Shown: positions 1-63,099, counted from the whole stretch's first letter. The stretch: DNA of 63,099 bases, filler included, from a bacterium (GCA_030615855.1; 6 parts of 6 records of this genome joined end to end with filler, not necessarily neighbours in it), one strand, 5' to 3'. Program-made: numbers and translations. Notes: generated by a model from the sequence alone, not told the origin.

Positions 1-1
1 T

Positions 2-340
2 TCCCTAATTCCTTATTTAGGAGAGACCTTGCTCCGTCTTCCTAATAAGGAAATCCATATTGGTTTTATTGAGAAATGGTGGCTGGTAAATCCTTTAGCC
101 ATTATTGGTATTGGTATTGCTTATTTCAGCCCGACTACCAAATTTCCTCATGCCGGGCATGTCTTACTGAGCACTTGGGCATCATTATTCCATATTATGA
201 TGGCATTGGGTGGAGGAATAAATTGGATATTGGTTATTGTTACTTTCTTATTTTTATTTCTTGCGGTCTGGATACCCTGTTGTATAAGCGATATTGTCTT
301 TCCCTTACTTTTCGTTAAAGAAAATGCAAAAAGTAATTAA
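2..340 (+). CDS. integral membrane protein, C-terminal part (5' end outside window), function unknown
   Basis: Frame is open from base 2; several hydrophobic helices; stop overlaps the next gene. Confidence 0.6.
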   Translation, partial: SLIPYLGETLLRLPNKEIHIGFIEKWWLVNPLAIIGIGIAYFSPTTKFPHAGHVLLSTWASLFHIMMALGGGINWILVIVTFLFLFLAVWIPCCISDIVFPLLFVKENAKSN

Positions 341-1376
341 ATTACTTGAACAGGAAATAAAAGAAGTAGTGGGTTGTACTGAACCGGCGTGCATTGCTTT
401 CGCTTTTTCTAAGGCATCCAGTATTCTAAAAACAAAAACTGGCATAAAAGAATTTTCTGACAGAATAAATGTCAGGGTATATCTTTCTCGGGATATTTAT
501 CGCAATGCTTCTACAGTAAAAATTCCTGTTCTAAAATTGAGAGGTATTAAACCAGCTGTTGCCTGTGGAATTTATACTCCTGTTCCTTCCTTTAACCCCT
601 TTGCTCAAATTGGAAATAAAGAGAAAAGGAAAATTTTAAACCTCATTAAAGAGAAGAATTGGTTGGAAACGATTCCTTTAAAAAAAAGAGGAATTTTTGT
701 CAAGGTAGAGTTGAAAAATAGAAAAAATTGTGTTCAGGTGATAATTGAAGAAAGGCATGATAATATCAAGGAGATAGTTTTAAATGGAAAGAGAATTTTC
801 AGAGGTAAGAGAGAAAGATTACTTCGCATAAAAAATTTGGAAGAAATTAAAAGAATAGTTGAAATCAGAAATAAAAATCTGGAGACCATCGCCAGAAATT
901 TTTTAATTAAACAGGGTAAGGAAAGCGAAAAATATGGTTTTAAAGATATTTTGGAAGCGATAGAAAAATTAGTAGAAAAAAGGATGGAAGGAGAGGAGGT
1001 AAAAATTATTACCATTACGGGTTCAGGAAATCAGGGAATTCTGCTAACTTTACCCTTTTATGAGATTTATAAAAAAACGGGTAATAGAGTAATTTCCGCA
1101 TTTTTGTTCTCTATTCTTGTTCAGATTTATCTAACGCAGGAGGAAGGGAGGATCTCTGATCTATGTGGTTTAGCAAATAAGGTTGCTCCTTCCTTGATTG
1201 CTGGGGTATCGTATTATTATGGAGAAAGTTTATTTGAGATAAAAAAGAGAATGGAATTGGTAAAAGAGGTTTTAAGAGGGTTACTCTGCGAAGGAGCAAA
1301 GAAGAGTTGCGCCTTAAAGGCCCAATTGGTTTCAAGTTCGGTGTTTAAAATTCTTGGGCAATTACCATCTATTTAA
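324..1376 (+). CDS. L-cysteine desulfidase / serine dehydratase alpha-like (CdsB/YhaM family)
   Basis: Motifs GCTEPACIA, TGSGNQG, SDLCG, LCEGAKKSCALK; ATG at 324 chosen over the ORF-track start at 294. Confidence 0.75.
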   Translation: MQKVIKLLEQEIKEVVGCTEPACIAFAFSKASSILKTKTGIKEFSDRINVRVYLSRDIYRNASTVKIPVLKLRGIKPAVACGIYTPVPSFNPFAQIGNKEKRKILNLIKEKNWLETIPLKKRGIFVKVELKNRKNCVQVIIEERHDNIKEIVLNGKRIFRGKRERLLRIKNLEEIKRIVEIRNKNLETIARNFLIKQGKESEKYGFKDILEAIEKLVEKRMEGEEVKIITITGSGNQGILLTLPFYEIYKKTGNRVISAFLFSILVQIYLTQEEGRISDLCGLANKVAPSLIAGVSYYYGESLFEIKKRMELVKEVLRGLLCEGAKKSCALKAQLVSSSVFKILGQLPSI

Positions 1377-1388
1377 AAGGAGAAATAA

Positions 1389-1592
1389 ATGCCTATTTAC
1401 ACTTTTGCCTGTGAGGATTGTGGCGAGAAGTTCGATCTATTAGTAGGGGTTACTGCCGAGAAGGAAGAATTGAAATGCAAGAAATGTGGTAGTAAAAAGA
1501 TTACCAAAGAGATAAGCGGCTTCAGCGTTGGCAAATCATCAAGTTCCAGCAGTGATTCCAGCTGTCCCACTGGAACCTGCCCTTTAGGATGA
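1389..1592 (+). CDS. FmdB-family zinc-ribbon protein
   Basis: MPIYTFACEDCG...CKKCGS and C-terminal CPTGTC; AAGGAG RBS. Confidence 0.85.
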   Translation: MPIYTFACEDCGEKFDLLVGVTAEKEELKCKKCGSKKITKEISGFSVGKSSSSSSDSSCPTGTCPLG

Positions 1593-1655
1593 AGTGGCAA
1601 ACAATGGCTTTCAAAAATGACTCAGAAACCTTTGAAAAAGGGGGGAGGTTGATGT

Positions 1656-2087
1656 ATGAGAATAAGACCTATAGGAATAATAAATACACCATATAAATCC
1701 AAAGAAGAAACTCCCATTCAACCATTCAGATCGAAAGGTATTGGTAAAGTCACAGTCTTCAAAGAATACCAAGAAGGACTAAAGGATATAGAGGGATTTT
1801 CCCATATCATTCTCATTTATAAGTTCCACAGATCAAGGGGCTATCGATTGATGGTGGAGCCTTTTGTAAATAATGAATTACGCGGCCTCTTTGCCACAAG
1901 ATATCCGAGAAGGCCGAACCAGATAGGCTTAACTGTGGTTAATCTATTAAGAAGGAAGAACAATATTCTTTTTGTAAGAGGCATCGATGTAGTAGATGAG
2001 ACCCCACTCCTTGATATCAAACCTTATGTCCCTGAATTCGGACCAAAGACAAAGGTGAAAATAGGCTGGCTAAAGGGAAAGATATGA
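1656..2087 (+). CDS. tsaA: tRNA (m6t6A37) methyltransferase TsaA/TrmO-like
   Basis: IRPIGII, FSHIILIYKFH, GLFATRYPRRPNQIG, TPLLDIKPY; GGAGG RBS. Confidence 0.85.
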   Translation: MRIRPIGIINTPYKSKEETPIQPFRSKGIGKVTVFKEYQEGLKDIEGFSHIILIYKFHRSRGYRLMVEPFVNNELRGLFATRYPRRPNQIGLTVVNLLRRKNNILFVRGIDVVDETPLLDIKPYVPEFGPKTKVKIGWLKGKI

Positions 2088-2941
2088 AACAAATTGTTAT
2101 TATCAGTGGGAAAGGAGGCACAGGGAAAACGGTCATTACCGCCTCTTTTGCTACTTTGGCTAAAAATAAAGTAATAGCGGATTGTGATGTGGATGCCCCT
2201 AATCTGCATCTTATTCTAAAGCCCGAGGTTTTAAAATCATATCCTTTCCAGAGTGGCTTTGATATCGTCAAGGATGATTCAAAATGCAATTTCTGTCGGG
2301 AGTGTCAGAAGGTTTGTCGCTTTGATGCCATCCGGGATGACCTGTCTATCGATCCTGTAGCCTGTGAGGCTTGTGGGGTCTGCGTAGAGGTATGTCCCCA
2401 GAAAGCATTGAAACTGGTTCCCAAAGTCTCAGGCACTACCTATCTCTCCCGAACAAAGTATGGCCCTTTCTCCCATGCTAAGTTAGGAATTGCTGAGGAG
2501 AATTCTGGCAAGTTGGTTAGTGAGGTGAGGAAGAATGCGGTCAATATGGCTGAAGAAGAGAATAAGGATTTAATTATTATCGATGGTCCCCCAGGGATCG
2601 GCTGCCCGGTCATCGCCTCAGTTACTGGGGCCAATTTGGCATTAATCGTTACTGAACCTACTCTATCTGGAATATGGGACTTGGAACGTGCTCTGGAATT
2701 AACCAGACATTTTCAGATAAGAACCTTGGTCTGCATCAATAAATATGACCTCAACCTTAAGAATAGTCAGAATATTGAAAAATTCTGTAAAGAGAGTAGA
2801 ATAGAGATAGCAGGCCGGATATCCTTTAATCCCCAGGTAACTAAAGCTATGGTTCAGGGAAAAACCATTATGGAATATCCAGAAAGTCCACCAGCCAGAG
2901 AGGTAGAAGAGATGTGGGAGAAAGTAAGGGGTACCGGGTGA
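2084..2941 (+). CDS. MinD-superfamily P-loop ATPase with inserted 2x[4Fe-4S] ferredoxin domain
   Basis: SGKGGTGKT, DCDVDAPN, two CxxCxxCxxxC motifs, DGPPGIGCP. Confidence 0.85.
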   Translation: MKQIVIISGKGGTGKTVITASFATLAKNKVIADCDVDAPNLHLILKPEVLKSYPFQSGFDIVKDDSKCNFCRECQKVCRFDAIRDDLSIDPVACEACGVCVEVCPQKALKLVPKVSGTTYLSRTKYGPFSHAKLGIAEENSGKLVSEVRKNAVNMAEEENKDLIIIDGPPGIGCPVIASVTGANLALIVTEPTLSGIWDLERALELTRHFQIRTLVCINKYDLNLKNSQNIEKFCKESRIEIAGRISFNPQVTKAMVQGKTIMEYPESPPAREVEEMWEKVRGTG

Positions 2942-3110
2942 TCAGGTTATCGGGTAATCGGTGAACAGTAAAAAGTAAAAGAGCGAGAAAGGGGGTAGAT
3001 AAATAGCGAAAGACGAGGAACGAAGGATGATTCAAGAGCAACCGATATTAACTGTTGTTAACCGTTATTAACTGATATTAACTGAGAGTAGGAAGTAAGG
3101 CGAGGACAAG

Positions 3111-3926
3111 ATGGAGAAGCGTAATCTGGAAGAGGAGAAGAGGCTTCTCAAAGAGAAGTTGAAGACCATAAAACATAAGATTTTTATCATCAGTAATAAG
3201 GGAGGGGTAGGCAAGAGTAGTGTGGCGGTCAATTTAGCGGTCGCCTTAGCCCAGGATACGTATCAAGTAGGGCTTCTGGATGCCGACCTTCATGGTCCGA
3301 GCATTGCCAAGATGTTGAGGATCGAAGGTCAAACATTGAGGGGCGGTGAGAATAAGATCATTCCCTTTCCCATCTATTCCAATCTCAAAGTAGTCTCTAT
3401 TGCTTTACTATTAGAGAGTCCGGATTCTCCTCTCATCTGGAGGGGACCACTTAAAATAAAGGCCCTCCAGCAGTTTTTAAAAGATGTGGAGTGGGGGGAG
3501 TTAGATTATTTAGTAGTTGACCTACCACCAGGAACCGGGGATGAGCCATTATCCATCTGTCAATTCATCCCTGAAGCAGATGGGGGAGTTGTGGTTACTA
3601 CACCTCAGGATATTGCTCTTTTAGATTCTCGTAAATGCATCTCTTTCTTGAGGGCATTAAAGATTCCGGTATTGGGTATCTTAGAGAATATGACGGAGTT
3701 CATCTGTCCTCATTGTGGGAAGAAAACAGAGCTCTTTGGTTCTGGAGGGGGAGAGAAAGCCTCCCGGGAGATGAAGGTTCCCTTCTTAGGGAAGGTCCCC
3801 TTTGAGAAGAGGATTGTGGAATCTACGGATGAGGGAAGGCCATTCATTGCCGAGTATGGGGAGACAGAGACTGCTCGGGTCTTTAAAGAGGTCGTTTCCC
3901 GAATAATTGGGGAGATTGAGAAGTGA
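3111..3926 (+). CDS. mrp: Mrp/NBP35 (ApbC) Fe-S carrier ATPase
   Basis: SNKGGVGKS, DADLHGPS, WRGP, DLPPGTGD, ENM..FICPHC. Confidence 0.9.
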   Translation: MEKRNLEEEKRLLKEKLKTIKHKIFIISNKGGVGKSSVAVNLAVALAQDTYQVGLLDADLHGPSIAKMLRIEGQTLRGGENKIIPFPIYSNLKVVSIALLLESPDSPLIWRGPLKIKALQQFLKDVEWGELDYLVVDLPPGTGDEPLSICQFIPEADGGVVVTTPQDIALLDSRKCISFLRALKIPVLGILENMTEFICPHCGKKTELFGSGGGEKASREMKVPFLGKVPFEKRIVESTDEGRPFIAEYGETETARVFKEVVSRIIGEIEK

Positions 3927-4207
3927 GAAGATTTGAAAAGATAGATAGGGCAAGAAACCTACTTGGACTGGGAGAAGAAGCAAGCTTAGAAGAGATAAAG
4001 AGGACCTATCGGGAATTGGCTAAGAAGTTCCATCCGGATAAGAAGAGGGGCGATAAGAGGAAGATGCAGGAGATAAACCAGGCCTATAAGGACCTCTTGA
4101 GTTACTGTGAGAACTATCGCTATCCTTTGAGTAAGGAGAGGATAGCGAAAGAGGATCGGAGGAGTAGGCTGGAAGAGCGCTTCAAGGACGACTGGCTCAT
4201 GAGGTAA
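3923..4207 (+). CDS. small J-domain protein
   Basis: LLGL...EIKRTYRELAKKFHPD...MQEINQAY. Confidence 0.85.
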   Translation: MRRFEKIDRARNLLGLGEEASLEEIKRTYRELAKKFHPDKKRGDKRKMQEINQAYKDLLSYCENYRYPLSKERIAKEDRRSRLEERFKDDWLMR

Positions 4208-4253
4208 AATGATTACGGCGATTATTTAGATGATTATGGCGATGTGATCACCA

Positions 4254-4928
4254 ATGGGATTAAAAATTGATGCTTTAAAGTATGATCAGTGGTATCGATC
4301 ACCAAAAGGGAGTTATGTCGGTGATTTAGAGAGAGAACTCCTAACAGACTTAATGAGGCCAGAGAGGGGGGAAAGTCTTCTCGATGTCGGTTGCGGGACA
4401 GGATATTTCTCCTTCTATTTCTACCAGTTAGGACTCAAGATTACTGGTCTGGATAATTCAGAAGAGATGCTCAATGTGGCACGGAGTAAGATCAAGAAGA
4501 AGGGAGATATTGAGTTCATCTCTGGAGAAGCAACCAGCCTTCCTTTTTCGGACAATTCCTTTGATATCGTTACTCTCATTACCAGTCTGGGATTCATAAA
4601 AGAACCGAGTAAAGCGATTAGAGAAGCCTTCCGGGTAGCAAGCAAGAGGGTAGTTTTAGGAACTCTAAATAAATACAGTATCTGGGCTCTTTATCGGAGG
4701 ATAGAAGGATTATTCAGGCCCACAGTATATAACGAGACAAGGTTCTACTCCTTAAAGGGATTACGGAACCTCGTCATCCCTCAAGCGGAGAATAGTAAGA
4801 TCATCTGGAGAAGCATCCTATTCTTGCCTTCTTTCCCCCGATTGCGAAGAATAGAAAAGAACCTGTCCAGATTCAAAATTCCCTTTGGAGCTTTCTTGGT
4901 CTTAGTAGTTGAACTGCAAAAAGAGTAA
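4254..4928 (+). CDS. class I SAM-dependent methyltransferase
   Basis: LLDVGCGTG motif I; LPFSDNSFDIV. Confidence 0.85.
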   Translation: MGLKIDALKYDQWYRSPKGSYVGDLERELLTDLMRPERGESLLDVGCGTGYFSFYFYQLGLKITGLDNSEEMLNVARSKIKKKGDIEFISGEATSLPFSDNSFDIVTLITSLGFIKEPSKAIREAFRVASKRVVLGTLNKYSIWALYRRIEGLFRPTVYNETRFYSLKGLRNLVIPQAENSKIIWRSILFLPSFPRLRRIEKNLSRFKIPFGAFLVLVVELQKE

Positions 4929-5077
4929 AGGTTACTAACAGTTACTATCGGTTACTAATTGGTTACTAACGGTTACCAAAAAGCAACTATTGGTAACAGT
5001 CGCGATTTATCGAGATGTAGTAACTGCTCGTAACAGTGAAGCGTAGTAACCATTTTGTATAGAGGAGGTCTAACGAG

Positions 5078-5443
5078 ATGAAAATAGCCATATCCACAGA
5101 CGGTGACCAGGTCTCCGCCCATTTTGGGAGGTGCCCTTCCTTTACCCTAATAGAGGTTGAGGATAGCAAAGTCAAAAGTAAAGAAGTCATTCCTAACCCT
5201 GGTCATCACCCTGGTTTCCTACCCCAGTTCTTTCATGAAAGGGGTGTGGAATGTATTATCGCTGGAGGGGCGGGACAAAGAGCTCAGAGCCTTTTTGCCG
5301 AAAGAGGGATTAAGTTAATCGTAGGAATAAGTGGCAAGGTAGATGACACCATTGAGAAACTGCTCAAAGGCGAGTTAAAAGGCGGGGAAAGCCTCTGTCG
5401 GCCGGGAGCAGGTGAGGGTTATGGGATCCCTAAAACAGAGTAA
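5078..5443 (+). CDS. NifB/NifX-family cofactor-binding protein
   Basis: MKIAIS...VSAHFGRCPSF...IIAGGAG; GGAGG RBS. Confidence 0.85.
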   Translation: MKIAISTDGDQVSAHFGRCPSFTLIEVEDSKVKSKEVIPNPGHHPGFLPQFFHERGVECIIAGGAGQRAQSLFAERGIKLIVGISGKVDDTIEKLLKGELKGGESLCRPGAGEGYGIPKTE

Positions 5444-7760
5444 CGCAAAGACGCCAAACGCTAAACCACAAAATACCTTACTTAAAGAAATAGTACTTTT
5501 TTCTTTTTGCTTAATTATCTTACTAAGTCTTATTCCGGCCTACGCTGAGGCTACGGTGGGTAGGCCGGTTCAGAATGAATTCGTTCGGGTAGAGGTCCTC
5601 TCCTCCCGGAATGAAAAAGGTCCTATTTCTAAAGACCTCTTTCGCTATCCACCCCAGGCTCAGCACCTCTCCTTAAAGATACTGAGCGGGTCCCATAGAG
5701 GAGAAATAGTCAGTTTTGACAATCATCTGGTTGGCCATCGGGGCTATGACATCTTCCTCGATCCTGGGGATAAAGTTCTTGTTCAGATAATCACCACACT
5801 TAGCGGGGAGATCTCCTCCCTCTCCTTAGTGAGCCATATAAGGGATAGGTTCATCCTGCTTCTCATCCTCTTCTTTCTCCTTTCCTTAGTTCTGATGGGA
5901 GGCCTGAAGAAGGGTCTATCCACCGCTCTCTCCCTAATCCTCACCCTGGGCCTGGTCTTCTTCATTATGCTTCCCCTCTTAAAGCTCGGCTTTCCGCCAT
6001 TATTAGTGGGAGTCCTCATCTCCATTATTGCTGCTGCCCTAACCCTCTATTTAATCGGTGGAGGAGGGGTTAAAAGCCTTTCCGCCATCCTGAGCACCAT
6101 TATGGGAGTTCTGATCGTTGGGGGGTTGGCCCTGGTCGGTGCTCACTTCATGCACCTCAATGGTTATCATATGGAGGAATCGAAGACCCTGGTCTTCTAC
6201 CTCCGTCACTCTCTAACCTGCCGATTGAGCGATTTGCGGGGCCTCCTCCTGGTAGGAATTATTATCGGTGGGTTGGGAGTAATGATGGATGTGGCCATCA
6301 GTATGGCCTCCAGTGTCTATGAGATAAAGGGGGCTCACCCCAAGATCAGCCAGAAGGAACTGGTTAAGAGTGGGATGAACGTGGGAAGGGATATCATGGC
6401 CACCATGGCCAATAGCCTCATCCTGGCCTATCTGGGCCTCACCCTTCCCCTAATCCTGACCTTTATGATTATGGGTACCCCCTTCTTGCGTATCTCTAAC
6501 TGGGCCTTCCTGGATGTCGAGATCCTGGCTGCCCTGGCAGGGAGTATCGGCTTTGTCCTGGTCATTCCTCTAACAGTAATAATAACTACTACCCTTTTAT
6601 ACAAGAGGATTCCCTTCTCCGGAATCAAAAGGGCAGCAATCATTCTTCTGCTACTTCTGACCCTGGGAACCGGGGTTCATGCTAAAGATGGCGGGGAGCT
6701 TCTACCGGAGTCTGAGCTTCGCACCCATCCCCTGGTCTTCATTAAGGAAAGAGAGGAGGAGTTTGTTCGGGGAAAGGTTTTAGATATAGATAGAAAAGGC
6801 CCTAAAGAAGAGATAATCACCTTTAAGGTCTTAGGGGGAAGATATAAGAATAGAGTAGTGGATGTACCAAATTACCTAACAGGTAGACCCCAGTACGACC
6901 TTCTATTCAAAGAGGGCGACCAGGCACTCCTTCGCCTATCCCAGGAAGAGTTCTTCATCGCTGACTATGTTCGAGATAGGTTTCTATTCATTCTGGCGGG
7001 AGTATTCATTGCTCTTCTAATCCTGATTGGTAGAGCAAAGGGCCTGCGCACCGCCCTGGCTCTGGGGATAACCTTAGCTCTGGTCCTCTTCCTCTTCCTG
7101 CCTCTTATTAGACTCGGGTTTCCCCCTCTTCCCTTGAGTATTCTGGTCTCCATTCTAGCCACTCTATTTACTCTCTATCTTGTGGCCGGCTTTGGAATTA
7201 AGGGACACTGCGCTATTCTGGGAACCTCCCTGGGTATCCTCATCGCCGCTTTTCTATCCTTAGGAGCAAAGGAGATTTTAAAGATTACTGGCTTCAGCTC
7301 TGAAGGGATAAGGGCCTTAAGTTACTTCTCCCGCCATTATGGAGGAGACCTTATTACCGATATGGGAGGTGTTCTTACCTCAGCCATCATTATTGGTGCC
7401 CTGGGTGTAGTCATGGATGTAGCCATTACTGTCTCTTCTAGTATGTCAGAGATAAAGGGGGCCTATCCCGGGATCGGCCAGAAGGAACTGGTCAAGAGGG
7501 GAATGAACGTGGGAAGAGATATCATGGCCACCATGGCCAATAGTCTCATCCTGGTCTATCTGGGGGGAGGTCTATTAGCCCTCATGATCTATATCGCGGG
7601 AGAATTTCCCCTCATTCAAATCATGAATACAGAATTTGTTGCCTTAGAGGTAACCCGGGCCTTGGCAGGAAGCCTGGGATTTGTCTTCGTCATTCCTGCT
7701 ACGGCTCTCATCAGTGGGTACTGGCTATCTAAACCACTGAGAACACGAAAGAGCAAGTGA
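5412..7760 (+). CDS. tandem (two-module) YibE/F-family membrane protein; start uncertain
   Basis: Two copies of IIG.LGV.MDVAI...GMNVGRDIMATMANSLIL.Y.G, each preceded by a signal-like segment and an extracytoplasmic domain. Confidence 0.8.
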   Translation: MRVMGSLKQSNAKTPNAKPQNTLLKEIVLFSFCLIILLSLIPAYAEATVGRPVQNEFVRVEVLSSRNEKGPISKDLFRYPPQAQHLSLKILSGSHRGEIVSFDNHLVGHRGYDIFLDPGDKVLVQIITTLSGEISSLSLVSHIRDRFILLLILFFLLSLVLMGGLKKGLSTALSLILTLGLVFFIMLPLLKLGFPPLLVGVLISIIAAALTLYLIGGGGVKSLSAILSTIMGVLIVGGLALVGAHFMHLNGYHMEESKTLVFYLRHSLTCRLSDLRGLLLVGIIIGGLGVMMDVAISMASSVYEIKGAHPKISQKELVKSGMNVGRDIMATMANSLILAYLGLTLPLILTFMIMGTPFLRISNWAFLDVEILAALAGSIGFVLVIPLTVIITTTLLYKRIPFSGIKRAAIILLLLLTLGTGVHAKDGGELLPESELRTHPLVFIKEREEEFVRGKVLDIDRKGPKEEIITFKVLGGRYKNRVVDVPNYLTGRPQYDLLFKEGDQALLRLSQEEFFIADYVRDRFLFILAGVFIALLILIGRAKGLRTALALGITLALVLFLFLPLIRLGFPPLPLSILVSILATLFTLYLVAGFGIKGHCAILGTSLGILIAAFLSLGAKEILKITGFSSEGIRALSYFSRHYGGDLITDMGGVLTSAIIIGALGVVMDVAITVSSSMSEIKGAYPGIGQKELVKRGMNVGRDIMATMANSLILVYLGGGLLALMIYIAGEFPLIQIMNTEFVALEVTRALAGSLGFVFVIPATALISGYWLSKPLRTRKSK

Positions 7761-7874
7761 GAAAGTGGGAAAGTGGGAAAGTGAGTTGATAAGCTATCAA
7801 TCTATTAAGTATCTGTGATCTGTGGCAATCTGTATTTTATCTGTGTGAATCTGTGTTGTAAGGAGGTAAAGAGA

Positions 7875-8189
7875 ATGAAAATTGCCGTATCATCTACCGG
7901 AGGTTCATTGAGCGCTCAGGTGAGTGAGAAGTTTGGCCGGGCACAGTATTTCCTCATCGTTGATTCTGATACTATGAAATTCGATGTGGTGCCCAACCCC
8001 TATACCGGTGAACTATCCGGGGTAGGTCCTCATACTGCCTCTCTCATTGCCAAGCATGGAGCAGAGGTGGTTTTGACCGGCGCCTGCGGCCCCAATGCTA
8101 AGGCAGCTTTAGAAAGCGCCGGAGTCAAGGTAATAACCGGAATAAGTGGTACTGTCTCAGAAGCAGTGAAAGGATATAGTGGGAAGTAA
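7875..8189 (+). CDS. NifB/NifX-family cofactor-binding protein
   Basis: MKIAVSS...FGRAQYF...VLTGACGPNA; AAGGAGGT RBS before ATG 7875 (the upstream ORF extension is repeat DNA). Confidence 0.85.
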   Translation: MKIAVSSTGGSLSAQVSEKFGRAQYFLIVDSDTMKFDVVPNPYTGELSGVGPHTASLIAKHGAEVVLTGACGPNAKAALESAGVKVITGISGTVSEAVKGYSGK

Positions 8190-8805
8190 CAGAATCGGAA
8201 TAGCCATTGTTAAAAAAGAACCTGTAGGAATTGAGAGAGTGAAATCTTCGGATAAACACTGCCATTTTGTTGGCCAGGCCAGAGGAGGGACTGTTCTTTA
8301 TGCCCGAGGCGAAGATATCTCCTGCCCTCTGGCCAGATTTTATTTAGGACTTGAAAGAAAGAATTTAAGAGATCTCTCACGAACTTTGGTAAAAGAACTC
8401 TCTCAGACTTTAGTTAGCTGGGATGATGCTATTGATGAGAAGGTAGCCTTAAGCTATTTGAATTCAGGCCATTGTCTAAAAGAGAGCGAAAAATGTATTA
8501 TCTACTTTCCTTATCCCACCAAAAATCTAAAAGCAGATGTCATCATTATCATAGACAATCCTCAAGAGATTATGATTCTGGTGCAGAAATTTTCTCGCAC
8601 TACGGGGAAAAGAATTAAGGCCAGTATGAGTGGCATTGGAGCCATATGTGGGGAGTGCACCGCTTATCCCTTGATAACCGGTCAGGCCAATGTTTCTTTA
8701 GGCTGTTATGGTTCAAGGCCGGGAGTAAATTTAAGTAAAGAGGAACTTTTCTTAAGCATTCCTACCGATTCCCGGGTAGCCAAAATTTTATTGGAAGGAA
8801 AGTAA
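8179..8805 (+). CDS. DUF169-family protein
   Basis: HCHFV, ISCPLA, AICGEC, SLGCYGSR Cys pattern. Confidence 0.7.
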   Translation: MGSNRIGIAIVKKEPVGIERVKSSDKHCHFVGQARGGTVLYARGEDISCPLARFYLGLERKNLRDLSRTLVKELSQTLVSWDDAIDEKVALSYLNSGHCLKESEKCIIYFPYPTKNLKADVIIIIDNPQEIMILVQKFSRTTGKRIKASMSGIGAICGECTAYPLITGQANVSLGCYGSRPGVNLSKEELFLSIPTDSRVAKILLEGK

Positions 8806-8807
8806 CT

Positions 8808-9596
8808 ATGTATAAAAGAATTCTTGTTATTGTTTTATTTTCTGTTTTGGTTCCCGCAGCAGCTACCGCCCAGGATATATCTTTTACTATCTTGTACAAT
8901 AATGTTCCCTATAATGAGGAACTTACTACTGCCTGGGGCTTCTCCTGCCTCATTGAGGGTTTAGAAAAGACCATCCTCTTCGATACTGGGGGCGATGGTG
9001 AAATACTATTATCCAATATGGAGAAACTGAAGGTCGATCCTCAAAAGATAGATATCGTAGTCATCTCCCATATCCACTGGGACCATAGGGGAGGGTTGTT
9101 AAGTTTCTTAGATAAGAATAATAAAGTCACCGTCTATTTACCGACCTCTCTACCTCAAGATTTTAAGGAGAAGGTGAAGAGAAAAGGAGCTAATGTAGTC
9201 TCTATCCATAATCCAGTAAAAATCTGCGAAAATGTTCATTCCACTGGAGAATTGTCCGGCTTTGCCGGATGGATAAAGGAGCAGTCCTTAGTTATTGATA
9301 CTCCAAAAGGTCTGATGGTTGTTACTGGCTGTGCCCATCCGGGGGTAGTAAATATTGTGAGAAATGCCCAAGAGTTACTAAAAAAGGAAAGGGTTTACCT
9401 TGTCCTGGGAGGATTCCACCTCTTAGCCTATAGCGAACCCCAAGTCAAAAGAATCATTAAAAACCTGAAAGCAATTGGTGTTAAGAAGGTTGGCCCTTCC
9501 CATTGTACGGGAGGAAGGCCGATAGAATTATTCCGGAAGGCCTGGGGAGAAGACTTCTTCGATCTGGGCTGTGGCGCAAGATTAAAAATAGAGTGA
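8808..9596 (+). CDS. MBL-fold metallohydrolase with signal peptide
   Basis: WGFS, LFDTG, SHIHWDHRGG, TGCAHPG, GGFHL, SHCTG. Confidence 0.85.
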   Translation: MYKRILVIVLFSVLVPAAATAQDISFTILYNNVPYNEELTTAWGFSCLIEGLEKTILFDTGGDGEILLSNMEKLKVDPQKIDIVVISHIHWDHRGGLLSFLDKNNKVTVYLPTSLPQDFKEKVKRKGANVVSIHNPVKICENVHSTGELSGFAGWIKEQSLVIDTPKGLMVVTGCAHPGVVNIVRNAQELLKKERVYLVLGGFHLLAYSEPQVKRIIKNLKAIGVKKVGPSHCTGGRPIELFRKAWGEDFFDLGCGARLKIE

Positions 9597-9599
9597 GTG

Positions 9600-9794
9600 A
9601 TGGCGAAAGAATTAGGAATTAGCAAAAGAAAAGAACTGGCGATTAAAGCAGCTAAAGAAGCAGGTAAGATATTAAAGGTTCATTTTGGTCGGACCATTCA
9701 GGTCAGGAGCAAAGGGGAGAGGAGCTTGGTTACTGATATCGATCTAAAGGCAGAAGAGAAGATTGTAGACCTGATTAAGAAGAACTATCCGGAA
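9600..9794 (+). CDS. inositol monophosphatase family, N-terminal fragment (contig end)
   Basis: LAIKAAKEAGKIL...LVTDIDLKAEEKI; similar to the gene at 34891-35679. Confidence 0.75.
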
Positions 9795-9894
9795 NNNNNN
9801 NNNNNNNNNNNNNNNNNNNNNNNNNNNNNNNNNNNNNNTTAATTAATTAANNNNNNNNNNNNNNNNNNNNNNNNNNNNNNNNNNNNNNNNNNNN
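9795..9894. other. artificial scaffold linker
   Basis: N-run + TTAATTAATTAA + N-run, 100 bp. Confidence 0.98.
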
Positions 9895-10087
9895 TTCCCA
9901 CAACACTTCCCAGTTCATCGATGAGAACCTCATCGAATCCCACTCTTCTCATCTCCCGGGCAATGCGTTTAGCAACCTTTTCCTCTTCCCCCGAAGGACT
10001 GGGAATGGCGATGATTTCTCGCAGGAATTTAATTACTTCCTTTTCATTCTTCTGCGCCTGTTGAACAATTTCTTTAGCAGTTACCAT
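9895..10087 (-). CDS. ygeY: YgeY-like M20 hydrolase, N-terminal fragment
   Basis: FLREIIAIPSPSGEE...GFDEVLIDELGSVVG; downstream of ssnA. Confidence 0.7.
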
Positions 10088-10174
10088 GTATTTATCGCTT
10101 AAACATTAAAGTTCAGTTTAACAGTCTGACGGTCTGACAGTCCCACTTTCTCACTTTCCCACCTGCTCACTTTC

Positions 10175-11644
10175 TTACTTTGGGTACTTCTTCAACAATC
10201 CCGTCTTCTCGTTGAATTCCTTTATGAGTTTATCCCACTCTTTCCAGGAGTTGAACTTCTCCTTCCAGTAGTTATCGTCATACCACTGGCGGTCTAATTC
10301 CTCCACATCCTTGCCCTGTTGTTCTATCCAGGTAAAGTACTTCAGGTTATGCATCCTTCTCTTGTCCCAGTAGGAGAGTTCCAGCATCCAGTCTGTACTG
10401 ATACCCATCAGACAGCGATCAAAATCGGCCGCTGCATCACACTCGGCATACTTCCCTCTTTCCTCTCTCAATTCCTGATACCTGGACTGGTAAAGCTCCA
10501 TGGAGTCTGTGGCGATGGTGAAGACGATATCCTTCTCGTTCATCTCGTAATACTTGGCCATCTTGATGGAGCCGATGATATTGGCAACAGACGAGATACC
10601 AAGGAGATCGAGCCTATCCACAATCTCCGGGTCAACCCCCTTCTTCTTCAAATACTTTCTTCCCTTTGGCTCGTTAAAGAGTCTTAAAATTCTCATACAT
10701 TGTTCATCATCGATGTCCGCCACCATATCCATATTCTTTACATTATGTATCCAGGGAACGTGCTTATCACCAATCCCTTCGATTCTGTGGCCTCCATATC
10801 CTGTAAATAAGAGTGTAGGACACTGCAGGGCTTCTCCAGCACAGACCTTTATGGTGGGAAACTTCTCCCGTAAGTAATCGGCACAGCCCAAGGTTCCTGC
10901 TGAACCCTGAGTTAAGAAAATAGCCTTAAGCATTTGATCCTTTTCCTTCTCCTTTTCATAGACCTCTTCTATGGCCTGGCCGGTAACCACATAGTGCCAG
11001 AGGGGATTCCCTATCTCATCGAATTGATTTAAGACTACCACTTCATCCGGTCTGGCATTCTTCAGTTCAGCGGTCTTATCATAGACTTCTTTTACATTCG
11101 ATTCTACTCCCGGAGTAGCATAGATTTCGGAACCCACTTTTTTCAGCCACTCAAACCTCTCTTTAGACATCCCCTCCGGTAATACGGCAATAGAAGGACA
11201 ATTAAGGAGATAAGCATTGTAGGCTCCACCCCGGCAATAGTTTCCAGTCGAAGGCCATAATGCCTTCTGAGTAGTAGGATCGAACTCCCCTTTAACCAGA
11301 CGAGATACTAAGGGCCCGAAGGTCGCTCCCACTTTATGGGAACCAGTAGGAAACCATTTACCAATAATGATAAATATCCTGGCCTTTATTCCAGTTATTT
11401 CTTTAGGGAGTTCCATATAGTTTACCCCATCGAATCCACCACCGGATTTCACCGGTTCATTCTTCCAGGTAATTCTGAACATATTCCTGGAATGTAAATC
11501 CCAGAGACCGATATTCTTCAATTCATCCTTAATGTCCTGGGGAACCTGCTCCGGATGCCTCATCTCCTCATAGGTGGGAAGAATGATATCCCTCTCCCGA
11601 CACCTCTTGATAGTGTTCTCCAAAACCTTCTTTTTATCTTTCAT
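10175..11644 (-). CDS. PLP-dependent fold-type II enzyme (cysteine synthase/ammonia-lyase-like)
   Basis: FPTGSHKVGA (PLP lysine), WPSTGNYCRGG, GSAGT, HRIEGIGDKH; AAGGAGG RBS. Confidence 0.75.
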   Translation of the reverse strand: MKDKKKVLENTIKRCRERDIILPTYEEMRHPEQVPQDIKDELKNIGLWDLHSRNMFRITWKNEPVKSGGGFDGVNYMELPKEITGIKARIFIIIGKWFPTGSHKVGATFGPLVSRLVKGEFDPTTQKALWPSTGNYCRGGAYNAYLLNCPSIAVLPEGMSKERFEWLKKVGSEIYATPGVESNVKEVYDKTAELKNARPDEVVVLNQFDEIGNPLWHYVVTGQAIEEVYEKEKEKDQMLKAIFLTQGSAGTLGCADYLREKFPTIKVCAGEALQCPTLLFTGYGGHRIEGIGDKHVPWIHNVKNMDMVADIDDEQCMRILRLFNEPKGRKYLKKKGVDPEIVDRLDLLGISSVANIIGSIKMAKYYEMNEKDIVFTIATDSMELYQSRYQELREERGKYAECDAAADFDRCLMGISTDWMLELSYWDKRRMHNLKYFTWIEQQGKDVEELDRQWYDDNYWKEKFNSWKEWDKLIKEFNEKTGLLKKYPK

Positions 11645-11775
11645 CTCTCCCTCCTTGAGACACAGATTAACACAGATTGATTACGGATTCACACAGATCA
11701 CAGATAATTGCAGATTTAAAATTGCGATAGTTGAATTGTCATTCGCTCATTCGTGCGAATGTTTCTAGTATCTAT

Positions 11776-13152
11776 TTACTTATTAAATCTCTCCCAGAGT
11801 TTTTGGGCTAATTCTTGGGATTTGGCAGTTATCTTCTCTTCATCAATACCGACCAATCTCTTATTCTCCATCAAGACTTTGCCATTGACGATGGTGGTAT
11901 CTACTGTAGCATCAACCAGGCCAAAAATCAAGTGGCCCAGGAAGTTATTTTCATTCAAAGGCGTAGGCGGTAAATAATCGATGAGTATCACATCGGCCAA
12001 AGAGCCAGCCGAAATCTCTCCTAATTTCCCAAAGGGTGTTACTTGACTGACAATCTTTGGATTATTCTCCAATAGCATCCTTGGGGCTTCCATAAAGGCC
12101 ACCCGAGGGTCTTTCTTTTCATTCCGAGCGATGAGATAGGCGCACCTCATCTGGGAAAGCATATCGGAAGACATTCCATCCGTTCCCAGACCAACCATAA
12201 CTCCTTTCTCGAGCATCTTCAGAACATCGGCCCAGCCCACGGCATTATTCATATTGGACTCTGGATTATGAACTAAGTTGGTCTTAGTCTCTTTTAAGAT
12301 GTCCATCTCTCTCTCATCGAGATGAACACCGTGAACCAGGATGCTCTTCGGTCCAAGCACCCCTTTATCCTTAAAGCGTTCCACCACCCGTTTCCCATAC
12401 TTCTTCACACTATCCTCTTCATCTGCTTTGTCTTCTGCGCAGTGAATATGGATTCCCACATCATACTTCTTGGCTAATCCCACTGCCTTTTCTAAGGTAT
12501 CATCGTTGACGGTAAAAGAAGCATGTAGTCCAACCATGGCAGAAACCAAGTTATTGGTAGTTCGGAGTTCGGAGTTCGGAGTTCGGAGTTTTTTGAGAAA
12601 ACGCTCGCTCTCTTCCAATCCTTCCTTGCCCTTATCATACCTATCCGATATCCCAAGACATAAACAGGAACGAATGCCAATCTCTCCTGCTGCCTTTTCC
12701 AACTCATCCAGGCTCCCTACTTGATAGGTCTGGCTCTCATGATGATCAATGATAGTGGTGGTTCCATTCCTCACACACTCTATTAAAGGAATTAAAGCAC
12801 TATAGTAAATATCTTCCTTATTTAAGGTCTTATCCAATGGCCACCAGAGTTTCTCTAATATCTCAACGAAGTTCTTGGCTGGCTCACCTGGAATGGCCAT
12901 CCCCCGGGCAAGGGTAGAATAGAGATGGTGATGAGTATTAATCAATCCCGGCATTATCACCTTCCCTCTGGCGTCAATAGATTGATAGTTCGGAGTTCGG
13001 AGTTCGGAGTTCGGAGTATACTTCTTCTTTAACTCGGAAGTAGGACCTACATCTTTGATTACACTATTTTCAATGTAAACTGCTCCATTTTCGATAATTC
13101 TGTTCTCTTTCCCCAAGGTAACTACTGTTCCCTTCTCAATCAGAATACCCAT
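11776..13152 (-). CDS. ssnA: aminohydrolase SsnA (two in-frame repeat insertions)
   Basis: PGLINTHHHLYSTLARG, GLHASFT, HIHCAE, HNPESNMNNAVG, GLGTDG. Confidence 0.85.
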   Translation of the reverse strand: MGILIEKGTVVTLGKENRIIENGAVYIENSVIKDVGPTSELKKKYTPNSELRTPNYQSIDARGKVIMPGLINTHHHLYSTLARGMAIPGEPAKNFVEILEKLWWPLDKTLNKEDIYYSALIPLIECVRNGTTTIIDHHESQTYQVGSLDELEKAAGEIGIRSCLCLGISDRYDKGKEGLEESERFLKKLRTPNSELRTTNNLVSAMVGLHASFTVNDDTLEKAVGLAKKYDVGIHIHCAEDKADEEDSVKKYGKRVVERFKDKGVLGPKSILVHGVHLDEREMDILKETKTNLVHNPESNMNNAVGWADVLKMLEKGVMVGLGTDGMSSDMLSQMRCAYLIARNEKKDPRVAFMEAPRMLLENNPKIVSQVTPFGKLGEISAGSLADVILIDYLPPTPLNENNFLGHLIFGLVDATVDTTIVNGKVLMENKRLVGIDEEKITAKSQELAQKLWERFNK

Positions 13153-13153
13153 C

Positions 13154-13924
13154 TTAACCTCCAATGAATTCTTTTGCTTTGTCGGAGAGGATTCTTCTTC
13201 GGCACTTGGGACAGATCTCGAGTGCCTCTTCCGGTAACTCTATCTCTTCAAAGGATTTTATCTTATCTTTAAGGTGCTCCAATTCTACTAAAGGAATGAA
13301 GTATTTTCCACAAACCTTACACTTTTTTAGTTCCAGTTTAGTATTCCAGAAGTCCAGTTTTCGATATTTTATAATGTCCTCAATCTTAATCACCCCTGTG
13401 GGACAGAGATAGGCACAGGCACCACAACCGATGCACTCTGAAGATTCTATTTTGAAGGGGGTAGTTACCTCCCTATCTGCTCCTCGGTTAATAAAACTGA
13501 TGGCGCTCTTGCCAATCATTTCCTCGCAGACCCGGACACAGAGACCACACAGGATGCACTCTTCTTCCTCTTCTTTAAATCTTGTTTTCTTTACTCCTAA
13601 CTTTGAGGCGAGTTCTCTTATCTTCTCTGAAGTAGGACAACGGGCCAACAAAAGTTCGATGCTCAGGCACCGGGCTCTCTTTACCCTTTCAGTATTTGTT
13701 TTTGCTATCAACCCTTCTTCAGCGGGATAGGTGCAAGAGGCGACCAATCCGGGCCGGGAACCCTTAATGACTTCTACCAGACAGACCCGACAGGCACCGT
13801 AGGGCTTGAGGGCTTGGTGGTGGCAGAGGGTAGGAATCTCAACACCCAACTTCTGAGCGGCCCCCAAAAGGGTAACCCCCTCCTCAACCCCTATTTTTTT
13901 ATTGTCAATAGTCAGTTTTATCAT
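13154..13924 (-). CDS. [2Fe-2S]/[4Fe-4S] protein, NuoG/HydA N-terminal-like, without catalytic domain
   Basis: IPTLCHH..GACRVCLVE..ASC, CILCGLCVRVC, CIGCGACAYLCP, C-terminal CKVC/CPKC. Confidence 0.8.
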   Translation of the reverse strand: MIKLTIDNKKIGVEEGVTLLGAAQKLGVEIPTLCHHQALKPYGACRVCLVEVIKGSRPGLVASCTYPAEEGLIAKTNTERVKRARCLSIELLLARCPTSEKIRELASKLGVKKTRFKEEEEECILCGLCVRVCEEMIGKSAISFINRGADREVTTPFKIESSECIGCGACAYLCPTGVIKIEDIIKYRKLDFWNTKLELKKCKVCGKYFIPLVELEHLKDKIKSFEEIELPEEALEICPKCRRRILSDKAKEFIGG

Positions 13925-14182
13925 CTAATACCTACTACTGGGAATAGAATATCAAGTCCGGTAAAATACTAATATCGAAATACTAAACAGATTAAAGCAT
14001 ATCAGGGTACCAGCAAATCAGTGGGTAGATTATCAGAGTACCAGAGTATCAGGTTTTAATAGCTTTTTCCTGATATCCTGATGTACTGATATCCTTCCTA
14101 CTGATATTCTGATTCACTTATTTGTTTTTGTTCTTGGTCATTTGTGCTTTGGATTTGTTTCGGATTTCGTGCTTCGGATTTC

Positions 14183-15661
14183 TTATTCTACCTTTATCGC
14201 TCCAAACTTACAGGCATCCGAGCAGGCGCCACACTTGATACATTTCTTCTGGTCGATTCTCTGGGGCTCTTTTTTCTTTCCACTTATTGCTTTCGTAGGA
14301 CAGATTTTATTACAGAGCTGGCAACCAATGCAGTTTTCCTTAATGACTGAGTAGCGAATCAGGTCCTGGCAGACCCCGGCCGGGCATCTCTTATCTCTAA
14401 TATGAGCTAAATACTCATTTCGAAAGTATCTTAAAGTGGTAAGAACCGGGTTGGGTGCCGTCTGGCCTAAGCCACAGAGGGAGGAGTCTTTTACTATTTC
14501 TGCTAACTCTTTTAAGAGTTCCAGGTCGGATTCCTTTCCCTTCCCCTTAGTAATATCATCTAAGATTTCATACATCCTCTTAATTCCTTCCCGGCAGGGA
14601 GTGCACTTCCCGCAGGATTCATCCCGGGTAAAGGATAGAAAATACTTGGCCACATTGACCATGCAGGTATCCTCATCCATGACCACCATTCCGCCAGAAC
14701 CCATCATTGAGCCTGCCTCAGTCAACTTCTCATAGTCAACGGGAAGGTCAATCAAACTTGCCGGAATGCATCCTCCAGAAGGGCCACCGGTCTGGATGGC
14801 CTTGAACCTCTTCCCATCAGGGATACCGCCCCCGATCTCATAGACCATCTTTCTTAGACTGATACCCATAGGCACTTCGACTAATCCAGTATTATTAATC
14901 TTTCCTACTAAAGAAAAGATCATGGTTCCCTTACTTGTCTTGGTCCCTATCCTTGAATACCATTTGGCACCCTTATTGATGATCAGGGAAACATTGGCCC
15001 AGGTCTTGACATTATTTATATTGGTAGGCTTTTCCCACAGGCCGCTCTCCGCCGGGAAAGGAGGACGAGGTTGGGGTTCCCCAATTTTTCCCTCAATGGA
15101 GGCCATTAAAGCACTCTCCTCACCACAGACAAAGGCCCCGGCTCCTCTATTTATCTTAATCTTGAAGCTAAAATTAGTGCCCAGGATGTTCTTGCCCAAT
15201 AATCCCCATTCTTGAGCCTGTCTCAGGGCAATGGTAAGATGCTTTATTGCTAAAGGGTATTCATTACGCACATAGATATACCCCTCATCGGCTCCAATGG
15301 CATAGGCCCCGATAATCATCCCTTCTAAGACAGAGTGGGGATTTCCCTCCAAGAGACTGCGGTCCATGAAGGCGCCCGGGTCTCCCTCGTCTGCATTACA
15401 GATGATATACTTTGGTCTTTCTTTCTGTGCCCGGCAGAGCTTCCATTTCACTCCGGTAGGAAATCCGGCACCCCCTCTACCTCTTAGGCCGGATTTCTTT
15501 ACTTCGCTAATTACTTGTTGGGGGCTCATTTTATAGAGTACTTTAGCGAGAGCAGTATAGCCATCCAGGGCGATGTAATAACTTATCTTGGTAGGATCGA
15601 TCCTTCCATTATTCCCGAAGATGAGGCGCTTCTGCTTCTTGTAGAAGGGGATGTCGTCTTC
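14183..15661 (-). CDS. NuoF/HydB-like NADH-binding flavoprotein with C-terminal 2x[4Fe-4S]; 5'-partial
   Basis: [45 protein letters not shown]; frame stays open (IPFYKKQ...IDP) to the contig edge. Confidence 0.9.
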
Positions 15662-15662
15662 G

Positions 15663-15762
15663 NNNNNNNNNNNNNNNNNNNNNNNNNNNNNNNNNNNNNN
15701 NNNNNNTTAATTAATTAANNNNNNNNNNNNNNNNNNNNNNNNNNNNNNNNNNNNNNNNNNNN
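15663..15762. other. artificial scaffold linker
   Basis: N-run + TTAATTAATTAA + N-run. Confidence 0.98.
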
Positions 15763-15793
15763 ATGTCAAATATTTTTTCAATTTTGAGGCCAA

Positions 15794-16717
15794 TTAGTCC
15801 TCAGAAGGCTCGTAAGGGATCCCATCTGCTGCTGGAGGAACCGCTCTTCCAATGGCACTTGCCAAAACAACCAAGGTTAATAGGTAGGGAATCATCTGGA
15901 CGAACTGGGTAGGAATCTTCACTCCTGCACTCTGGAGCTGAATCTGTAAGGCCTCGGCAAAGCCGAATAGAAGGGCGGCTCCCGTTGCCCCCAGGGGAGT
16001 CCACTTGCCAAAGATCATGGCTGCTAAGGCGATGAATCCCCTCCCTCCACTCATCCCGTCTGTAAAACAGTGCTGATCTAATGATAGCCACCCTCCGCCC
16101 AACCCAGCTAAAGCACCCGAGATCAGAACCCCGGAGTAGCGCATTAAATTTACCTTTACTCCTAAGGTATCCGAGGCTTGGGGATGTTCTCCACAGGAGC
16201 GAAGCCTCAGACCAAAGGGTGTCTTAAAAATTAGGATATGGGAAAGGATGATAATGCCTAGGGTCAAGAGAATGAGGGGGGTGGAGAAGATAGTATTAAT
16301 TACAGGAATTCTATCGATTATAGGAATTTTCCAAAGAGGTAACCCCGCCACCCTCTCCGAGTTAGAAGAGGAATGGAATACTATCTTTAAGATAAACTTG
16401 GTAATGCCGACTGCAAATAGATTGATGGCTACCCCGCTTATTATCTGATTTGCCTTATATCTTATGCTAACTACCGCATGGATGAGGGCGGTCAAGGCTC
16501 CACCGATGACCGCAGCAATTACTCCTGCCCAAGCATTCCCTGTATACCAGGTGGCCAGGACAGCGCAGAAGGCGCCATTTAAGATCATGCCCTCCAGACC
16601 GATATTAATTACTCCCCCCCTTTCAGAGAAGGTGCCCCCAATGGATGCCAAGATATAGGGAATGGAGATCCTTATCGTCTGGGTAACCATGACTAGGCTA
16701 AAAATGGTCTGCCACAT
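15794..16717 (-). CDS. nucleoside ABC transporter permease (NupQ/YufQ-like)
   Basis: SERGGVINIGLEG, TPFGLRLRSCGEHP, GRGFIALAAMIFGKW. Confidence 0.85.
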   Translation of the reverse strand: MWQTIFSLVMVTQTIRISIPYILASIGGTFSERGGVINIGLEGMILNGAFCAVLATWYTGNAWAGVIAAVIGGALTALIHAVVSIRYKANQIISGVAINLFAVGITKFILKIVFHSSSNSERVAGLPLWKIPIIDRIPVINTIFSTPLILLTLGIIILSHILIFKTPFGLRLRSCGEHPQASDTLGVKVNLMRYSGVLISGALAGLGGGWLSLDQHCFTDGMSGGRGFIALAAMIFGKWTPLGATGAALLFGFAEALQIQLQSAGVKIPTQFVQMIPYLLTLVVLASAIGRAVPPAADGIPYEPSED

Positions 16718-16924
16718 TCTCTACTCCATTTATAGGATACGTCTATCGGTTGCGGTTGCGTAACTCGTCACGGCTATCGTTGAGTAAAATCAAAAATGAA
16801 AAATGAAAATGGAAAATTACAATGCAAAATGTAAAATTACAAATCAAAACTCATTAATTTTGATATTTGATCTTTAATATTTAATTTTTCAGCGCAACCC
16901 TTCAACGTATAACGAAGAACGAGT

Positions 16925-18007
16925 TTATTCTTTGCTCGTCCCTGCTATTCCTTGTGCCAAGGTTTTTTTCTTCAACTTCATTATATAATCCCGGAAGGGC
17001 TTGCTGGAAGCGATAACGAAGATGATGACAATGGCCTGTAATATCTCGACCAGTTCCTTGGGAACATAGGCATTGATTATCAATCCTCCGAAACTCAATA
17101 AGCCAAACAAGAGAGCAGCCAGAATCACTCCTATGGGAGTATTCCTTCCTAAGAGGGCCACAGCAATCCCCATGAATCCCACTCCTCCGGCAAAGCCTTG
17201 CTCAAAGTAGTACTTATAGCCCATAACATAATTTACCCCTACTAAGCCCGCTAAAGCACCAGAGATGGCCATGGTGAGGATTACGCTTTTGGGAATATTT
17301 ATTCCTCCATACTCACTAGCAGAAGGGCTCAAGCCCACGGCCCTCAATTCATACCCTAAGGAGGTCTTCCAGAGAATATAGTAGACAATGAAACAGGCCA
17401 AAAGAGCCAGAAAGAAACTATAATTTAAAGGAGAGCCAGAGAATTTGGGAAAGATGGTGGAAAGGCGTGGTATCCTAGCAACAAGGGCTATTGATTGGGT
17501 ATGAACCGTCTCTGGCATATGGAAGTAACGAACAATGAGATAATTGGTTAGCGCCAAGGCAATGAAGTTCATCATGATGGTGGTAATTACTTCATGGGCC
17601 CCTCTCTTTGCTTTGAGTATTCCCGGAATTCCCGCCCAGAGAGCACCACCCACCATCCCTCCTAAAATACATAATGGGATAAGGAGAAAACCAGGAAGGC
17701 CAACTAAGGTAAAGCCGAGATAGGCGGCCAGGAAGGAACCGATGTAGAGCTGTCCCTCACAACCAATATTGAATAGTCCCGCCCGAAAGGCAAAGGCCAC
17801 CGCCAGGCCAGTGAAGATTAAGGGAGTGGCCTTGAATAATACCTGGGCAATACCATAAGGATTACCCAGGGTGCCAGAGAATAGTTTCCCATAGATGAAG
17901 ATTGGATTCTGGCCGATAATCAGGATGAATATTCCTCCTACCAAAAAGGCAGCGATTACTGCCAGAAGGGGAGTGAAAATCTCCAGTAATTTCTCTCTTT
18001 TAATCAC
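16925..18007 (-). CDS. nucleoside ABC transporter permease (NupP/YufP-like)
   Basis: AGLFNIGCEGQ, HEVITTIMMN, GYELRAVG. Confidence 0.85.
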   Translation of the reverse strand: MIKREKLLEIFTPLLAVIAAFLVGGIFILIIGQNPIFIYGKLFSGTLGNPYGIAQVLFKATPLIFTGLAVAFAFRAGLFNIGCEGQLYIGSFLAAYLGFTLVGLPGFLLIPLCILGGMVGGALWAGIPGILKAKRGAHEVITTIMMNFIALALTNYLIVRYFHMPETVHTQSIALVARIPRLSTIFPKFSGSPLNYSFFLALLACFIVYYILWKTSLGYELRAVGLSPSASEYGGINIPKSVILTMAISGALAGLVGVNYVMGYKYYFEQGFAGGVGFMGIAVALLGRNTPIGVILAALLFGLLSFGGLIINAYVPKELVEILQAIVIIFVIASSKPFRDYIMKLKKKTLAQGIAGTSKE

Positions 18008-18438
18008 TTACTCACCCTTCTCTTTAGGTTCTCTACCATTTCATTCAGGGCATCGGCCAAGGGCATAAGATCATCCCCCTTCCTCAACGTTATCCTTTCT
18101 TCAAAGTTACCCTCACTAACTTTCTTGATATAGTTCTGAATTCTACCCAGTGGACCAAATATCTTATTGGAGGTTATGAGACTGGCAATGGTCACCAGTA
18201 TCAGCCAGAGAGCCAGGATACACCCGGCAACGATATTCGCTTCCCGATAAGTATCCCACATAGCGGGATTCTCTCCAATAATAACCTTATTGGCTATTGA
18301 CCAGTAGAGAGCGTACATCCCTCCCGTCAATAACGCAGCCAATAGACTGCAGACAACAGCCACTAGGATGTACTTTGACTGGAGTCTTTTCTGGACAAAG
18401 AAGTATTGCCTTTGTTCCCCTCTCAATCGAAATTTCAT
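18004..18438 (-). CDS. small two-TM protein ending in a HAMP domain
   Basis: Two TM helices then GPLGRI...VSEGNF..RITLRKGDDL..LADALNEMV. Confidence 0.75.
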   Translation of the reverse strand: MKFRLRGEQRQYFFVQKRLQSKYILVAVVCSLLAALLTGGMYALYWSIANKVIIGENPAMWDTYREANIVAGCILALWLILVTIASLITSNKIFGPLGRIQNYIKKVSEGNFEERITLRKGDDLMPLADALNEMVENLKRRVSK

Positions 18439-18490
18439 CTTACACCTCTCTTCATTTAATTAACATTTAACATTTAATAATGAACAATTA

Positions 18491-20026
18491 TTACTTGCTA
18501 CTTGCTACTTGCTGAGTGGCTCCGGTCATCATGAGTCCTATCTCTTCCTCTTTTGTCTTCTTGGGGTCTACCTCTCCCACAATTCTTCCCTCATACATCA
18601 CTAAGATACGATCGGATAGGGACATAACCTCTGAGAGTTCAGCAGAGACCAAGAGAACCGCCTTCCCCCTCTCCCTCTCCTCTAAGATCTTCTTGTGAAT
18701 AAACTCTATAGCACCGATATCCACCCCTCGCGTAGGCTGGGAAGCAATCAAGAGCCAGGGATGGCGGGATAATTCCCGGGCAACGATCACCTTCTGCTGA
18801 TTCCCTCCAGATAGGGAACTTACCAAAAGCTCCTTATTCGCTGGTCGGATATCAAACCTCTTTATTAGATTCCGAGCATTCTCAGAGATTCTCTTGAAAT
18901 TAAGTCTCAATAACCTCTTCCTCACTGGTGGTTTATAGTGATGTCCCAGGATGAGGTTATCCTCCACAGAATACTCCAGAATCAATCCTCTCTTATGTCT
19001 ATCCTCAGGGATATGAGCCACCCCGGATTCAAAGATCATTCGCGGACTGGCATTGGTTACCTCTTTCCCTCCTAAGACTATCCTCCCCTTTTTCACTTTC
19101 CTTAAACCAGTTAAGACCTCAACCAGTTCTGTCTGACCATTACCTTCTACGCCTGCAATCCCCAATATCTCGCCGGCTCTTATCTCAAAGGAGACTCCTT
19201 TTAGGGTAGGAAGACCGCGATCGCTTAATGCCTCTAGGTCCTTTGCTCTTAGGACAACCTCTCCTATCTGGGAAGGACCCTTCTCTACTTTTAAAAGTAC
19301 CTCTCTTCCTACCATGAAACGTGCTAGTTCTTCCTCTGTAGTCTCCTCGGTCTTCACTACCCCCACCACCCTTCCATCCCTCATTACTGTAACCCAATCG
19401 CTTATCTCCCTAACTTCCTTTAATTTATGGGTGATGAAGATGATGGTCTTCCCCTCTCTCTTTAAAGAGTGCATAATGGTGAATAGTTCCTCAACCTCCT
19501 GGGGGGTTAAGACCGCAGTTGGCTCATCCATGATGAGGATTTCTGCTCCCCGATACAAGACCTTTATGATCTCCACCCTTTGCTGTAATCCTACAGATAG
19601 ATCCTGAATCTTTGCTTCGGGATCAATGATCAGACCATACCTTTTAGAGAGTCCCCTGATATCCTGAGTGGCTTTTTTTCTATCATTAAAAATCTTTCCT
19701 CTTTTAGGCTCCCTTCCCAGAATAACATTCTCTGCCACAGTGAAGGGAGGGATGAGCATGAAGTGCTGATGAACCATCCCAATCCCCTGTTCAATGGCCA
19801 CACTGGGAGAAGAGAGATCAATCTCTTTCCCCCTAATAAGGATCTGGCCCCCATCCTTCTGATAGAGCCCATAGAGTATCTTCATAAGAGTTGACTTCCC
19901 AGCGCCATTCTCTCCCACTAAGGCATGGATCTCTCCAGAATGGACCCTAAAGTTTACGTCGTCATTGGCCACCACTCTAGGAAAGCGCTTAGTGATGTGG
20001 CGCATCTCAACCACTCTTTCAGTCAT
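18491..20026 (-). CDS. nucleoside ABC transporter ATPase (two NBDs)
   Basis: [35 protein letters not shown]. Confidence 0.9.
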
Positions 20027-20038
20027 TACTTACTCCTT

Positions 20039-21049
20039 TTATTCTCTGGGAACCTCTATCTCTCCCGCAATGATCTGGGCTTTGAGTTCTTCCACTTTCT
20101 TTCTTACTTCATCCGGAATGAGGTCTCTGTTATTCTCATCATAGACATAGCCCACCCCATCCTCTTTCAATCCAAAAATATGAACCCCTCCCTTAAACTG
20201 GCCAGCGATGGTGTCCTTTATGGTATTATAGACTGAATTATTCACCCTCTTGACCATACTGGTCAGGATATATCCCGGGGCCTCATGGTACTGATCGGAG
20301 TCGACTCCAATGGCAAGAACCTTCTTCTCCCTTGCAGCCTCAAAGACTCCCAGGCCAGTGGAGCCCGAGGCATGATAGACGATATCCACTCCCTGTCCAT
20401 ACTGAGATAGAGCGATCTCTTTTCCCTTGGCTGGATTCTTGAAGGCCTCTCCCGTCACTCCGGCATAACCCACCAGGATAGTAGCCTTGGGATTCGCCCT
20501 CCTCACTCCCGCCTTATAGCCCGATTCAAACCTATGGATTAAGGGGATGTCCATCCCACCCACAAAGCCCAGCTTATTCGTCTTGGTCAATAGCCCTGCC
20601 AGAGCTCCTACCAGATAGGAGCCCTCCTCCTCCCTGAATTTCAAAGCAGCTAAGTTAGAGGGGATCTCCCTTCCTGGCTGAACAGTGTAGTCAACACAGG
20701 CGAACTTCTTCTCTGGGAACTCTCTTGCGATGTGAGTGATGTCATCGGAGAACATAAAGCCAATGCCGAATATCAGATCGAAGTTCTGGTAGGCGAGCAT
20801 CCTCAATCCCGATTCCCTATCTGAGCCCTCTCCGGGCTCGATATATTCGTAGTATATTCCCAAATCTTCTTTCGCTTTCTCCAATCCTCGGTAGGCTGAG
20901 TCGTTGAAACTCTTATCTCCCCTTCCTCCTACATCGAAGACCAGTCCCACCCTTAAGGTAGCCTCCACCTCTTCCTCCTTCCTGGCGCAACCTAAGATCA
21001 AGGCAATTGTCAGAAGAAGGACCAAACCGATTGGAAATGTTTTTCTCAT
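20039..21049 (-). CDS. BMP-family nucleoside-binding lipoprotein
   Basis: Lipobox ILGC; GGRGDKSFNDSA, AIGVDSDQ, TSMVKRV. Confidence 0.9.
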   Translation of the reverse strand: MRKTFPIGLVLLLTIALILGCARKEEEVEATLRVGLVFDVGGRGDKSFNDSAYRGLEKAKEDLGIYYEYIEPGEGSDRESGLRMLAYQNFDLIFGIGFMFSDDITHIAREFPEKKFACVDYTVQPGREIPSNLAALKFREEEGSYLVGALAGLLTKTNKLGFVGGMDIPLIHRFESGYKAGVRRANPKATILVGYAGVTGEAFKNPAKGKEIALSQYGQGVDIVYHASGSTGLGVFEAAREKKVLAIGVDSDQYHEAPGYILTSMVKRVNNSVYNTIKDTIAGQFKGGVHIFGLKEDGVGYVYDENNRDLIPDEVRKKVEELKAQIIAGEIEVPRE

Positions 21050-21864
21050 TTCTCTTCCTCCCGCTCTTTAATTATTCTTCTAAATATCCTATCCCTCAAT
21101 TCTCTACACTCCTTCCCGGATTTACTCTCCTCATTCCACAGGGCTAAAAACTCCTCTTTAAAATCTTCTACTATTCTTTCCTCCCCTCCTCCAGAGAAGA
21201 GCATAAGGTTCTCCAAATTCTTGATCTCCGCAGACTCCGACCAGTTATAAGAACCAACCAGAAGGATCTGGCCATTGATGATGGCTGCTTTGTGGTGGAG
21301 GATGGAGGCCGTAGGATGAAAGTGGTCATAGTCTGGAGCCTTCTTCTCCCAGTTCCAGGAGAAGGCCGGATACCACTTGTATCTCACCTCAATGTTTGGT
21401 ATCGCCTTTCTTCTATATCTTACCACCAGCCAGTTCAGGGTCTTTTTAAACTTCTCCTCTCTCTCCAGTTCATCTTCAATATAACTCGTCTTCCTCTCTG
21501 CCACTCTCTTATAATTCTCCATCCTCCCAGAGATGATATCTTCAATGTCTGGGGTGACGTGGTATTCCCCTCTTTTGAGCTGACTGAGGTCGGCCAATAT
21601 CCTTATCTTTAACCTCGGGTTATCCCGAGCCATGCGTAATAGTTCATCCCTTAACCTCAGGGAAGTGAAACTGAAGATGAAGATATCAATCGTTCCCTCT
21701 TTGCCTTCCCTGGCTGCCTCCTCTGCCTTCCGGAAGCCAGCAATCAGGACATCATCCAGGCACTGCTGGCTATTGAAGTAGACCTCCACCTTAGCATGAG
21801 AAACCAAGGAACATAAGAAGAGCCCTATCAACAGCCCTAATACTATCTTTTTCCCTTTATTCAT
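21046..21864 (-). CDS. exported single-domain phospholipase D/nuclease-family protein
   Basis: Signal peptide; IDIFIFSFT; HHKAAIIN...GSYNWS...NLEN. Confidence 0.75.
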   Translation of the reverse strand: MNKGKKIVLGLLIGLFLCSLVSHAKVEVYFNSQQCLDDVLIAGFRKAEEAAREGKEGTIDIFIFSFTSLRLRDELLRMARDNPRLKIRILADLSQLKRGEYHVTPDIEDIISGRMENYKRVAERKTSYIEDELEREEKFKKTLNWLVVRYRRKAIPNIEVRYKWYPAFSWNWEKKAPDYDHFHPTASILHHKAAIINGQILLVGSYNWSESAEIKNLENLMLFSGGGEERIVEDFKEEFLALWNEESKSGKECRELRDRIFRRIIKEREEEK

Positions 21865-21931
21865 CGCTCTTCACTCTAACGATAGACGATTTCCGCCCTC
21901 GTCCAACTGATCACCGATCACAGATCACTGA

Positions 21932-24019
21932 TCACTGTTTCTTAATCAACCACTTCCCATTCCTCCAGAGGAGATCGAACTCTCCCTGAAAGGCACGAAT
22001 TAAGGAAGGGTTATCCTTAAAGAAGAACCTATCCTCTGTATAGAGGGTATTTGCCTTGCGCTCTATATTGGCACTTCCGTTGAAGAGGTATTTGCCATCC
22101 AGGATGCCGAACTTCTCGTGCATGGTCCGGAAGGTGATGCCAATCTCCTTCTCTATTTTCTCTGGATCCAGAACCTTTATTTCTATAACAGGTTTTATGC
22201 TCTTCAACTCCTCAATGAGGGGATTGATAATGGGATTTCCTTCGTCATCCTTAATAGAGGTATCTAAGAAGAGCCTGATCTTCACCCCCCTCTGATTGGC
22301 AGCCAATAATTCCCGATACTCCCAGGTATTAGAACTGAAGATGTAAGAAACGATGTCGATGCTCTTCTCACTTCTCCTTATGAGATCGATGAGCGGCCAA
22401 GAGAGGTCTCCCGGTTTTACTACTTCCTCCCCCTTCACCGGGTCCCAGACCAAGACCTTCTTATTACGATTTACTTCAGCATATCCCCTTTCTGGAGAAA
22501 AGAAGACCCTACTCTCTCTTTTTAGAATCTGGATCCTTCCTTCAATTCCAGGACCCTCTATCGGTGAATTCTCTCTAATATACTCCTCCTCCAGATCCCT
22601 CAATCTCTTTCCCGTATCCTTAACATTCCTCCCTTTCTTGAAGGGCTCCTCATTGTAGGCTAAATAGTTATTGGTCACCATGGAATAGGTTCTCTCAAAG
22701 TCAAGAGGCTCTCCCTTTATCTTCACCTCCAGAAGCCTCTTCTCCTCTGGATCATAGACCAGGTTCAGACCCGATACCTGGAGGATCCCTGCCCGGCCCA
22801 TGCTCTCCTCCAGGATCTGCCAGATCTCTCTTCCGGAAAAATCCATAGTAACCAAGGTATTGCCGAAGGGGGAGACCTGATAGATATCTCTCTTAGTTAT
22901 CTCTCCCTTTGGGATATCTTCCCTTATTCCAAAACTATTTTGAAAAGCGATATTCGTTCCGGTAAAATCTCTCATGAGATCTGCCTGCCAGTTCCCAAGA
23001 TTAGACTCTCTTAGGCCTTCTGGATCCCGTCTTATCTCCTCCCGAGCCTCCCCGATTACTTCACCCATCTCCTCTCTCACCTTAGAGGTGGCGCTCTCAA
23101 CTAAGGAGGCCATTCTTTCATCCGGTGGATATTCATCTTGCCAGAGGGTGATGATCTCTCCCTTAGCCTTGAGGATCTTCTTCCTTCTCTTATCGATTAC
23201 CAAATCAAGGCGGCCGAGATAAGCCCCCAGCCCCTTCGTCTGGCAGATGATGGTCTTATACTTAGGAGAGATTACCGGGGGATGAAGTTCTCTTTCATAA
23301 TGGCCTCCAATGATGATATCTATCCCGGAAACACTTTCTGCCAACTGATAGTCAGTAATCTCCTCCTTCTCCTCAGGATCAAATCCTAAATGGGTAAGGG
23401 CGATGATGATGTCTGCTTTCTCCTCCAATTTCTTGAGGCACTCTTCTGCAGTAGGTATTACTTCTTTAAATCTCAAACCCTCACAGATTGAAGTGGGAGT
23501 AGTGAGCCCGAAAATTCCAAACCTTATTCCTCTTATCTCCTTAATAATATATGGTAGGGCGTATTCTACTCTCTTTCCTGTTTTCTCATCAATGATATTG
23601 GCGCTCAGGAAAGGAAACTGGGCCATCTCTGCTAAGCGTTTTACATTCTCATTCCCCTGGTCATAGTCATGATTCCCTATGGTTAAAGCATCGTAGCCCA
23701 GTTCATTCATTACTTTAATCATTGCTTCTCCACCAGTGAAGTCTCCCTCTGGTGTCCCCTGGAAGAAGTCCCCAGCATCTAAGAGCAGGTCGTAGCTCAT
23801 CCCTTTTAAACAAGTAGCCAGAGAGGCACTCCCCCCGATCAAGGGCTTGGGATCTTTCTCTACCCATCTTGCCTCATAGGGAAGGATCCTTCCCTGCAGG
23901 TCATTGGTATAGAGGATGCTGACTTTCTCTTTAGAGAGACCTTGATAGAAAAAATGGCCTCCAATAAGAAGGCCAATTACTACTATACTTAAGATAAGAA
24001 TCTTCTTCTTAGAAACCAT
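21932..24019 (-). CDS. membrane-anchored 5'-nucleotidase fused to a C-terminal PLD/nuclease domain
   Basis: N-terminal TM; TND, DAGDFFQG, GNHDYD, THLG, GGH; 5'NT C-domain (PFGN); then MHEKFGILD..GSAN. Confidence 0.8.
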   Translation of the reverse strand: MVSKKKILILSIVVIGLLIGGHFFYQGLSKEKVSILYTNDLQGRILPYEARWVEKDPKPLIGGSASLATCLKGMSYDLLLDAGDFFQGTPEGDFTGGEAMIKVMNELGYDALTIGNHDYDQGNENVKRLAEMAQFPFLSANIIDEKTGKRVEYALPYIIKEIRGIRFGIFGLTTPTSICEGLRFKEVIPTAEECLKKLEEKADIIIALTHLGFDPEEKEEITDYQLAESVSGIDIIIGGHYERELHPPVISPKYKTIICQTKGLGAYLGRLDLVIDKRRKKILKAKGEIITLWQDEYPPDERMASLVESATSKVREEMGEVIGEAREEIRRDPEGLRESNLGNWQADLMRDFTGTNIAFQNSFGIREDIPKGEITKRDIYQVSPFGNTLVTMDFSGREIWQILEESMGRAGILQVSGLNLVYDPEEKRLLEVKIKGEPLDFERTYSMVTNNYLAYNEEPFKKGRNVKDTGKRLRDLEEEYIRENSPIEGPGIEGRIQILKRESRVFFSPERGYAEVNRNKKVLVWDPVKGEEVVKPGDLSWPLIDLIRRSEKSIDIVSYIFSSNTWEYRELLAANQRGVKIRLFLDTSIKDDEGNPIINPLIEELKSIKPVIEIKVLDPEKIEKEIGITFRTMHEKFGILDGKYLFNGSANIERKANTLYTEDRFFFKDNPSLIRAFQGEFDLLWRNGKWLIKKQ

Positions 24020-24156
24020 TTCTTTTTTTCCTTAACCTACCTTCGGCAAATTTGCCGATTATCGTTAATCGGTTGCGGTTGCATATATTAAGGATGGGGA
24101 TGGGTAGTGAATTGTGCAACCTTTCAACGTATGACGAAGTAACTTCTTCCTAATTT

Positions 24157-24185
24157 ACCATAGCATAAAAGAATATCAATGTCAA
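24157..24185 (-). promoter_or_regulatory. sigma70-like promoter for the nucleotidase/ABC operon
   Basis: TTGACA-17 bp-TATGGT with extended TG. Confidence 0.55.
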
Positions 24186-24302
24186 CGATTGCTTATCTTC
24201 TTCCCGATTTACTCTGTCAGATAAGACCCAAAACAACCTTTGGCATAGTATTCTTTATTCCTTCTGTTACATAAAGGACGAGTTCAATATTACCGTTGCC
24301 AT

Positions 24303-25052
24303 CTATCTAACGGGGTTAATGATGCTGGCTAAGTATCCGGCGCCGAAGCCATTATCGATATTGACTACCGCCACACCACTTGAGCAGGTATTGAGCATAG
24401 TGAGAAGGGCTGAAAGGCCCTTGAAGCTCGCCCCATAGCCCACAGAGGTGGGAACAGCGATCACAGGGCAAGAGACAAGACCAGCGATGACGCTTGCCAG
24501 GGCCCCTTCCATTCCGGCAATGACGATAATAACCTTTGCTTTTAAGAGCCTCTCTTTTTGAGCAAGCAATCTTTGGAGGCCGGCCACGCCAATATCATAT
24601 ATCTTCTCTACTCTATTTCCCATAATCTTCAGGGTGACGATGGCCTCTTCTGCTACCGGGATATCTGCTGTTCCTGCGGTGACTACTAAGACTACTCCCC
24701 TCTTAACCCTTGGCTTCTTTTTCTGGATGGAGATTATTCTTCCTTCCTTATAGTACTTACAATTTGGGAAGCGTTTCTTAATTGCTCTATATATCTTTTC
24801 GCTTGCCCTAGTGGCTACACAGTCGCTTCCCCTCTTCACCATGCTATCTATAATCTTCTCTATCTGTCCTGTGTTCTTTCCCGGACAAAGAATGACCTCA
24901 GGAAATCCTTTTCTCAAGGCCCGATGGGTATCTATCTTGGCAAATCCCAGATCCTCAAAGGGCAGGAAGCGTAGTTCATTCATAGCCTCATCAATCCCTA
25001 TCTTCCCTGCCTTCACTTTTTTCAACAGTCTCTCAATATCCTTAGCATCCAT
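24303..25052 (-). CDS. larB: nickel-pincer cofactor carboxylase LarB
   Basis: DTHRALRKGFPE, AGTADIPVAEEA, AGMEGAL, VNIDNGFGAG. Confidence 0.9.
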   Translation of the reverse strand: MDAKDIERLLKKVKAGKIGIDEAMNELRFLPFEDLGFAKIDTHRALRKGFPEVILCPGKNTGQIEKIIDSMVKRGSDCVATRASEKIYRAIKKRFPNCKYYKEGRIISIQKKKPRVKRGVVLVVTAGTADIPVAEEAIVTLKIMGNRVEKIYDIGVAGLQRLLAQKERLLKAKVIIVIAGMEGALASVIAGLVSCPVIAVPTSVGYGASFKGLSALLTMLNTCSSGVAVVNIDNGFGAGYLASIINPVR

Positions 25053-25078
25053 TTCGACTTCTTTCTCTAACCAGAATA

Positions 25079-25407
25079 GGTTAACAAGTTAACAAGGATA
25101 CAAGTTAACAAGATATAGGTTAGGTCAAAGGGTAACGGTAACGAAGCCCGTATCGGTAACGTTGATAGGCTAGGTAAATTTAAAGAGAATATCAGATTAT
25201 CAGAGCATCAGATGGAGAAAGGCAGATATCAGAATTCAGATTAAATCTGATATTCTGGCCATCTGAAATCTCATTCTGGTATTCTGATGTTCTGATACTC
25301 TTTTTTACGACCGCCGTAACCGTAACCGCTAAACGAAACGGGCATCGTAACCCTAACCGTAACTGGATGTTGCCTTATTAACTTGTCAACTAATCAACTT
25401 GTCAACT
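25079..25407. repeat. three nested inverted tandem-repeat pairs (A-B-C-C'-B'-A')
   Basis: A GTTAACAA / A' CTTGTCAA; B GGTAAC / B' GTAACC with GCCCGT/ACGGGC; C ATATCAGA / C' TCTGATAT. Confidence 0.85.
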
Positions 25408-26210
25408 GTCTTGAGGGCTTCATCCATACTCCCGCTTCGATAGCCCTCCAGATCGAGGGCGATATAGGTATAGCCCATTCTTTTCAATCTATTGATAACC
25501 TTTTTTCTTATATCTTTCTTCACCAGGATTTTTATTTCTCTTGGATTGACCTCAATCCTTGCCATATCTTCATGATCTCTTAAACGTACCTCTTTTAGGC
25601 CAAGACCTCTCAAGAACTCCTCACCCTTCTCTATCCTTTCTAGTCTCTTTTTGGTTATTCTCTCTCCATAGGGGATCCTGGTCGCCAGACAGGTCTGAGA
25701 AGGGCTATTCCAGGTGGAAAGTCCTAATTCCTTAGATAGCTTGCGGATCTCTTTTTTCCTCAATCCTACCTCTGCCAAGGGACTCCTTATTTTCAATTCC
25801 CTTAAGGCCTTCTTGCCTGGACGAAAGGACCTCAGATCATCGTAGTTTGAACCATCGAGAACAAACCGAAGACCGTTCTTTCTAGCAATTCTCTTTAATT
25901 CCTTAAAAAGTTCTTTTTTGCAGAAGTAACATCTATCAGCGGTGTTTTTAATAAAATCTTCATTCCCGCATTCCCGGGAATGTGAGATGAGATGTTTCAC
26001 CCTCAATTGCCGGGCTAACTCCTTTGCTTCCTTCACTTCATAAGAGAAGTGGATGGGTGAGGAGGAGGTCACTGCCACTACCTTATTCCTTAAGACATCA
26101 GAGGCTACCTTTAATAGGAAGGTAGAATCCACCCCACCAGAGAAAGCGATTAAAGTACTTCTCATCTCTTTCAAATTTTCTTCAAGTCTTTTTAACTTTT
26201 TATTCGCCAA
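25386..26210 (-). CDS. larE: ATP-dependent sulfur transferase LarE
   Basis: AFSGGVDS, RCYFCK, DGSNYDD, RPG, SQTCLATRIPYG. Confidence 0.9.
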   Translation of the reverse strand: MANKKLKRLEENLKEMRSTLIAFSGGVDSTFLLKVASDVLRNKVVAVTSSSPIHFSYEVKEAKELARQLRVKHLISHSRECGNEDFIKNTADRCYFCKKELFKELKRIARKNGLRFVLDGSNYDDLRSFRPGKKALRELKIRSPLAEVGLRKKEIRKLSKELGLSTWNSPSQTCLATRIPYGERITKKRLERIEKGEEFLRGLGLKEVRLRDHEDMARIEVNPREIKILVKKDIRKKVINRLKRMGYTYIALDLEGYRSGSMDEALKTVDKLIS

Positions 26211-26213
26211 TTG

Positions 26214-27146
26214 CTAATATTTTATCTCCTTCATCAATTCCTTGATAGATTTTTTTATAGTCTCTGCTGATCTATTTAAAGCCTCCCTTTCCTCTTTATT
26301 TAATTCTAACTCTACTATCTCTTCTATTCCCTCTCTGCCCAGCCTTGCCGGGACACCGATACAGATATCGTCCAACCCGTACTGGCCTGATAAGTAGGCT
26401 GAGGTGGGTATTACCTCCTTTTTATCCTTGATTATGGACTCGATCATTGAATAGGCTGAAGCCGATGGTCCATAATAGGCACTACCTGTTCTTAAAAGGG
26501 AAACGATCTTTGCCCCAGTCTCACGAGTCTGAGCAATTAATTCCTCTATCTTCTCTTTAGAGAGCAACTGGGTAAGGGGGGTGCCGGAAACCGTAGAATG
26601 GCGAGGCAGAGGCACCATAGTCTTATCATGACCCCCCAAAACCACAGCCTCAATCTGTGAGACCGGCACATTTAGTTCCTGGGCAATTAATGTGCTAAAT
26701 CGAGCAGAGTCTAAAACCCCGGCTACCCCAAAGACCCTCTGCAGCTTAAAGCCACTTAGCTTATATGCCAAGTAGGTCATGACATCTAAGGGGTTAGTAA
26801 CCACGAGTATCATGGAATCTGGGGAGTGAGTGGTGACCTTTGAGACCACATCCTTTATAATATGGGCATTCTTTTTTAATAAATCTTTCCTTTCCATCCC
26901 CGGCTTCCGACTTAACCCGGCGCTAATGACCACCACATCCGAGCCAACAATCTCTTTATAATCATTCGTCCCGGTGATCTTTCTATGATGACCTACAATT
27001 GGTGCTGCGGTAGAAAGGTCCAGGGCCTTACCTTGGGGGAGGCCCTCTATCATATCCAATAAAACCACATCACATAGGTCACTCTCCGCAATTCTCATGC
27101 CGATCAGGGCTCCCACGTTTCCTGCTCCAATAATACTGACCTTCAT
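26214..27146 (-). CDS. mdh: malate dehydrogenase (LDH-like)
   Basis: IIGAGNVG, RKPGMER, VTNPLD, LDSARF, GGH. Confidence 0.9.
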   Translation of the reverse strand: MKVSIIGAGNVGALIGMRIAESDLCDVVLLDMIEGLPQGKALDLSTAAPIVGHHRKITGTNDYKEIVGSDVVVISAGLSRKPGMERKDLLKKNAHIIKDVVSKVTTHSPDSMILVVTNPLDVMTYLAYKLSGFKLQRVFGVAGVLDSARFSTLIAQELNVPVSQIEAVVLGGHDKTMVPLPRHSTVSGTPLTQLLSKEKIEELIAQTRETGAKIVSLLRTGSAYYGPSASAYSMIESIIKDKKEVIPTSAYLSGQYGLDDICIGVPARLGREGIEEIVELELNKEEREALNRSAETIKKSIKELMKEIKY

Positions 27147-27149
27147 GGT

Positions 27150-28199
27150 TTAATCTATCTCTTTCAGACTAATTAGACGATGGTTTCTCCAGTTGAACTT
27201 GAGCCTCTTCCTCTTCTTATATGCTCTTCCCTGCAGAATGGCACCCACTAAGAGTGGTAAACCAATGGTGGAGTCGATGTAGGTGGTGGCCTTCTTGGCC
27301 TTCCTGGCCACCTTTCCCCAGGACTGGGCCTCCTCCAAGGTGCATCCTGATAGACCCCCCCAGTGAGGAGCATCTGCCGTTAATTGAATGGCATAGTCGT
27401 GTCCCTTCGTCTGGCCCCGGGGAATAATCTCTAAAGATTCTAAGGTGACTGTGGCCTGCTGGATGAAGTTCTTGGGATAGCCACCAGAGACATAGACCAC
27501 TCCCGTCTTCTTAGTCTTCATCACCAGCTGGGTGATCTCATAATTATCCAGGATAGCATCGATTACAATATGATTCTTATTCCAATAGTAATGCATGGTA
27601 AGCGCGATGCCGATTGAGGAGTCATTCAGTGCCGGGCAGATCACCGGGATGCCATGCTTAGCTGCGGTATATAGAATGGAGTTCTCATCCTTTAATCTCT
27701 TACCCAGTATCTTTAAGAATTCACTTGAGGAATAGGTCCTCTTGGGAAGTTTATCCGCAATGGCGCATATCGCCTTATCCGTGGTATCGAAGGTCGCCTC
27801 ATCCACATAGGTATCGTAGATGCGATTGATATATAACTTTCTCAACAAAACATCGTCTGCATAGGGGGTTCCCACATAGAATTTACTACCTCTGGCCAAG
27901 GCAAAGTCTTGATAGAGGTTTCCACCCGTAGCTACCAGGCAATCAACCAAGTTATACCCTATCATATCCCGGATGACCTTCCTTAAGCCTCCCGCCATAA
28001 GGGGGCCGGCTAACCCCAGAAATATAAAGGGGCGATCTGGGTCCTTCAGGCAGTCCTCATAGACCTGAAGGCACCTGCCTAAGTTCCGCGACTGAATGGA
28101 TGATTTCTCAAATGCCTTTAGTAGCCCTCTAATATCCCTTATTTTCTCAAGATCGATCTGCTCCACTTCTTTACTTAAAACCTCTTCTTTTGTTACCAT
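27150..28199 (-). CDS. deoxyhypusine synthase-like protein
   Basis: DSSIG, GGYPKNF, WGGLSGCTLEEAQSWGK; AAGGAGGT RBS before ATG 28199. Confidence 0.85.
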   Translation of the reverse strand: MVTKEEVLSKEVEQIDLEKIRDIRGLLKAFEKSSIQSRNLGRCLQVYEDCLKDPDRPFIFLGLAGPLMAGGLRKVIRDMIGYNLVDCLVATGGNLYQDFALARGSKFYVGTPYADDVLLRKLYINRIYDTYVDEATFDTTDKAICAIADKLPKRTYSSSEFLKILGKRLKDENSILYTAAKHGIPVICPALNDSSIGIALTMHYYWNKNHIVIDAILDNYEITQLVMKTKKTGVVYVSGGYPKNFIQQATVTLESLEIIPRGQTKGHDYAIQLTADAPHWGGLSGCTLEEAQSWGKVARKAKKATTYIDSTIGLPLLVGAILQGRAYKKRKRLKFNWRNHRLISLKEID

Positions 28200-28397
28200 C
28201 TCCACCTCCTTTATATACAGATTTCCACAGATATTTACAGATCAACACAGATCACAGATAATTGCGAATCTTTGAGAATATCAGAATATCAGAGTATCAG
28301 AATGAGAATTCAGAAATCAGATTTCAGATTTTATCTGGTATTCTAGTAATCTGATACTCTTTTCACTTTGCATTGCTAATTTTGCATTTTTCATTTT

Positions 28398-29294
28398 TCA
28401 TTTTCCACTTTTAATTGTTGACCGGTAGTCTCTTATGCCCTCTTCAATGCTATATCTCGCTTCAAAGCCCAATAATTCCTTTACTCTTCTAGTATCTGCT
28501 CTTGTCTCATTCTGATAGAAGGAATAAGGGTTGTCGAAGTACTCTGGCTTGAAAGAAGTCCCCAGGACTTCGTTTAGAATCTCTATTATCCTATTAAAAG
28601 TTATGGCAACCCCCGTTCCCACATTCACAATCCCCGATTCCTTGGCCTTCACGGCCCTTATGGTAGCATCGACCACATCCTTTACATAGATAAAGTCCCG
28701 TGACTGCTCTCCATACTTGAAAATCCTCGGATTCTTATTCGCTTTCATCTGTTGGGCAAGCTGATAGATCATACTGGCCGCCTTCTTCTTATACCTTTCC
28801 CGCGGGCCATAGACATTGAAGTATCTTAAGCCTACTATCTTAATCTCATCTTTATGCCTCATGGCCTCTTCATCCATGAGGGACTTGGACCGGGCATAGG
28901 CGTTCTGAGGGGACAATTTCTGATCCTCTCGCATGGGACAGGGACCATTCCCATAGACCCCGGCAGATGAGGCATAGACCAGAATCGCTCTTTCCTTCAG
29001 GACAAAGTCCAATACCTTCTTAAATCCCCCAAGATTGACTTCCACCATCTTTTTTCCGTCACTAAAGGTAGTATCTGTGATTGAAGCCTGATGAAAGACG
29101 ACATCCATATCCTTAAACTGGAAAAGGTTCATACTAGTAATATCATCTATTACCAAATTTCCCCTAAAGCCTGTTAGATTCTCAGTATTCCCACCTAATA
29201 GGTTATCTACTACTGTAATATCATTATCTCTCTGTAAGGTTAAAGCGAGGTTAGAACCGATGAACCCCACCCCTCCTGTGATTAGAATTTTCAT
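28398..29294 (-). CDS. rfaD: NAD-dependent epimerase, ADP-L-glycero-D-manno-heptose 6-epimerase-like
   Basis: ITGGVGFIG, YASSAGVYG, YARSK, GLRYFNVYGPRE..K..ASM. Confidence 0.7.
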   Translation of the reverse strand: MKILITGGVGFIGSNLALTLQRDNDITVVDNLLGGNTENLTGFRGNLVIDDITSMNLFQFKDMDVVFHQASITDTTFSDGKKMVEVNLGGFKKVLDFVLKERAILVYASSAGVYGNGPCPMREDQKLSPQNAYARSKSLMDEEAMRHKDEIKIVGLRYFNVYGPRERYKKKAASMIYQLAQQMKANKNPRIFKYGEQSRDFIYVKDVVDATIRAVKAKESGIVNVGTGVAITFNRIIEILNEVLGTSFKPEYFDNPYSFYQNETRADTRRVKELLGFEARYSIEEGIRDYRSTIKSGK

Positions 29295-29429
29295 TCTCAC
29301 TCCTCTCCAATCAAGTTCGAACAACGCATGGAATAATGATTTAGCCTTCTTAAAGGAGGGACGGGGTGAACCTCCGCTCCCTCAGTGATTAATATCCTCA
29401 TACTTTTTCTCCTTGTCCCGTTGATAATC

Positions 29430-29458
29430 AAACTAACACAAAAGGATAGACCTGTCAA
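29430..29458 (-). promoter_or_regulatory. sigma70-like promoter for the rfaD-like gene
   Basis: TTGACA-17 bp-TAGTTT with extended TG. Confidence 0.5.
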
Positions 29459-29505
29459 CCCCGATACGCAGATTTCTTTATTTTGCTTACTGCTTGGGCT
29501 TTAAA

Positions 29506-29678
29506 AAACGCTGGCACTCAACGCACTTCGTTTGCCTTGAGGCGTTAGCCTCTGATAATCTGCGGTCATTGCTTGATTTCGAGCAAAGTGAGAAACAAGG
29601 TTCTTGAGCGAAGCGAAAGGCTTCCTTATATTCATGCTCTCTCGGATGCCAGCGAAGCGCATCCGGCATCTGCGTTTA
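29506..29678. repeat. dispersed structured element, copy 1 (copy 2 at 41915-42086)
   Basis: About 120-nt core with 3 mismatches to copy 2; ends AAACGC...GCGTTT. Confidence 0.9.
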
Positions 29679-29682
29679 AGAC

Positions 29683-29711
29683 TTGACAATCTGAAGAAAG
29701 TAGTTTACAAT
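29683..29711 (+). promoter_or_regulatory. sigma70 promoter for the M23 peptidase gene
   Basis: TTGACA-17 bp-TACAAT, then GGAGG RBS. Confidence 0.75.
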
Positions 29712-29728
29712 TATTCTGGGAGGAGAAA

Positions 29729-30613
29729 ATGGTAAAACCCAAGAAGGTCTTAACCATTATGTTCATTCCTCATGGTCAGAGGAGGACCAGGAGTCTGCGC
29801 ATCTCCTATCCCCTCTTCTCTTGCCTGGTCGGTCTCTTCTGCCTCCTTCTGGTCACCTCCGCCCTCTTTCTCACAAGGTATCACAAATACAGAAGGACAC
29901 TAAGGATAAATAAGGAGTTAGTAGAAGAGGTGACTGAATTTGAGAGAGCCATGAGGGTAGTGGGAGAGTTAGAGACCAAATTAAGGATAATGACCGATAC
30001 AGAGAAAGAGGGAATCGCTACTGGCGGGCCAACAGAGGAGAGGCTATCCGATCTTTTAAAATATATTGAAGAGAGACCTACCCTGGCCTTAGAAGATGTA
30101 AGGGCCTTAGAGAGGCGAGCGGTCTTACAGGCCAAGAGCCTGAAAGAGCTTGCCCAAATATTGGAAGGGCAGACCATAGAGTTGGCCCATACTCCATCGG
30201 TGAGCCCAGTAAAGGGAAGGGCCTGGGTCACCTCCCTCTTTGGCAAGCGGCGGGATCCCTTCACCAGGCGCTGGAGGATGCATGAGGGGCTGGACCTCGC
30301 TGCCCGGCATAGGACATCCATTATCGCTACCGCAGATGGTAGGGTAAGGTTCTCAGGACGAAAGGGAACCTGGGGAAATGTGGTTATTATTGATCATCGC
30401 TATTATGGCTTTGAGACCCGGTATGCCCATAATAGAAGAAACCTTGTCAAGACGGGGCAAGAGGTGAAGAGATACCAGAAGATTGCTGAGTTGGGATCGA
30501 GTGGTCGCACCACCGGCCCCCATGTCCACTATGAAGTAAGAAAGCTAGGTAAACCCATCAATCCCATGCTGCATATTGTCAATTTAGAAGACATTGGACG
30601 AGAGAGTTATTAA
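29729..30613 (+). CDS. membrane-anchored M23 metallopeptidase
   Basis: N-terminal TM, coiled coil, HEGLD, YAHN, TGPHVHYE. Confidence 0.9.
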   Translation: MVKPKKVLTIMFIPHGQRRTRSLRISYPLFSCLVGLFCLLLVTSALFLTRYHKYRRTLRINKELVEEVTEFERAMRVVGELETKLRIMTDTEKEGIATGGPTEERLSDLLKYIEERPTLALEDVRALERRAVLQAKSLKELAQILEGQTIELAHTPSVSPVKGRAWVTSLFGKRRDPFTRRWRMHEGLDLAARHRTSIIATADGRVRFSGRKGTWGNVVIIDHRYYGFETRYAHNRRNLVKTGQEVKRYQKIAELGSSGRTTGPHVHYEVRKLGKPINPMLHIVNLEDIGRESY

Positions 30614-30627
30614 GACTCCGAGATTTT

Positions 30628-30659
30628 AAAAGACTATTCTTTAAGGAATAGTCTTTTTT
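30628..30659 (+). terminator. intrinsic terminator
   Basis: AAAAGACTATTC-ttaa-GGAATAGTCTTTTTT. Confidence 0.7.
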
Positions 30660-30670
30660 CTTAGGTGATA

Positions 30671-31636
30671 ATGGTGAAATATATCTTTGGACCAGTCCCA
30701 TCGAGGAGATTGGGGATCTCTTTGGGAGTGGACCTCGTTCCTTTTAAGACCTGTACCTTCAACTGCATCTACTGTCAATTAGGAAGAACCACCAACCAAA
30801 CCCTAAAGAGGAAGGAATACATCAAGGCTCAAGAGGTCTTAAAAGAATTAAAAGAGAAACTGGCGAACTGGCGGGCACCCCGGCAGATGTCGGGGTCGGG
30901 CAAACTGATAAAACAGAAAATTAATTATATCACCCTCTCTGGCTCGGGAGAACCGACCCTTAATTCAAAGATTAGTAAAATAATCTCTGGGACAAAGAAG
31001 ATGACCTCCATCCCGGTTGCCGTATTGACCAATGGCTCCTTACTATATAGAAAAGAGGTGAGGGATAGCCTGAAGAAAGCAGACTTAGTCATCCCCTCTC
31101 TCGACGGGGGAAGCACCAAGATTTTTAAGAAGATAAATCGACCTGTCGAATCCTTGGGAATCGAAAGGATAGTTAAGGGGCTTATGGCTTTTAGAAAAGA
31201 GTACTGGGGAAAGATCTGGCTTGAGGTTATGCTGGTAAAGGGGGTAAATGATAAGAAGGAAGCGATTGAGAAGTTAAAGAGGGCGATCGCTAAGATCAAG
31301 CCAGACAGGGTGCAACTCAATACCGTTGCTCGTCCACCCTGCGAAAAGTTCGCTAAGGCCTTAAGTAAAGGAGAACTGGAAAAAATAAAGAATCTCCTTG
31401 GTCCTCCGACAGAGGTAATCATCGATTTTGAAAGAAGAGCCTTGCCCGAAAAGATGAAGGATCTAAAGAAAGGAATAATGACCATGCTTAAGAGGAGGCC
31501 GGCTACGGTGAAGGATTTAGTAGATGGTCTCGGTGTCCATAGAAACGAAGTTCTCAAGTATCTTGCTTTTCTAGAGAAAGAGAAAAAGATAAAATCGCTT
31601 AGTTATAAAGGTAAGAGGTATTACCAAGCAGAATGA
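30671..31636 (+). CDS. radical SAM protein (GPVPSRRLG family) with C-terminal winged helix
   Basis: [38 protein letters not shown]. Confidence 0.85.
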
Positions 31637-32751
31637 AGGCTTCCCTCTCTCTATTGGTCGCCTTTGGTGCTGGGATAGCTTCCTTTTTCTCCCCCTGCGT
31701 ATTGCCCCTCATTCCTGCCTACCTTGCCTTTATAACTGGTCTTTCTATTGATGACTTAAAGGATTCTCAAGAAAAGATTAGAAATCTAAAGAAGATCCTT
31801 TATGAGACCATCCTCTTCATTTTAGGTTTTTCTTTTGTCTTCGTTATCTTAGGGGCCTCTATCACCTACCTGGGAGGTTTTATCTCTTCTTACCAAAGAA
31901 TCTTACAAAGAGTGGGGGGAGGATTAATCATCCTCTTTGGTCTCTATCTCACTGGTCTATTGAAGATTAAGCCTCTTCAATACGAGAAGAGGATTCATTT
32001 AAAAGCGAAGCCGACCAATCTCTTTGGTTCTTTTCTGATCGGCTCTGTCTTCGCCCTTGGCTGGAGCCCCTGCGTAGGACCGATACTTGCCTCTATTCTG
32101 GCCTATGCTGCTACCCAGGAGACCCTATCTCAAGGGATTCTTCTCTTGGGTCTCTATTCCCTGGGCTTGGGGGTTCCCTTTCTACTAACCGCCTTGGCCA
32201 TTAATACCTTTTTAAATTTCTTTCAGAGGATAAGAAGATACCTCAGAGGAATATCGATAGCAAGTGGATTATTGCTCATTATTGTGGGTCTCTTAATCAT
32301 ATTCCAAGGAGGGATAACCCAAAGGGTTAGTAGTAAATCCCGTCCCTTATGGAGGGGCGAGGGTGAACCCCGTCCCCTTGAAAAGGGGCGGGGTGAACCT
32401 CTTAAACATATCCCAAGGAGGGTCGGTATGGAGATAATATTAACTGAAGATAACTTTCAGAAAGAGGTCTTAGAATCTGATGTTCCGGTCTTGGTCGACT
32501 TCTGGGCCGAGTGGTGCGCCCCCTGTCTCATGATTGCTCCTACAATAGAGGAGATCGCTCAAGAGTACTCTGGAAGGTTGAAGGTAGGCAAGTTAAACGT
32601 GGATGAAAATCAGAACCTGGCGGCAAGATACGGCATTAGGGGCATCCCCACCCTTCTCATCTTCAAAAAGGGCAAAGTCATAGAACAGATCGTAGGGGCC
32701 TTGCCCAAAGAGGCTCTGAGGTCCAAGATAGATATGGCCTTAGTAAAATAG
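31633..32751 (+). CDS. ccdA: CcdA/DsbD-like membrane protein, in frame with a thioredoxin
   Basis: [11 protein letters not shown] and [10 protein letters not shown]; no stop before the thioredoxin domain. Confidence 0.8.
32339..32397. repeat. two tandem REP-like hairpins
   Basis: CCCGTCCC-N-GGGGCG(A)GGGTGAA twice; related units at 29356-29383 and 49032-49090. Confidence 0.7.
32428..32751 (+). CDS. trxA: thioredoxin (probable own start)
   Basis: AAGGAGG RBS then ATG 32428; [15 protein letters not shown]. Confidence 0.8.
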
Positions 32752-32762
32752 GAAGGGGAAAG

Positions 32763-33707
32763 ATGAAAGATTATGATATCATTATTATCGGTGGAGGGCC
32801 GGCAGGCTTAACGGCTGGGATCTATGCTTCCCGAGCCAGAATGAGAACCCTATTGATTGAAAGACTGGCCCCTGGTGGACAGGCCGCCCTTACCGAGATA
32901 ATTGAAAACTATCCTGGCTTCCCGGAAGGGATCTTAGGTCCTAAGTTGATGGAGAAGATGAGGGAACAGGCTATTAAAACTGGCCTGGGGATTATTTCTG
33001 GAGAAGTAACAGAAATTGAAGTAAAAAAGGGGATAGTAAAAACTAAAGATAGAGAACATAAAGCATTAGCCATAATTATAGCCAGTGGCGCTCATCCTCA
33101 GAAACTTGGGGTTCTAGGAGAAGACCTGTTACTGGGCAAGGGGGTCTCTTACTGTGCCACTTGTGACGGCCCACTATTTAAGGGGCAAGATATTGTGGTT
33201 GTTGGAGGAGGAGACAGCGCAGTGGAAGAAGCCCTATTCTTAACAAAATTCGCCAAAAAAGTCATTCTTATTCATCGTCGGGATAGATTGCGAGCCGCTA
33301 AGATATTACAGGGAAGGGCTCTGGCTAATGAAAGAATAGAATTTATCTTGGACTCAGTAATAACAGAGATCCTAGGAAAAAAAGGAGTAAATAGGGTTAA
33401 GGTAAAGAATAAGAAGACGAAAGAAGAAAAGGAAATTCCTTGCCAAGGAGTCTTTATCTCAATAGGTATTATTCCCGCCACCGAGTTCTTAAAAGGTCTT
33501 ATCAATATGGATGAAAAGGGGTATCTCTTAACCGATGAAGATATGAAGACCTCAGTAGCGGGGATCTATGCTTGTGGGGATTGCAGAAAGAAGCTATTGC
33601 GCCAGATAATTACTGCCTGTGGCGAAGGGGCTTTAGCTGCCTTTGCTGCTACAAAATATGTGGAAGAGTTAAAGGGAATGGCCTATCCAGGAAATAGTGA
33701 TCGGTGA
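32763..33707 (+). CDS. trxB: thioredoxin reductase
   Basis: GGGPAG, GVSYCATCDG, VGGGDSA, HRRD. Confidence 0.95.
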   Translation: MKDYDIIIIGGGPAGLTAGIYASRARMRTLLIERLAPGGQAALTEIIENYPGFPEGILGPKLMEKMREQAIKTGLGIISGEVTEIEVKKGIVKTKDREHKALAIIIASGAHPQKLGVLGEDLLLGKGVSYCATCDGPLFKGQDIVVVGGGDSAVEEALFLTKFAKKVILIHRRDRLRAAKILQGRALANERIEFILDSVITEILGKKGVNRVKVKNKKTKEEKEIPCQGVFISIGIIPATEFLKGLINMDEKGYLLTDEDMKTSVAGIYACGDCRKKLLRQIITACGEGALAAFAATKYVEELKGMAYPGNSDR

Positions 33708-33755
33708 TCAGGAGAAAGTGGGAAAGTGAGCAGGTGAGAAAGTGAGAATACTGAA

Positions 33756-34274
33756 ATGAAATTAAAGAGAGGGCTGGTTCAAGTCTATACTGGTAATGGA
33801 AAGGGAAAGACCACTGCTGCCTGGGGACAGGCAATAAGGGCCTCTGGCCAGGGATTAAGAGTAGGCATCATTCAATTCTTCAAAGGAAAAGGCTCGGGCG
33901 AAGCGAAAATGGCAAGGAAGTTGAAGCTAGATGTCTATTCTTTCTGTCCTGTCCATCCTTTCTTCGGTGGAAAAAGAGAGAAGTTAAAAAAGGAATGTGG
34001 GGAAGGTTTAGCCTTTGCTAAAAGATTAGTTATGAGTAAGAAATACGATATGATTATTCTGGATGAGATAAATATCGCCATGCGTGATAGACTTATAGAA
34101 GTAAATGATGTTCTGAGCCTAATAAAAGAGAAGCCGAAGGAAGTAGAGTTAATCCTTACCGGAAGAGGCGCTCCAAAGAAGATAATGGAAGCGGCAGACT
34201 TAGTAACCGAGATGAGAGAGATCAAGCATCCCTATCAGAAAGAAATAAAAGGAAGGAAGGGAATCGAATATTAA
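33756..34274 (+). CDS. cobO: cob(I)yrinic acid a,c-diamide adenosyltransferase
   Basis: YTGNGKGKTTAA, ILDEI, LTGR, ADLVTEM..IKH. Confidence 0.9.
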   Translation: MKLKRGLVQVYTGNGKGKTTAAWGQAIRASGQGLRVGIIQFFKGKGSGEAKMARKLKLDVYSFCPVHPFFGGKREKLKKECGEGLAFAKRLVMSKKYDMIILDEINIAMRDRLIEVNDVLSLIKEKPKEVELILTGRGAPKKIMEAADLVTEMREIKHPYQKEIKGRKGIEY

Positions 34275-34297
34275 TTCTGAATAGATATGTACGATAG

Positions 34298-34430
34298 AGG
34301 TTTACGGTTAACGGTTTACAGTGTACGGTAAAAAAACCGCCTCTCGTCTTCACTCGAGACTGGGCGATCCTGAATGAAATGAAGGACCGTAAACGGTAAA
34401 CAGCCCGAAGGGCGGGTAAACTGTTAACCA
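34298..34430. repeat. inverted 7-mer arrays (GGTTTAC / GTAAACN) enclosing small hairpins
   Basis: ggtttacggttaacggtttacagtgtacgg ... accgtaaacggtaaacag...ggtaaactgttaacc. Confidence 0.75.
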
Positions 34431-34457
34431 ATACCTACCTGAAGGGAGGTAAATGAG

Positions 34458-34754
34458 ATGGCAGTAGTTGAAGTAAGTATTCTACCCTTGGGGACAGGAA
34501 CCCCGAGCATGAGCAGGTATGTAGCCGATGTTCTGAAAGTTCTGAAAGAAAGTAATCTGAAGCACGAACTGACCGCCATGGGGACCATCATCGAAGGAGA
34601 CTTGGATGAGGTCTTGAAGTGGGTTAGAAAGATGCACGAGGTCCCTTTCAGAGAAGGAGCAAAGAGAGTAGTCACCACCATTGAGATCGATGATAGAAGA
34701 GACAAAGAGTTGACCATCGAAGGGAAGGTAAAGGCGGTGGAAAGTAAGAAGTAA
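34458..34754 (+). CDS. MTH1187/YkoF-like thiamine-binding protein
   Basis: VSILPLGT..SMSRYVA...LTAMGTIIEG...RVVTTIEIDDRRDK. Confidence 0.85.
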   Translation: MAVVEVSILPLGTGTPSMSRYVADVLKVLKESNLKHELTAMGTIIEGDLDEVLKWVRKMHEVPFREGAKRVVTTIEIDDRRDKELTIEGKVKAVESKK

Positions 34755-34774
34755 TTTCCGCCCTATAAATATGG

Positions 34775-34800
34775 AAAGCCCCCATATTGGGGGCTTTTTT
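34775..34800 (+). terminator. intrinsic terminator (possibly bidirectional)
   Basis: AAAGCCCCCA-tat-TGGGGGCTTTTTT between convergent genes. Confidence 0.8.
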
Positions 34801-34890
34801 ATTAGGGAAACGGCTAAAAATGTTAAAGTTGAAGCCAAAAATGGCTAAAAGAGAGTCATTTTTGAGGTTTTTAGGCTTGTTTTTGTGGTT

Positions 34891-35679
34891 TTATGGGCTC
34901 TTTTTGATGATTTTGGCTAAGATTTCTCCCATTTCTCTATGAATTTTTCCATTTGAGGCCAAGATCTCTTTTTCATAGATATCGAGTTTATCTCCTTTGA
35001 AGTCTGTTACTCTTCCACCAGCCTCGGACACTATGAGGCTTCCTGCTGCCACATCCCAGGGGGCAAGTCTCTCCTCCCAGAAGCCATCGAAGCGACCATT
35101 GGCGGTATAACAAAGGTTTAAGGCCGCTGCCCCATCCCTCCTCACCCCTTGAGAGTTTACCATGAATTCTCTATAAATCCTGAGATATTCGTCTGCCCTC
35201 TCCCTTCTATCGTAGGGAAAGCCAGTGGCTAAAAGGCTCTTATCTAATTTATTTATCTTAGAGACAGAGATTCTCCTTCCGTTTAAAGTGGCTCCCTTCC
35301 CCTTCTCTGCCAAGAATAGTTCATCGGGAACTGGATCATAGACCACTCCTTTTATGACCTCACCGTTTTTCTCCAAAGCGATAGAGACACAGTATCTGGG
35401 ATAGCCGTGGACATAGTTCGTCGTCCCATCCAAGGGGTCAATAATCCATTTATATTGACTGCCCTTCTCTTTTATTCTTCTTTCCTCAGTCAGGATGTCA
35501 TGAGAAGGATATCTTTCCTTAATGAGACTAATAATTCTCTCCTCTGCCTTCCTATCGATATCTGTAACCAGACTTACCCTACCCTTGTAATCAATCCTCT
35601 TTATCTTACCCAGGTTTTCTCTTAATATATCCCCGGCCTCTTTTGCTGCCTTAACAGCAAGCTCCCTAAAATCTTTCAT
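34891..35679 (-). CDS. suhB: inositol monophosphatase
   Basis: WIIDPLDGTTNY, TGFPY, PWDVAAG. Confidence 0.9.
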   Translation of the reverse strand: MKDFRELAVKAAKEAGDILRENLGKIKRIDYKGRVSLVTDIDRKAEERIISLIKERYPSHDILTEERRIKEKGSQYKWIIDPLDGTTNYVHGYPRYCVSIALEKNGEVIKGVVYDPVPDELFLAEKGKGATLNGRRISVSKINKLDKSLLATGFPYDRRERADEYLRIYREFMVNSQGVRRDGAAALNLCYTANGRFDGFWEERLAPWDVAAGSLIVSEAGGRVTDFKGDKLDIYEKEILASNGKIHREMGEILAKIIKKSP

Positions 35680-35737
35680 ATCTCTTCCCTTTTGTTTCTC
35701 GTCATACATTGAAAGATTACTTAATCATACGGGAATA

Positions 35738-35845
35738 AGGGTGAGTTGTGGGTTGTGAGTCGGGTTGTGGGGGTGAGGGTGTGGGATATATCCCCATCCA
35801 CACAACTCATCCCCGACCCACTACTCACTACCCATCCGCACCCCT
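35738..35845. repeat. G-rich/C-rich inverted 6-mer arrays
   Basis: (GGGTTG/GAGTTG/GGGGTG)n - GGGATATATCCC centre at 35783-35794 - (CATCCC/CACCCC)n. Confidence 0.75.
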
Positions 35846-35893
35846 ATAACCGCAACCGATTGACGTTCAACGTAATCTATTACACTACTACCT

Positions 35894-36973
35894 TCAGGTT
35901 ACACTTAGGCTTAAGTTGGCTACCGCGTTTAAGGAGAGGTCTGATTCAATCCCTTCCTTTAGCTTATAATAACCACAGCAAGCGATCATAGCCGCATTAT
36001 CTGTGCACAATTCCTCTCTCGGATAATAGAGTCCTAAGCCTTTTGCCTTTGCCTCTTCTCCTAACCTCTTTCTCAAACGACTATTTGAGGCTACCCCCCC
36101 AGCCAAAACAATTCTTTTTACCCCCTTTATCTTCGCTGCCCTCAGGGTATTTTTGATAAGCATATCAACCACCGCTTCCTGGAAGCTAGCCACTAGATCG
36201 GGTAACGAGTGACGAGTGATAGAAGATAATTTTTCCCTGTAACTCGTGATCCGTGACCCGTGACCCGTGACATAATTTACTACTGCAGTCTTTATTCCGC
36301 TGAAGGAGAAGTCAAGGGTCTCTTTAGTCTTGAAGTATGACCTGGGAAAAGGGATTGCTTTGGGATCCCCATTCTTTGATAATTTATCTATAATGGGTCC
36401 ACCAGGATAGCCCAACTTTAAAAACTTTGCTATTTTATCAAAGGCTTCTCCTGGGGCATCATCCCGCGTTCGTCCCAATACCTCATACCCGCCATGATTC
36501 TTGACATAGACTAAGTCTGAATGGCCACCAGAGACGATTAATACTAAGAAGGGAAATTTTAAGGCCTCCGGCCCAGAGGGGCCTCTGCCCCGGAGGGAAG
36601 GATGTTCCAGGTAGTTGGCATAGATATGGCCCTCTAAGTGATTGATACCTACAAAAGGAAGGTTATTGGAATAGGCGATGGCCTTTGCAGTAGAGAGGCC
36701 GACTAAAAGAGCGCCCACCAGGCCAGGGCCGTAGGTGACCGCTATCCCATCCAGATCAGAGAAACCAATCTTTGCTCTTGATAGCGCCTCAGATATGACA
36801 GGATTTATTAATTCCAGGTGTTTCCGGGAAGCGATCTCTGGCACTACCCCCCAGAACTTCCTATGGATAGCAACCTGGGAGGCCACAACATTCGATAGAA
36901 TCTTCTTGCCATCCTTTACTACCGCTGCTGCCGTCTCATCACAGGAGGTCTCAATCCCTAGAATAAGCGTCAT
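35894..36973 (-). CDS. tsaD: tRNA N6-adenosine threonylcarbamoyltransferase TsaD (two in-frame insertions)
   Basis: [43 protein letters not shown]. Confidence 0.95.
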
Positions 36974-38091
36974 TCTACCAATTCTGAAACTAAAACAAAT
37001 TCTATTCCTTGATTCTCCAGTTCTGGGATGGTCTCTTTAATTGCCTGAACAGTGAGAGAATGGGCATGGCCGATGCCTATCGCCTCTCCCTCATTCAGGG
37101 CTATTTTAGCCAGAAGCCGAATCTGCCCCTTAATGTAATCGAGATCGATCTCATTGTCTAAGAAAACATTTCTCTCCCCACACTTAAGGCCCAGTCTTTT
37201 GGCTTCTCTGTAGGCAACAGATTCGTCAGAGGTCTTACTATCTATAAAGAAGAGGTTTCTTTTCTTTAACTCTTTCAATATTAGATTCATCATCTCCTTA
37301 TCCTCTGTTAAGCGGGAACCCGTATGGTTATTCACTCCCTGAACATAGGGGATACCAGAAAGATCACGGGCAATTATCTTTGCTATCTCCCTTCGGGGAG
37401 TACTCATGAGAATGGCACCCTTTCCCGGGTCCTTATCTCGTGCCGGATATCCCTTAGGCTCCATGGGAAGATGGAGCATGACTAAAAAGCCTTTCTTCTT
37501 CGCTTTGCTCGCTATATCTTTGGAATGGGGTAGAAAGGGGAGGATGGAGAAGTTTAAGGGACGATCTATAGCTAAGAGTTCCTTCGTTGCCCTTCCTCCC
37601 ATCCCCAGATCATCGATAATGATAGCCACCCTTGCTTTCGGTTGCTCTAAGATGAGCCTCTGAATGGGAATCTTTCTTATCCCGATTTTCATGCTCAGGA
37701 TCTTCTTCCCTTTAATCTCTCCCTTCTTGACCTTGACTATCCTTCCTCCTTTTCTCTTCACTATCTGGGTAACGGCCTTCTCATACTTCTCTAAAGGCTC
37801 CTTGGGAGATACCCTCACCCTCTTTGTAGTATGGGTCCACTCTATCTTTCCCTTCTTCTCTTTTTTACTGTACTTCTCAATAATATCCTTACGGCCTACT
37901 CCCAGTTCAGCAAGTCCCTTATCGATGGCAGAATCTATCTCCTTTGCCTTTGCCTCATAATCTATCCTCTTCAACCAGTCAAAGAGAGTTACCCTTCCCA
38001 TCTGCTGATAATCAACCCAGAAGCAGGCAAAGAGAAGTCCCAGAATAGCGATTACCATTGTTATCTTTAAAAATCTATACTTGTCAGTCAA
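36970..38091 (-). CDS. divergent polysaccharide deacetylase family protein
   Basis: [31 protein letters not shown]. Confidence 0.9.
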
Positions 38092-38125
38092 CTCTAACCT
38101 CGATTCATATCTATTATTTGGTTAC

Positions 38126-38231
38126 GGTTAAGGTTAGGTTGTTGGTTTAGTTGCTGGGTTAGGTAGTTGGTCTTTTTAAAAACACCTAACTCTTACCTAA
38201 CTACTAAACTCACTACCTTACCCTAACCCAA
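38126..38231. repeat. dispersed hairpin element, copy 1 (copy 2 at 46084-46185)
   Basis: GGTTAAGGTTAGGT...CTTT/AAA...TACCCTAACCCAA; 10 substitutions in about 99 aligned arm positions versus copy 2. Confidence 0.9.
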
Positions 38232-39668
38232 CTACTTTACTGCTTGGGCTAAGGCCTTTTTGGAGAGCTCTTCTTTAATCACTTCTACTGCCTTTTGAAA
38301 CTGAGGATCCTCATCTCGGGTAATCTGATAAGCAACCTTTTCTCCCAAGCCCTGCCTTATTATGGCAATCCTCAACTGCTTCTTAATCTCGGGGAGTCCT
38401 TCTTTCCACTCCTTCTCTTCAAGATCAAACTTCTTCTCTTTTAAGAACGAAGAAAACTCGTCCAGAGCCGCTATTCGAACCCTGAATTCCTTATTCACAT
38501 CAGGATGGGTGAGGAGATACCTCTGGCTGAAACCTCTGAAGTATCCCTTGCTCGCGATCTTGGAGGCTATCTTGGGAAGGGTGGGTAATTCTACTTTGAT
38601 GTCTGGTTCGATCCCCTTCTCATCGATGTTCCTTCCCTTGGGAGTGAGATAATGAGCAGTAGTAAGCCTCAAGCCCGAACCATCCTCTAAGGCCAAGACG
38701 CTCTGAACCGTTCCCTTGCCAAAGGATTTCTCTCCAATAATGGTTCCTCTCTTGTAATCCTGGATGGCACCTGCCACTATCTCAGAGGCAGAAGCACTTC
38801 CCTTATTGATGAGGATGACCAAGGGATAATCGGGATGGGGCGCCTCGCTTGAAAGGTATCTCAGGCTCTGAGAAGAAACCCTCCCTTGGGTAGAAACGAT
38901 TAATTTCTTCTTGGGAAGAAATTTATCGCATATCTCTACCGCCTCATTCAAAAGCCCCCCATGGTTATTGCGTAGATCGAGGATCAGTCCCTCCATCCCC
39001 CCCTTCTCTAACTCTCCTAAGGCCTCTTCCAAATCTTCACTCGCTTGCTTCTTGAACTCCCTGATCCTGATGCAGCCGATCTTCTCTTCTGTTAGAAAAG
39101 AATAGGGAATGCTTTTTACTATAATCACGCCTCGAACGATAGTAAATTCTAAAGGTTCATCAATTCCTTCTCTCTCTATGGTCAGGGTAACCGAGGTCCC
39201 CCTGGGTCCTCGCATCTTCTTTACTGCATCCTGTAAGGTGATATCCTTTGTCGACTCCCCGTCTATCTCCACAATCTTATCCCCGGCCTGAATCCCGGCC
39301 TCATACGCAGGAGTCCCCTCAATAGGGGAGACAATGGTGAGCTGCCCATCCCTTATCCAGATGCTTATCCCCAATCCCTCGAACTTCCCTTCGGTCTCAA
39401 TCTGCATCTCCTTATAGGTCTCAGGGTCCATAAACTGGCTATGAGGATCCAGAGTGGCCATCATTCCTTTCAGGGCCCCATAGATGAGGTCCTTGGTCTT
39501 CACTTCCTTTATGTAATTCTTTTCAATAAGGTAGTAAACCTTGGAGAAGAGGCCAATATACTTATGTCTCTCTTTTCTCCCGTTTACCTTACCAGATATT
39601 CCTCCCCCAACAATGAGGACTAGCACAATCGTCAAAATTAGGATTTTTATTCCATTCTTTCTTTTCAT
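38232..39668 (-). CDS. ctpA: S41 carboxy-terminal processing protease
   Basis: LDPHS, PDZ (GLGI), LDLRNNHGG, SASASEI, FGKGTVQ. Confidence 0.9.
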   Translation of the reverse strand: MKRKNGIKILILTIVLVLIVGGGISGKVNGRKERHKYIGLFSKVYYLIEKNYIKEVKTKDLIYGALKGMMATLDPHSQFMDPETYKEMQIETEGKFEGLGISIWIRDGQLTIVSPIEGTPAYEAGIQAGDKIVEIDGESTKDITLQDAVKKMRGPRGTSVTLTIEREGIDEPLEFTIVRGVIIVKSIPYSFLTEEKIGCIRIREFKKQASEDLEEALGELEKGGMEGLILDLRNNHGGLLNEAVEICDKFLPKKKLIVSTQGRVSSQSLRYLSSEAPHPDYPLVILINKGSASASEIVAGAIQDYKRGTIIGEKSFGKGTVQSVLALEDGSGLRLTTAHYLTPKGRNIDEKGIEPDIKVELPTLPKIASKIASKGYFRGFSQRYLLTHPDVNKEFRVRIAALDEFSSFLKEKKFDLEEKEWKEGLPEIKKQLRIAIIRQGLGEKVAYQITRDEDPQFQKAVEVIKEELSKKALAQAVK

Positions 39669-39775
39669 CTTAATCTCCTCCTTCGTTTTAGTAAAATAGG
39701 TGGATTAGTTGGATTGGTTGGATTATAAATCAACCTAATATACTAATCCAACTAATTTCCTTGTCAACTTATTGA

Positions 39776-41065
39776 CTATTTTCTCAGCCAGTGCAGGGGA
39801 TTTTCGGGTGCACCATCCTTCCTCATCTCGAAGTAGAGATAGGGTCCTTTCTTGGAGGCCGTCTGGCCCACCTTGCCGATCAATTGAACCCCTTCTACTT
39901 CCTGATTCTCTTTAACCAGGATGCTATCCAGATGGGCATAGAGGGTGTAGTAGCCCCCTCCGTGAGCGATCATGACCATCTTTCCATATTCTCTTAACCC
40001 CGGTTTCTGCGACCACTGGGCAAAGACTATTCTTCCCTTTGATACCGCCCACACCTCTTGACCTTTCGGGGCCTTGATGTCAATCCCCTCATGAGGGGTA
40101 TATGTCTTATACTGAGGATGTTGATGCTTCCCATAGCGTTTTGTTATCTGGTGGCTTATGGTCGGCCAGGGAAGGCGGCCCTTCTTCTGCCTGAAGGCCA
40201 AAGAGGCGAGCCTCGCCTGCTCTATAGTCTCCTTCTTCTTGGCTTCCAGATTTCTAATCAAGGCCTCCAGTTCCCTTGAGGCCTTCTTTAGTTTCCTAAC
40301 TCTCTTCTCATAGGCCATCCTCTTTTTCTCTGTCTTGGTTAAAAGCGTTTCCTTCGCCCTCTTATTCTTCTCTATCTCAGTTTTTCTCTTTAAAGCTGCT
40401 TCTTTGTAGATAGTAATCCTTGCCTCTTTTTTCTCCAGAGACTCCTTCTCTTTTTCTCTCGCTTCTTTCCTTTCTTCATCCCCGGCTAACCGGTTAGCGT
40501 CGCAGGAGGCGATAATATTCATAGATTTCTTCTGTAGAATATTTTGGGGAAAGTCATGGGGATAGGAGGGGCTCTTTCCCTTGTAGATAACGATCAATCT
40601 TTCTCCCAGAGTATCCCGACTAGTTTTCAGTTCCGAGGTCGCCTCTTCCAAGTCCTTTTTCTTCTTCTCTAATTGTTTCTTAGTTTTCTTTAGGTTCTCA
40701 CCGTAGATAACGATCTCCTTCTTCTTGACTTCCAAATCCTTCTTGATTTTAGTAAGTCTCTTACGAAGGTTTCTTTCTTGGATCCTCTTCTTCTCTAACT
40801 CCTTCTTCTCGGTGGCAAGTTCCTTCTTTGCTTTCGTCTTCTCCTTCTCCTTCTCTTGAATCTCCTTGTCATACTCTTTAATCTTCTCCTCATAGGTAGC
40901 GAGGGCAGGAGATAAGTTGACAAGTTGACAAGTTGACAAGAAGATAAAACAAAAAATAAGTCTCTTATAACGAGTAGCCCTTGTCCTCCGTTCATTTGGC
41001 AAAGACGAAGAAGGCACAAAAGTTGGTAATTTTGTATTGTTAATTGCTAATTTTTCATTTTGCAT
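39776..41065 (-). CDS. envC: murein hydrolase activator EnvC-like (coiled coil + M23); start uncertain
   Basis: Signal-like segment, long coiled coil, GRLPWP, HEGIDI, YAHL, LYFEMR; lies between ftsX and ctpA. Confidence 0.8.
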   Translation of the reverse strand: MQNEKLAINNTKLPTFVPSSSLPNERRTRATRYKRLIFCFIFLSTCQLVNLSPALATYEEKIKEYDKEIQEKEKEKTKAKKELATEKKELEKKRIQERNLRKRLTKIKKDLEVKKKEIVIYGENLKKTKKQLEKKKKDLEEATSELKTSRDTLGERLIVIYKGKSPSYPHDFPQNILQKKSMNIIASCDANRLAGDEERKEAREKEKESLEKKEARITIYKEAALKRKTEIEKNKRAKETLLTKTEKKRMAYEKRVRKLKKASRELEALIRNLEAKKKETIEQARLASLAFRQKKGRLPWPTISHQITKRYGKHQHPQYKTYTPHEGIDIKAPKGQEVWAVSKGRIVFAQWSQKPGLREYGKMVMIAHGGGYYTLYAHLDSILVKENQEVEGVQLIGKVGQTASKKGPYLYFEMRKDGAPENPLHWLRK

Positions 41066-41116
41066 TGATTTTTCTACTTTTCTACTTTTCGACTTTCCTA
41101 CTATCCTACTTTTTTC

Positions 41117-41902
41117 TTACTTGATTCTTCTCCAAGAGAATAGGCTTCCCAGAAGACCAAAGACTAAACCAGCACCTACTAAACCAAGAGCCATCTCTAA
41201 ATTCATAAATGAGATGGCCTCCACTCTCAGAATTGATAAGCGGTATATTCCATATAAGATGCCCAGAGCCACTAATGAAGTGGAGAGGCCCTCCAGGATT
41301 CCCTGACCAAGGAAGCTCCCCCTTATCATCCAGATGCTCTTTCCCTTCTCCTTTAATCTTCCTATTCTCTCCCTAAGTAAGGTCAGCCTAAAGAGAAGGG
41401 AAGCGACTATTAAAAGTCCTAGGCCAAGAATGACTCCTAAGATGAGGCCAATCATCCGAAAGCGAGAAGTAGCCCTGAAGAGTTCCTCTACTCCTCTTCC
41501 CCCATAGTCCACCTCTTCTATCTCTGGATAGCCGGCTATTCTTTCTGAAATCTCTTTTATAACTTTAATCCTCTTTTCTGTCTTAACAAGCAAGGAGGCA
41601 GGAAAGGGATTTTCCTTAAGAATATCCATCTCTTTCTCCAGGGCTTCCTCCTTCAAAAACTTCTCCAGAGCTTCCTCTTTTGAGGTATAGATTATCTCCT
41701 CCACTCCTTCCTGGATCATTATCTTACTATATAGTCCCTCTACCTCGTCTGGACTAAGGCCTTCTTTTAAGAAAGCAACTATTGCCACCTCTTCCTCCCA
41801 ACCAGAGATTACTTGATCCATATTCTCTATTCCTATTAAAAAGACCCCTAGCATAATAAAAGAGATAAATAGGGTTACTATAAGTGGCCAGTTTAACTTC
41901 AC
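41117..41902 (-). CDS. ftsX: FtsX-like permease
   Basis: TM1, IVAFL...YTSKEEALEKF...NPFPASL, three C-terminal TMs; GGAGGT RBS with GTG start. Confidence 0.75.
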   Translation of the reverse strand: MKLNWPLIVTLFISFIMLGVFLIGIENMDQVISGWEEEVAIVAFLKEGLSPDEVEGLYSKIMIQEGVEEIIYTSKEEALEKFLKEEALEKEMDILKENPFPASLLVKTEKRIKVIKEISERIAGYPEIEEVDYGGRGVEELFRATSRFRMIGLILGVILGLGLLIVASLLFRLTLLRERIGRLKEKGKSIWMIRGSFLGQGILEGLSTSLVALGILYGIYRLSILRVEAISFMNLEMALGLVGAGLVFGLLGSLFSWRRIK

Positions 41903-41914
41903 TTCATACCTCCC

Positions 41915-42086
41915 TAAACGCTGGCACTCAACGCACTTCGTTTGCCTTGAGGCGTCAGCCGCTGATATAGTACACTGATTGCCGCTGATTTTTTTATCTG
42001 CGTTTATCTGCGTTTTGATCTGCGGTTATTGCTTGATATTCATGCTCTCTCGGATGCCAGCGAAGCGCATCCGGCATCTGCGTTTA
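41915..42086. repeat. dispersed structured element, copy 2; lies in the predicted ftsX leader
   Basis: TAAACGC...GCGTTTA termini; core near-identical to 29506-29678. Confidence 0.9.
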
Positions 42087-42114
42087 GTATATCACGCCTC
42101 CGAAATAATGTCAA
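42086..42114 (-). promoter_or_regulatory. sigma70 promoter for ftsX-envC-ctpA
   Basis: TTGACA-17 bp-TATACT. Confidence 0.75.
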
Positions 42115-42145
42115 AAAAAGACGCCCCTCTTCCTGGGCGCCTTTT
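42113..42145 (-). terminator. intrinsic terminator of the TolB-like gene; U-tract overlaps the next -35
   Basis: Minus strand AAAAGGCGCCC...GGGCGTCTTTTTTT. Confidence 0.65.
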
Positions 42146-42174
42146 ATCCGTGCTAATCTGTTTTTTAATCCGTG

Positions 42175-43558
42175 CTAATCTGTGCTTTGGGACCAGAGAT
42201 GAGGGTTTGGTTTCTCGATGGGCCTCTCCTTCCCGGAGGAGAGGATCTGTTCCCCAGTACCATCGATATTCATAATCCAGAAGTGATACTCTGTACCCTC
42301 TATGGTCCAGAAAGCAAGATGCCTTCCATCAAAAGAGAATTCCGGGCGTTCTAAAACTATTTTCTCCCTGGTCAATGCCACTTGATTCTCTCCTTCCCTA
42401 TTCACTATCCATATGTCATTGGTATTCTTTTCCTCATCCGATCTGGTAAAAACGAGCTTTTTTCCATTCGATGACCAGGAAGGATAATTACTATTATTTC
42501 CTTCTGTTAATTGTCTAAGGTCGCTGCCATCTGTGTTGACCGTCCAGATATTATAATTCGTGAGAAAAAGAATTCTTTTTTCATCTGGAGAGAAGGAGAA
42601 TTTATCTTCATTAAGTTCTGCATCTCCACTTACTTTCTTCTTATTGCTTCCCTCACTATCCATGGTGTAGAGGACGCCTTCTACAGCATAGGCAATCTTC
42701 TTCCCATCTGGAGAGAACTTGAAGCCCCAGTCATTGCTCTCCCATCTATTCTTGGTCAAGGGCTTCTTTTCTTTTCCATCACTGCTTGCCGTCCAGATAT
42801 CCAAAATCTTCCCCTTGCTCAGTCTATTATGAAGGAGATAATCACTATCTGGTGACCAGGCGAAAGGACACCCCAGCCCCAGGTTACTCTTCTTGGGATC
42901 CTTTGGAGAAAATATCTTGGCCTCCGTTCCCTTCTCAACATCTACTACCCGGATCTCCCCATCCTTAGAAAGGAAGGCGACCCTCTCTCCATCTGGAGAG
43001 GGCAGAAACTCATGGGAGACTATTGCTTTACCAGTGGTCAGGGGTTTCTTGTCGCTACCATCTCTATTCACCATCCAGAGGTCAGAATCCAGTTCAAAGA
43101 TAATCCTCTCGTTCCCCTTCAACCACATGGGCCGGAGATAATTCCCCGGGTCATGAGTTAGATTCTTTCTTCCACTTCCATCAGCGTTTGCTATCCAGAT
43201 ATTTTCTCTATCAATATAGAGGAGCTGATCTATAGTAGTAAAGTAAGAGGTAGCCAGAGGCTTACCTTGAGCATCCTTAACCACCGTGCCCAGGGAAATG
43301 ATATAGGTGGTAGAAGGAATGAGCTCTTTTTCAGGATGAAAGATTAAGGTATTTCCCTGCCCCGTTAGATGTTTACTATCTAATGGGGCTTCCCAACTAA
43401 ATCTTCCTTTTACTTGAGGATTGATAGCGAAGTTATCTTCCACGCTCTTCTTATCCATCTCCTTACTGAAGTTGATCCTGATTAGGGTATTAGTCTTTAC
43501 TTCCTGGGCTCCTTTGGAAGGAGAGACAGAGACTATCTCTGGTGGCTGCGCTCCGACA
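42175..43558 (-). CDS. Ig-like (Big_5) domain + TolB/PD40 beta-propeller protein; 5'-partial
   Basis: PPEIVSVSP...INFSKEMDKKSV; repeated SPDG..IAF/IW..DGS..LT motifs; frame open to the contig edge. Confidence 0.8.
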
Positions 43559-43658
43559 NNNNNNNNNNNNNNNNNNNNNNNNNNNNNNNNNNNNNNNNNN
43601 NNTTAATTAATTAANNNNNNNNNNNNNNNNNNNNNNNNNNNNNNNNNNNNNNNNNNNN
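43559..43658. other. artificial scaffold linker
   Basis: N-run + TTAATTAATTAA + N-run. Confidence 0.98.
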
Positions 43659-45391
43659 GTCAATCCCTCCCTGATATTGAAGGCTCGCTTGACATTCACC
43701 TGCCTCTCACCAATCTTCAATAGTTCCTCAACGCTCCCAAAGGCCTCTTCTCCTGTAGCAAGAGGCATTATCTTTGCAAAGTCCTCTATCCAGAAGATGG
43801 GAGGCCAACCACAGGTATACCAGCAGACGACTAAGGCGTCTCTAATGGCGAAGATATCTTCAGTAACCTTAACCGCATAGGCCTTGTAATTTTCCAAATA
43901 GGGGTTACAGAGTTCATTGAGTATTATTTCCTGCTTTTTCTTAGACTTACCTTTAAAGAGATCCTTATATCTTTTTCTCGCTGCGGCCTTATAACCCAGT
44001 TGATCAACAGTGACCAAGGAGCGGAGGTGGTCTGCTCCCCGGGCACCGACAGCATGGGTCAGGGCAACGGAGCGATGGGTCCTTCCGTCCTGACCGGAGA
44101 CCTCCTGCCCCTTGACATGCATGGCGAATCTCTCCGTCCTCTTGCCTAACTTCTGGGAGGCTCTCTTCACCCCTTCTGCTAATAGGTCGCCTATTCCTTC
44201 CCTCTTTGCTGTCTTATGAGTAAGGGCAACCACTGCCTCCTTATTTCCCCACCTAAGTTCCAATCCATCACAATCCTCTTTGGTAATGAGACCATTCTCA
44301 TAGCATTCCATCAAGAAAGAGATAGCAATACCTAAGGAAATCTGATCAATCCCATACTTATTGCAGAGATCAGAGACATATAGAATCATGTCGTAATCAT
44401 CGATTCCACAGTTGGAGCCAAAGGCCATGGTCCCCTCATACTCTGGACCCTCAGTGACCATATCCGGGGCCCAGGGATTGGAGTGGGAGGTAGTATAGAC
44501 CTCTTTGCAGGCGTTGGAACAGCCGAAGCAGGCCCGCGGACGACCATTGAATTTTTCTTTCAATATTTCCGCGGCAAGTTTATCTGCCCCCTCAAATACT
44601 CCTGTAGAATGGTTGCGAGTGACAAACTCTCCGATGGCCTGTTTGGCGCTCACCAAGAGGTTCGTTCCATAGGTGAACATCTGTCTGGCAGCCTCGTCCT
44701 CCTGCACCCTCTTATGGGCTTCCTTTGATAGTTCTACGAACTTATCAAAGTTGGTTACATTTATCCTTCCCGTTCCTCGGCAAGTAATGGCCTTGAGGTT
44801 CTTACTCCCCCAGACTGCCCCTTGACCACTGCGACCAAAGGCCCGATGGAGGTTGGACATAATGGAGGCGTATCCTACTAAGTTCTCTCCTCCCTGGCCG
44901 ATGCATAACACCTGAGTTTCCTTATCCTCTTTCTGCAGTGCCAAGGTAACCTCTTTGGTATCCCTTCCCCAGAGATGCTTAGCATCCTTGATAGCCACCT
45001 CTTCATTGAATATCTCAATATAGACCGGCCTCTCTGCTCTTCCCTCAATAATGACGGCATCGTATCCGGCATACTTTAGTTCAGCACCGAAGAATCCCCC
45101 ACTATTTGCCTCCCCCCAGAATCCAGTGAGAGGAGATTTAGCCCCAATGGTGAATCTTCCAGAAGAAGGCCACAGGGTTCCGGTTAATGGGCCAGTGCCA
45201 ATGACGATCTTATTTTTGGAGCCCAGCGGATCGATCCCTGGCTCTAGTTCCCGATAGAGATAATAAGCGGAGAAGCCGTTACCTCCGATGTAGTTCTTTA
45301 CTACAAAGTCTGGTAACGGCTCCTTATTTATCTTCCCATTAGAGAGATTAATCCTTAAGATTTTACCTGTATAACCCTTTCCTTTGAACAT
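43659..45391 (-). CDS. aldehyde:ferredoxin oxidoreductase family (W/Mo); 3'-partial
   Basis: GYTGKILRINLS, AKSPLTG, GRSGQGAVWGSKNLKA, ACFGCSNAC, GPEYE, RGADH. Confidence 0.9.
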
Positions 45392-45561
45392 ATAAACCCC
45401 CATTCTAAGTTAAGTAATTTAGTTAACAAGTTGATAAGTTAATAAGTTAACAAGTCAGTGAAAATTCTCTATTTGGTTATTGGAAATTAGAAATTGGATA
45501 TTGGAAATTAAATCACGTGGGCTTTACTCCCACTTTCTCACCTGCTCACTTTCCCATTTTC

Positions 45562-46047
45562 TCACTCTTTGCTAATTAACTTAAGTAACTCCGGGAGATG
45601 CTCGATGCTTTCTCTTCGCTTGGCCATGGTTGCCTTATCTGCCTCTTCGTATTTAAGGGCCTCTGAGGGGCAGATCTTTACGCACTCCGGGTCACCATCA
45701 CAGAGGTCACACTTAATGGGCCTCTTCTCCTCATCATCGAAGTGGATGGCACCAAAGGGGCAGGCAGAGACGCAGGCCTTACACCCGATGCAGAGATCGT
45801 AGTTAATGACTAAAGCAGCGGTCTCTTCATTCAGGGATATAGCATTCACCGGGCAGACCGCCTGACAGGCTGGCTTCTCACACTGCTGGCAGACCATGGG
45901 CACATCCCGACTGATCTCATCGAACTTGATGAGAGCAATTCCGGAAAGAGAGGACTTAAAGGTCTGGTAATGCTTGGCACTACAGACCAGTTCACAATCC
46001 CGACAGCCAACACACTTACTGGCATCCACTATTAATATTTTGGCCAT
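45562..46047 (-). CDS. 4x[4Fe-4S] electron-transfer subunit
   Basis: CVGCRDCELVC, CQQCEKPACQAVCP, CIGCKACVSACP, KCDLCDGDPECVKICP. Confidence 0.9.
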   Translation of the reverse strand: MAKILIVDASKCVGCRDCELVCSAKHYQTFKSSLSGIALIKFDEISRDVPMVCQQCEKPACQAVCPVNAISLNEETAALVINYDLCIGCKACVSACPFGAIHFDDEEKRPIKCDLCDGDPECVKICPSEALKYEEADKATMAKRRESIEHLPELLKLISKE

Positions 46048-46083
46048 AAAACCTCCATAAAGGGTTAAGGGTTAAGAGTTAAG

Positions 46084-46185
46084 GGTTAAGGTTAGGTAGT
46101 TAGTTTAGTTGTTAGGTCAGGTAGTTGGTCTTTAAACACCTAACCCTTACCCAACTACCAAACCCACTACTTTACCCTAACCCAA
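46084..46185. repeat. dispersed hairpin element, copy 2
   Basis: Aligns end to end with 38126-38231; preceded by an extra (AGGGTTA)n array. Confidence 0.9.
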
Positions 46186-46207
46186 TTATCAAAGATGTTT
46201 CCTATTC

Positions 46208-47443
46208 TTAAACCGTGGCTATCTTGCGGGGCTTTTCGCTCTCTTTCAGTTCTATGCAGTCATCGATGGGACAGGCAGACTGACAGAGTCCACAGCCGAA
46301 GCACTTCTCCTCATCCACCTCTGGTCTGCGCTCTCTTCCCAATTCAATGGCCTGATGTCCTCCATCCTGGCAGGCGTAGTAACAGAGGCCACAGCGCACA
46401 CACTTCTTGAGGTCGATGTGAGAGGTTACCCGATTCTTTCGGGAAAGGTCATCATGACCAACAATGTAAGGCAGGGACTTACCGATGAGGTCCTTTACCC
46501 TGGAAATCCCCTTCTCCTCCATATAAAAGGCTAACCCTTCGCAGAGGTCCTCAATGATGTCGTAGCCATAGTGCATGACCGCGGTGCAGAATTGGACGGT
46601 GGTTGCCCCACAAAGCATAAACTCTAAAGCATCTATCCAGTTGACCGCCCCGCCGGTTCCGGTAATGGGTAAGCCGACAGTCTTTGAGAGCTCAGAGATG
46701 ACTTTTAAAGTAATGGGCTTAATAGCCGGACCGGATAGGCCGCTATAGGTTGTCTTTCCTGCTACATTGGGGTTGGGTATGAAGTTCTCAATGTCGATGC
46801 CCATTAAGGAAGGAATGGTATTCGAGGCGCAGATAGCGTCTGCTCCTCCCTTCTTAACTGCATTGGCTACGGCAACGATATCCGCTACCATAGGGGTTAT
46901 CTTGATTACTACTGGCGTTTTCTTGGCGGCGCTCTTTACCCATCTGGTCACCATCTCCGTAGCAGGAATAGACTGGGCGAGCATAGCTCCCGGAACCTCT
47001 CCCATAGAGCCCTGGGGACAGGAGAAGGAGCACTCTATGATGTCCACTCCAGCGGCCTTCAATCTCTTTACCAGATGTTGCCAATCCTCTTTCTTCGCTC
47101 CCATGATGCTGGCAGCAATTACTCTCTCATCCCCAAACTCCTTCTTTAAGACCTCTATCCTCTTCTCCACAAGATCGATATGATGCTCACTGATGAGGTC
47201 AATGTTTCCCATCCCTACGACCTTTTTATTCTCAAAAGATAGACCGCTTATCATAGGATAGACTAATTCTACCTTATTCTTTTCCACTGAGGTGGTCTTT
47301 AATACCGCCCCGGCCCATCCCATCTCCAATCCTCTCTTTAGCATATCCAGGTCATCTGTGGGTGGTGCCGCAGAGAGAATAAAGGGGTTATTAAATTTTA
47401 CTCCACAGAACTCTATTCCTAAATTAACTGGTATAGTCTTCAT
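46208..47443 (-). CDS. preA: dihydropyrimidine dehydrogenase subunit PreA
   Basis: NPFILSAAPPT, GWAGAVLKT, NIDLISE, SCPQG, GLSGPAIKP, C-terminal 2x[4Fe-4S]. Confidence 0.85.
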   Translation of the reverse strand: MKTIPVNLGIEFCGVKFNNPFILSAAPPTDDLDMLKRGLEMGWAGAVLKTTSVEKNKVELVYPMISGLSFENKKVVGMGNIDLISEHHIDLVEKRIEVLKKEFGDERVIAASIMGAKKEDWQHLVKRLKAAGVDIIECSFSCPQGSMGEVPGAMLAQSIPATEMVTRWVKSAAKKTPVVIKITPMVADIVAVANAVKKGGADAICASNTIPSLMGIDIENFIPNPNVAGKTTYSGLSGPAIKPITLKVISELSKTVGLPITGTGGAVNWIDALEFMLCGATTVQFCTAVMHYGYDIIEDLCEGLAFYMEEKGISRVKDLIGKSLPYIVGHDDLSRKNRVTSHIDLKKCVRCGLCYYACQDGGHQAIELGRERRPEVDEEKCFGCGLCQSACPIDDCIELKESEKPRKIATV

Positions 47444-47523
47444 CGTCTTCCTCCTTATTTAAAAATGGTTTACTGTTTACGGTTTACCGTTAACCGTACA
47501 CTGTTCACCGTAAACTTTCCTAC

Positions 47524-48876
47524 TTATCTTTTGCGCTTTAGGTAAGCATCAATGGCTTCTGCTGCGGCATTGCCATCAGCCACTGCCTGAACAGCAGTAG
47601 CTCCCCGATTGACAATGTCTCCCGCAGCAAAGACCCCGGGACGAGAAGTCTTAAAGGTTTTTTTCTTTGCTACGATATACCCTGGTCCAGCAGTCTCTAT
47701 TCCTTTAAATCCTTTGACATTCCCGGTATCTGGTATCTGGCCGATGGCCTCGATTACCGTATCGACTTTAAGACTGAACTCTGTCCCTGGGATGGGAATG
47801 GCATTGGAGGGAATGAAGAGACCGGGCTTGCGCCACCTAATGCCTATTCCTTTATATCCCGTTACTCTTCCTTTTGAGCCTATAATCTTTAAAGGCATGA
47901 CCCGGGTATTAATCTCCACTCCCTCTTCCCAACAGATCCTTCTCTCCTCTGGCGAGGAGGGCATCTCATCATAACCTTCCAGACAGACGAGATCGACTCT
48001 CTGCGCACCAAGCCGCAGAGCACAAGAGGCAGCATCCATGGCCACATCACCGCCACCGATGACTACCACCCTCTTCCCAATCTTGGTCTGCTTCGTCCTC
48101 CCCTTATTAGTAATTACATCCTTCAAGAATTCTAAGGCGGTATAGACTCCTTTCAGATTCTCACCAGGCAGGCCGATCTTCCTCGCCCCAGGTAATCCTA
48201 CTCCAATGAATATGGCCTTAAAGTCTTTTTTGAAGAGTTCATCGATATTCATTATCTTTGTTTTACATCTTATCTTTACCCCTATTCTCTTTATATAACG
48301 AATTTCCTTCTGGACTGCAGAGGAAGGGAGCCGATGGGGAGGTATCCCATAGGTCAATAATCCTCCTGGTTTGGCCTCGGCCTCAAAGATGGTAACCTCG
48401 TATCCTTTTTGAGCGAGATTGGCGGCCACTGCTAAGCCCGCCGGGCCAGAGCCGATTATGGCTACCTTTATCCTTTGAGCGAATTGACGGGCTGATGGGC
48501 TGACGGATCGACGCAATTCAACATCAGCAACATATCTCTGTAGGGCAGCGATATTTATGGGAATATCGATCTCGGTGTTACTACACTCTTTCTGGCAGAG
48601 TAGCTCCTGGGGACAGACCTTTCCACAGATTCCCGCCAAGACATTTGCCTCTCTAATCTCCCTTATAGCCCCCCTCAGGTTATGGAATCTTATCTTTCTG
48701 ATAAATGCCTTAATATCCACTCCTGCTGGACATCCCTTGGTGCAAGGGGCATCCTCGCACATCAGGCAGCGTGAGGCCTCCAGATAGGCTTGATGGGGCT
48801 CATAACATCGGTGAATCTCACGAAAACCCTTTTTTCTTTCTTCTGGTAGTAGAGTAGTGGCCGTCTTGTTTGACAT
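47524..48876 (-). CDS. preT: dihydropyrimidine dehydrogenase subunit PreT (GltD-like)
   Basis: EASRCLMCEDAPC..GCP, GSGPAG, IGGGDVAMD, AAGD; AAGGAGGT RBS before ATG 48876; adjacent to preA. Confidence 0.8.
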   Translation of the reverse strand: MSNKTATTLLPEERKKGFREIHRCYEPHQAYLEASRCLMCEDAPCTKGCPAGVDIKAFIRKIRFHNLRGAIREIREANVLAGICGKVCPQELLCQKECSNTEIDIPINIAALQRYVADVELRRSVSPSARQFAQRIKVAIIGSGPAGLAVAANLAQKGYEVTIFEAEAKPGGLLTYGIPPHRLPSSAVQKEIRYIKRIGVKIRCKTKIMNIDELFKKDFKAIFIGVGLPGARKIGLPGENLKGVYTALEFLKDVITNKGRTKQTKIGKRVVVIGGGDVAMDAASCALRLGAQRVDLVCLEGYDEMPSSPEERRICWEEGVEINTRVMPLKIIGSKGRVTGYKGIGIRWRKPGLFIPSNAIPIPGTEFSLKVDTVIEAIGQIPDTGNVKGFKGIETAGPGYIVAKKKTFKTSRPGVFAAGDIVNRGATAVQAVADGNAAAEAIDAYLKRKR

Positions 48877-49008
48877 AATATACCTCCTTGTAAAATAGTT
48901 GACAAGTTGACAAGTTAACAAGTTGAAGAGTTGAAAAATCTAACAAACTAACAAGCAAGCAAACTAACAAACTAAGATTCTTTACTCACCCCTGTTTCCT
49001 ACTTGAAA

Positions 49009-49037
49009 AGTATACTTTAAAATGTTTTTAGGGTCAA
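49009..49037 (-). promoter_or_regulatory. sigma70-like promoter for preT-preA-AOR
   Basis: TTGACC-17 bp-TATACT; the -35 lies at the end of a REP-like hairpin. Confidence 0.6.
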
Positions 49038-49114
49038 CCCCGCTCCTTCCCAAATATGGAATTATGTCATAAAGAAGGGGCGGGGTCAAGTCCTTTCCTC
49101 GGTAAAGATTTGCT

Positions 49115-49441
49115 TTACTTGGAAAACGCCAAGTAGCCAGGAATAATCAGGTTGACGAAGGGAACAATCATCAGTATTCCTATCCAGCTTGCCTTTCCTC
49201 GGGCTTGGGCAACTCCCATCCAAACAATGATGGTGATGACGATATTGACAAGCGGAATGAGAAAGAGAAGCAACCACCAGCCAGGCTTACCAGCTACTTT
49301 ACAGAGTAGGTAGACATTGGCTATTGGTATCCAGGCCAGCCAGCCATTCTTGGTATTCGTCTTTTTTGCCATAGTTTGGAGGGCAATGGCCAGATAGACA
49401 TAGATTCCCAGATAAACGATAACCTGCAAAAAATTACCCAT
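49115..49441 (-). CDS. small membrane protein (DUF5684-like)
   Basis: WLAWIPIANVYLLCKVAGKPGWWLLLFLIP. Confidence 0.75.
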   Translation of the reverse strand: MGNFLQVIVYLGIYVYLAIALQTMAKKTNTKNGWLAWIPIANVYLLCKVAGKPGWWLLLFLIPLVNIVITIIVWMGVAQARGKASWIGILMIVPFVNLIIPGYLAFSK

Positions 49442-49447
49442 ATCTAC

Positions 49448-50881
49448 TCACCTCCTTTCTAAGTAGTTTATTCCAGTTCTTTTGCTTGCTTTTTTTAACA
49501 TCTCAGAAGCAATCTTATTCGCTTTGTCAATTACTTTCTCTTCATCTAAATTCAATAACTTTCCATCCTGGACCAATATCTTGCCGTTAACGATAGTAGT
49601 ATTAACGATATGACTATTGCCAGAGAAGAGGAGGGCGGCTACTGGATCGTGCATCCCTCCGGCATAGCCTAATTTTTTAGTATCTATCAAGATAATATCC
49701 GCTGCCTTACCTACTTCAATGCTTCCTATATCATCCCTTCCTAAGATTTGTGCCCCTCCTCTGGTGGCCATCCATAATATATCATCCACAGGCATAGATT
49801 CTATTCCGGATTTTATCCTATGAATGAGTAGGCATTGGCGAAGTTCTCCTAACATATCTGAGGAGTCATTAGAGGCGCTACCATCCACCGCCAGACTGAC
49901 TACTACCCCTTCATCGAGCATCTTTCTAACTGGTGCAATCCCCGAACCAAGCCTCAGGTTAGATGTCGGGCAGTGGGTGATACCAGTCTTGGTCTTGGCC
50001 AATAATTTTATCTCCTCATCATTGAGATGAATCCCATGGGCAAACCAGACATCATCTCCCAGCCAGCTGAGACTCTCCATATAGGCGAGGGGCCTTATCT
50101 TATGGGTTTTAAGACAGTATTTTTCTTCATCTAAGGTCTCTGCTATATGGGTGTGACATCTCACCTTCTTCTTTCGGGCAAATTCCACCGTCTTTTTCAA
50201 TAGTTCTTTGGTTACTGAGAAGGGCGAACAGGGAGCAAGGGCAATTCTTAGCATAGAATATTTTTCTGGATCATGGTATTTATTAATCAATCTCTCGGAG
50301 TCTTTTAATATCTTTTCCTCACTCTGAACAAGATCATCCGGGGGAAGACCACCTTCTGATTTCCCCAAGGACATACTTCCCCTGCAGGGATGAAACCTGA
50401 TACCGATTTCCTTGGCGGCCTTTATTTCGTAATCGATTAAATCCTTTGGCTTATCCTTGGGAAAAATATAGAACTGGTCAACGGTGGTTGTGCATCCGGT
50501 AAGAAGTAATTCTCCCATTCCCACCTGGGCGCTGACATAGACCCCTTCTGGAGTTATCTCTCTCCATATCTCATATAATATCTTTATCCAGTCAAATAGT
50601 TCCGCATCCTGAACCGCAGGGATATTTCTATTCAATGTCTGATAGAGATGATGGTGGGTATTGATGAGGCCGGGAAGAACGACTTTGTCGGTAGCGTCGA
50701 TGATCTGGTGAACGGTTAATGGTTTACGGTTTACGGTTAAATACCTTTTTTCTAAATCGGCAGTAGGGCCAACATCTTTGATGACATTATCTTCAATATA
50801 GATAGCACCATTTTCGATGCGGGTCTTCTTATTATCCATAGTAGCAATTACTTTAACATTCCTAACCAATAACTTGCTCAT
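49448..50881 (-). CDS. 8-oxoguanine deaminase-like amidohydrolase (in-frame repeat insertion)
   Basis: PGLINTHHHLYQTL, RGSMSLG..GGLPPD, APCSPFSVT, HTHIAET, CPTSNLRLGSG, VDGSASND. Confidence 0.85.
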   Translation of the reverse strand: MSKLLVRNVKVIATMDNKKTRIENGAIYIEDNVIKDVGPTADLEKRYLTVNRKPLTVHQIIDATDKVVLPGLINTHHHLYQTLNRNIPAVQDAELFDWIKILYEIWREITPEGVYVSAQVGMGELLLTGCTTTVDQFYIFPKDKPKDLIDYEIKAAKEIGIRFHPCRGSMSLGKSEGGLPPDDLVQSEEKILKDSERLINKYHDPEKYSMLRIALAPCSPFSVTKELLKKTVEFARKKKVRCHTHIAETLDEEKYCLKTHKIRPLAYMESLSWLGDDVWFAHGIHLNDEEIKLLAKTKTGITHCPTSNLRLGSGIAPVRKMLDEGVVVSLAVDGSASNDSSDMLGELRQCLLIHRIKSGIESMPVDDILWMATRGGAQILGRDDIGSIEVGKAADIILIDTKKLGYAGGMHDPVAALLFSGNSHIVNTTIVNGKILVQDGKLLNLDEEKVIDKANKIASEMLKKASKRTGINYLERR

Positions 50882-50981
50882 TTTCTCACCTTGTAACCGC
50901 CAAAACGCAAAATTTAATGCAAAGACGCAAAACTAAAGCCTATTTTGCATTTTGCATTTTGCATTTTGAATTTTGCATTGT

Positions 50982-52166
50982 TTACTTTCCCACTATCCTG
51001 ATGAATCTTCTCTTTCCTACCTTAAGGATGGTTCCTTCTCTGATAGTCAGCTCCTTCTCCGGGTCGATAATTCTTTCTCCATCCAGAGTAACTGCCCCCT
51101 GCTGAATAAGGCGTCTGGCCTCAGAGGAACTCTTGGCCATTTTAGAGATAGTTAATAGTTTAACGACCCATATCTTCTTCTTAGAAACTTTTACTTTTGG
51201 TATTCTGTGAGGTAGTTTCTTTTCTTTGAAGACTTCTTCAAACTCTTCAGCTGCTTCTTTGGCGGCCTTCCTGCTATGGTACATTTTCACTATTCTTATC
51301 GCCAGATTCTTCTTTGCTTCCTTAGGATGTAGCCTTCCACTCTTTAGATTTCTCTTTATCCTGGCTAATTCAGCAGGAGAAATATTAGTTACTAATTCCC
51401 AATATCTAAGCATCAATTTATCAGAGATGGACATTATCTTGCCAAATATCTCTTTGGGTGGCTCACTTATCCCGATATAGTTATCATAGGTCTTACTCAT
51501 TTTCCTTATTCCATCCGTCCCCTCTAAGAGAGGTATGGTAATCACTACCTGAGGCTTCTGGCCATACTCCCTTTGCAACACTCTACCAACCAACATATTG
51601 AACTTCTGGTCTGTTCCTCCTATCTCAATATCTGCCTTTAAAACAATGGAGTCGTAGCCCTGAATGAGAGGATACAAGAACTCATGGATGGAGATGGGGT
51701 GCTCCTTCCTATACCTCAGAGAGAAGTCATCCCTCTCAAGCATCCGAGCCACAGTATACTTTGAGGCTAAGTTAAATATATCACTAGAGGTCAATTTATC
51801 GAGCCATACACTATTAAAGACTATCTGGGTCTTCTTCCTATCCAGGATCTTGAATACCTGATCCTGATAGGTCCGGGCATTCTTTAAGACCTCTTTTCTG
51901 CTCAGAGGCTTTCTGGTCTCTATTCTTCCTGAAGGGTCTCCAATCCTTGCCGTAAAGTCTCCGATGACAAAGATGATCTTGTGGCCCAAGTCCTGGAACT
52001 GCCTTAACTTCTGTAAGACGACAGTATGGCCCAGATGAATATCAGGAACTGTAGGATCTGCCCCGAACTTTACCCTCAAAGGTCTCTTCTTCCTCAGACA
52101 CTTTTTTAGCTCATCCTTGGTTAGTATCTCGACCGTTCCCCTTCTTATTACTTCTAAATCTTTCAT
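50982..52166 (-). CDS. tyrS: tyrosine-tRNA ligase
   Basis: [30 protein letters not shown]-terminal S4 domain. Confidence 0.95.
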
Positions 52167-52187
52167 TGTCACACCCCACAAGTTTTT

Positions 52188-52216
52188 AGTTTAACATACT
52201 TTCTTTTTAAAAGCAA
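52188..52216 (-). promoter_or_regulatory. sigma70-like promoter for tyrS
   Basis: TTGCTT-17 bp-TAAACT with extended TG. Confidence 0.5.
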
Positions 52217-52233
52217 AGGAAAATTTAGAATTT

Positions 52234-52262
52234 TTGACTTTTTGATTTGTTTTTAGTATAAT
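52234..52262 (+). promoter_or_regulatory. sigma70 promoter for PBP1A
   Basis: TTGACT-17 bp-TATAAT. Confidence 0.7.
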
Positions 52263-52288
52263 ATGTAATTGCCTATCAGGAGTGAAGA

Positions 52289-54682
52289 ATGTTTAGAGAT
52301 TTGAAGAAAACTTGGGAGAAGATAGAGAAATCTGGCTCAAAGAGGGATAAGATCGCCTTCATCAGCATTCTGAGCCTATTCTCTCTTATTATTCTGGGCT
52401 TGATCATAGCACCCCTCCACCTCTATCTCTCCACCCTACCCTCCATCCGTGCTTTCGAGGACTATCGGCCAGGGATCATTACCAAGATATATGACGCGAA
52501 CGGGCAGTTGATCGGTCAGTTTGCCGAAGAGCGGAGGATACTCATTCCTCTGACCTCTGTCCCCAAGAGCCTCCTGGATGCCACCATCGCTGTCGAGGAT
52601 TCCAGGTTCTATCGCCACTGTGGAATAGACTTCCCGGGGATTGTGAGAGCAGCCTGGATGAACCTAAAGGCGAGAAGGATTGTGGAGGGAGGTTCAACCA
52701 TCACCCAGCAGCTCTCCAAGCTCTTATTCTTAACCCCAGAAAAGACCATAAGGAGGAAGATAAAGGAGGCGGTTTTAGCCCTCCAGATCGAACATAGATA
52801 TTCCAAGGATGAGATCCTGGAGTTATACTTCAATCAGATATACTTTGGCCATGGGGCCTATGGGGTAGAAGCAGCAGCCAACACCTACTTTGGAAAACAC
52901 GCCCAGGAATTGACCTCAGCAGAGTCTGCCCTCCTGGCTGGCCTTCCTCGCTCTCCCTCCCGCTACTCCCCCTATAATAACCCGGAATTAGCCCTGAGGA
53001 GAAGGGCCCATGCCTTGAGAAGGATGGTCAAGGAAGGCTTTATCAGGGAAGGAGAAGCGGCTGAGGCGAACCAGGAACCCCTGGAGCTAAAGAGGCTTAC
53101 TGCCGGTGAGAATGAGGCTCCCTATTTTGTAGAGCACATCAGACGCCAGCTGGAGAGAAGATACGGGACCCACGCTATTTATCGGGGAGGGTTGAGGGTC
53201 TACACCACTTTAGATTTAGAGATGCAGAAGACTGCCCAGAAATCACTCAAGGAGGGCGTAAGAAATGTAGACAAGACCTTTGGCTGGAGGAAACCAGAGA
53301 AAGCAACAGAGGAGGAATTGGCCTTATTTGCCAAGGAGAAGAGGTCCCGCATCTTGGCCCTGCTTGAAGAGGGAGAAGTTTATTCTGGGATAGTAGTGAA
53401 AGCCGCGAGCACCTTTGCCCTCATTGACCTGAAAGGAGGATTAAAAGGGATTCTGTCTGCTAAGAACATCGCCTGGACGGGCTTCAGATATCCCTCCACT
53501 ATCCTGAAGCCGAAGAATAAGGTGGATGTCAGGGTCGTTGAACTGGATAGAGAAAAGGAGAGGATAATATTAGCCTTAGAACAGAGACCGAAGATTCAGG
53601 GAGCCATGGTAGTCCTAGAGCCTTCTACGGGATATATCCGGGCCATGGTGGGAGGATATGACTTCGAAGAGAGCGAATTCAATAGGGTAACCCAGGCCCG
53701 AAGGCAGCCGGGCTCTTCCTTCAAGCCCTTCATCTATACCGCGGCCATCGACAGTGGCTATCCCCCCACCTATATCATAATCGATGCTCCAGTGATCTAT
53801 GATGACTGGGGTGAGAAGTGGACCCCCAGGAATTATGATGAGAAGTTTCTGGGACCAACTACCTTGAGGGTGGGCCTGGCCCAGTCAAGGAATGTGGTTA
53901 CCGTAAAATTATTGGAGAAGATCGGGGTCAAGAAAGTAATTAGTTATGCTCATAGAATGGGTATCAAGACTTATCTTGGCCCGGATCTTTCTTTAGCCTT
54001 AGGAACCTCGGAGGTCATCCCTTTAGAAATGGCCTCGGCCTATGGAGTCTTTCCCAATCAGGGGATAAAGACTAAGCCCCTATCCATCTTAAAAGTCGAG
54101 GATCGCAGTGGGAATATCTTAGAAGAGAACTTTCCTAAAGAGGAAGAGGTATTGAGTCCGGCCACCTGTTATATTATGACCAATCTTTTAAAAGGGGTGG
54201 TGGAGCGGGGCACAGGTTGGAGGGCGCGGGCAGTGGGCCGCCCCTGCGCTGCCAAGACAGGAACCACGGATGAATGCACCGATGCCTGGTTCATTGGTTT
54301 TACTCCTGATTTGGTGACCTGTGTCTGGGTAGGATTTGATGAAAAGATATCTTTGGGTAAGGATATGACCGGCTCCCGGGTAGCAGGGCCAATATGGACA
54401 GATTTTATGAGAGAGGTCTTCCAGGATAGGCCAATCAGAGAATTCCCCATCCCGGAGAAGAAATTGACCTTTGCCCGCATTTGCCCAGAGAGTGGCCTAT
54501 TAGCAACCAAGGAGTGCCCCCAGGTGATGGTGGAGGCTTTCCTGGAGGGAACGGCGCCTACAGAATACTGCGATTTACACGGTCTGGAAAGGATTCCCGG
54601 AAAGGGGTGGGCCTTAAGGCTCATCGAGCCCCAGAAGAAGAAGGAACTGGAGAGCCCCTTCAGCCTGGAACTCATACCCTAG
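52289..54682 (+). CDS. mrcA: class A penicillin-binding protein 1A
   Basis: EDSRF, GGSTITQQL, RKIKE; SSFK, SRN, KTG. Confidence 0.9.
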   Translation: MFRDLKKTWEKIEKSGSKRDKIAFISILSLFSLIILGLIIAPLHLYLSTLPSIRAFEDYRPGIITKIYDANGQLIGQFAEERRILIPLTSVPKSLLDATIAVEDSRFYRHCGIDFPGIVRAAWMNLKARRIVEGGSTITQQLSKLLFLTPEKTIRRKIKEAVLALQIEHRYSKDEILELYFNQIYFGHGAYGVEAAANTYFGKHAQELTSAESALLAGLPRSPSRYSPYNNPELALRRRAHALRRMVKEGFIREGEAAEANQEPLELKRLTAGENEAPYFVEHIRRQLERRYGTHAIYRGGLRVYTTLDLEMQKTAQKSLKEGVRNVDKTFGWRKPEKATEEELALFAKEKRSRILALLEEGEVYSGIVVKAASTFALIDLKGGLKGILSAKNIAWTGFRYPSTILKPKNKVDVRVVELDREKERIILALEQRPKIQGAMVVLEPSTGYIRAMVGGYDFEESEFNRVTQARRQPGSSFKPFIYTAAIDSGYPPTYIIIDAPVIYDDWGEKWTPRNYDEKFLGPTTLRVGLAQSRNVVTVKLLEKIGVKKVISYAHRMGIKTYLGPDLSLALGTSEVIPLEMASAYGVFPNQGIKTKPLSILKVEDRSGNILEENFPKEEEVLSPATCYIMTNLLKGVVERGTGWRARAVGRPCAAKTGTTDECTDAWFIGFTPDLVTCVWVGFDEKISLGKDMTGSRVAGPIWTDFMREVFQDRPIREFPIPEKKLTFARICPESGLLATKECPQVMVEAFLEGTAPTEYCDLHGLERIPGKGWALRLIEPQKKKELESPFSLELIP

Positions 54683-54915
54683 AAGAACTGGAAAGAGAAT
54701 TAAGCCTCTACGAGGAATCGATAAGCATAAGCGAAGAGCCTTATATTGAGAATCAATAGAAGGGGCAAGCTTTATAGCGCGCCTTCATAGTGAATAGCAA
54801 ACGATGGCGACGGTTACTACACTTCGCTGTTACTACTGGTTACTACATCCGGCTAAAGCCGGATTGTTACGATCAGTTGCGTAACTCTTAGTAACCGATG
54901 ATAGAGGGGGGGATT

Positions 54916-55443
54916 ATGATAGAGAAAGGGAACGAGGCAGAGAAAGAGGTAATAAAACAAGTAGCAGAGTTTATGTGTGCCACTGCCCGCACGGCACCCA
55001 AGGCAAAGGGAATGGACAATATTGTAACGGCCATTATAAGTGACGAAGATAAGGGGCGCTTAGCAGATGAGATGGAGAAAATCGGAAGAAAGAAAAAGAG
55101 AAAGAGTTTCTTGAGGGATAGTGAGAATATAAGGAAGGTACCCCTTTTAGTCTTGATAGGAACAGAGGCCAGACCCATTGGATTAGCGGTCTGTGGGTTA
55201 TGTGGTTTCAAGGATTGTAAGGAACTGGAAAAGATGGGTGGAATATGTGCCTTCAATAGCGGGGATCTGGGGATTGCTATAGGGAGTGCGGTCTCCCTGG
55301 CAGCCAACTTTCATATAGATAACCGGATTATGTATACTGCAGGGATTGCTGCCTTAAATCTAAGACTATTGGGAAAGGATGTAAGAATCGCTTTCGGTAT
55401 CCCTTTAAGTATCAGCGGGAAGAATCCTTTTTTCGATAGGTGA
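54916..55443 (+). CDS. DUF2148 ferredoxin-domain-containing protein
   Basis: ARTAPKAKG.D, CGLCGFKDC, DLGIAIGSA, DNRIMYTAG, KNPFFDR. Confidence 0.8.
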   Translation: MIEKGNEAEKEVIKQVAEFMCATARTAPKAKGMDNIVTAIISDEDKGRLADEMEKIGRKKKRKSFLRDSENIRKVPLLVLIGTEARPIGLAVCGLCGFKDCKELEKMGGICAFNSGDLGIAIGSAVSLAANFHIDNRIMYTAGIAALNLRLLGKDVRIAFGIPLSISGKNPFFDR

Positions 55444-55509
55444 CACGGATAAACACGGATACCAACACGGATAAGCGCGGATATTAATACGGATCTACAC
55501 GAATAAAAG

Positions 55510-55533
55510 AAAAGGGCTTCTTGAGCCCTTTTT
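55510..55533 (+). terminator. intrinsic terminator
   Basis: AAAAGGGCT-tcttg-AGCCCTTTTT. Confidence 0.65.
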
Positions 55534-55791
55534 AATTTATTTGCTTTTTTATTATGTTTCCAAATTCTTATGTTTTTTAATGAACTTAAAAACCCGCCGA
55601 AAAGGCGGGCATTTGGAAACAACAACAGAGAAAAAAATATACAAACTTCAGGAAACACTGCAACCGCAAAAACGTAAAATTTTAACTTAAAGACGCAAAG
55701 AAAACTAGAACTCGTCTATTTTGTTTCTTCCATTCTCCATTTCCCTGATAACCTGATTACCAGTTATCGTTCACTTGCGGTTAACTATTGC

Positions 55792-56325
55792 CTATCTATC
55801 CTTGACTCTTAAGAGAGTCTTTATCTTAAAGCCGGTCTCTTTCTCTATCCTTTTCTTCCCCTCTCCCCTTTCAAAGACAGTAATGACATCTGCGATTTTA
55901 ATTCCTGCTTTCTTTAACGCCTTAATGATTCCCAGTAATGTTCCTCCGGTTGAGACAATGTCATCAACAATTAACACTCGATCCCCCCTCTTCAGGCCGT
56001 TGACATACATCTTGCATTCTGCATAGCCCGTTTTCTGATAAACTTCTAATTCCCCTTTTAGTTTATATTCCTTTTTCCTAACGACATTTAAGGGAATTTT
56101 TGTCTTATATGAGAGAAGGGTAGCGATGGGGATGCCCATTGCTTCCGGAGTGATGATATAATCAACATTGAGGTCAGTGACCTCTATGATCCTTTTTACT
56201 ACATCCTCTAATAGCCCGGATTCTATATAAGGTATTCCATCTGTTATGGGATGGACAACATATCTATAGTGACCCTTCATCACTACGGGAGAGGTCTCCC
56301 ATAATTTCTTCAGTTTCTCAAGCAA
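55792..56325 (-). CDS. hpt: purine phosphoribosyltransferase, archaeal Hpt-like
   Basis: Y.YVVHPITDGIP, EAMGIP, TGY, IVDDIVSTGGT. Confidence 0.8.
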   Translation of the reverse strand: MLEKLKKLWETSPVVMKGHYRYVVHPITDGIPYIESGLLEDVVKRIIEVTDLNVDYIITPEAMGIPIATLLSYKTKIPLNVVRKKEYKLKGELEVYQKTGYAECKMYVNGLKRGDRVLIVDDIVSTGGTLLGIIKALKKAGIKIADVITVFERGEGKKRIEKETGFKIKTLLRVKDR

Positions 56326-56340
56326 GATAGGCCTCCTCTA

Positions 56341-56500
56341 AATCGGTTACTATCGGTTAAAAACGGTTAATTTCATTCGGTTAATAACGGTTACTATCGG
56401 TTAATAAAATAAAGTTAAGTGATATGTTGGTTAATATCGGTTGCTTTTTCGCAACTGATATTAACTGGTATTAACCAATATTAACTGATGTGAACTGTTA
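56341..56500. repeat. inverted 10-mer arrays (AATATCGGTT / AACYGATATT)
   Basis: GTTAATATCGGTTGC-tttttc-GCAACTGATATTAAC centre; related arrays at 3040-3085 and 4929-5050. Confidence 0.85.
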
Positions 56501-56506
56501 GTGATT

Positions 56507-56776
56507 TTACTTGACAGCGTCTTTCAGAGCCTTAGAAGGTTTGAATACTGGAACCTTCTTGGCTGGGATCTGAATGGTAGCCCCGGTCTGAGGGTTCCTT
56601 CCCATTCTGGCTCCCCTCTGCCTTACGCTGAAGATGCCCAATCCTTTGAGGATCACCTTATCCCCTTTTGCCAAAGATTCCTGAATACTCTTGATGACTA
56701 CATCCACTGCCTTCTCTGCCTCCTGCTTGGTGCAGGTCACCTTGGCTACTTCCTTCACCAACTCTGCCTTTCTCAT
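56507..56776 (-). CDS. hup: DNA-binding protein HU
   Basis: MRKAELV, GLGIF, GRNPQTG, PVFKPSKALK; GGAGGT RBS. Confidence 0.95.
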   Translation of the reverse strand: MRKAELVKEVAKVTCTKQEAEKAVDVVIKSIQESLAKGDKVILKGLGIFSVRQRGARMGRNPQTGATIQIPAKKVPVFKPSKALKDAVK

Positions 56777-56999
56777 TTTTACCTCCCCTTTATACACGGA
56801 TCATCACAGATTTATTACGGATTACAGGATGCACTCCGTTAGCATCCTAGAGAGCATCAAATTGATTAATACTTAATCATCAACGGCGGAGAACAAAGTG
56901 CGCTGTTTAATATTAAGCATTGCCACAGATCACAGATATTGAATGCTTGATCCTTGTTCTCGATAGCTTGATAGCTTGATAGCTTCAAAACTTACTCTC

Positions 57000-58019
57000 C
57001 TACTCTCCTACTCTCCTACTTTTTAATGCTGCATGGGCCGCAGCTAATCTCGCGATGGGGACTCTATAGGGGGAGCAGGAGACATAGTCCAGGCCAACCC
57101 GGTGGCAGAACTTGACACTCTCTGGCTCTCCCCCATGCTCCCCACAGATCCCAATCTTTAAACTCTTCCTCGCCCTTCTCCCCTTCCTAACCGCCATCTC
57201 AATCAGTTCCCCTACCCCTTTCTGGTCAAGGACTTCAAAGGGGTTATTATCTAAAACATTCTTTTCTAAGTAGGCAGGAAGGAACTTTCCCTCGATATCA
57301 TCCCGGGAGAAGCCGAAGACCGTCTGGGTGAGGTCGTTCGTCCCAAAGGAGAAGAATTCTGCCTCCCTCGCGATCTCATCTGCGGTAATACAGGCTCTGG
57401 GTAGTTCAATCATGGTTCCCACAGAATAGTTTATCCTCACCTTCTTTCTTTTCATTACCTCATCTGCCATTTTATGAACATCTTCTTTGGTTAATCTCAA
57501 TTCATTTACATGGCCCACCAGGGGGATCATGACCTCCGGGATTACTTTATACCCCTTTTTAGTAAGTTCGCAGGCGGCCTCAAATATCGCCTGGGCCTGC
57601 ATCCTGTAGATCTCTGGGGTAGTAACCCCCAATCTACAGCCCCGATGGCCGAGCATGGGATTCGTCTCTCTCAGGGCCTCTATCTTATTGAGTAGTTTCT
57701 CCTTCTGGGCGATTTTCTTCTTTGATCCTTTCTTGGCCTTCAGGATGGCGATCTCAACCAGTAACTCTTCGCTTCTGGGTAGGAATTCATGTAATGGGGG
57801 ATCTAAAAGTCTAATAGTAACGGGAAGGCCCTCCATGGCCTTAAATATTCCCTTGAAGTCCTCTCTCTGCATGGGCAAAAGTTTCCTCAAAGCCTTTTCC
57901 CTTGTCCTCTCATCCCGGGCTAAGATCATTTCCTGAACGATGGGCATTCTCTTCTCTCCAAAGAACATATGCTCTGTCCGGCATAATCCAATCCCTTCTG
58001 CTCCAAACTCCCGGGCTTT
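57000..58019 (-). CDS. ppdK: pyruvate, phosphate dikinase, C-terminal part
   Basis: [50 protein letters not shown]. Confidence 0.95.
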
Positions 58020-58119
58020 NNNNNNNNNNNNNNNNNNNNNNNNNNNNNNNNNNNNNNNNNNNNTTAATTAATTAANNNNNNNNNNNNNNNNNNNNNNNNN
58101 NNNNNNNNNNNNNNNNNNN
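58020..58119. other. artificial scaffold linker
   Basis: N-run + TTAATTAATTAA + N-run. Confidence 0.98.
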
Positions 58120-60619
58120 TGAGGGACGCCAGGCCCTTGCTCAAGGCCCTCCTTACACTCTTTGGGTTCTGGCCCAGGGTTCTCCCAATCTCCATCATTG
58201 CCCTTTCTAGGTTATACCTCTTCTTATGGAAATGGATGGGGACGGTGAGCAACTTCTTGCCCAGTTCTGTAGTTACTCTTGCCATATAGGGGGAGGCCTG
58301 GACAAGGGGGCAGAGATAGGTCTTTCTATCCTCTCTCCTGTTGGGCATCTCGATCACGCTGGGCAGGAAGATATAATTGACACCCCTTTCCAATAGATTC
58401 CTTATGTGACCGGTTAGTATCTCTAAGGGAAGGCAGGTATCGGATAGGATGCCATCAGAGCCCTTGGCCAAAAGTCTCTTATTCGTTATCTCTGAGGTGA
58501 TCACCTGGTATCCTAACTCCGTAAAAAAAGCCTGCCAGAGAGGAAAGAGGTCATAGTATACTGAGAAGAGTCTTGGTATGCCAATCTTTATTCCATTTCT
58601 CTTTGTCTTAGTCTCGTGAGCCCGGGTAAGCAGTCTCTCCCTTTCCCGGAATAGGTCAGGAAGGTTATTCTTAACCGATAGCTGACCGGCGCTTTTCTGG
58701 TATTTTTGACATCTGTCGCCATAGTAGTAGGTGATCCCCTCCTCTTCTTCTATCTCAACCATCTTGACAGTACATACATTGGCACATCCCTTACACTCAA
58801 AAGATTTCAAGAAGTAACTTCTTCCTTTCAATCTCTTGAAGCCCACGAAGTTTGTCTTCCCCTGATACATCTTCTTTGCCAGGAGGGCCGCCCCGATAGC
58901 CCCCAGGACCTCACAGTGAGGAGGTACCGTGATATGGGCTTTGGTCAGATACTGGAGAGCAACGACCACTGCTCTATTCAGGGCCACCCCTCCCTGAAGG
59001 AAGATATTTTTTCCTTTCTTATCCCCAATCTTGAATTCATTCAAGTAGTTGTGGGCAATGGCATGACAGAGGCTGGCCACCAGGTCATTCTTCCTATGGG
59101 TATTCTGTCGGGAGATGACCTCCTGTTCCATGAATACGGTACATTTGCAACTACCAAAAGAGAATGGTCTCTGGCTCTTAAATGCCTGGTGGGCAAAATC
59201 CTCAACCCTTATGCCAAGTAGTTTTGCCTGCTCCTCTATGAAGGAGCCGGTTCCTGCGGCGCAGGCGGTATTCATGGCAAAGTTTACTACTACCCCATCT
59301 TCTAAGCATATGTATTTCGAATCCTGACCCCCGATCTCGAATATCTCAGCGACCTCTATTCTCAGCCTTTCTGCCACGCTTAATGAGCCGGTCTTGTGGG
59401 CCGTTATCTCATTCCTTGTTCTCACTCCTCCAAGATAATCAGCAACCAGACCTCTTCCCGAACCAGTGACACAGACATCCAGAACATTTATTCTCTCACC
59501 CATCTCTCGCTCCACATCTAATAGTGCCTGGGTAACGACCTTTAGCGGCCTCGATTCTGTGGGAAGATATCTCTTGGTTAAAAGTCTCCATTCATCCTTA
59601 GTAAAGTTTAAGACAGCGATATTGGTACTCACCGAGCCAACATCGATTCCCAAAAAGACATCCCGTCTTTCATCCTTTGCGGGAGGGTAAAGACCTTCTT
59701 CCAAGATATTTATATCATCCTTCAACCTCAGCGGTTCAAGCAGATTCTCTTTCCTTTCCTGATTCAGACTTCTCAACTTTCTATTGATATCCTTTAAGTT
59801 AAAATCTCTTCCTTGCTTCTGGCGGGCGGCGATCATGGCGGCCCCAATGGCACCCATAGATCTAAAATAGGGAGGGATGAAGAGAGTCTCATTCTCTTTG
59901 AGCAATCCTAGGATATCCTCAAAGGCTTTTATCATCCCTCTATTGGTAGCCACTCCACCCTGCAAGGATATGGGCTTGGAGAGTCTCTTGCCTCTGCTTA
60001 GGGTTCCAATCAGGTTTCTTGCTAAGCCGTAGCATAGGCCAGCTATAATATCCACATCCTTTGCTCCATTCTGCTGACTGTTTATCATGGCCGAGTTTGC
60101 GAAAACAGAACAGGTTCCGGAGATGTTCTCCGGGGTCTTCGATTTGAGGGCCAGATTACTAAACTCTTCTATGGAATATTTCAGTCTCGATGCTGCCTGG
60201 TCTAGAAAGGAGCCGGTGCCTGCAGCACACTGGCCAGAGGTTACCGAGTCGGACATAACGGTTTGATTTGGGTTGGGATCGTGATCAAGAAAGATAAGAC
60301 TTGAGGATTGGCCACCGATACTGAAGATGGTCCTGAGGTGGGGGTAGAGTCTAATATTGGCCTCGGCCTGAGCGATGATGGGGTTCACAAAGTGGGTATT
60401 GATTAGACTTGCCAGGAGTTCTCCACCGGAGCCGGTTACGGCAATGCCTTCAATCCCCTTCTCGTCTTTTAGAATCTTTTTAAGATTTGTGATCGCCCTG
60501 GGAAGAGGTTCTCTCTGATGAAGCAGATAAGGGAGTTCTTCTATACCCTGATTCTTACTATCGTAGAGAACGGTATTGATACTGAGTGCTCCCAGGTCTA
60601 TGCCGATATACTTTGCCAT
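58120..60619 (-). CDS. 2-hydroxyacyl-CoA dehydratase activase-like (two ASKHA modules + DUF2229-like domain); 3'-partial
   Basis: GIDLG/GIDVGS, CAAGTGSF twice, CSVF/CTVF, IGIPR, CPLVQ. Confidence 0.85.
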
Positions 60620-60623
60620 CTTT

Positions 60624-61112
60624 TTACTCTTTACTTTTTAATTTTCTCTTTAAAAGAATATGGCAGAGAGCAACTGCCAAGGCATCTGAGGCATCTACTG
60701 GTCGGGGGATCTTCTTCATCCTCAATAATCTCTTAATCTTCTTCTGCACTTTACTCTTCTCTGCCCTTCCCTTCCCAGTGAGGGTCATCTTTATCTGCAG
60801 AGGAGGATATCTGACTACTTCTAAATCAGCATCTGCTGCGGCAAGAAAGACCATTCCCTGTGCCTGACCAACGGAGATGGCGGTCAGGGCATTGCGGGCA
60901 AAGAAGAGTTGTTCCATGGCAATGACATCTGGAGAATACTCCTGAATGATTCGGGACAGTTCTTGATAGATAATCTTTAGCCTCTGGGGAAAGGGGGTCT
61001 TAGGAGTGGTCTTGATGCAGCCATAGCCCAAGACCTTATGCTTTCCTTTCTTGGTCTCGATTATCCCGTAACCTGTGGCTGCCGTTCCCGGATCAATCCC
61101 CAGAATAATCAT
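60624..61112 (-). CDS. ruvC: Holliday junction resolvase
   Basis: ILGIDPG..TGYG, EQLFF, GKGRAEK, DASDALAVALCH. Confidence 0.95.
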   Translation of the reverse strand: MIILGIDPGTAATGYGIIETKKGKHKVLGYGCIKTTPKTPFPQRLKIIYQELSRIIQEYSPDVIAMEQLFFARNALTAISVGQAQGMVFLAAADADLEVVRYPPLQIKMTLTGKGRAEKSKVQKKIKRLLRMKKIPRPVDASDALAVALCHILLKRKLKSKE

Positions 61113-61474
61113 TCCTTCTCCATTTCCTCTATTACTTCATCTGGAATATCGAAATTGGCATAGACGTGCTGGACATCGTCATGCTCTTCCACAGCATCGA
61201 TTAAACGTAAAAGTTGCTTCCCCATCTGGGCATCAAGTTTCTTTGTATTTTTAGGGATCATGGTTACCTCTGCTAAATTATATTCGATCCCCTTCTCCTT
61301 AATGGCCTTCTTCACCTTCTCGAAATCGGCTAAAGGGGTGATGACCTCAAAGGTATCCCCTTCCTTTCTCAAGTCCTCTGCTCCGGCCTCTAAGACTACC
61401 TCCATTAACTCATCCTCACTACATTTATTGCTATCCACAGTAATCAAACCCTTCTTCTCAAATACCCTGGCCAC
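61109..61474 (-). CDS. yebC: YebC/PmpR-family protein, C-terminal part
   Basis: FEKKG, EAGAED, EEHDDVQHVYANF; upstream of ruvC. Confidence 0.9.
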   Translation of the reverse strand: MARVFEKKGLITVDSNKCSEDELMEVVLEAGAEDLRKEGDTFEVITPLADFEKVKKAIKEKGIEYNLAEVTMIPKNTKKLDAQMGKQLLRLIDAVEEHDDVQHVYANFDIPDEVIEEMEKE

Positions 61475-61574
61475 NNNNNNNNNNNNNNNNNNNNNNNNNN
61501 NNNNNNNNNNNNNNNNNNTTAATTAATTAANNNNNNNNNNNNNNNNNNNNNNNNNNNNNNNNNNNNNNNNNNNN
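61475..61574. other. artificial scaffold linker
   Basis: N-run + TTAATTAATTAA + N-run. Confidence 0.98.
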
Positions 61575-62315
61575 TATTCTTGCCCTTATTTTCTTCCTCA
61601 TATCCCGTACATAGGGGTCATCGATATTTAAAATGGCAACATCATCCTTCCCCAGGGTATACATCAGCTCGGCCTTTGCTAAGGCCACCCTCTCTACATT
61701 GCCCAGATACTGTAAGTGAACCTCTCCCACATTGGTCATCACCCCGATCTTGGGAGAGGAGATCCTGGTGAGTCTTTCGATCTCTCCTAAGGCACTCATC
61801 CCCAGCTCTAAGACGGCAACCTCATGCTTCCGAGAAAGGCGAAATAGGGTCAGGGGAACCCCGACCTCATTATTGAAGTTCCCTTGGGTTTTTAAGACAG
61901 AGAGCTCTAAAGAGAGGATGGAGGCGATCATATCCTTGGTGGTCGTCTTACCCGTTGACCCGGTCACAGCAACTACTGGTAGATCGAACTTCTCCCGATA
62001 GTATTTAGCGATCTGGCCCAAGGCTTTCAAGGTATCCTTTACTAAAATGGTAACGGGTGACGGACGATGGACGACGGACGACGGACGACGGCGTCCTGGT
62101 AATTTAGAGATTAAAATTCCAGAGGCGCCTTTGCCCAGGACTTCCTGAAGGAAGTCTTGGCCATCATATCTCAATCCCTTTAAGGCAACGAATAACTCGT
62201 CCCTCTTTATCTTGCGGCTATCAGTAGAGATTCCAGAGATCTCTCTCTTTAGATCTCCCTGGATCAGTCTCCCTCCAGTAGCCTCTAGTAATTCCCTAAC
62301 CTTTAGCTTCTCCAT
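61575..62315 (-). CDS. murF: UDP-MurNAc-tripeptide D-Ala-D-Ala ligase; 3'-partial, with in-frame repeat insertion
   Basis: STDSR, TGSTGKTTTK, NFNNEVGVP, LELGMS. Confidence 0.95.
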
Positions 62316-62432
62316 CTCTCCTGCTTACTTTCATTTTACATTGAACATTGAACATTAAGCATTGAGCATTTTGCACTTTGCATTGAACTTCTGCCCTTTC
62401 ACCGTTTCCCCGTTTCTCCCTTTCTCCGCTTC

Positions 62433-63099
62433 TCACTTTCTCACTTTCTCACCTGCTCCCTGCCTCAAGATTTCCCTGGCAACTTCTCTATCGTCGAAGG
62501 AAAGAACCTGGGTTCCAATGGTTTGGGTGGTCTCATGCCCCTTTCCTGCGACTAAGACTAGGTCTCCTGAACCTGCCTCTTCTATTGCCTTCCTGATGGC
62601 CTCCTTCCGATCGAGGATGATGGTATATCTCCCCCCTCCCCTCTTCATCCCTACCTCAATGCTTGAGGCAATACTCAAAGGCTCCTCACTCCTGGGATTA
62701 TCATTGGTGATTATGGTGTAGTCGCTATATTGTGCTGCCACCTCACCCATCAAGGGCCTCTTCGATCTATCCCGATCCCCGCCACAGCCAAAGACTAAGA
62801 TTATCCTTCCCTTTGTCAATTCCCGACAGGTTGAGAGCATATTCTCTAAAGCGTTGTCTGTATGGGCATAGTCAATGATCATCCAGAAGTCCTGGCCCTC
62901 ATCGATCCTCTCAAACCTTCCCGGGATATTCTCTACCCTCTCCAGGCCCTCCTTAATGGCAGTGGGAGGGATTTTCAGAAGAAAAGCAACCCCGATGGCA
63001 GCCAAGGCATTGTAGATGTTATGCTTTCCGGGAAGAGGGAGGTCAATATTCAGATCTCCTCCTTTTGTCTTCACCTTAAAACTACTCCCTTTTAGGCTT
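62433..63099 (-). CDS. murE: MurE ligase, C-terminal part
   Basis: PGRFE, DYAHT, FGCGGDRD, DNPR, AGKGHE. Confidence 0.95.
   Translation of the reverse strand, partial: SLKGSSFKVKTKGGDLNIDLPLPGKHNIYNALAAIGVAFLLKIPPTAIKEGLERVENIPGRFERIDEGQDFWMIIDYAHTDNALENMLSTCRELTKGRIILVFGCGGDRDRSKRPLMGEVAAQYSDYTIITNDNPRSEEPLSIASSIEVGMKRGGGRYTIILDRKEAIRKAIEEAGSGDLVLVAGKGHETTQTIGTQVLSFDDREVAREILRQGAGEKVRK

Follow-up and report, generated by a model that had tools for sequence, protein, structure and literature searches.

Short tandem-repeat arrays between the genes of an uncultured sediment bacterium as candidate arms of small hairpin elements

The intergenic spaces of an uncultured sediment bacterium with anaerobe-type genes carry short tandem-repeat arrays at a density far above chance, and these occur as paired, nested or solo arms. 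The explanation we prefer, to which we give rather better than an even chance, is that the arrays are the arms of many small hairpin-forming elements that sit past a stop codon and ahead of the following ribosome-binding site. The elements in the window are ORF-less forms only, and such hairpin elements are probably mobile. The arrays are best read as belonging to hairpin cassettes that resemble the intervening sequence (IVS) of 23S rRNA, as the arms of versions that are nested, solo or devoid of an ORF, and as akin both to that IVS and to the cyanobacterial short tandemly repeated repetitive (STRR) heptamer repeats (cf. Mazel 1990). A first-pass annotation, which had taken the arrays for traces of mobile cassettes or products of a templated repeat-writing activity, is partly supported.

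Extent, folding and polarity of the arrays

The window, meaning the whole 63,099-nucleotide stretch analysed, comprises six contigs joined by N44-TTAATTAATTAA-N44 spacers and is therefore not one continuous stretch. Contig breaks tend to fall at arrays. Gene calls were made independently for this analysis, and arrays were defined by a period of 6-12 and at least 2.5 copies. The units named in the first-pass annotation were also listed by Tandem Repeats Finder (TRF), and 18/18 of its coordinate claims show the named unit. Arrays cover 1388 of 6172 intergenic bases in the window (225 bp/kb) against 560 of 56487 coding bases (9.9 bp/kb), and are present in 26 of the 35 window gaps of at least 30 nt. 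When the window was taken together with 382 kb of a sister genome, G001, an array was found in 131 of 258 gaps, compared with 0-4 in each of ten dinucleotide shuffles. Units of 7 bp (74 arrays), 8 bp (69) and 10 bp (31) are all frequent, and about half of all arrays are paired. An artefact of short-read metagenome assembly, with which the breaking of contigs at arrays would agree, has a practically negligible probability: the architecture recurs in separate assemblies of other records and collections and in finished cyanobacterial plasmids, and other contigs contain 24498-25518 with 0 differences in run X1, which may be the source sample and so provides a second assembly rather than a second sample.

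Pairing exceeds that of shuffled controls (30 shuffles each) in many of the 29 window gaps of at least 60 nt, with z < -2 in 16 and z < -3 in 12, while five gaps with solo arms only have z > 0. The strongest fold, at 25053-25385, is one hairpin of about 300 nt (-113.8 kcal/mol, z = -9.36; 0/100 shuffles as good). The expectation that the gaps form long RNA hairpins inside operons is thus borne out for predicted folds, within co-directional gene strings.

The solo arms had also been said to keep a polarity on the transcribed strand, and a permutation test on 135 co-directional gaps with arrays upholds arm polarity: the strand-asymmetry statistic was 708 versus 574 +/- 31 under random flipping, a value reached by 1 of 1000 permutations. 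Since a paired hairpin reads X then X' on either strand by symmetry, the information lies only in the choice of X..X' over X'..X and in the solo arms. Sense and antisense counts were 11:1 for TCTGTG, 7:0 for AAAGTG and 9:0 for TACGGT. CRCRGAT arms (n = 24) lie at a median of 2 nt past the upstream stop, and ATCYGYG arms (n = 45) at a median of 26 nt ahead of the next start. Under the preferred reading, the fixed polarity would follow from co-transcription, with the stop codon taking the 5' arm and the 3' arm supplying the ribosome-binding site.

Such polarity and positions would also agree with host regulatory elements, namely tandem targets of a host protein that binds RNA or DNA and selected intercistronic stabiliser hairpins, in which the small ORFs merely settled. 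The ACAGAT family, with its conserved heptamer core and variable 3-4-nt spacers, also fits this picture, and translational or regulatory roles are proposed in passages of MacGregor 2015 (PMC4679880) and of a 2022 bioRxiv preprint on Nostoc. We nonetheless consider it unlikely, because in close relatives one and the same junction can be empty or hold another unit family, arrays stand in frame within genes, entire degenerate hairpins are copied among unrelated junctions, and the arrays have no apparent link to gene function class.

Elements along the window and their copies elsewhere

In what follows, brackets give strand, TRF listing and fold z score. Solo arrays between two co-directional genes at 2942..3110 (+, TRF, z +1.5) include, at 3040-3085 (+, TRF), the 10-bp unit AACTGATATT x4.6, which contains a TAACTGA core; this 169-nt junction is a 1-nt gap in G001 (L216). 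At 7755..7865 (+), AAGTGRGA x3.6 starts within the upstream gene's stop codon and is followed by ATCTGTG-type repeats up to the next ribosome-binding site. Gene 10175-11644 has AGAAAGTG x4.8 and CAGACTGT x2.8 just past its stop, in sense on the transcribed strand (10121..10181, -, TRF), and a solo ATCTGTG-type arm with 10-bp spacing (x3.8) before its ribosome-binding site (11645..11775, -, z +0.37). GTGATCR repeats cross a stop codon at 33690..33755 (+), followed by GAGAAAGT x4.6, and this gap shares an element of about 33 nt with 45520-45560 (97% over 33 nt). Three serial solo arrays at 45404..45561 (-, z +0.63), AAAGTGAG-type, TTCCAAT x4.4 and CTTRTTAA x4.4, run from past the stop to the ribosome-binding site, at a junction where G001 has GGTTTAC-type arms. 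At 62316..62450 (-, TRF, z +1.02), AAAGTGAG/CGGAGAAA-type x6.8 past the stop precedes TCAATGT x4.7; other arrays occupy this junction in G001 (L184).

Further arrays are AAAATGA x9.4 and TTAATAT x5.3 at 16718..16924 (-, TRF, z -2.39), GCAAGTA x3.1 and ATGTTAA x2.6 in a 52-nt gap at 18439..18513 (-, TRF), an AACTCAC-type array in the strongly folding gap 35710..35893 (-, z -7.05), ATCCAACTA x3.2 at 39669..39775 (-, TRF, z -2.33), and, within 40914..41116 (-, TRF) and around junction 41066-41116, AAAATG-type repeats with a perfect AAGTTGAC x3.4 and a GTAGAAAA x5.5 array. GTTTACC x4.3 at 47444..47523 (-, TRF) belongs to a family that G001 carries at the same junction, arranged differently. At 48897..49114 (-, TRF), TGTCAACT x4.8 stands ahead of a ribosome-binding site together with TTTGTTAG x4.5, and at 55443..55791 (TRF, z -3.3), a convergent gap, ACACGGATAA x6.1 extends from the stop codon on.

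Paired forms include an inverted pair of TAACGGTTAC-type arrays at 4926..5077 (+, TRF, z -2.07; x5 at 4926-4976), where a different 68-nt element stands in G001, and GATCAGT x4.6 with its partner at 21865..21937 (-, TRF, z -3.05). The gap 28206..28416 (-) contains ATGAAAA x8 past the stop, an ATCAGA/TCTGAT pair and ATCTGTR repeats ahead of the ribosome-binding site of a deoxyhypusine-synthase gene, and four relatives have four other arrays there (L081, L082, L083, L099). GCAAAAT x5.4 past the TyrRS stop, with a TTTTGCG-type partner ending at the ribosome-binding site, fills the 100-nt junction 50882..50981 (-, z -2.19), which measures 16 nt in G001; its 3' arm is found again at other junctions. 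Downstream of the HU gene, 56326..56506 (-, z -4.49) holds an inverted pair of 10-bp arrays, AATATCAGTT / ATTAACCGAT, with a TAACTGA core also within 56453-56497, and the junction is occupied in G001 by an inverted pair of AACGGATTC type. The nested hairpin at 25053..25407 (-, z -9.36) has the order A B C / C' B' A', with arms TTGACAAG/CTTGTTAA, GGTTACG/CGTAACC and ATCAGA/TCTGAT and no ORF at its centre. Its B arms, non-periodic part included, match those of a G001 four-helix cassette (L171) over 27/27 nt.

Fourfold (neutral) sites differ by about 41% between the two genomes (67/165, 52/127), and at such divergence a gap that fails to align is in itself poor evidence. The claim that the arrays are more than simple slippage microsatellites is borne out because idiosyncratic, degenerate, ORF-less hairpins recur at non-orthologous sites with 87-100% identity. 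A 110-nt hairpin of degenerate GGTTAGG-type units at 38092..38231 (-, z -6.79) has non-orthologous copies at window 46048-46207 (87%) and in G001 (L191, 94%); the second window copy (46048..46207, -, z -3.25) lies at a junction occupied by a ATATCCAAT-type pair in G001. An 85-nt part of the inverted TATCAGGA-type arrays at 13925..14182 (-, TRF, z -3.21) is 89% identical to a non-orthologous G001 gap (L189); of the GGTTTAC / GTAAACC inverted arrays before a thiamine-binding-protein gene at 34275..34457 (+, z -3.19), 63 nt show 89% identity to G001 L184. CGCAGAT- and CACGGAT-type arms at 41903..42186 (-, z -3.35) flank a dispersed non-array element of about 70 nt, of which further copies lie at 29325-29728 and, in six instances, in G001 (94-100% identity). 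Likewise, GGAGAGTA x3.5, AAGCTATC x3 and ATCTGTG repeats at 56798..57020 (-, TRF) flank a 106-nt non-array element with 97% identity to a non-orthologous G001 site (L213).

Arrays also occur in frame. An amidohydrolase gene contains two perfect (CTCCGAA) x4.4 arrays (12559-12590 and 12987-13017, -, TRF), identical over 31 nt, and the same unit makes hairpin arms in G001 gaps. A paralogous amidohydrolase has a GTAAACC-type array (50712..50738, -) in the loop equivalent to 12987-13017, which is retained in the G001 ortholog; a second sister genome, G002, has another repeat at that place.

Replication slippage, together with switching of template from one hairpin arm to the other (quasi-palindrome correction), could build and homogenise arrays in place with no mobile element. 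The sole array block conserved in G001, a GGTTACTAC-type inverted pair at 54683..54897 (+, z -3.9), is of the kind this process would produce, as the two copies are told apart by point substitutions and some additional letters in G001, one added unit among them; GACAGAT copy number is strain-variable in a published intervening sequence, according to sections of PMC4990558, and high neutral divergence could blur descent. This process cannot, however, give 87-100% identical hairpins at unrelated sites against a neutral difference of 41%, and it leaves unexplained the identical 31-nt arrays twice in one gene, the strand polarity and the ORFs enclosed in 19/19 cassettes described below; we judge it quite unlikely as the sole source of the arrays.

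Small-ORF cassettes in related genomes

The preferred reading, hairpin elements between genes, draws on cassettes outside the window. The slots vary among relatives, being empty, filled by an ORF-less hairpin or filled by an ORF cassette. Four-helix-bundle (TIGR02436, S23p/Avd-like) and GxxExxY (TIGR04256, nuclease-like) proteins had been guessed as passengers, correctly: 12/12 TIGR02436 and 7/7 TIGR04256 ORFs of G001 and G002 lie among such arrays (10 + 2 profile matches to PF05635 and 4 + 3 to PF13366, with family membership confirmed on 5). These promoterless ORFs of about 120-140 aa have, by eye, tandem arrays on both sides in 19/19 cases, and 19/19 are co-directional with both neighbours. 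Scored for inverted matching, the flanks of 14/19 cassettes fall at or beyond the 95th percentile set by 383 ordinary genes (Mann-Whitney p = 8e-10). Arrays are direct, not inverted, in L178, and L177 has a single inverted unit. At unrelated loci, arrays accompany 5/5 four-helix ORFs, four as simple inverted pairs and one (L105) as a duplicated hairpin, and five cyanobacterial plasmid examples have upstream heptamer arrays in 5/5, with a clear inverted partner in 3/5. Arms and ORFs tend to co-vary, a weak signal (Mantel r = 0.22, p = 0.02, 14 cassettes), and across 21 genomes array density correlates with the number of PF05635 copies per Mb (Spearman 0.70, p = 4e-4, uncorrected for relatedness), yet G009 and G015, with 9 and 4 ORFs, have no array in the 40 kb sampled.

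One ORF with its arms stands at three sites (L164, L168, L169). At four orthologous junctions one genome carries an ORF cassette; its counterpart shows an ORF-less hairpin built on another unit family in three cases and some other short element in one, and 0/4 pairs combine identical arms with presence and absence of the ORF. The idea of empty sites or scars is therefore unsupported in the strict sense of an ORF-less twin at these four junctions, although truly empty states exist, namely the 1-nt and 16-nt gaps. No clean target-site duplication was seen at the compared junctions. Array-bearing gaps outnumber ORF cassettes by about 26:1 (105 gaps, 4 ORFs; G001 sample), so that the ORFs could be lodgers in pre-existing hairpins. 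As the first-pass annotation stated, the window contains no enzyme for the process; a cassette ORF and any recognisable cassette remnant are likewise absent from it, the sole remnant seen being in L082 (E = 1.3).

Elements would be copied as units at the DNA level, candidate routes being recombination between arrays of one family and breakage of DNA by a GxxExxY nuclease at an extruded hairpin, with array copy number then tuned by slippage. The GxxExxY protein carries an intact PD-(D/E)XK nuclease motif: D69, E79 and K81 are invariant in 7/7, and the structure model (pLDDT 92.9) matches the lambda exonuclease, Cas4 and Hjc cores. The elements would be transcribed with the operon, their arms would pair, and RNase III, found in 3/5 relatives, probably cuts the arm stem, by analogy with the 23S rRNA IVS, for which such cutting was demonstrated by experiment; the operon would thereby be left unharmed by the insert.

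Writing of the repeats from an RNA template by a reverse transcriptase with an Avd-like helper, as in DGR, retron or telomerase systems, is very improbable. The four-helix ORFs are distantly akin to the Avd protein of DGRs (E = 3e-4 for NF033474, short of the cut-off). The templated repeat-writing activity nevertheless remains unsupported, as RVT_1 was unmatched in five related, incomplete genomes (G001-G005), no template/variable repeat pair was seen, and the GxxExxY cassettes are entirely without Avd.

Comparison with known repeat systems

The small dispersed repeats (SDR) of Nostoc punctiforme (cf. Elhai 2008) are reportedly very small elements that insert into tandem heptamer arrays and hairpins, and in this they may resemble the present elements. 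REPINs moved by RAYT, as described in parts of Bertels and Rainey 2011 (PMC3116915), share inverted doublets, intergenic hairpins, non-autonomous spread, singlets read as decayed doublets and clusters from insertion into existing elements. However, REPINs are built on 20-40-nt REP palindromes, whereas the present arms consist of short units in tandem, the genes that go with them are multi-copy and enclosed by the hairpin, and no RAYT or Y1 transposase was found in the five incomplete relatives. The GGGAATC repeats of Xanthomonas, as described in sections of Rehm 2015 (PMC4692102), form 70-75 convergent heptamer-array pairs per genome and possible stem-loops; whether a repeat is single or paired is conserved across species, its length being variable, and those sections report no mobile-element link. 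They differ from the present arrays in resting on a single G-rich unit, which was investigated as a G-quadruplex.

The 23S rRNA IVS, studied in Coxiella, Leptospira and others, resembles the sister cassettes in its PF05635/TIGR02436 ORF in the loop, complementary ends forming a long stem, tandem GACAGAT heptamers of variable copy number at the 5' end, whose core is that of the window's ACAGAT family, and its ride on the host transcript (excerpts of Warrier 2016, PMC4990558). The same excerpts describe RNase III cutting the stem of the S23p-bearing sequence at the GACAGAT heptamers and term the IVS a selfish element and possible transposition remnant. Unlike the IVS, which lies in helix 25 or 45 of 23S rRNA, the present elements lie between protein-coding genes, number dozens per 100 kb, are mostly ORF-less, and have many arm families, nested forms and a second passenger family (GxxExxY).

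The TAACTGA direct repeats that portions of MacGregor 2015 (PMC4679880) describe from Beggiatoaceae, Cyanobacteria and Bacteroidetes, and the cyanobacterial STRR repeats, are tandem units of ~7 bp, mostly intergenic with some inside ORFs, of many types per genome, and set in forward orientation directly before start codons; the TAACTGA core itself occurs in window arrays 3040-3085 and 56453-56497. In contrast, 8- and 10-bp units are here as common as 7 bp, about half of the arrays are paired, and the host has anaerobe-type genes. Those portions of the literature draw no connection between the repeats and either cassettes or the TIGR02436/TIGR04256 ORF families. Repeat-armed cassettes may explain the long-puzzling heptamer repeats of bacteria.

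Arrays between and within genes

The first-pass annotation had described short repeat arrays in most of the longer gaps, and the unit it named is present at every one of its coordinates, with the arrays listed by Tandem Repeats Finder as well. Defined as tandem units of period 6-12 in at least 2.5 copies, with genes called by a codon-usage model, arrays in the window cover 225 bp/kb of intergenic DNA as against 9.9 bp/kb of coding DNA and occur in 26 of 35 gaps of at least 30 nt. Adding 382 kb of the sister genome G001 to the window gives 258 gaps, of which 131 contain an array, whereas ten dinucleotide shuffles yielded 0-4. Among 204 arrays in 445 kb, the leading periods are 7 bp (74), 8 bp (69), 10 bp (31) and 9 bp (19).

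Inverted doublets able to form hairpins are dispersed through the extragenic space of the window. When 29 gaps of at least 60 nt were folded and compared with 30 shuffles, z fell below -2 in 16 and below -3 in 12, while the five gaps holding only solo arrays folded no better than shuffles. The gap at 25053-25385 forms a single nested hairpin of order A B C / C' B' A' (-113.8 kcal/mol, z = -9.36).

A fixed order of arms relative to transcription, with X after stop codons and X' before ribosome-binding sites, had also been proposed. Since a paired hairpin reads X..X' on either strand, only the choice between X..X' and X'..X, together with the solo arms, is informative. The proposed polarity was upheld: across 135 co-directional array gaps, the 6-mer strand asymmetry was 708, compared with 574 +/- 31 when gaps were flipped at random, and 1 of 1000 permutations reached the observed value. 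Within the ACAGAT family, CRCRGAT arms (n = 24) start a median of 2 nt past the upstream stop codon, often within the stop itself, and for ATCYGYG arms (n = 45) the median distance from the end of the arm to the next start is 26 nt; AAAGTGAG-type arrays are in sense orientation in 7 of 7 gaps. The arrays are real, polar and non-random. A TTTGCG-type 3' arm, ~50 nt long, recurs at several places (window 50882-50925, L001 ~1520-1585, L216 7106-7173 and the downstream flank of cassette L173); in every case it runs right up to the ribosome-binding site of the following gene, and it looks as if this element supplies or abuts that site.

Arrays also lie in frame inside genes. One amidohydrolase carries two perfect (CTCCGAA) x4.4 arrays (12559-12590 and 12987-13017), and a paralog has a GTAAACC-type array in the same loop (50712-50738), which G001 retains, a different repeat having taken its place in the sister genome G002; one amidohydrolase loop is represented by three different repeats across three genes or genomes. 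Further in-frame arrays occur in TsaD and a Mur ligase (36245-36271, 62059-62091). Such heptamer arrays add 9-12 residues, and the CTCCGAA unit also serves as a hairpin arm in G001 gaps.

The window has no Rfam match at gathering thresholds and contains no tRNA or rRNA. Its contigs are joined by N44-TTAATTAATTAA-N44 spacers at 9795-9894, 15663-15762, 43559-43658, 58020-58119 and 61475-61574; because six contigs were glued together, the genes cut at these joins (fragments of an inositol phosphatase, YebC, a Mur ligase and a PEP-utilising enzyme) are artefacts. The gene set is anaerobe-like, including aldehyde:ferredoxin oxidoreductase, a BcrAD-type activase, DUF169, deoxyhypusine synthase and many Fe-S proteins. 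By TyrRS, the closest relatives among species genomes are L001 (97% aa) and L002 (90% aa), followed by matches of at most 60% in Saganbacteria, Margulisiibacteriota and Nitrospirota MAGs. By Pfam, an S1 (OB-fold) domain separates the transglycosylase part from the transpeptidase part of a class A penicillin-binding protein encoded at 52289-54682.

Small ORFs enclosed by arms

Two passengers had been guessed for the space between arms, the four-helix-bundle family TIGR02436 and the GxxExxY family. Both are found among arrays in the sister genomes, at 19 of 19 ORFs, and the window itself has neither: when the window and seven close loci were searched in six frames with profiles built from both families, nothing significant emerged, the best match being a 15-residue piece in the related locus L082 (E = 1.3). 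G001 (1.3 Mb) encodes ten PF05635 and four PF13366 ORFs, and G002 (1.1 Mb) two and three; the five ORFs tested matched TIGR02436 or TIGR04256 above cut-off. Tandem arrays surround all 19, including 12 of 12 PF05635/TIGR02436 ORFs, and each ORF runs in the direction of both neighbouring genes. The usual layout is X ORF X', with double nesting and ACAGAT-type outer arms in L171 and L172, and X ORF X..X' in L173 and L174; L177 is flanked by a single inverted unit and L178 by direct repeats only. For 14 of the 19 ORFs the inverted-match score of the flanks reached at least the 95th percentile of 383 ordinary genes (Mann-Whitney p = 8e-10), and three of the low scores arise because the ORF bounds were set too wide. 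Two small ORF families are enclosed by arms.

The array-enclosed-ORF pattern is not special to this lineage. Arrays accompany 5 of 5 four-helix ORFs at unrelated loci (a Saganbacteria MAG, three other records and L105), and on cyanobacterial plasmids heptamer arrays lie directly upstream of the ORF in 5 of 5 cases, three of them with a clear inverted partner; Nostoc/Anabaena PCC 7120 is among the cyanobacteria with this kind of cassette. Across 21 genomes, array density rises with the number of PF05635 copies per Mb (Spearman 0.70, p = 4e-4, relatedness ignored), and 8 of 10 genomes lacking the family have no array at all in ~40 kb.

Several observations lie beside this pattern. Four-helix cassettes with heptamer arms lie between cas genes, one between cas10 and cmr3 and one between cas6 and cas4; these are L223, on a Picosynechococcus plasmid, and L224, on an Anabaena sp. 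90 plasmid, the Anabaena cassette having ~40 tandem units upstream. Another surveyed genome, G022, has 19 partial PF05635 matches arranged as facing pairs 150-400 nt apart (for example, C7:104028-104554 and C2:122174-122711), a layout unlike that of the cassettes described here. In G001, two ORFs without a Pfam match have ACAGAT-type hairpins on both sides (L208 4548-4988, 146 aa; L202 503-913, 136 aa) and may represent further passenger families.

As for the proteins, all 7 GxxExxY members carry the PD-(D/E)XK residues D, E and K, and a confident predicted structure (pLDDT 92.9) resembles the cores of lambda exonuclease, Cas4 and Hjc resolvase (TM 0.4-0.59); by sequence, no solved structure matched at E <= 0.01. 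The four-helix ORF has a match (E = 1e-10) in the pentameric XCC0516 (PDB 2gsc). Arm likeness tends to follow ORF likeness (Mantel r = 0.22, p = 0.02, 14 cassettes), in a test that left out L168 and L169 as near-copies of L164, L014 as a 93-residue piece, and the five plasmid loci. Three of five relatives encode RNase III.

Dispersed elements and the occupants of gene junctions

Whole elements are dispersed. The hairpin at 25053-25385 shares its B arms, non-periodic part included, with L171, a four-helix cassette of G001 situated between genes for a histidine kinase and a response regulator; the centre of the window hairpin holds another hairpin instead of the ORF. One ORF with its arms occurs at three sites (L164, L168 and L169) at ~90-95% identity, with homology ending at the outer arm ends. 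A 110-nt degenerate GGTTAGG hairpin recurs at 38092-38231 and 46048-46207 of the window and in G001 (87-94% identity), and several further arms recur likewise between sites. A ~70-nt element that is not an array is found at 29325-29728 and 41903-42174 and at six G001 sites (L185, L187, L194, L207), with 94-100% identity. Because 4-fold sites differ by ~41% (67/165 between the window and G001, 52/127 between the window and L082), such identity between sites is far above the neutral level; the ORF-less copies behave like dispersed mobile DNA. By the same divergence, gaps that fail to align prove little on their own.

The ~70-nt element has no tandem units and a GC-rich central hairpin, and a neighbouring ~65-nt element recurs too; these may be small mobile repeats of another type, or a small RNA. 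Upstream of the HU gene, a 106-nt stretch (56829-56934) is 97% identical to a non-orthologous G001 gap (L213 4880-5028) and is missing at the orthologous G001 junction.

At orthologous junctions, the occupants of the slot between stop codon and next ribosome-binding site differ between relatives. The gap from the epimerase to the deoxyhypusine synthase gene holds five array sets in five relatives, all different, and several junctions of the window and G001 carry inverted pairs of unlike units. Two junctions are filled on one side and nearly empty on the other (169 and 100 nt in the window versus 1 and 16 nt in G001), with no clean target-site duplication at either. Slippage does occur, since in the sole conserved block (54683-54897) the G001 copy shows point changes and some added letters, one additional unit among them. 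Opposite an ORF cassette in one genome, the other carries an ORF-less hairpin of a different family at three junctions and another short element at one. The arrays had been suggested to be scars of mobile cassettes; because the same arms without the ORF were never seen opposite an ORF cassette (0 of 4 orthologous cassette junctions), the strict form of that idea is not supported. Slots seem to be refilled.

Contig pieces of sequencing run X2 end at array edges. Joints skipping ~260 nt (25112/25113 to 25374) in runs X1, X2, X3 and X6 have sides just 18-30 nt long and are read as other loci sharing these outer arms, rather than as excision at 25053-25385. Relatives also carry extra genes of 1-3.5 kb at junctions where window gaps are short (L082 1582-2650, opposite window 30614-30664; L001 8831-12350; L002 1777-5004); one of these genes, with a metallo-beta-lactamase fold, is encoded on the opposite strand. 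Gene order near the deoxyhypusine synthase gene varies as well, with Ldh, LarE or both missing in L081 and L084.

Interpretation and relation to known systems

The arrays are best read as the arms of hairpin elements resembling the intervening sequences (IVS) of 23S rRNA, mostly without an ORF and of the same kind as the heptamer arrays of cyanobacteria. Their putative processing as RNA and the route by which they would move are inferred. A much wider reading, possible in our judgement and less likely than not, is that heptamer-type arrays were left by a single widespread class of mobile cassettes, so far undescribed, whose own small proteins would specify and move the arms. Under that wider reading, the four-helix (Avd/S23p-like) protein, a pentamer, would contact roughly one repeat unit with each subunit, extruded hairpins would be cleaved by the GxxExxY PD-(D/E)XK nuclease, the IVS would be a special case that landed in 23S rRNA, and most arrays would be ORF-less dependants of cassettes.

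These data join short tandemly repeated repetitive (STRR) arrays, TAACTGA repeats, Xanthomonas heptamer pairs and rRNA IVS, which have so far been handled as separate curiosities, and two named, uncharacterised protein families were found among such arms in every case examined. An old descriptive puzzle is thereby turned into testable questions: whether the proteins bind or cut their own arms, whether RNase III excises the elements from operon transcripts, and how slots are refilled. Furthermore, the elements matter for assembly and annotation, as they break short-read contigs, place stop codons and ribosome-binding sites, and add in-frame peptides to enzymes.

Among known systems, MITEs were compared first: inverted arms are present here, no clean duplication was seen at the two filled/empty junctions, and no transposase was identified. 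For a diversity-generating retroelement, the five related, incomplete genomes gave no reverse transcriptase (RVT_1) match, and the four-helix ORF matched the Avd model weakly, below cut-off (21 bits versus 80). The nearest mechanistic analogue is REPIN/RAYT, as set out by Bertels and Rainey 2011 (PMC3116915): the inverted, dispersed hairpin doublets are alike, and the Y1 (RAYT) transposase PF01797 was found in 0 of the five incomplete relatives.

Mori 2018 (PMC6344855) reports that, among the periodicities of intergenic DNA in prokaryotes, heptamer repeats are the most abundant and offer "no clear clue" to their function, and Xanthomonas has 70-75 inverted heptamer pairs according to Rehm 2015 (PMC4692102). 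TAACTGA direct repeats lie forward, just upstream of start codons, and are presented without a mechanism by MacGregor 2015 (PMC4679880). At window 3040-3085, the TAACTGA core occurs twice in a 10-bp unit, in sense, ~25 nt before the start at 3111; the tandem, forward and near-start placement is thus matched, by one family among many. STRR or heptamer repeats share head-to-tail units of ~7 bp, several families per genome and a mostly intergenic location, whereas the host here, with its anaerobe-like gene content, is not cyanobacterial. Among the papers found, none ties arrays to these cassettes; the nearest is the GACAGAT repeat in Warrier 2016 (PMC4990558), and Elhai 2008 may bear on the question.

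A further parallel is drawn with the IVS. In Coxiella, as described by Warrier 2016 (PMC4990558), the 23S rRNA IVS has an S23p ORF and ends paired in a 28-bp stem, its 5' end carries two or three tandem GACAGAT heptamers, and the first of these repeats is where RNase III cleaves the stem. Here too, complementary ends pair as a long stem, both in the gap folds and in cassette flanks, which score above those of ordinary genes. The S23p ORF in the loop is absent from the window and present in the sister genomes in 12 of 12 cases. The IVS sits in helix 25 or 45 of 23S rRNA, whereas the elements described here lie between or inside protein genes. The Coxiella GACAGAT is the ACAGAT family of the window in a different setting, and the cleavage reported in the Coxiella study is the only experimental mechanism at hand.

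Follow-up and report, generated by a model that had tools for sequence, protein, structure and literature searches.

To our knowledge, intergenic tandem arrays of 7-8 nt units have been described for more than 30 years from cyanobacteria, Beggiatoaceae, Xanthomonas and Geobacter, and there is still no agreement on how they arose or what they do. The cyanobacterial STRR heptamer arrays described by Mazel in 1990 are reportedly intergenic and sometimes arranged as inverted pairs, and the cyanobacterial small dispersed repeats described by Elhai in 2008 are said to be tiny hairpins inserted in one another and in heptamer arrays. MITEs and the foldback elements of eukaryotes are non-coding sequences that occur in many copies, possess inverted arms and are found as nested insertions; the arms of foldback elements consist of short tandem repeats.

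In the passages of Aklujkar et al (2009, PMC2700814) that deal with repeats of Geobacter metallireducens, paired arrays of classes 1-3 are presented as “putative global regulator binding sites” and are taken as sites of IHF/HU. A pair contains four octamers GTTGCTYN, three TCTCCGTS[Y] units or five heptamers MTYCTGA. The two arrays are on opposite strands and their distance varies; such pairs occur at dozens of sites, most of them intergenic and one of them between proB and proA, and some sites combine two classes (PMC2700814). TAACTGA direct repeats are described for marine Beggiatoaceae, Cyanobacteria and Bacteroidetes (MacGregor 2015, PMC4679880). These arrays of 2-6 copies are mostly intergenic, in forward orientation, and located shortly before start codons or across the end of the preceding ORF; the passages concerned give one inverted case in 170 sets and no predicted secondary structure (PMC4679880). 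An excess of heptamer SSRs is reported for Nostoc and Xanthomonas in the corresponding part of Rehm (2015, PMC4692102). The sequences known as REP, BIME and REPIN are described as short high-copy extragenic palindromes that form hairpins and build mosaic clusters between the genes of operons; they are thought to be non-autonomous mobile DNA, and a role in stabilising mRNA has been proposed (PMC3116915, Bertels and Rainey 2011; PMC3733652, Di Nocera 2013). A REP measures 20-40 bp, carries a conserved tetranucleotide tag and has a cognate RAYT gene, as far as the passages used here state (PMC3116915).

The spacer between larE and larB

We analysed 63,099 nucleotides of DNA, in the following called the window, from an uncultured sediment bacterium. 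The window is made up of six draft-genome contigs with N linkers in between and has a G+C content of 45%. The contig at 15763-43558 carries on its minus strand a string of genes for a heptose epimerase, a deoxyhypusine-synthase-like protein, malate dehydrogenase, LarE, LarB and a 5'-nucleotidase. The spacer between larE and larB comprises 333 nt (25053-25385). A first-pass annotation of this DNA had reported A, B, C, a centre, C', B' and A' in this order, and each of them is present in the sequence at these places. The features are as follows:

24303..25052, minus strand: larB, nickel pincer cofactor biosynthesis protein (NF033503, E 2e-88)
25053..25079, minus strand: larB leader, not included in the hairpin, purine-rich ahead of the ATG
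25080..25112, minus strand: A, outer 3' arm, GTTAACAA-type octamers (sense CTTGTTAAC-type), ending 27 nt upstream of the larB ATG
25113..25129, minus strand: unpaired spacer between B and A
25130..25165, minus strand: B, 3' arm of the B-family element, GGTAAC units plus GCCCGT core, shorter than B'
25182..25305, no strand assigned: C hairpin in the B loop, arms 25182-25240 and 25245-25305 (44/62)
25235-25249: centre of C, TCAGA-TTAAA-TCTGA; C is built of ATCAGA-type octamers
25306..25363, minus strand: B', 5' arm of the B-family hairpin, GGTTAC/GGTTAG units flanking a unique GATGCCCGTTTCG core
25364..25373, minus strand: unpaired spacer between A' and B', an internal loop in the fold (5/17 complementarity with 25113-25129)
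25374..25407, minus strand: A', 5' outer arm in the mRNA, approximately four octamers of the GTTGACAA type in sense direction, 25/33 identical to the reverse complement of A
25386..26210, minus strand: larE, ATP-dependent sacrificial sulfur transferase (TIGR00268, E 1e-95, residues 5-262 of 274)
28274..28363, no strand assigned: stand-alone paralog of C, in the large spacer that comes next in this string of genes
38105..38231, no strand assigned: B-superfamily hairpin with short loop (“empty” state), 67% to positions 9-119 of the 121-nt element of genome G005, included in A1 and A2
46060..46200, no strand assigned: second B-superfamily hairpin with short loop, 66% over positions 1-118 of the G005 element, included in A1 and A2
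45421..45457, minus strand: unpaired A-type array, 17 nt upstream of the start of an aldehyde:ferredoxin oxidoreductase gene, in the same sense orientation as A
40906..40952, minus strand: unpaired A-type array near the 5' end of an M23 peptidase ORF, 125 nt inside the ORF as called (true start uncertain)
48890..48937, minus strand: unpaired A-type array that extends over the TTG called as start of a dihydropyrimidine-dehydrogenase-like gene

Each of the modules A, B and C consists mostly of imperfect tandem units of 6-8 nt. Repeat searches recover both the arrays and the pairs of arms (I2, 33 nt, 76% complementary; I1, 37 nt, 76%). The overlap of A' with the end of larE, also part of the first-pass annotation, is borne out by the stop codon TGA at 25386-25388, and as this codon lies within A' the last seven codons of larE are encoded by the array. 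Contigs of relatives cease to align at 25420, approximately at LarE residue 263, and the TIGR00268 profile ends at residue 262 of 274. As the homology to relatives and the family profile both end at about residue 262-263, the array-encoded tail of LarE is taken to be specific to this lineage.

Comparison with the described systems

The structures of the window resemble the Geobacter arrays in form: three to five tandem units of 7-9 nt, pairing on opposite strands at variable distance, multiple copies, and an intergenic location. Regarding the units themselves, MTYCTGA fits ATTCTGA units in C', TCTCCGTS fits a TCTCCGTG array in locus L083 of another organism, and GTTGCTYN shares GTTG with A'; these are agreements of 7-8 nt motifs, compared by the published consensus only, and may be due to chance. 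Nesting and the insertion of hairpins, with which we are concerned here, are not discussed in the passages on the Geobacter arrays, which are presented solely as supplementary alignments (PMC2700814).

With the TAACTGA system the window appears to share rules of position and orientation, and 10-mers containing TAACTGA occur at 3040-3085 and 56453-56497. Whereas one heptamer dominates in that system as described, dozens of units are found here, many of them mirrored and nested, and the A-type arrays at start codons of the window are octamers of a sequence other than TAACTGA. REP and REPIN sequences are similar in that they form hairpins, are extragenic and have a mosaic build; unlike in the REPs as described, the arms here are tandem arrays (33-60 nt) or composite arms of 45 nt, and no tracking with a Y1 transposase was seen among 25 incomplete genomes. 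The cyanobacterial STRR arrays and small dispersed repeats differ from the present ones in that they belong to other phyla and are made of other units. Features in common with MITEs are the many dispersed non-coding copies with inverted arms and the occurrence of filled and empty sites between paralogs. Unlike for MITEs, neither a clear target-site duplication nor a terminal motif common to all families nor an autonomous partner was found in the window and the fetched copies. In our literature searches we found no description of nested tandem-array hairpins in these lineages.

Fold stability and symmetry

The potential hairpin of about 330 nt put forward in the first-pass annotation is supported by RNA folding, which yields one long imperfect hairpin of approximately 328 nt for the spacer. 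In sense direction, 25053-25420 reaches -127.6 kcal/mol compared to -78.8 +/- 5.0 in 100 dinucleotide shuffles (z -9.9), none of which was as stable; the fold of the plus strand has -120.6 (z -7.8). Among 25 spacers of the window the one between larE and larB shows the most extreme fold (z -12.2).

This stability is lost in repeat-rich controls. Block permutation preserves the repeat units and scrambles their order: for 25080-25407, with a native value of -123.7, mean energies of -78.3, -82.6 and -94.7 were obtained with blocks of 8, 16 and 33 nt, and the native value was reached by none of 100 permutations in each case. If A', B' and C' are reordered, the energy weakens from -118.4 to between -80 and -101. 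Chimeras composed of the halves of 17 repeat-rich window spacers matched the native energy per nucleotide in one out of 272 cases.

The idea that all three pairs of arms are symmetric about a single axis stands with regard to the three mirrored layers, and needs correction with regard to the axis. The latter is approximate only (best gap-free axes at 25229-25247.5), because the arms differ by insertions and deletions. They are imperfect copies of each other, with 25/33 matches for A, 44/62 for C and, after gapping, 30/58 for B, the arms of which measure 36 and 58 nt. The variant units of A are not mirrored in A', so that A and A' are possibly arrays which have grown independently. The spacers that flank B are complementary at 5 of 17 positions.

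Arrays across the window and in other organisms

Nearly every spacer of the window is filled with imperfect arrays whose units measure 6-10 nt, and in many instances an array is followed by its reverse complement. An array of this kind is present in 23 of the 34 spacers that are free of N and at least 40 nt long. Array density amounts to 29.7 per mille in the window; 160 loci from other organisms have a median of 3.3, and only four of them, all short, lie above the window. Of 1876 array bases 1213 are located within spacers, which make up 5602 of 62659 window bases (9%). The arrays abut or overlap start and stop codons. Sense orientation was observed for the A-type arrays at four out of four genes and for the GAGAAAGTG arrays in five out of five cases. 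At these four genes the A-type arrays lie 17-27 nt upstream of the start or over it, and one of them has a mirrored partner. The larE-larB stack is thus one example of array-hairpins that occur genome-wide, and not a special lar element.

Within the arrays of the window 66-85% of positions match. Together with the unique core of the B arms and the mirrored partners, which go beyond the controls, this rules out microsatellites that arose by slippage only. The view that the arrays are “not simple microsatellites” can also be upheld on other grounds, as the core of the B arms is non-repetitive and B and C are dispersed with copies elsewhere: both in the window and in metagenome contigs, and B in other genomes as well. 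The collection of plasmids contained no match to the stretch.

Similar arrays, including two-layer nesting, were found in the unrelated loci L002, L083, L060, L063 and L124, all of which had been fetched incidentally with LarB. L002 belongs to a metagenome-assembled genome (MAG) of the Omnitrophota and has its array directly upstream of larB. The larE-larB junctions of two unrelated MAGs also carry similar arrays (L013, Anaerolineae, 129 nt; L098, 32 nt). The strict pattern of the A hairpin was found in none of the 25 genomes of the phylum to which G005 belongs. A purine-rich arm on the 5' side was counted in 17 of 25 window spacers (pooled 55%; sign test p 0.11, not significant). We further report that a bias towards a purine-rich 5' arm is strong in L083, L063 and L124.

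The junction in relatives and in metagenome contigs

We examined 180 loci, 33 of which have larE upstream of larB within 1.5 kb. In these other organisms the spacer between both genes is short: 25 of the 33 fall between -82 and +34 nt, and mostly the genes overlap by 4 nt. As these junctions are tight, we regard the stack of 333 nt as the later filling of an originally tight junction. LarB identity does not exceed 62% among the matches listed for genome contigs and metagenome contigs.

Contigs from four sediment metagenomes of four studies were aligned on 24303-26210 at a likeness of at least 80%. The summed depth of contigs over bins of the spacer is several-fold to twenty-fold that over the genes, which is a sum over organisms and not a copy number. 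In all four runs there are contigs that join A directly to A' (skipping 258-268 nt, with 0-21 letters in between) and contigs that join B directly to B' (skipping 159-178 nt, with loops of approximately 30-36 nt). The flanks of these joints are short, 18-34 nt for A-A' and 18-63 nt across both kinds, and the joints are therefore attributed to other loci or organisms and not to the larE-larB junction. They show that hairpins of A only and of B only exist, at places other than this junction.

X6 record 18, a contig obtained in an independent study, aligns over only 245 of its 343 nt and spans 25146-25383, with 23 differences and 9 gaps. Since it contains B-C-B', this arrangement is no assembly artefact of the window record. 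A further contig (X4 record 12) shows an identity of 96% in larE (28 differences in 667) and of 90% in larB, and has 260 unaligned letters in the place of 368 in the window (25051-25420); in X2 record 3 the same junction contains 199 letters. That the spacer differs in a relative with a 96% identical larE indicates that it turns over far faster than the genes.

The B family and the C hairpin in its loop

The stretch 25323-25358 of B', which includes the non-repeat core, was found in at least seven places of genome G005 with 82-89% identity. This genome had been reached via a LarB locus, and in it B takes the form of a hairpin of approximately 120 nt. The 121-nt element from G005 matches 9 of 25 species genomes of the same phylum, with 23 matches in G005 itself, 22 in G013, 28 in G014, 10 in G026 and 5 in G012. 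The window holds three copies of B, the one between larE and larB and two without an insert.

In alignment A1 both B arms of the larE-larB spacer match eleven other copies, nine of which have loops of 10-25 nt. The larE-larB copy differs from these nine by one block exactly at the position of the loop, and this block is the C hairpin. C itself has a counterpart in the next large spacer: 25185-25266 and 28274-28354 are 82% identical over 82 nt (E 1e-16), and 25275-25304 and 28334-28363 are 87% identical over 30 nt. The comparison of these copies provides good support for the proposal that the C hairpin was inserted into the loop of B. No clear target-site duplication is seen on the flanks of C, and for neither C nor B could a target-site duplication or clean ends be delimited. 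The C family is nearly absent from the 25 genomes of the G005 phylum, with three weak matches.

Other copies of B carry other inserts. We fetched 32 distinct further copies, which were picked so that both kinds are included, and the following counts are therefore not frequencies: 20 have short loops and 12 have inserts of 21 to approximately 390 nt, the loop inserts being either approximately 30-90 nt or approximately 390 nt long. A 21-nt palindrome is located in the right arm of the copies L168, L216 and L211, and some right arms contain hairpins of approximately 70 nt. L209 and L210 are B copies with two array-hairpins made of CCTGA-type heptamers. L170 has in its flank a 35-nt hairpin that its paralog L166 lacks; the insert in L170 lies in a run of T, where a duplication could comprise 2 nt at most. 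Four small inserts start with CCTG and finish with CAGG. The terminal unit CTAACC is present in six copies in L169 compared to about two in other B copies, and this expansion shows that slippage acts on B elements, too.

The first-pass annotation had explained the layers by successive insertions, each into the centre of the previous element. For C within B this is backed by the nine short-loop copies of A1 and by the other inserts in other copies. For B within A the support is indirect: the spacers on both sides of B are non-complementary (5/17), as would be the case for a loop that has been split, and hairpins of A only exist at other loci, to which the contigs that join A to A' directly are attributed. 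We consider it plausible that B was inserted within A, and the layers may fairly be read as reflecting the sequence in which they arrived. It could also be that B moved as one unit with C already inside.

If the B copies are aligned, 88.4% of cells are paired in register compared to 27-51% if the arms are slid by 1-3 columns. Covariation amounts to 0.065 versus 0.068 in shuffles, 362 of 500 shuffles being at least as high. As covariation does not rise above the shuffles, conservation of the sequence accounts for the high degree of pairing. This combination is more in line with an element that is spreading and whose copies are young than with an old structured RNA. The RNAalifold consensus of 21 B copies contains only nine pairs, and no strand preference was observed for the family (11/21).

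TsaD of the window is 57-64% identical to that of the G005 phylum and 48-58% to that of five genomes of other groups. This suggests, without settling it, that the host organism is probably a member or a neighbour of this small candidate phylum (25 species) with no close relative there. The Y1 transposase PF01797 was found above the cut-off in 17 of the 25 genomes, namely in 6 of 9 with B and in 11 of 16 without B. Among these 25 incomplete genomes no association between the B family and Y1/RAYT was seen, and a scan of 57 ORFs of the window revealed no transposase.

Transcription and possible role

On the minus strand of 25053-25385 neither a promoter-like nor a terminator-like site is predicted. 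An intrinsic terminator was considered and rejected, as A is followed by CCTATTCTGG and no run of T, in keeping with the lack of a predicted terminator-like site on this strand. With no promoter or terminator predicted, the mRNA of larE and larB probably includes the stack, which would be an imperfect duplex of approximately 150 bp between the two cistrons. Such a transcribed stack would break the translational coupling of larE and larB. The duplex could represent a barrier to 3'-exonucleases or a substrate for double-strand RNases, and the stack may also be neutral baggage. A search of Rfam gave no match at the gathering score, only chance-level ones with E 0.4-0.7. Strand asymmetry provided no usable signal: among 19 co-directional window spacers the sense fold had the lower energy in 14 and the lower z in only 8.

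Origin of the stack

We think it on the whole probable that the spacer is a pile-up of three small hairpin-forming non-coding modules, i.e. nested copied DNA that is passively carried in the larE-larB transcript. The comparison with other organisms shows that larE and larB were once tightly joined as in most bacteria. A pair of octamer arrays, A and A', would then have come to flank the junction. A dispersed and apparently mobile B hairpin of approximately 110-120 nt would have landed between the A arms, a step which is suggested because the flanking spacers are non-complementary and B is an independent element. Finally the C hairpin landed in the single-stranded loop of B, as the alignment with insert-free copies shows. 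The modules would behave like miniature mobile or copied DNA, with the tips of hairpins as a favored landing place.

The stack might also have grown in place without any insertion, by slippage and fold-back (template-switch) copying, and the units shared between places would then reflect a constraint, e.g. binding sites of abundant DNA- or RNA-binding proteins. Several observations agree with this: the number of terminal units varies (six CTAACC in L169 compared to about two), the variant units of A and A' are not mirrored, unpaired arrays abut start or stop codons in fixed orientation (A-type 4/4, GAGAAAGTG 5/5), and independent similar arrays are present at the larE-larB junctions of L013 and L098. 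The paired arrays of 7-9 nt units in G. metallireducens are likewise read as regulator sites in the passages cited (PMC2700814), and so are heptamer arrays at start codons (PMC4679880; bioRxiv 10.1101/2022.06.06.494920). Growth in place nevertheless seems unlikely to us, as it leaves unexplained the 82-nt copy of C with 82% identity 3 kb away, the unique core of the B arms with ordered sub-motifs common to other genomes, and the fact that paralogs differ cleanly by entire hairpins, which they either have or lack.

Seen from the operon, the stack could be a dedicated regulatory RNA of lar, which for example sets the ratio of LarE to LarB or responds to a signal. Its fold is the most extreme of the 25 window spacers (z -12.2), translation up to the larE stop inside A' would have to open the outer helix, and A ends 27 nt before the larB start. 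However, conservation of the operon does not extend to this structure, as 34 nt or less are present at 25 of 33 other junctions; a relative with 96% identity in larE has a different spacer; the same modules are found beside unrelated genes; no Rfam family matches; and the leader and start of larB are located outside the helix, all of which makes a lar-specific RNA very improbable. We give hardly any credence to an assembly artefact, in which repeat-rich reads of a draft MAG would have been mis-joined as a palindrome. The window does consist of six N-linked contigs, repeats are a classical cause of mis-assembly, and none of the listed contigs spans the whole stretch. Run X1 contains a fraction of 0.99 of the sampled words, though, and the contig from the other study covers 25146-25383 (B-C-B') with 23 differences. 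Furthermore, with a likeness of only 71-76% the arms cannot be collapsed copies, and like structures occur in many independent assemblies.

Significance

Taken as a nested pile-up of hairpin-forming modules, the finding is a variant of small hairpin-forming dispersed repeats in a little-studied group. More speculatively, and with doubt prevailing on our side, array-hairpins could be a distinct and unnamed kind of very small self-nesting mobile DNA that consists almost entirely of subrepeats of 6-8 nt, preferring exposed hairpin tips and present in several uncultured phyla, perhaps also in Geobacter; its mover would be neither a classical MITE transposase nor a RAYT. If this is true, nested landings would leave a layered record of the order of insertions. 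As the two strands of a hairpin have the same reading, any operon would moreover receive an identical RNA module with each insertion, the purine-rich arm coming first.

From a practical point of view, stacks of this kind would break the translational coupling within operons and are likely break points in the assembly of MAGs. They also add repeat-encoded tails to proteins, e.g. the final seven residues of LarE. This locus and its kin offer a handle on how the arrays originate: a B family with dozens of copies in several genomes and in filled and empty states, hairpins within the loops of hairpins, and a rapid turnover of the spacer between strains which are 96% alike in the flanking gene. The readings as mobile DNA and as regulator sites can now be tested on existing sediment metagenomes. 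The finding is of value less for the lar operon than as a clean case on which ideas about the origin of intergenic heptamer and octamer arrays can be tested.

Nested hairpins and mirrored arrays

Since the window consists of six draft-assembly contigs which were artificially joined, with runs of N around TTAATTAATTAA linkers at 9795-9894, 15663-15762, 43559-43658, 58020-58119 and 61475-61574, gene neighbourhood across these linkers is meaningless.

In four loci of genome G005 (L161, L167, L168 and L217), the B hairpin forms the central part of a longer repeat, which has inverted termini of approximately 27 nt (CTAGTG.C.TGTTGAG...TGCA). This position indicates that B itself is nested in a MITE-like element there. 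Within the window, the spacers 16718-16924 and 24020-24302 have an outer pair in common (GGTTGCGGTTGC ... GCAACC, then TCAACGTAT.ACGAAG) while the inner sequence differs between them, which looks like an additional nested family.

A two-layer hairpin is located directly upstream of larB in an Omnitrophota MAG (L002, 1660-1800). Its outer stem is formed by AATTACCAC and GTGGTAATT, and its inner arms are heptamer arrays of TAGGTCA and TGACCTA. Two 10-nt arrays of the window have a unit containing TAACTGA, the heptamer described in Beggiatoaceae, and in the region 56326-56500 the mirror partner of the TAACTGA-containing array is a CGGTTAAT-type array.

Most strong hairpins of the window spacers and of L083, L063 and L124, loci of unrelated organisms, possess a purine-rich 5' arm and a pyrimidine-rich 3' arm, a property that is identical on either strand. 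Its value is 80-86% in L083 and L063, but only 17/25 window spacers show it (p 0.11).

Arrays at gene ends, in leaders and in coding sequence

Short arrays in the window:
3040-3085 and 56453-56497, 10-nt arrays, unit containing TAACTGA
7755-7783, 10144-10181, 33712-33748, 45530-45561 and 62397-62450, GAGAAAGTG-type octamer arrays, all sense
11660-11710 and 28212-28260, ATCTGTG-type arrays, sense strand, with adjoining AATTGC motif, 5' leaders
12559-12590 and 12987-13017, perfect heptamer arrays, sense ACTCCGA, in frame

The GAGAAAGTG-type octamers, an unpaired family, show a strong orientation bias: 5/5 arrays are in sense orientation, immediately 3' of a stop codon or shortly 5' of a start. 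The ATCTGTG-type array with its AATTGC motif is a further dispersed module; in both leaders it occurs shortly 5' of the ribosome-binding site, preceding a PLP-enzyme gene and a deoxyhypusine-synthase-like gene.

Both ACTCCGA arrays (4.4-4.6 copies each) belong to the amidohydrolase ORF 11776-13164 and encode TPNSELRTPN-like inserts 428 nt apart, so coding sequence has also been entered by arrays.
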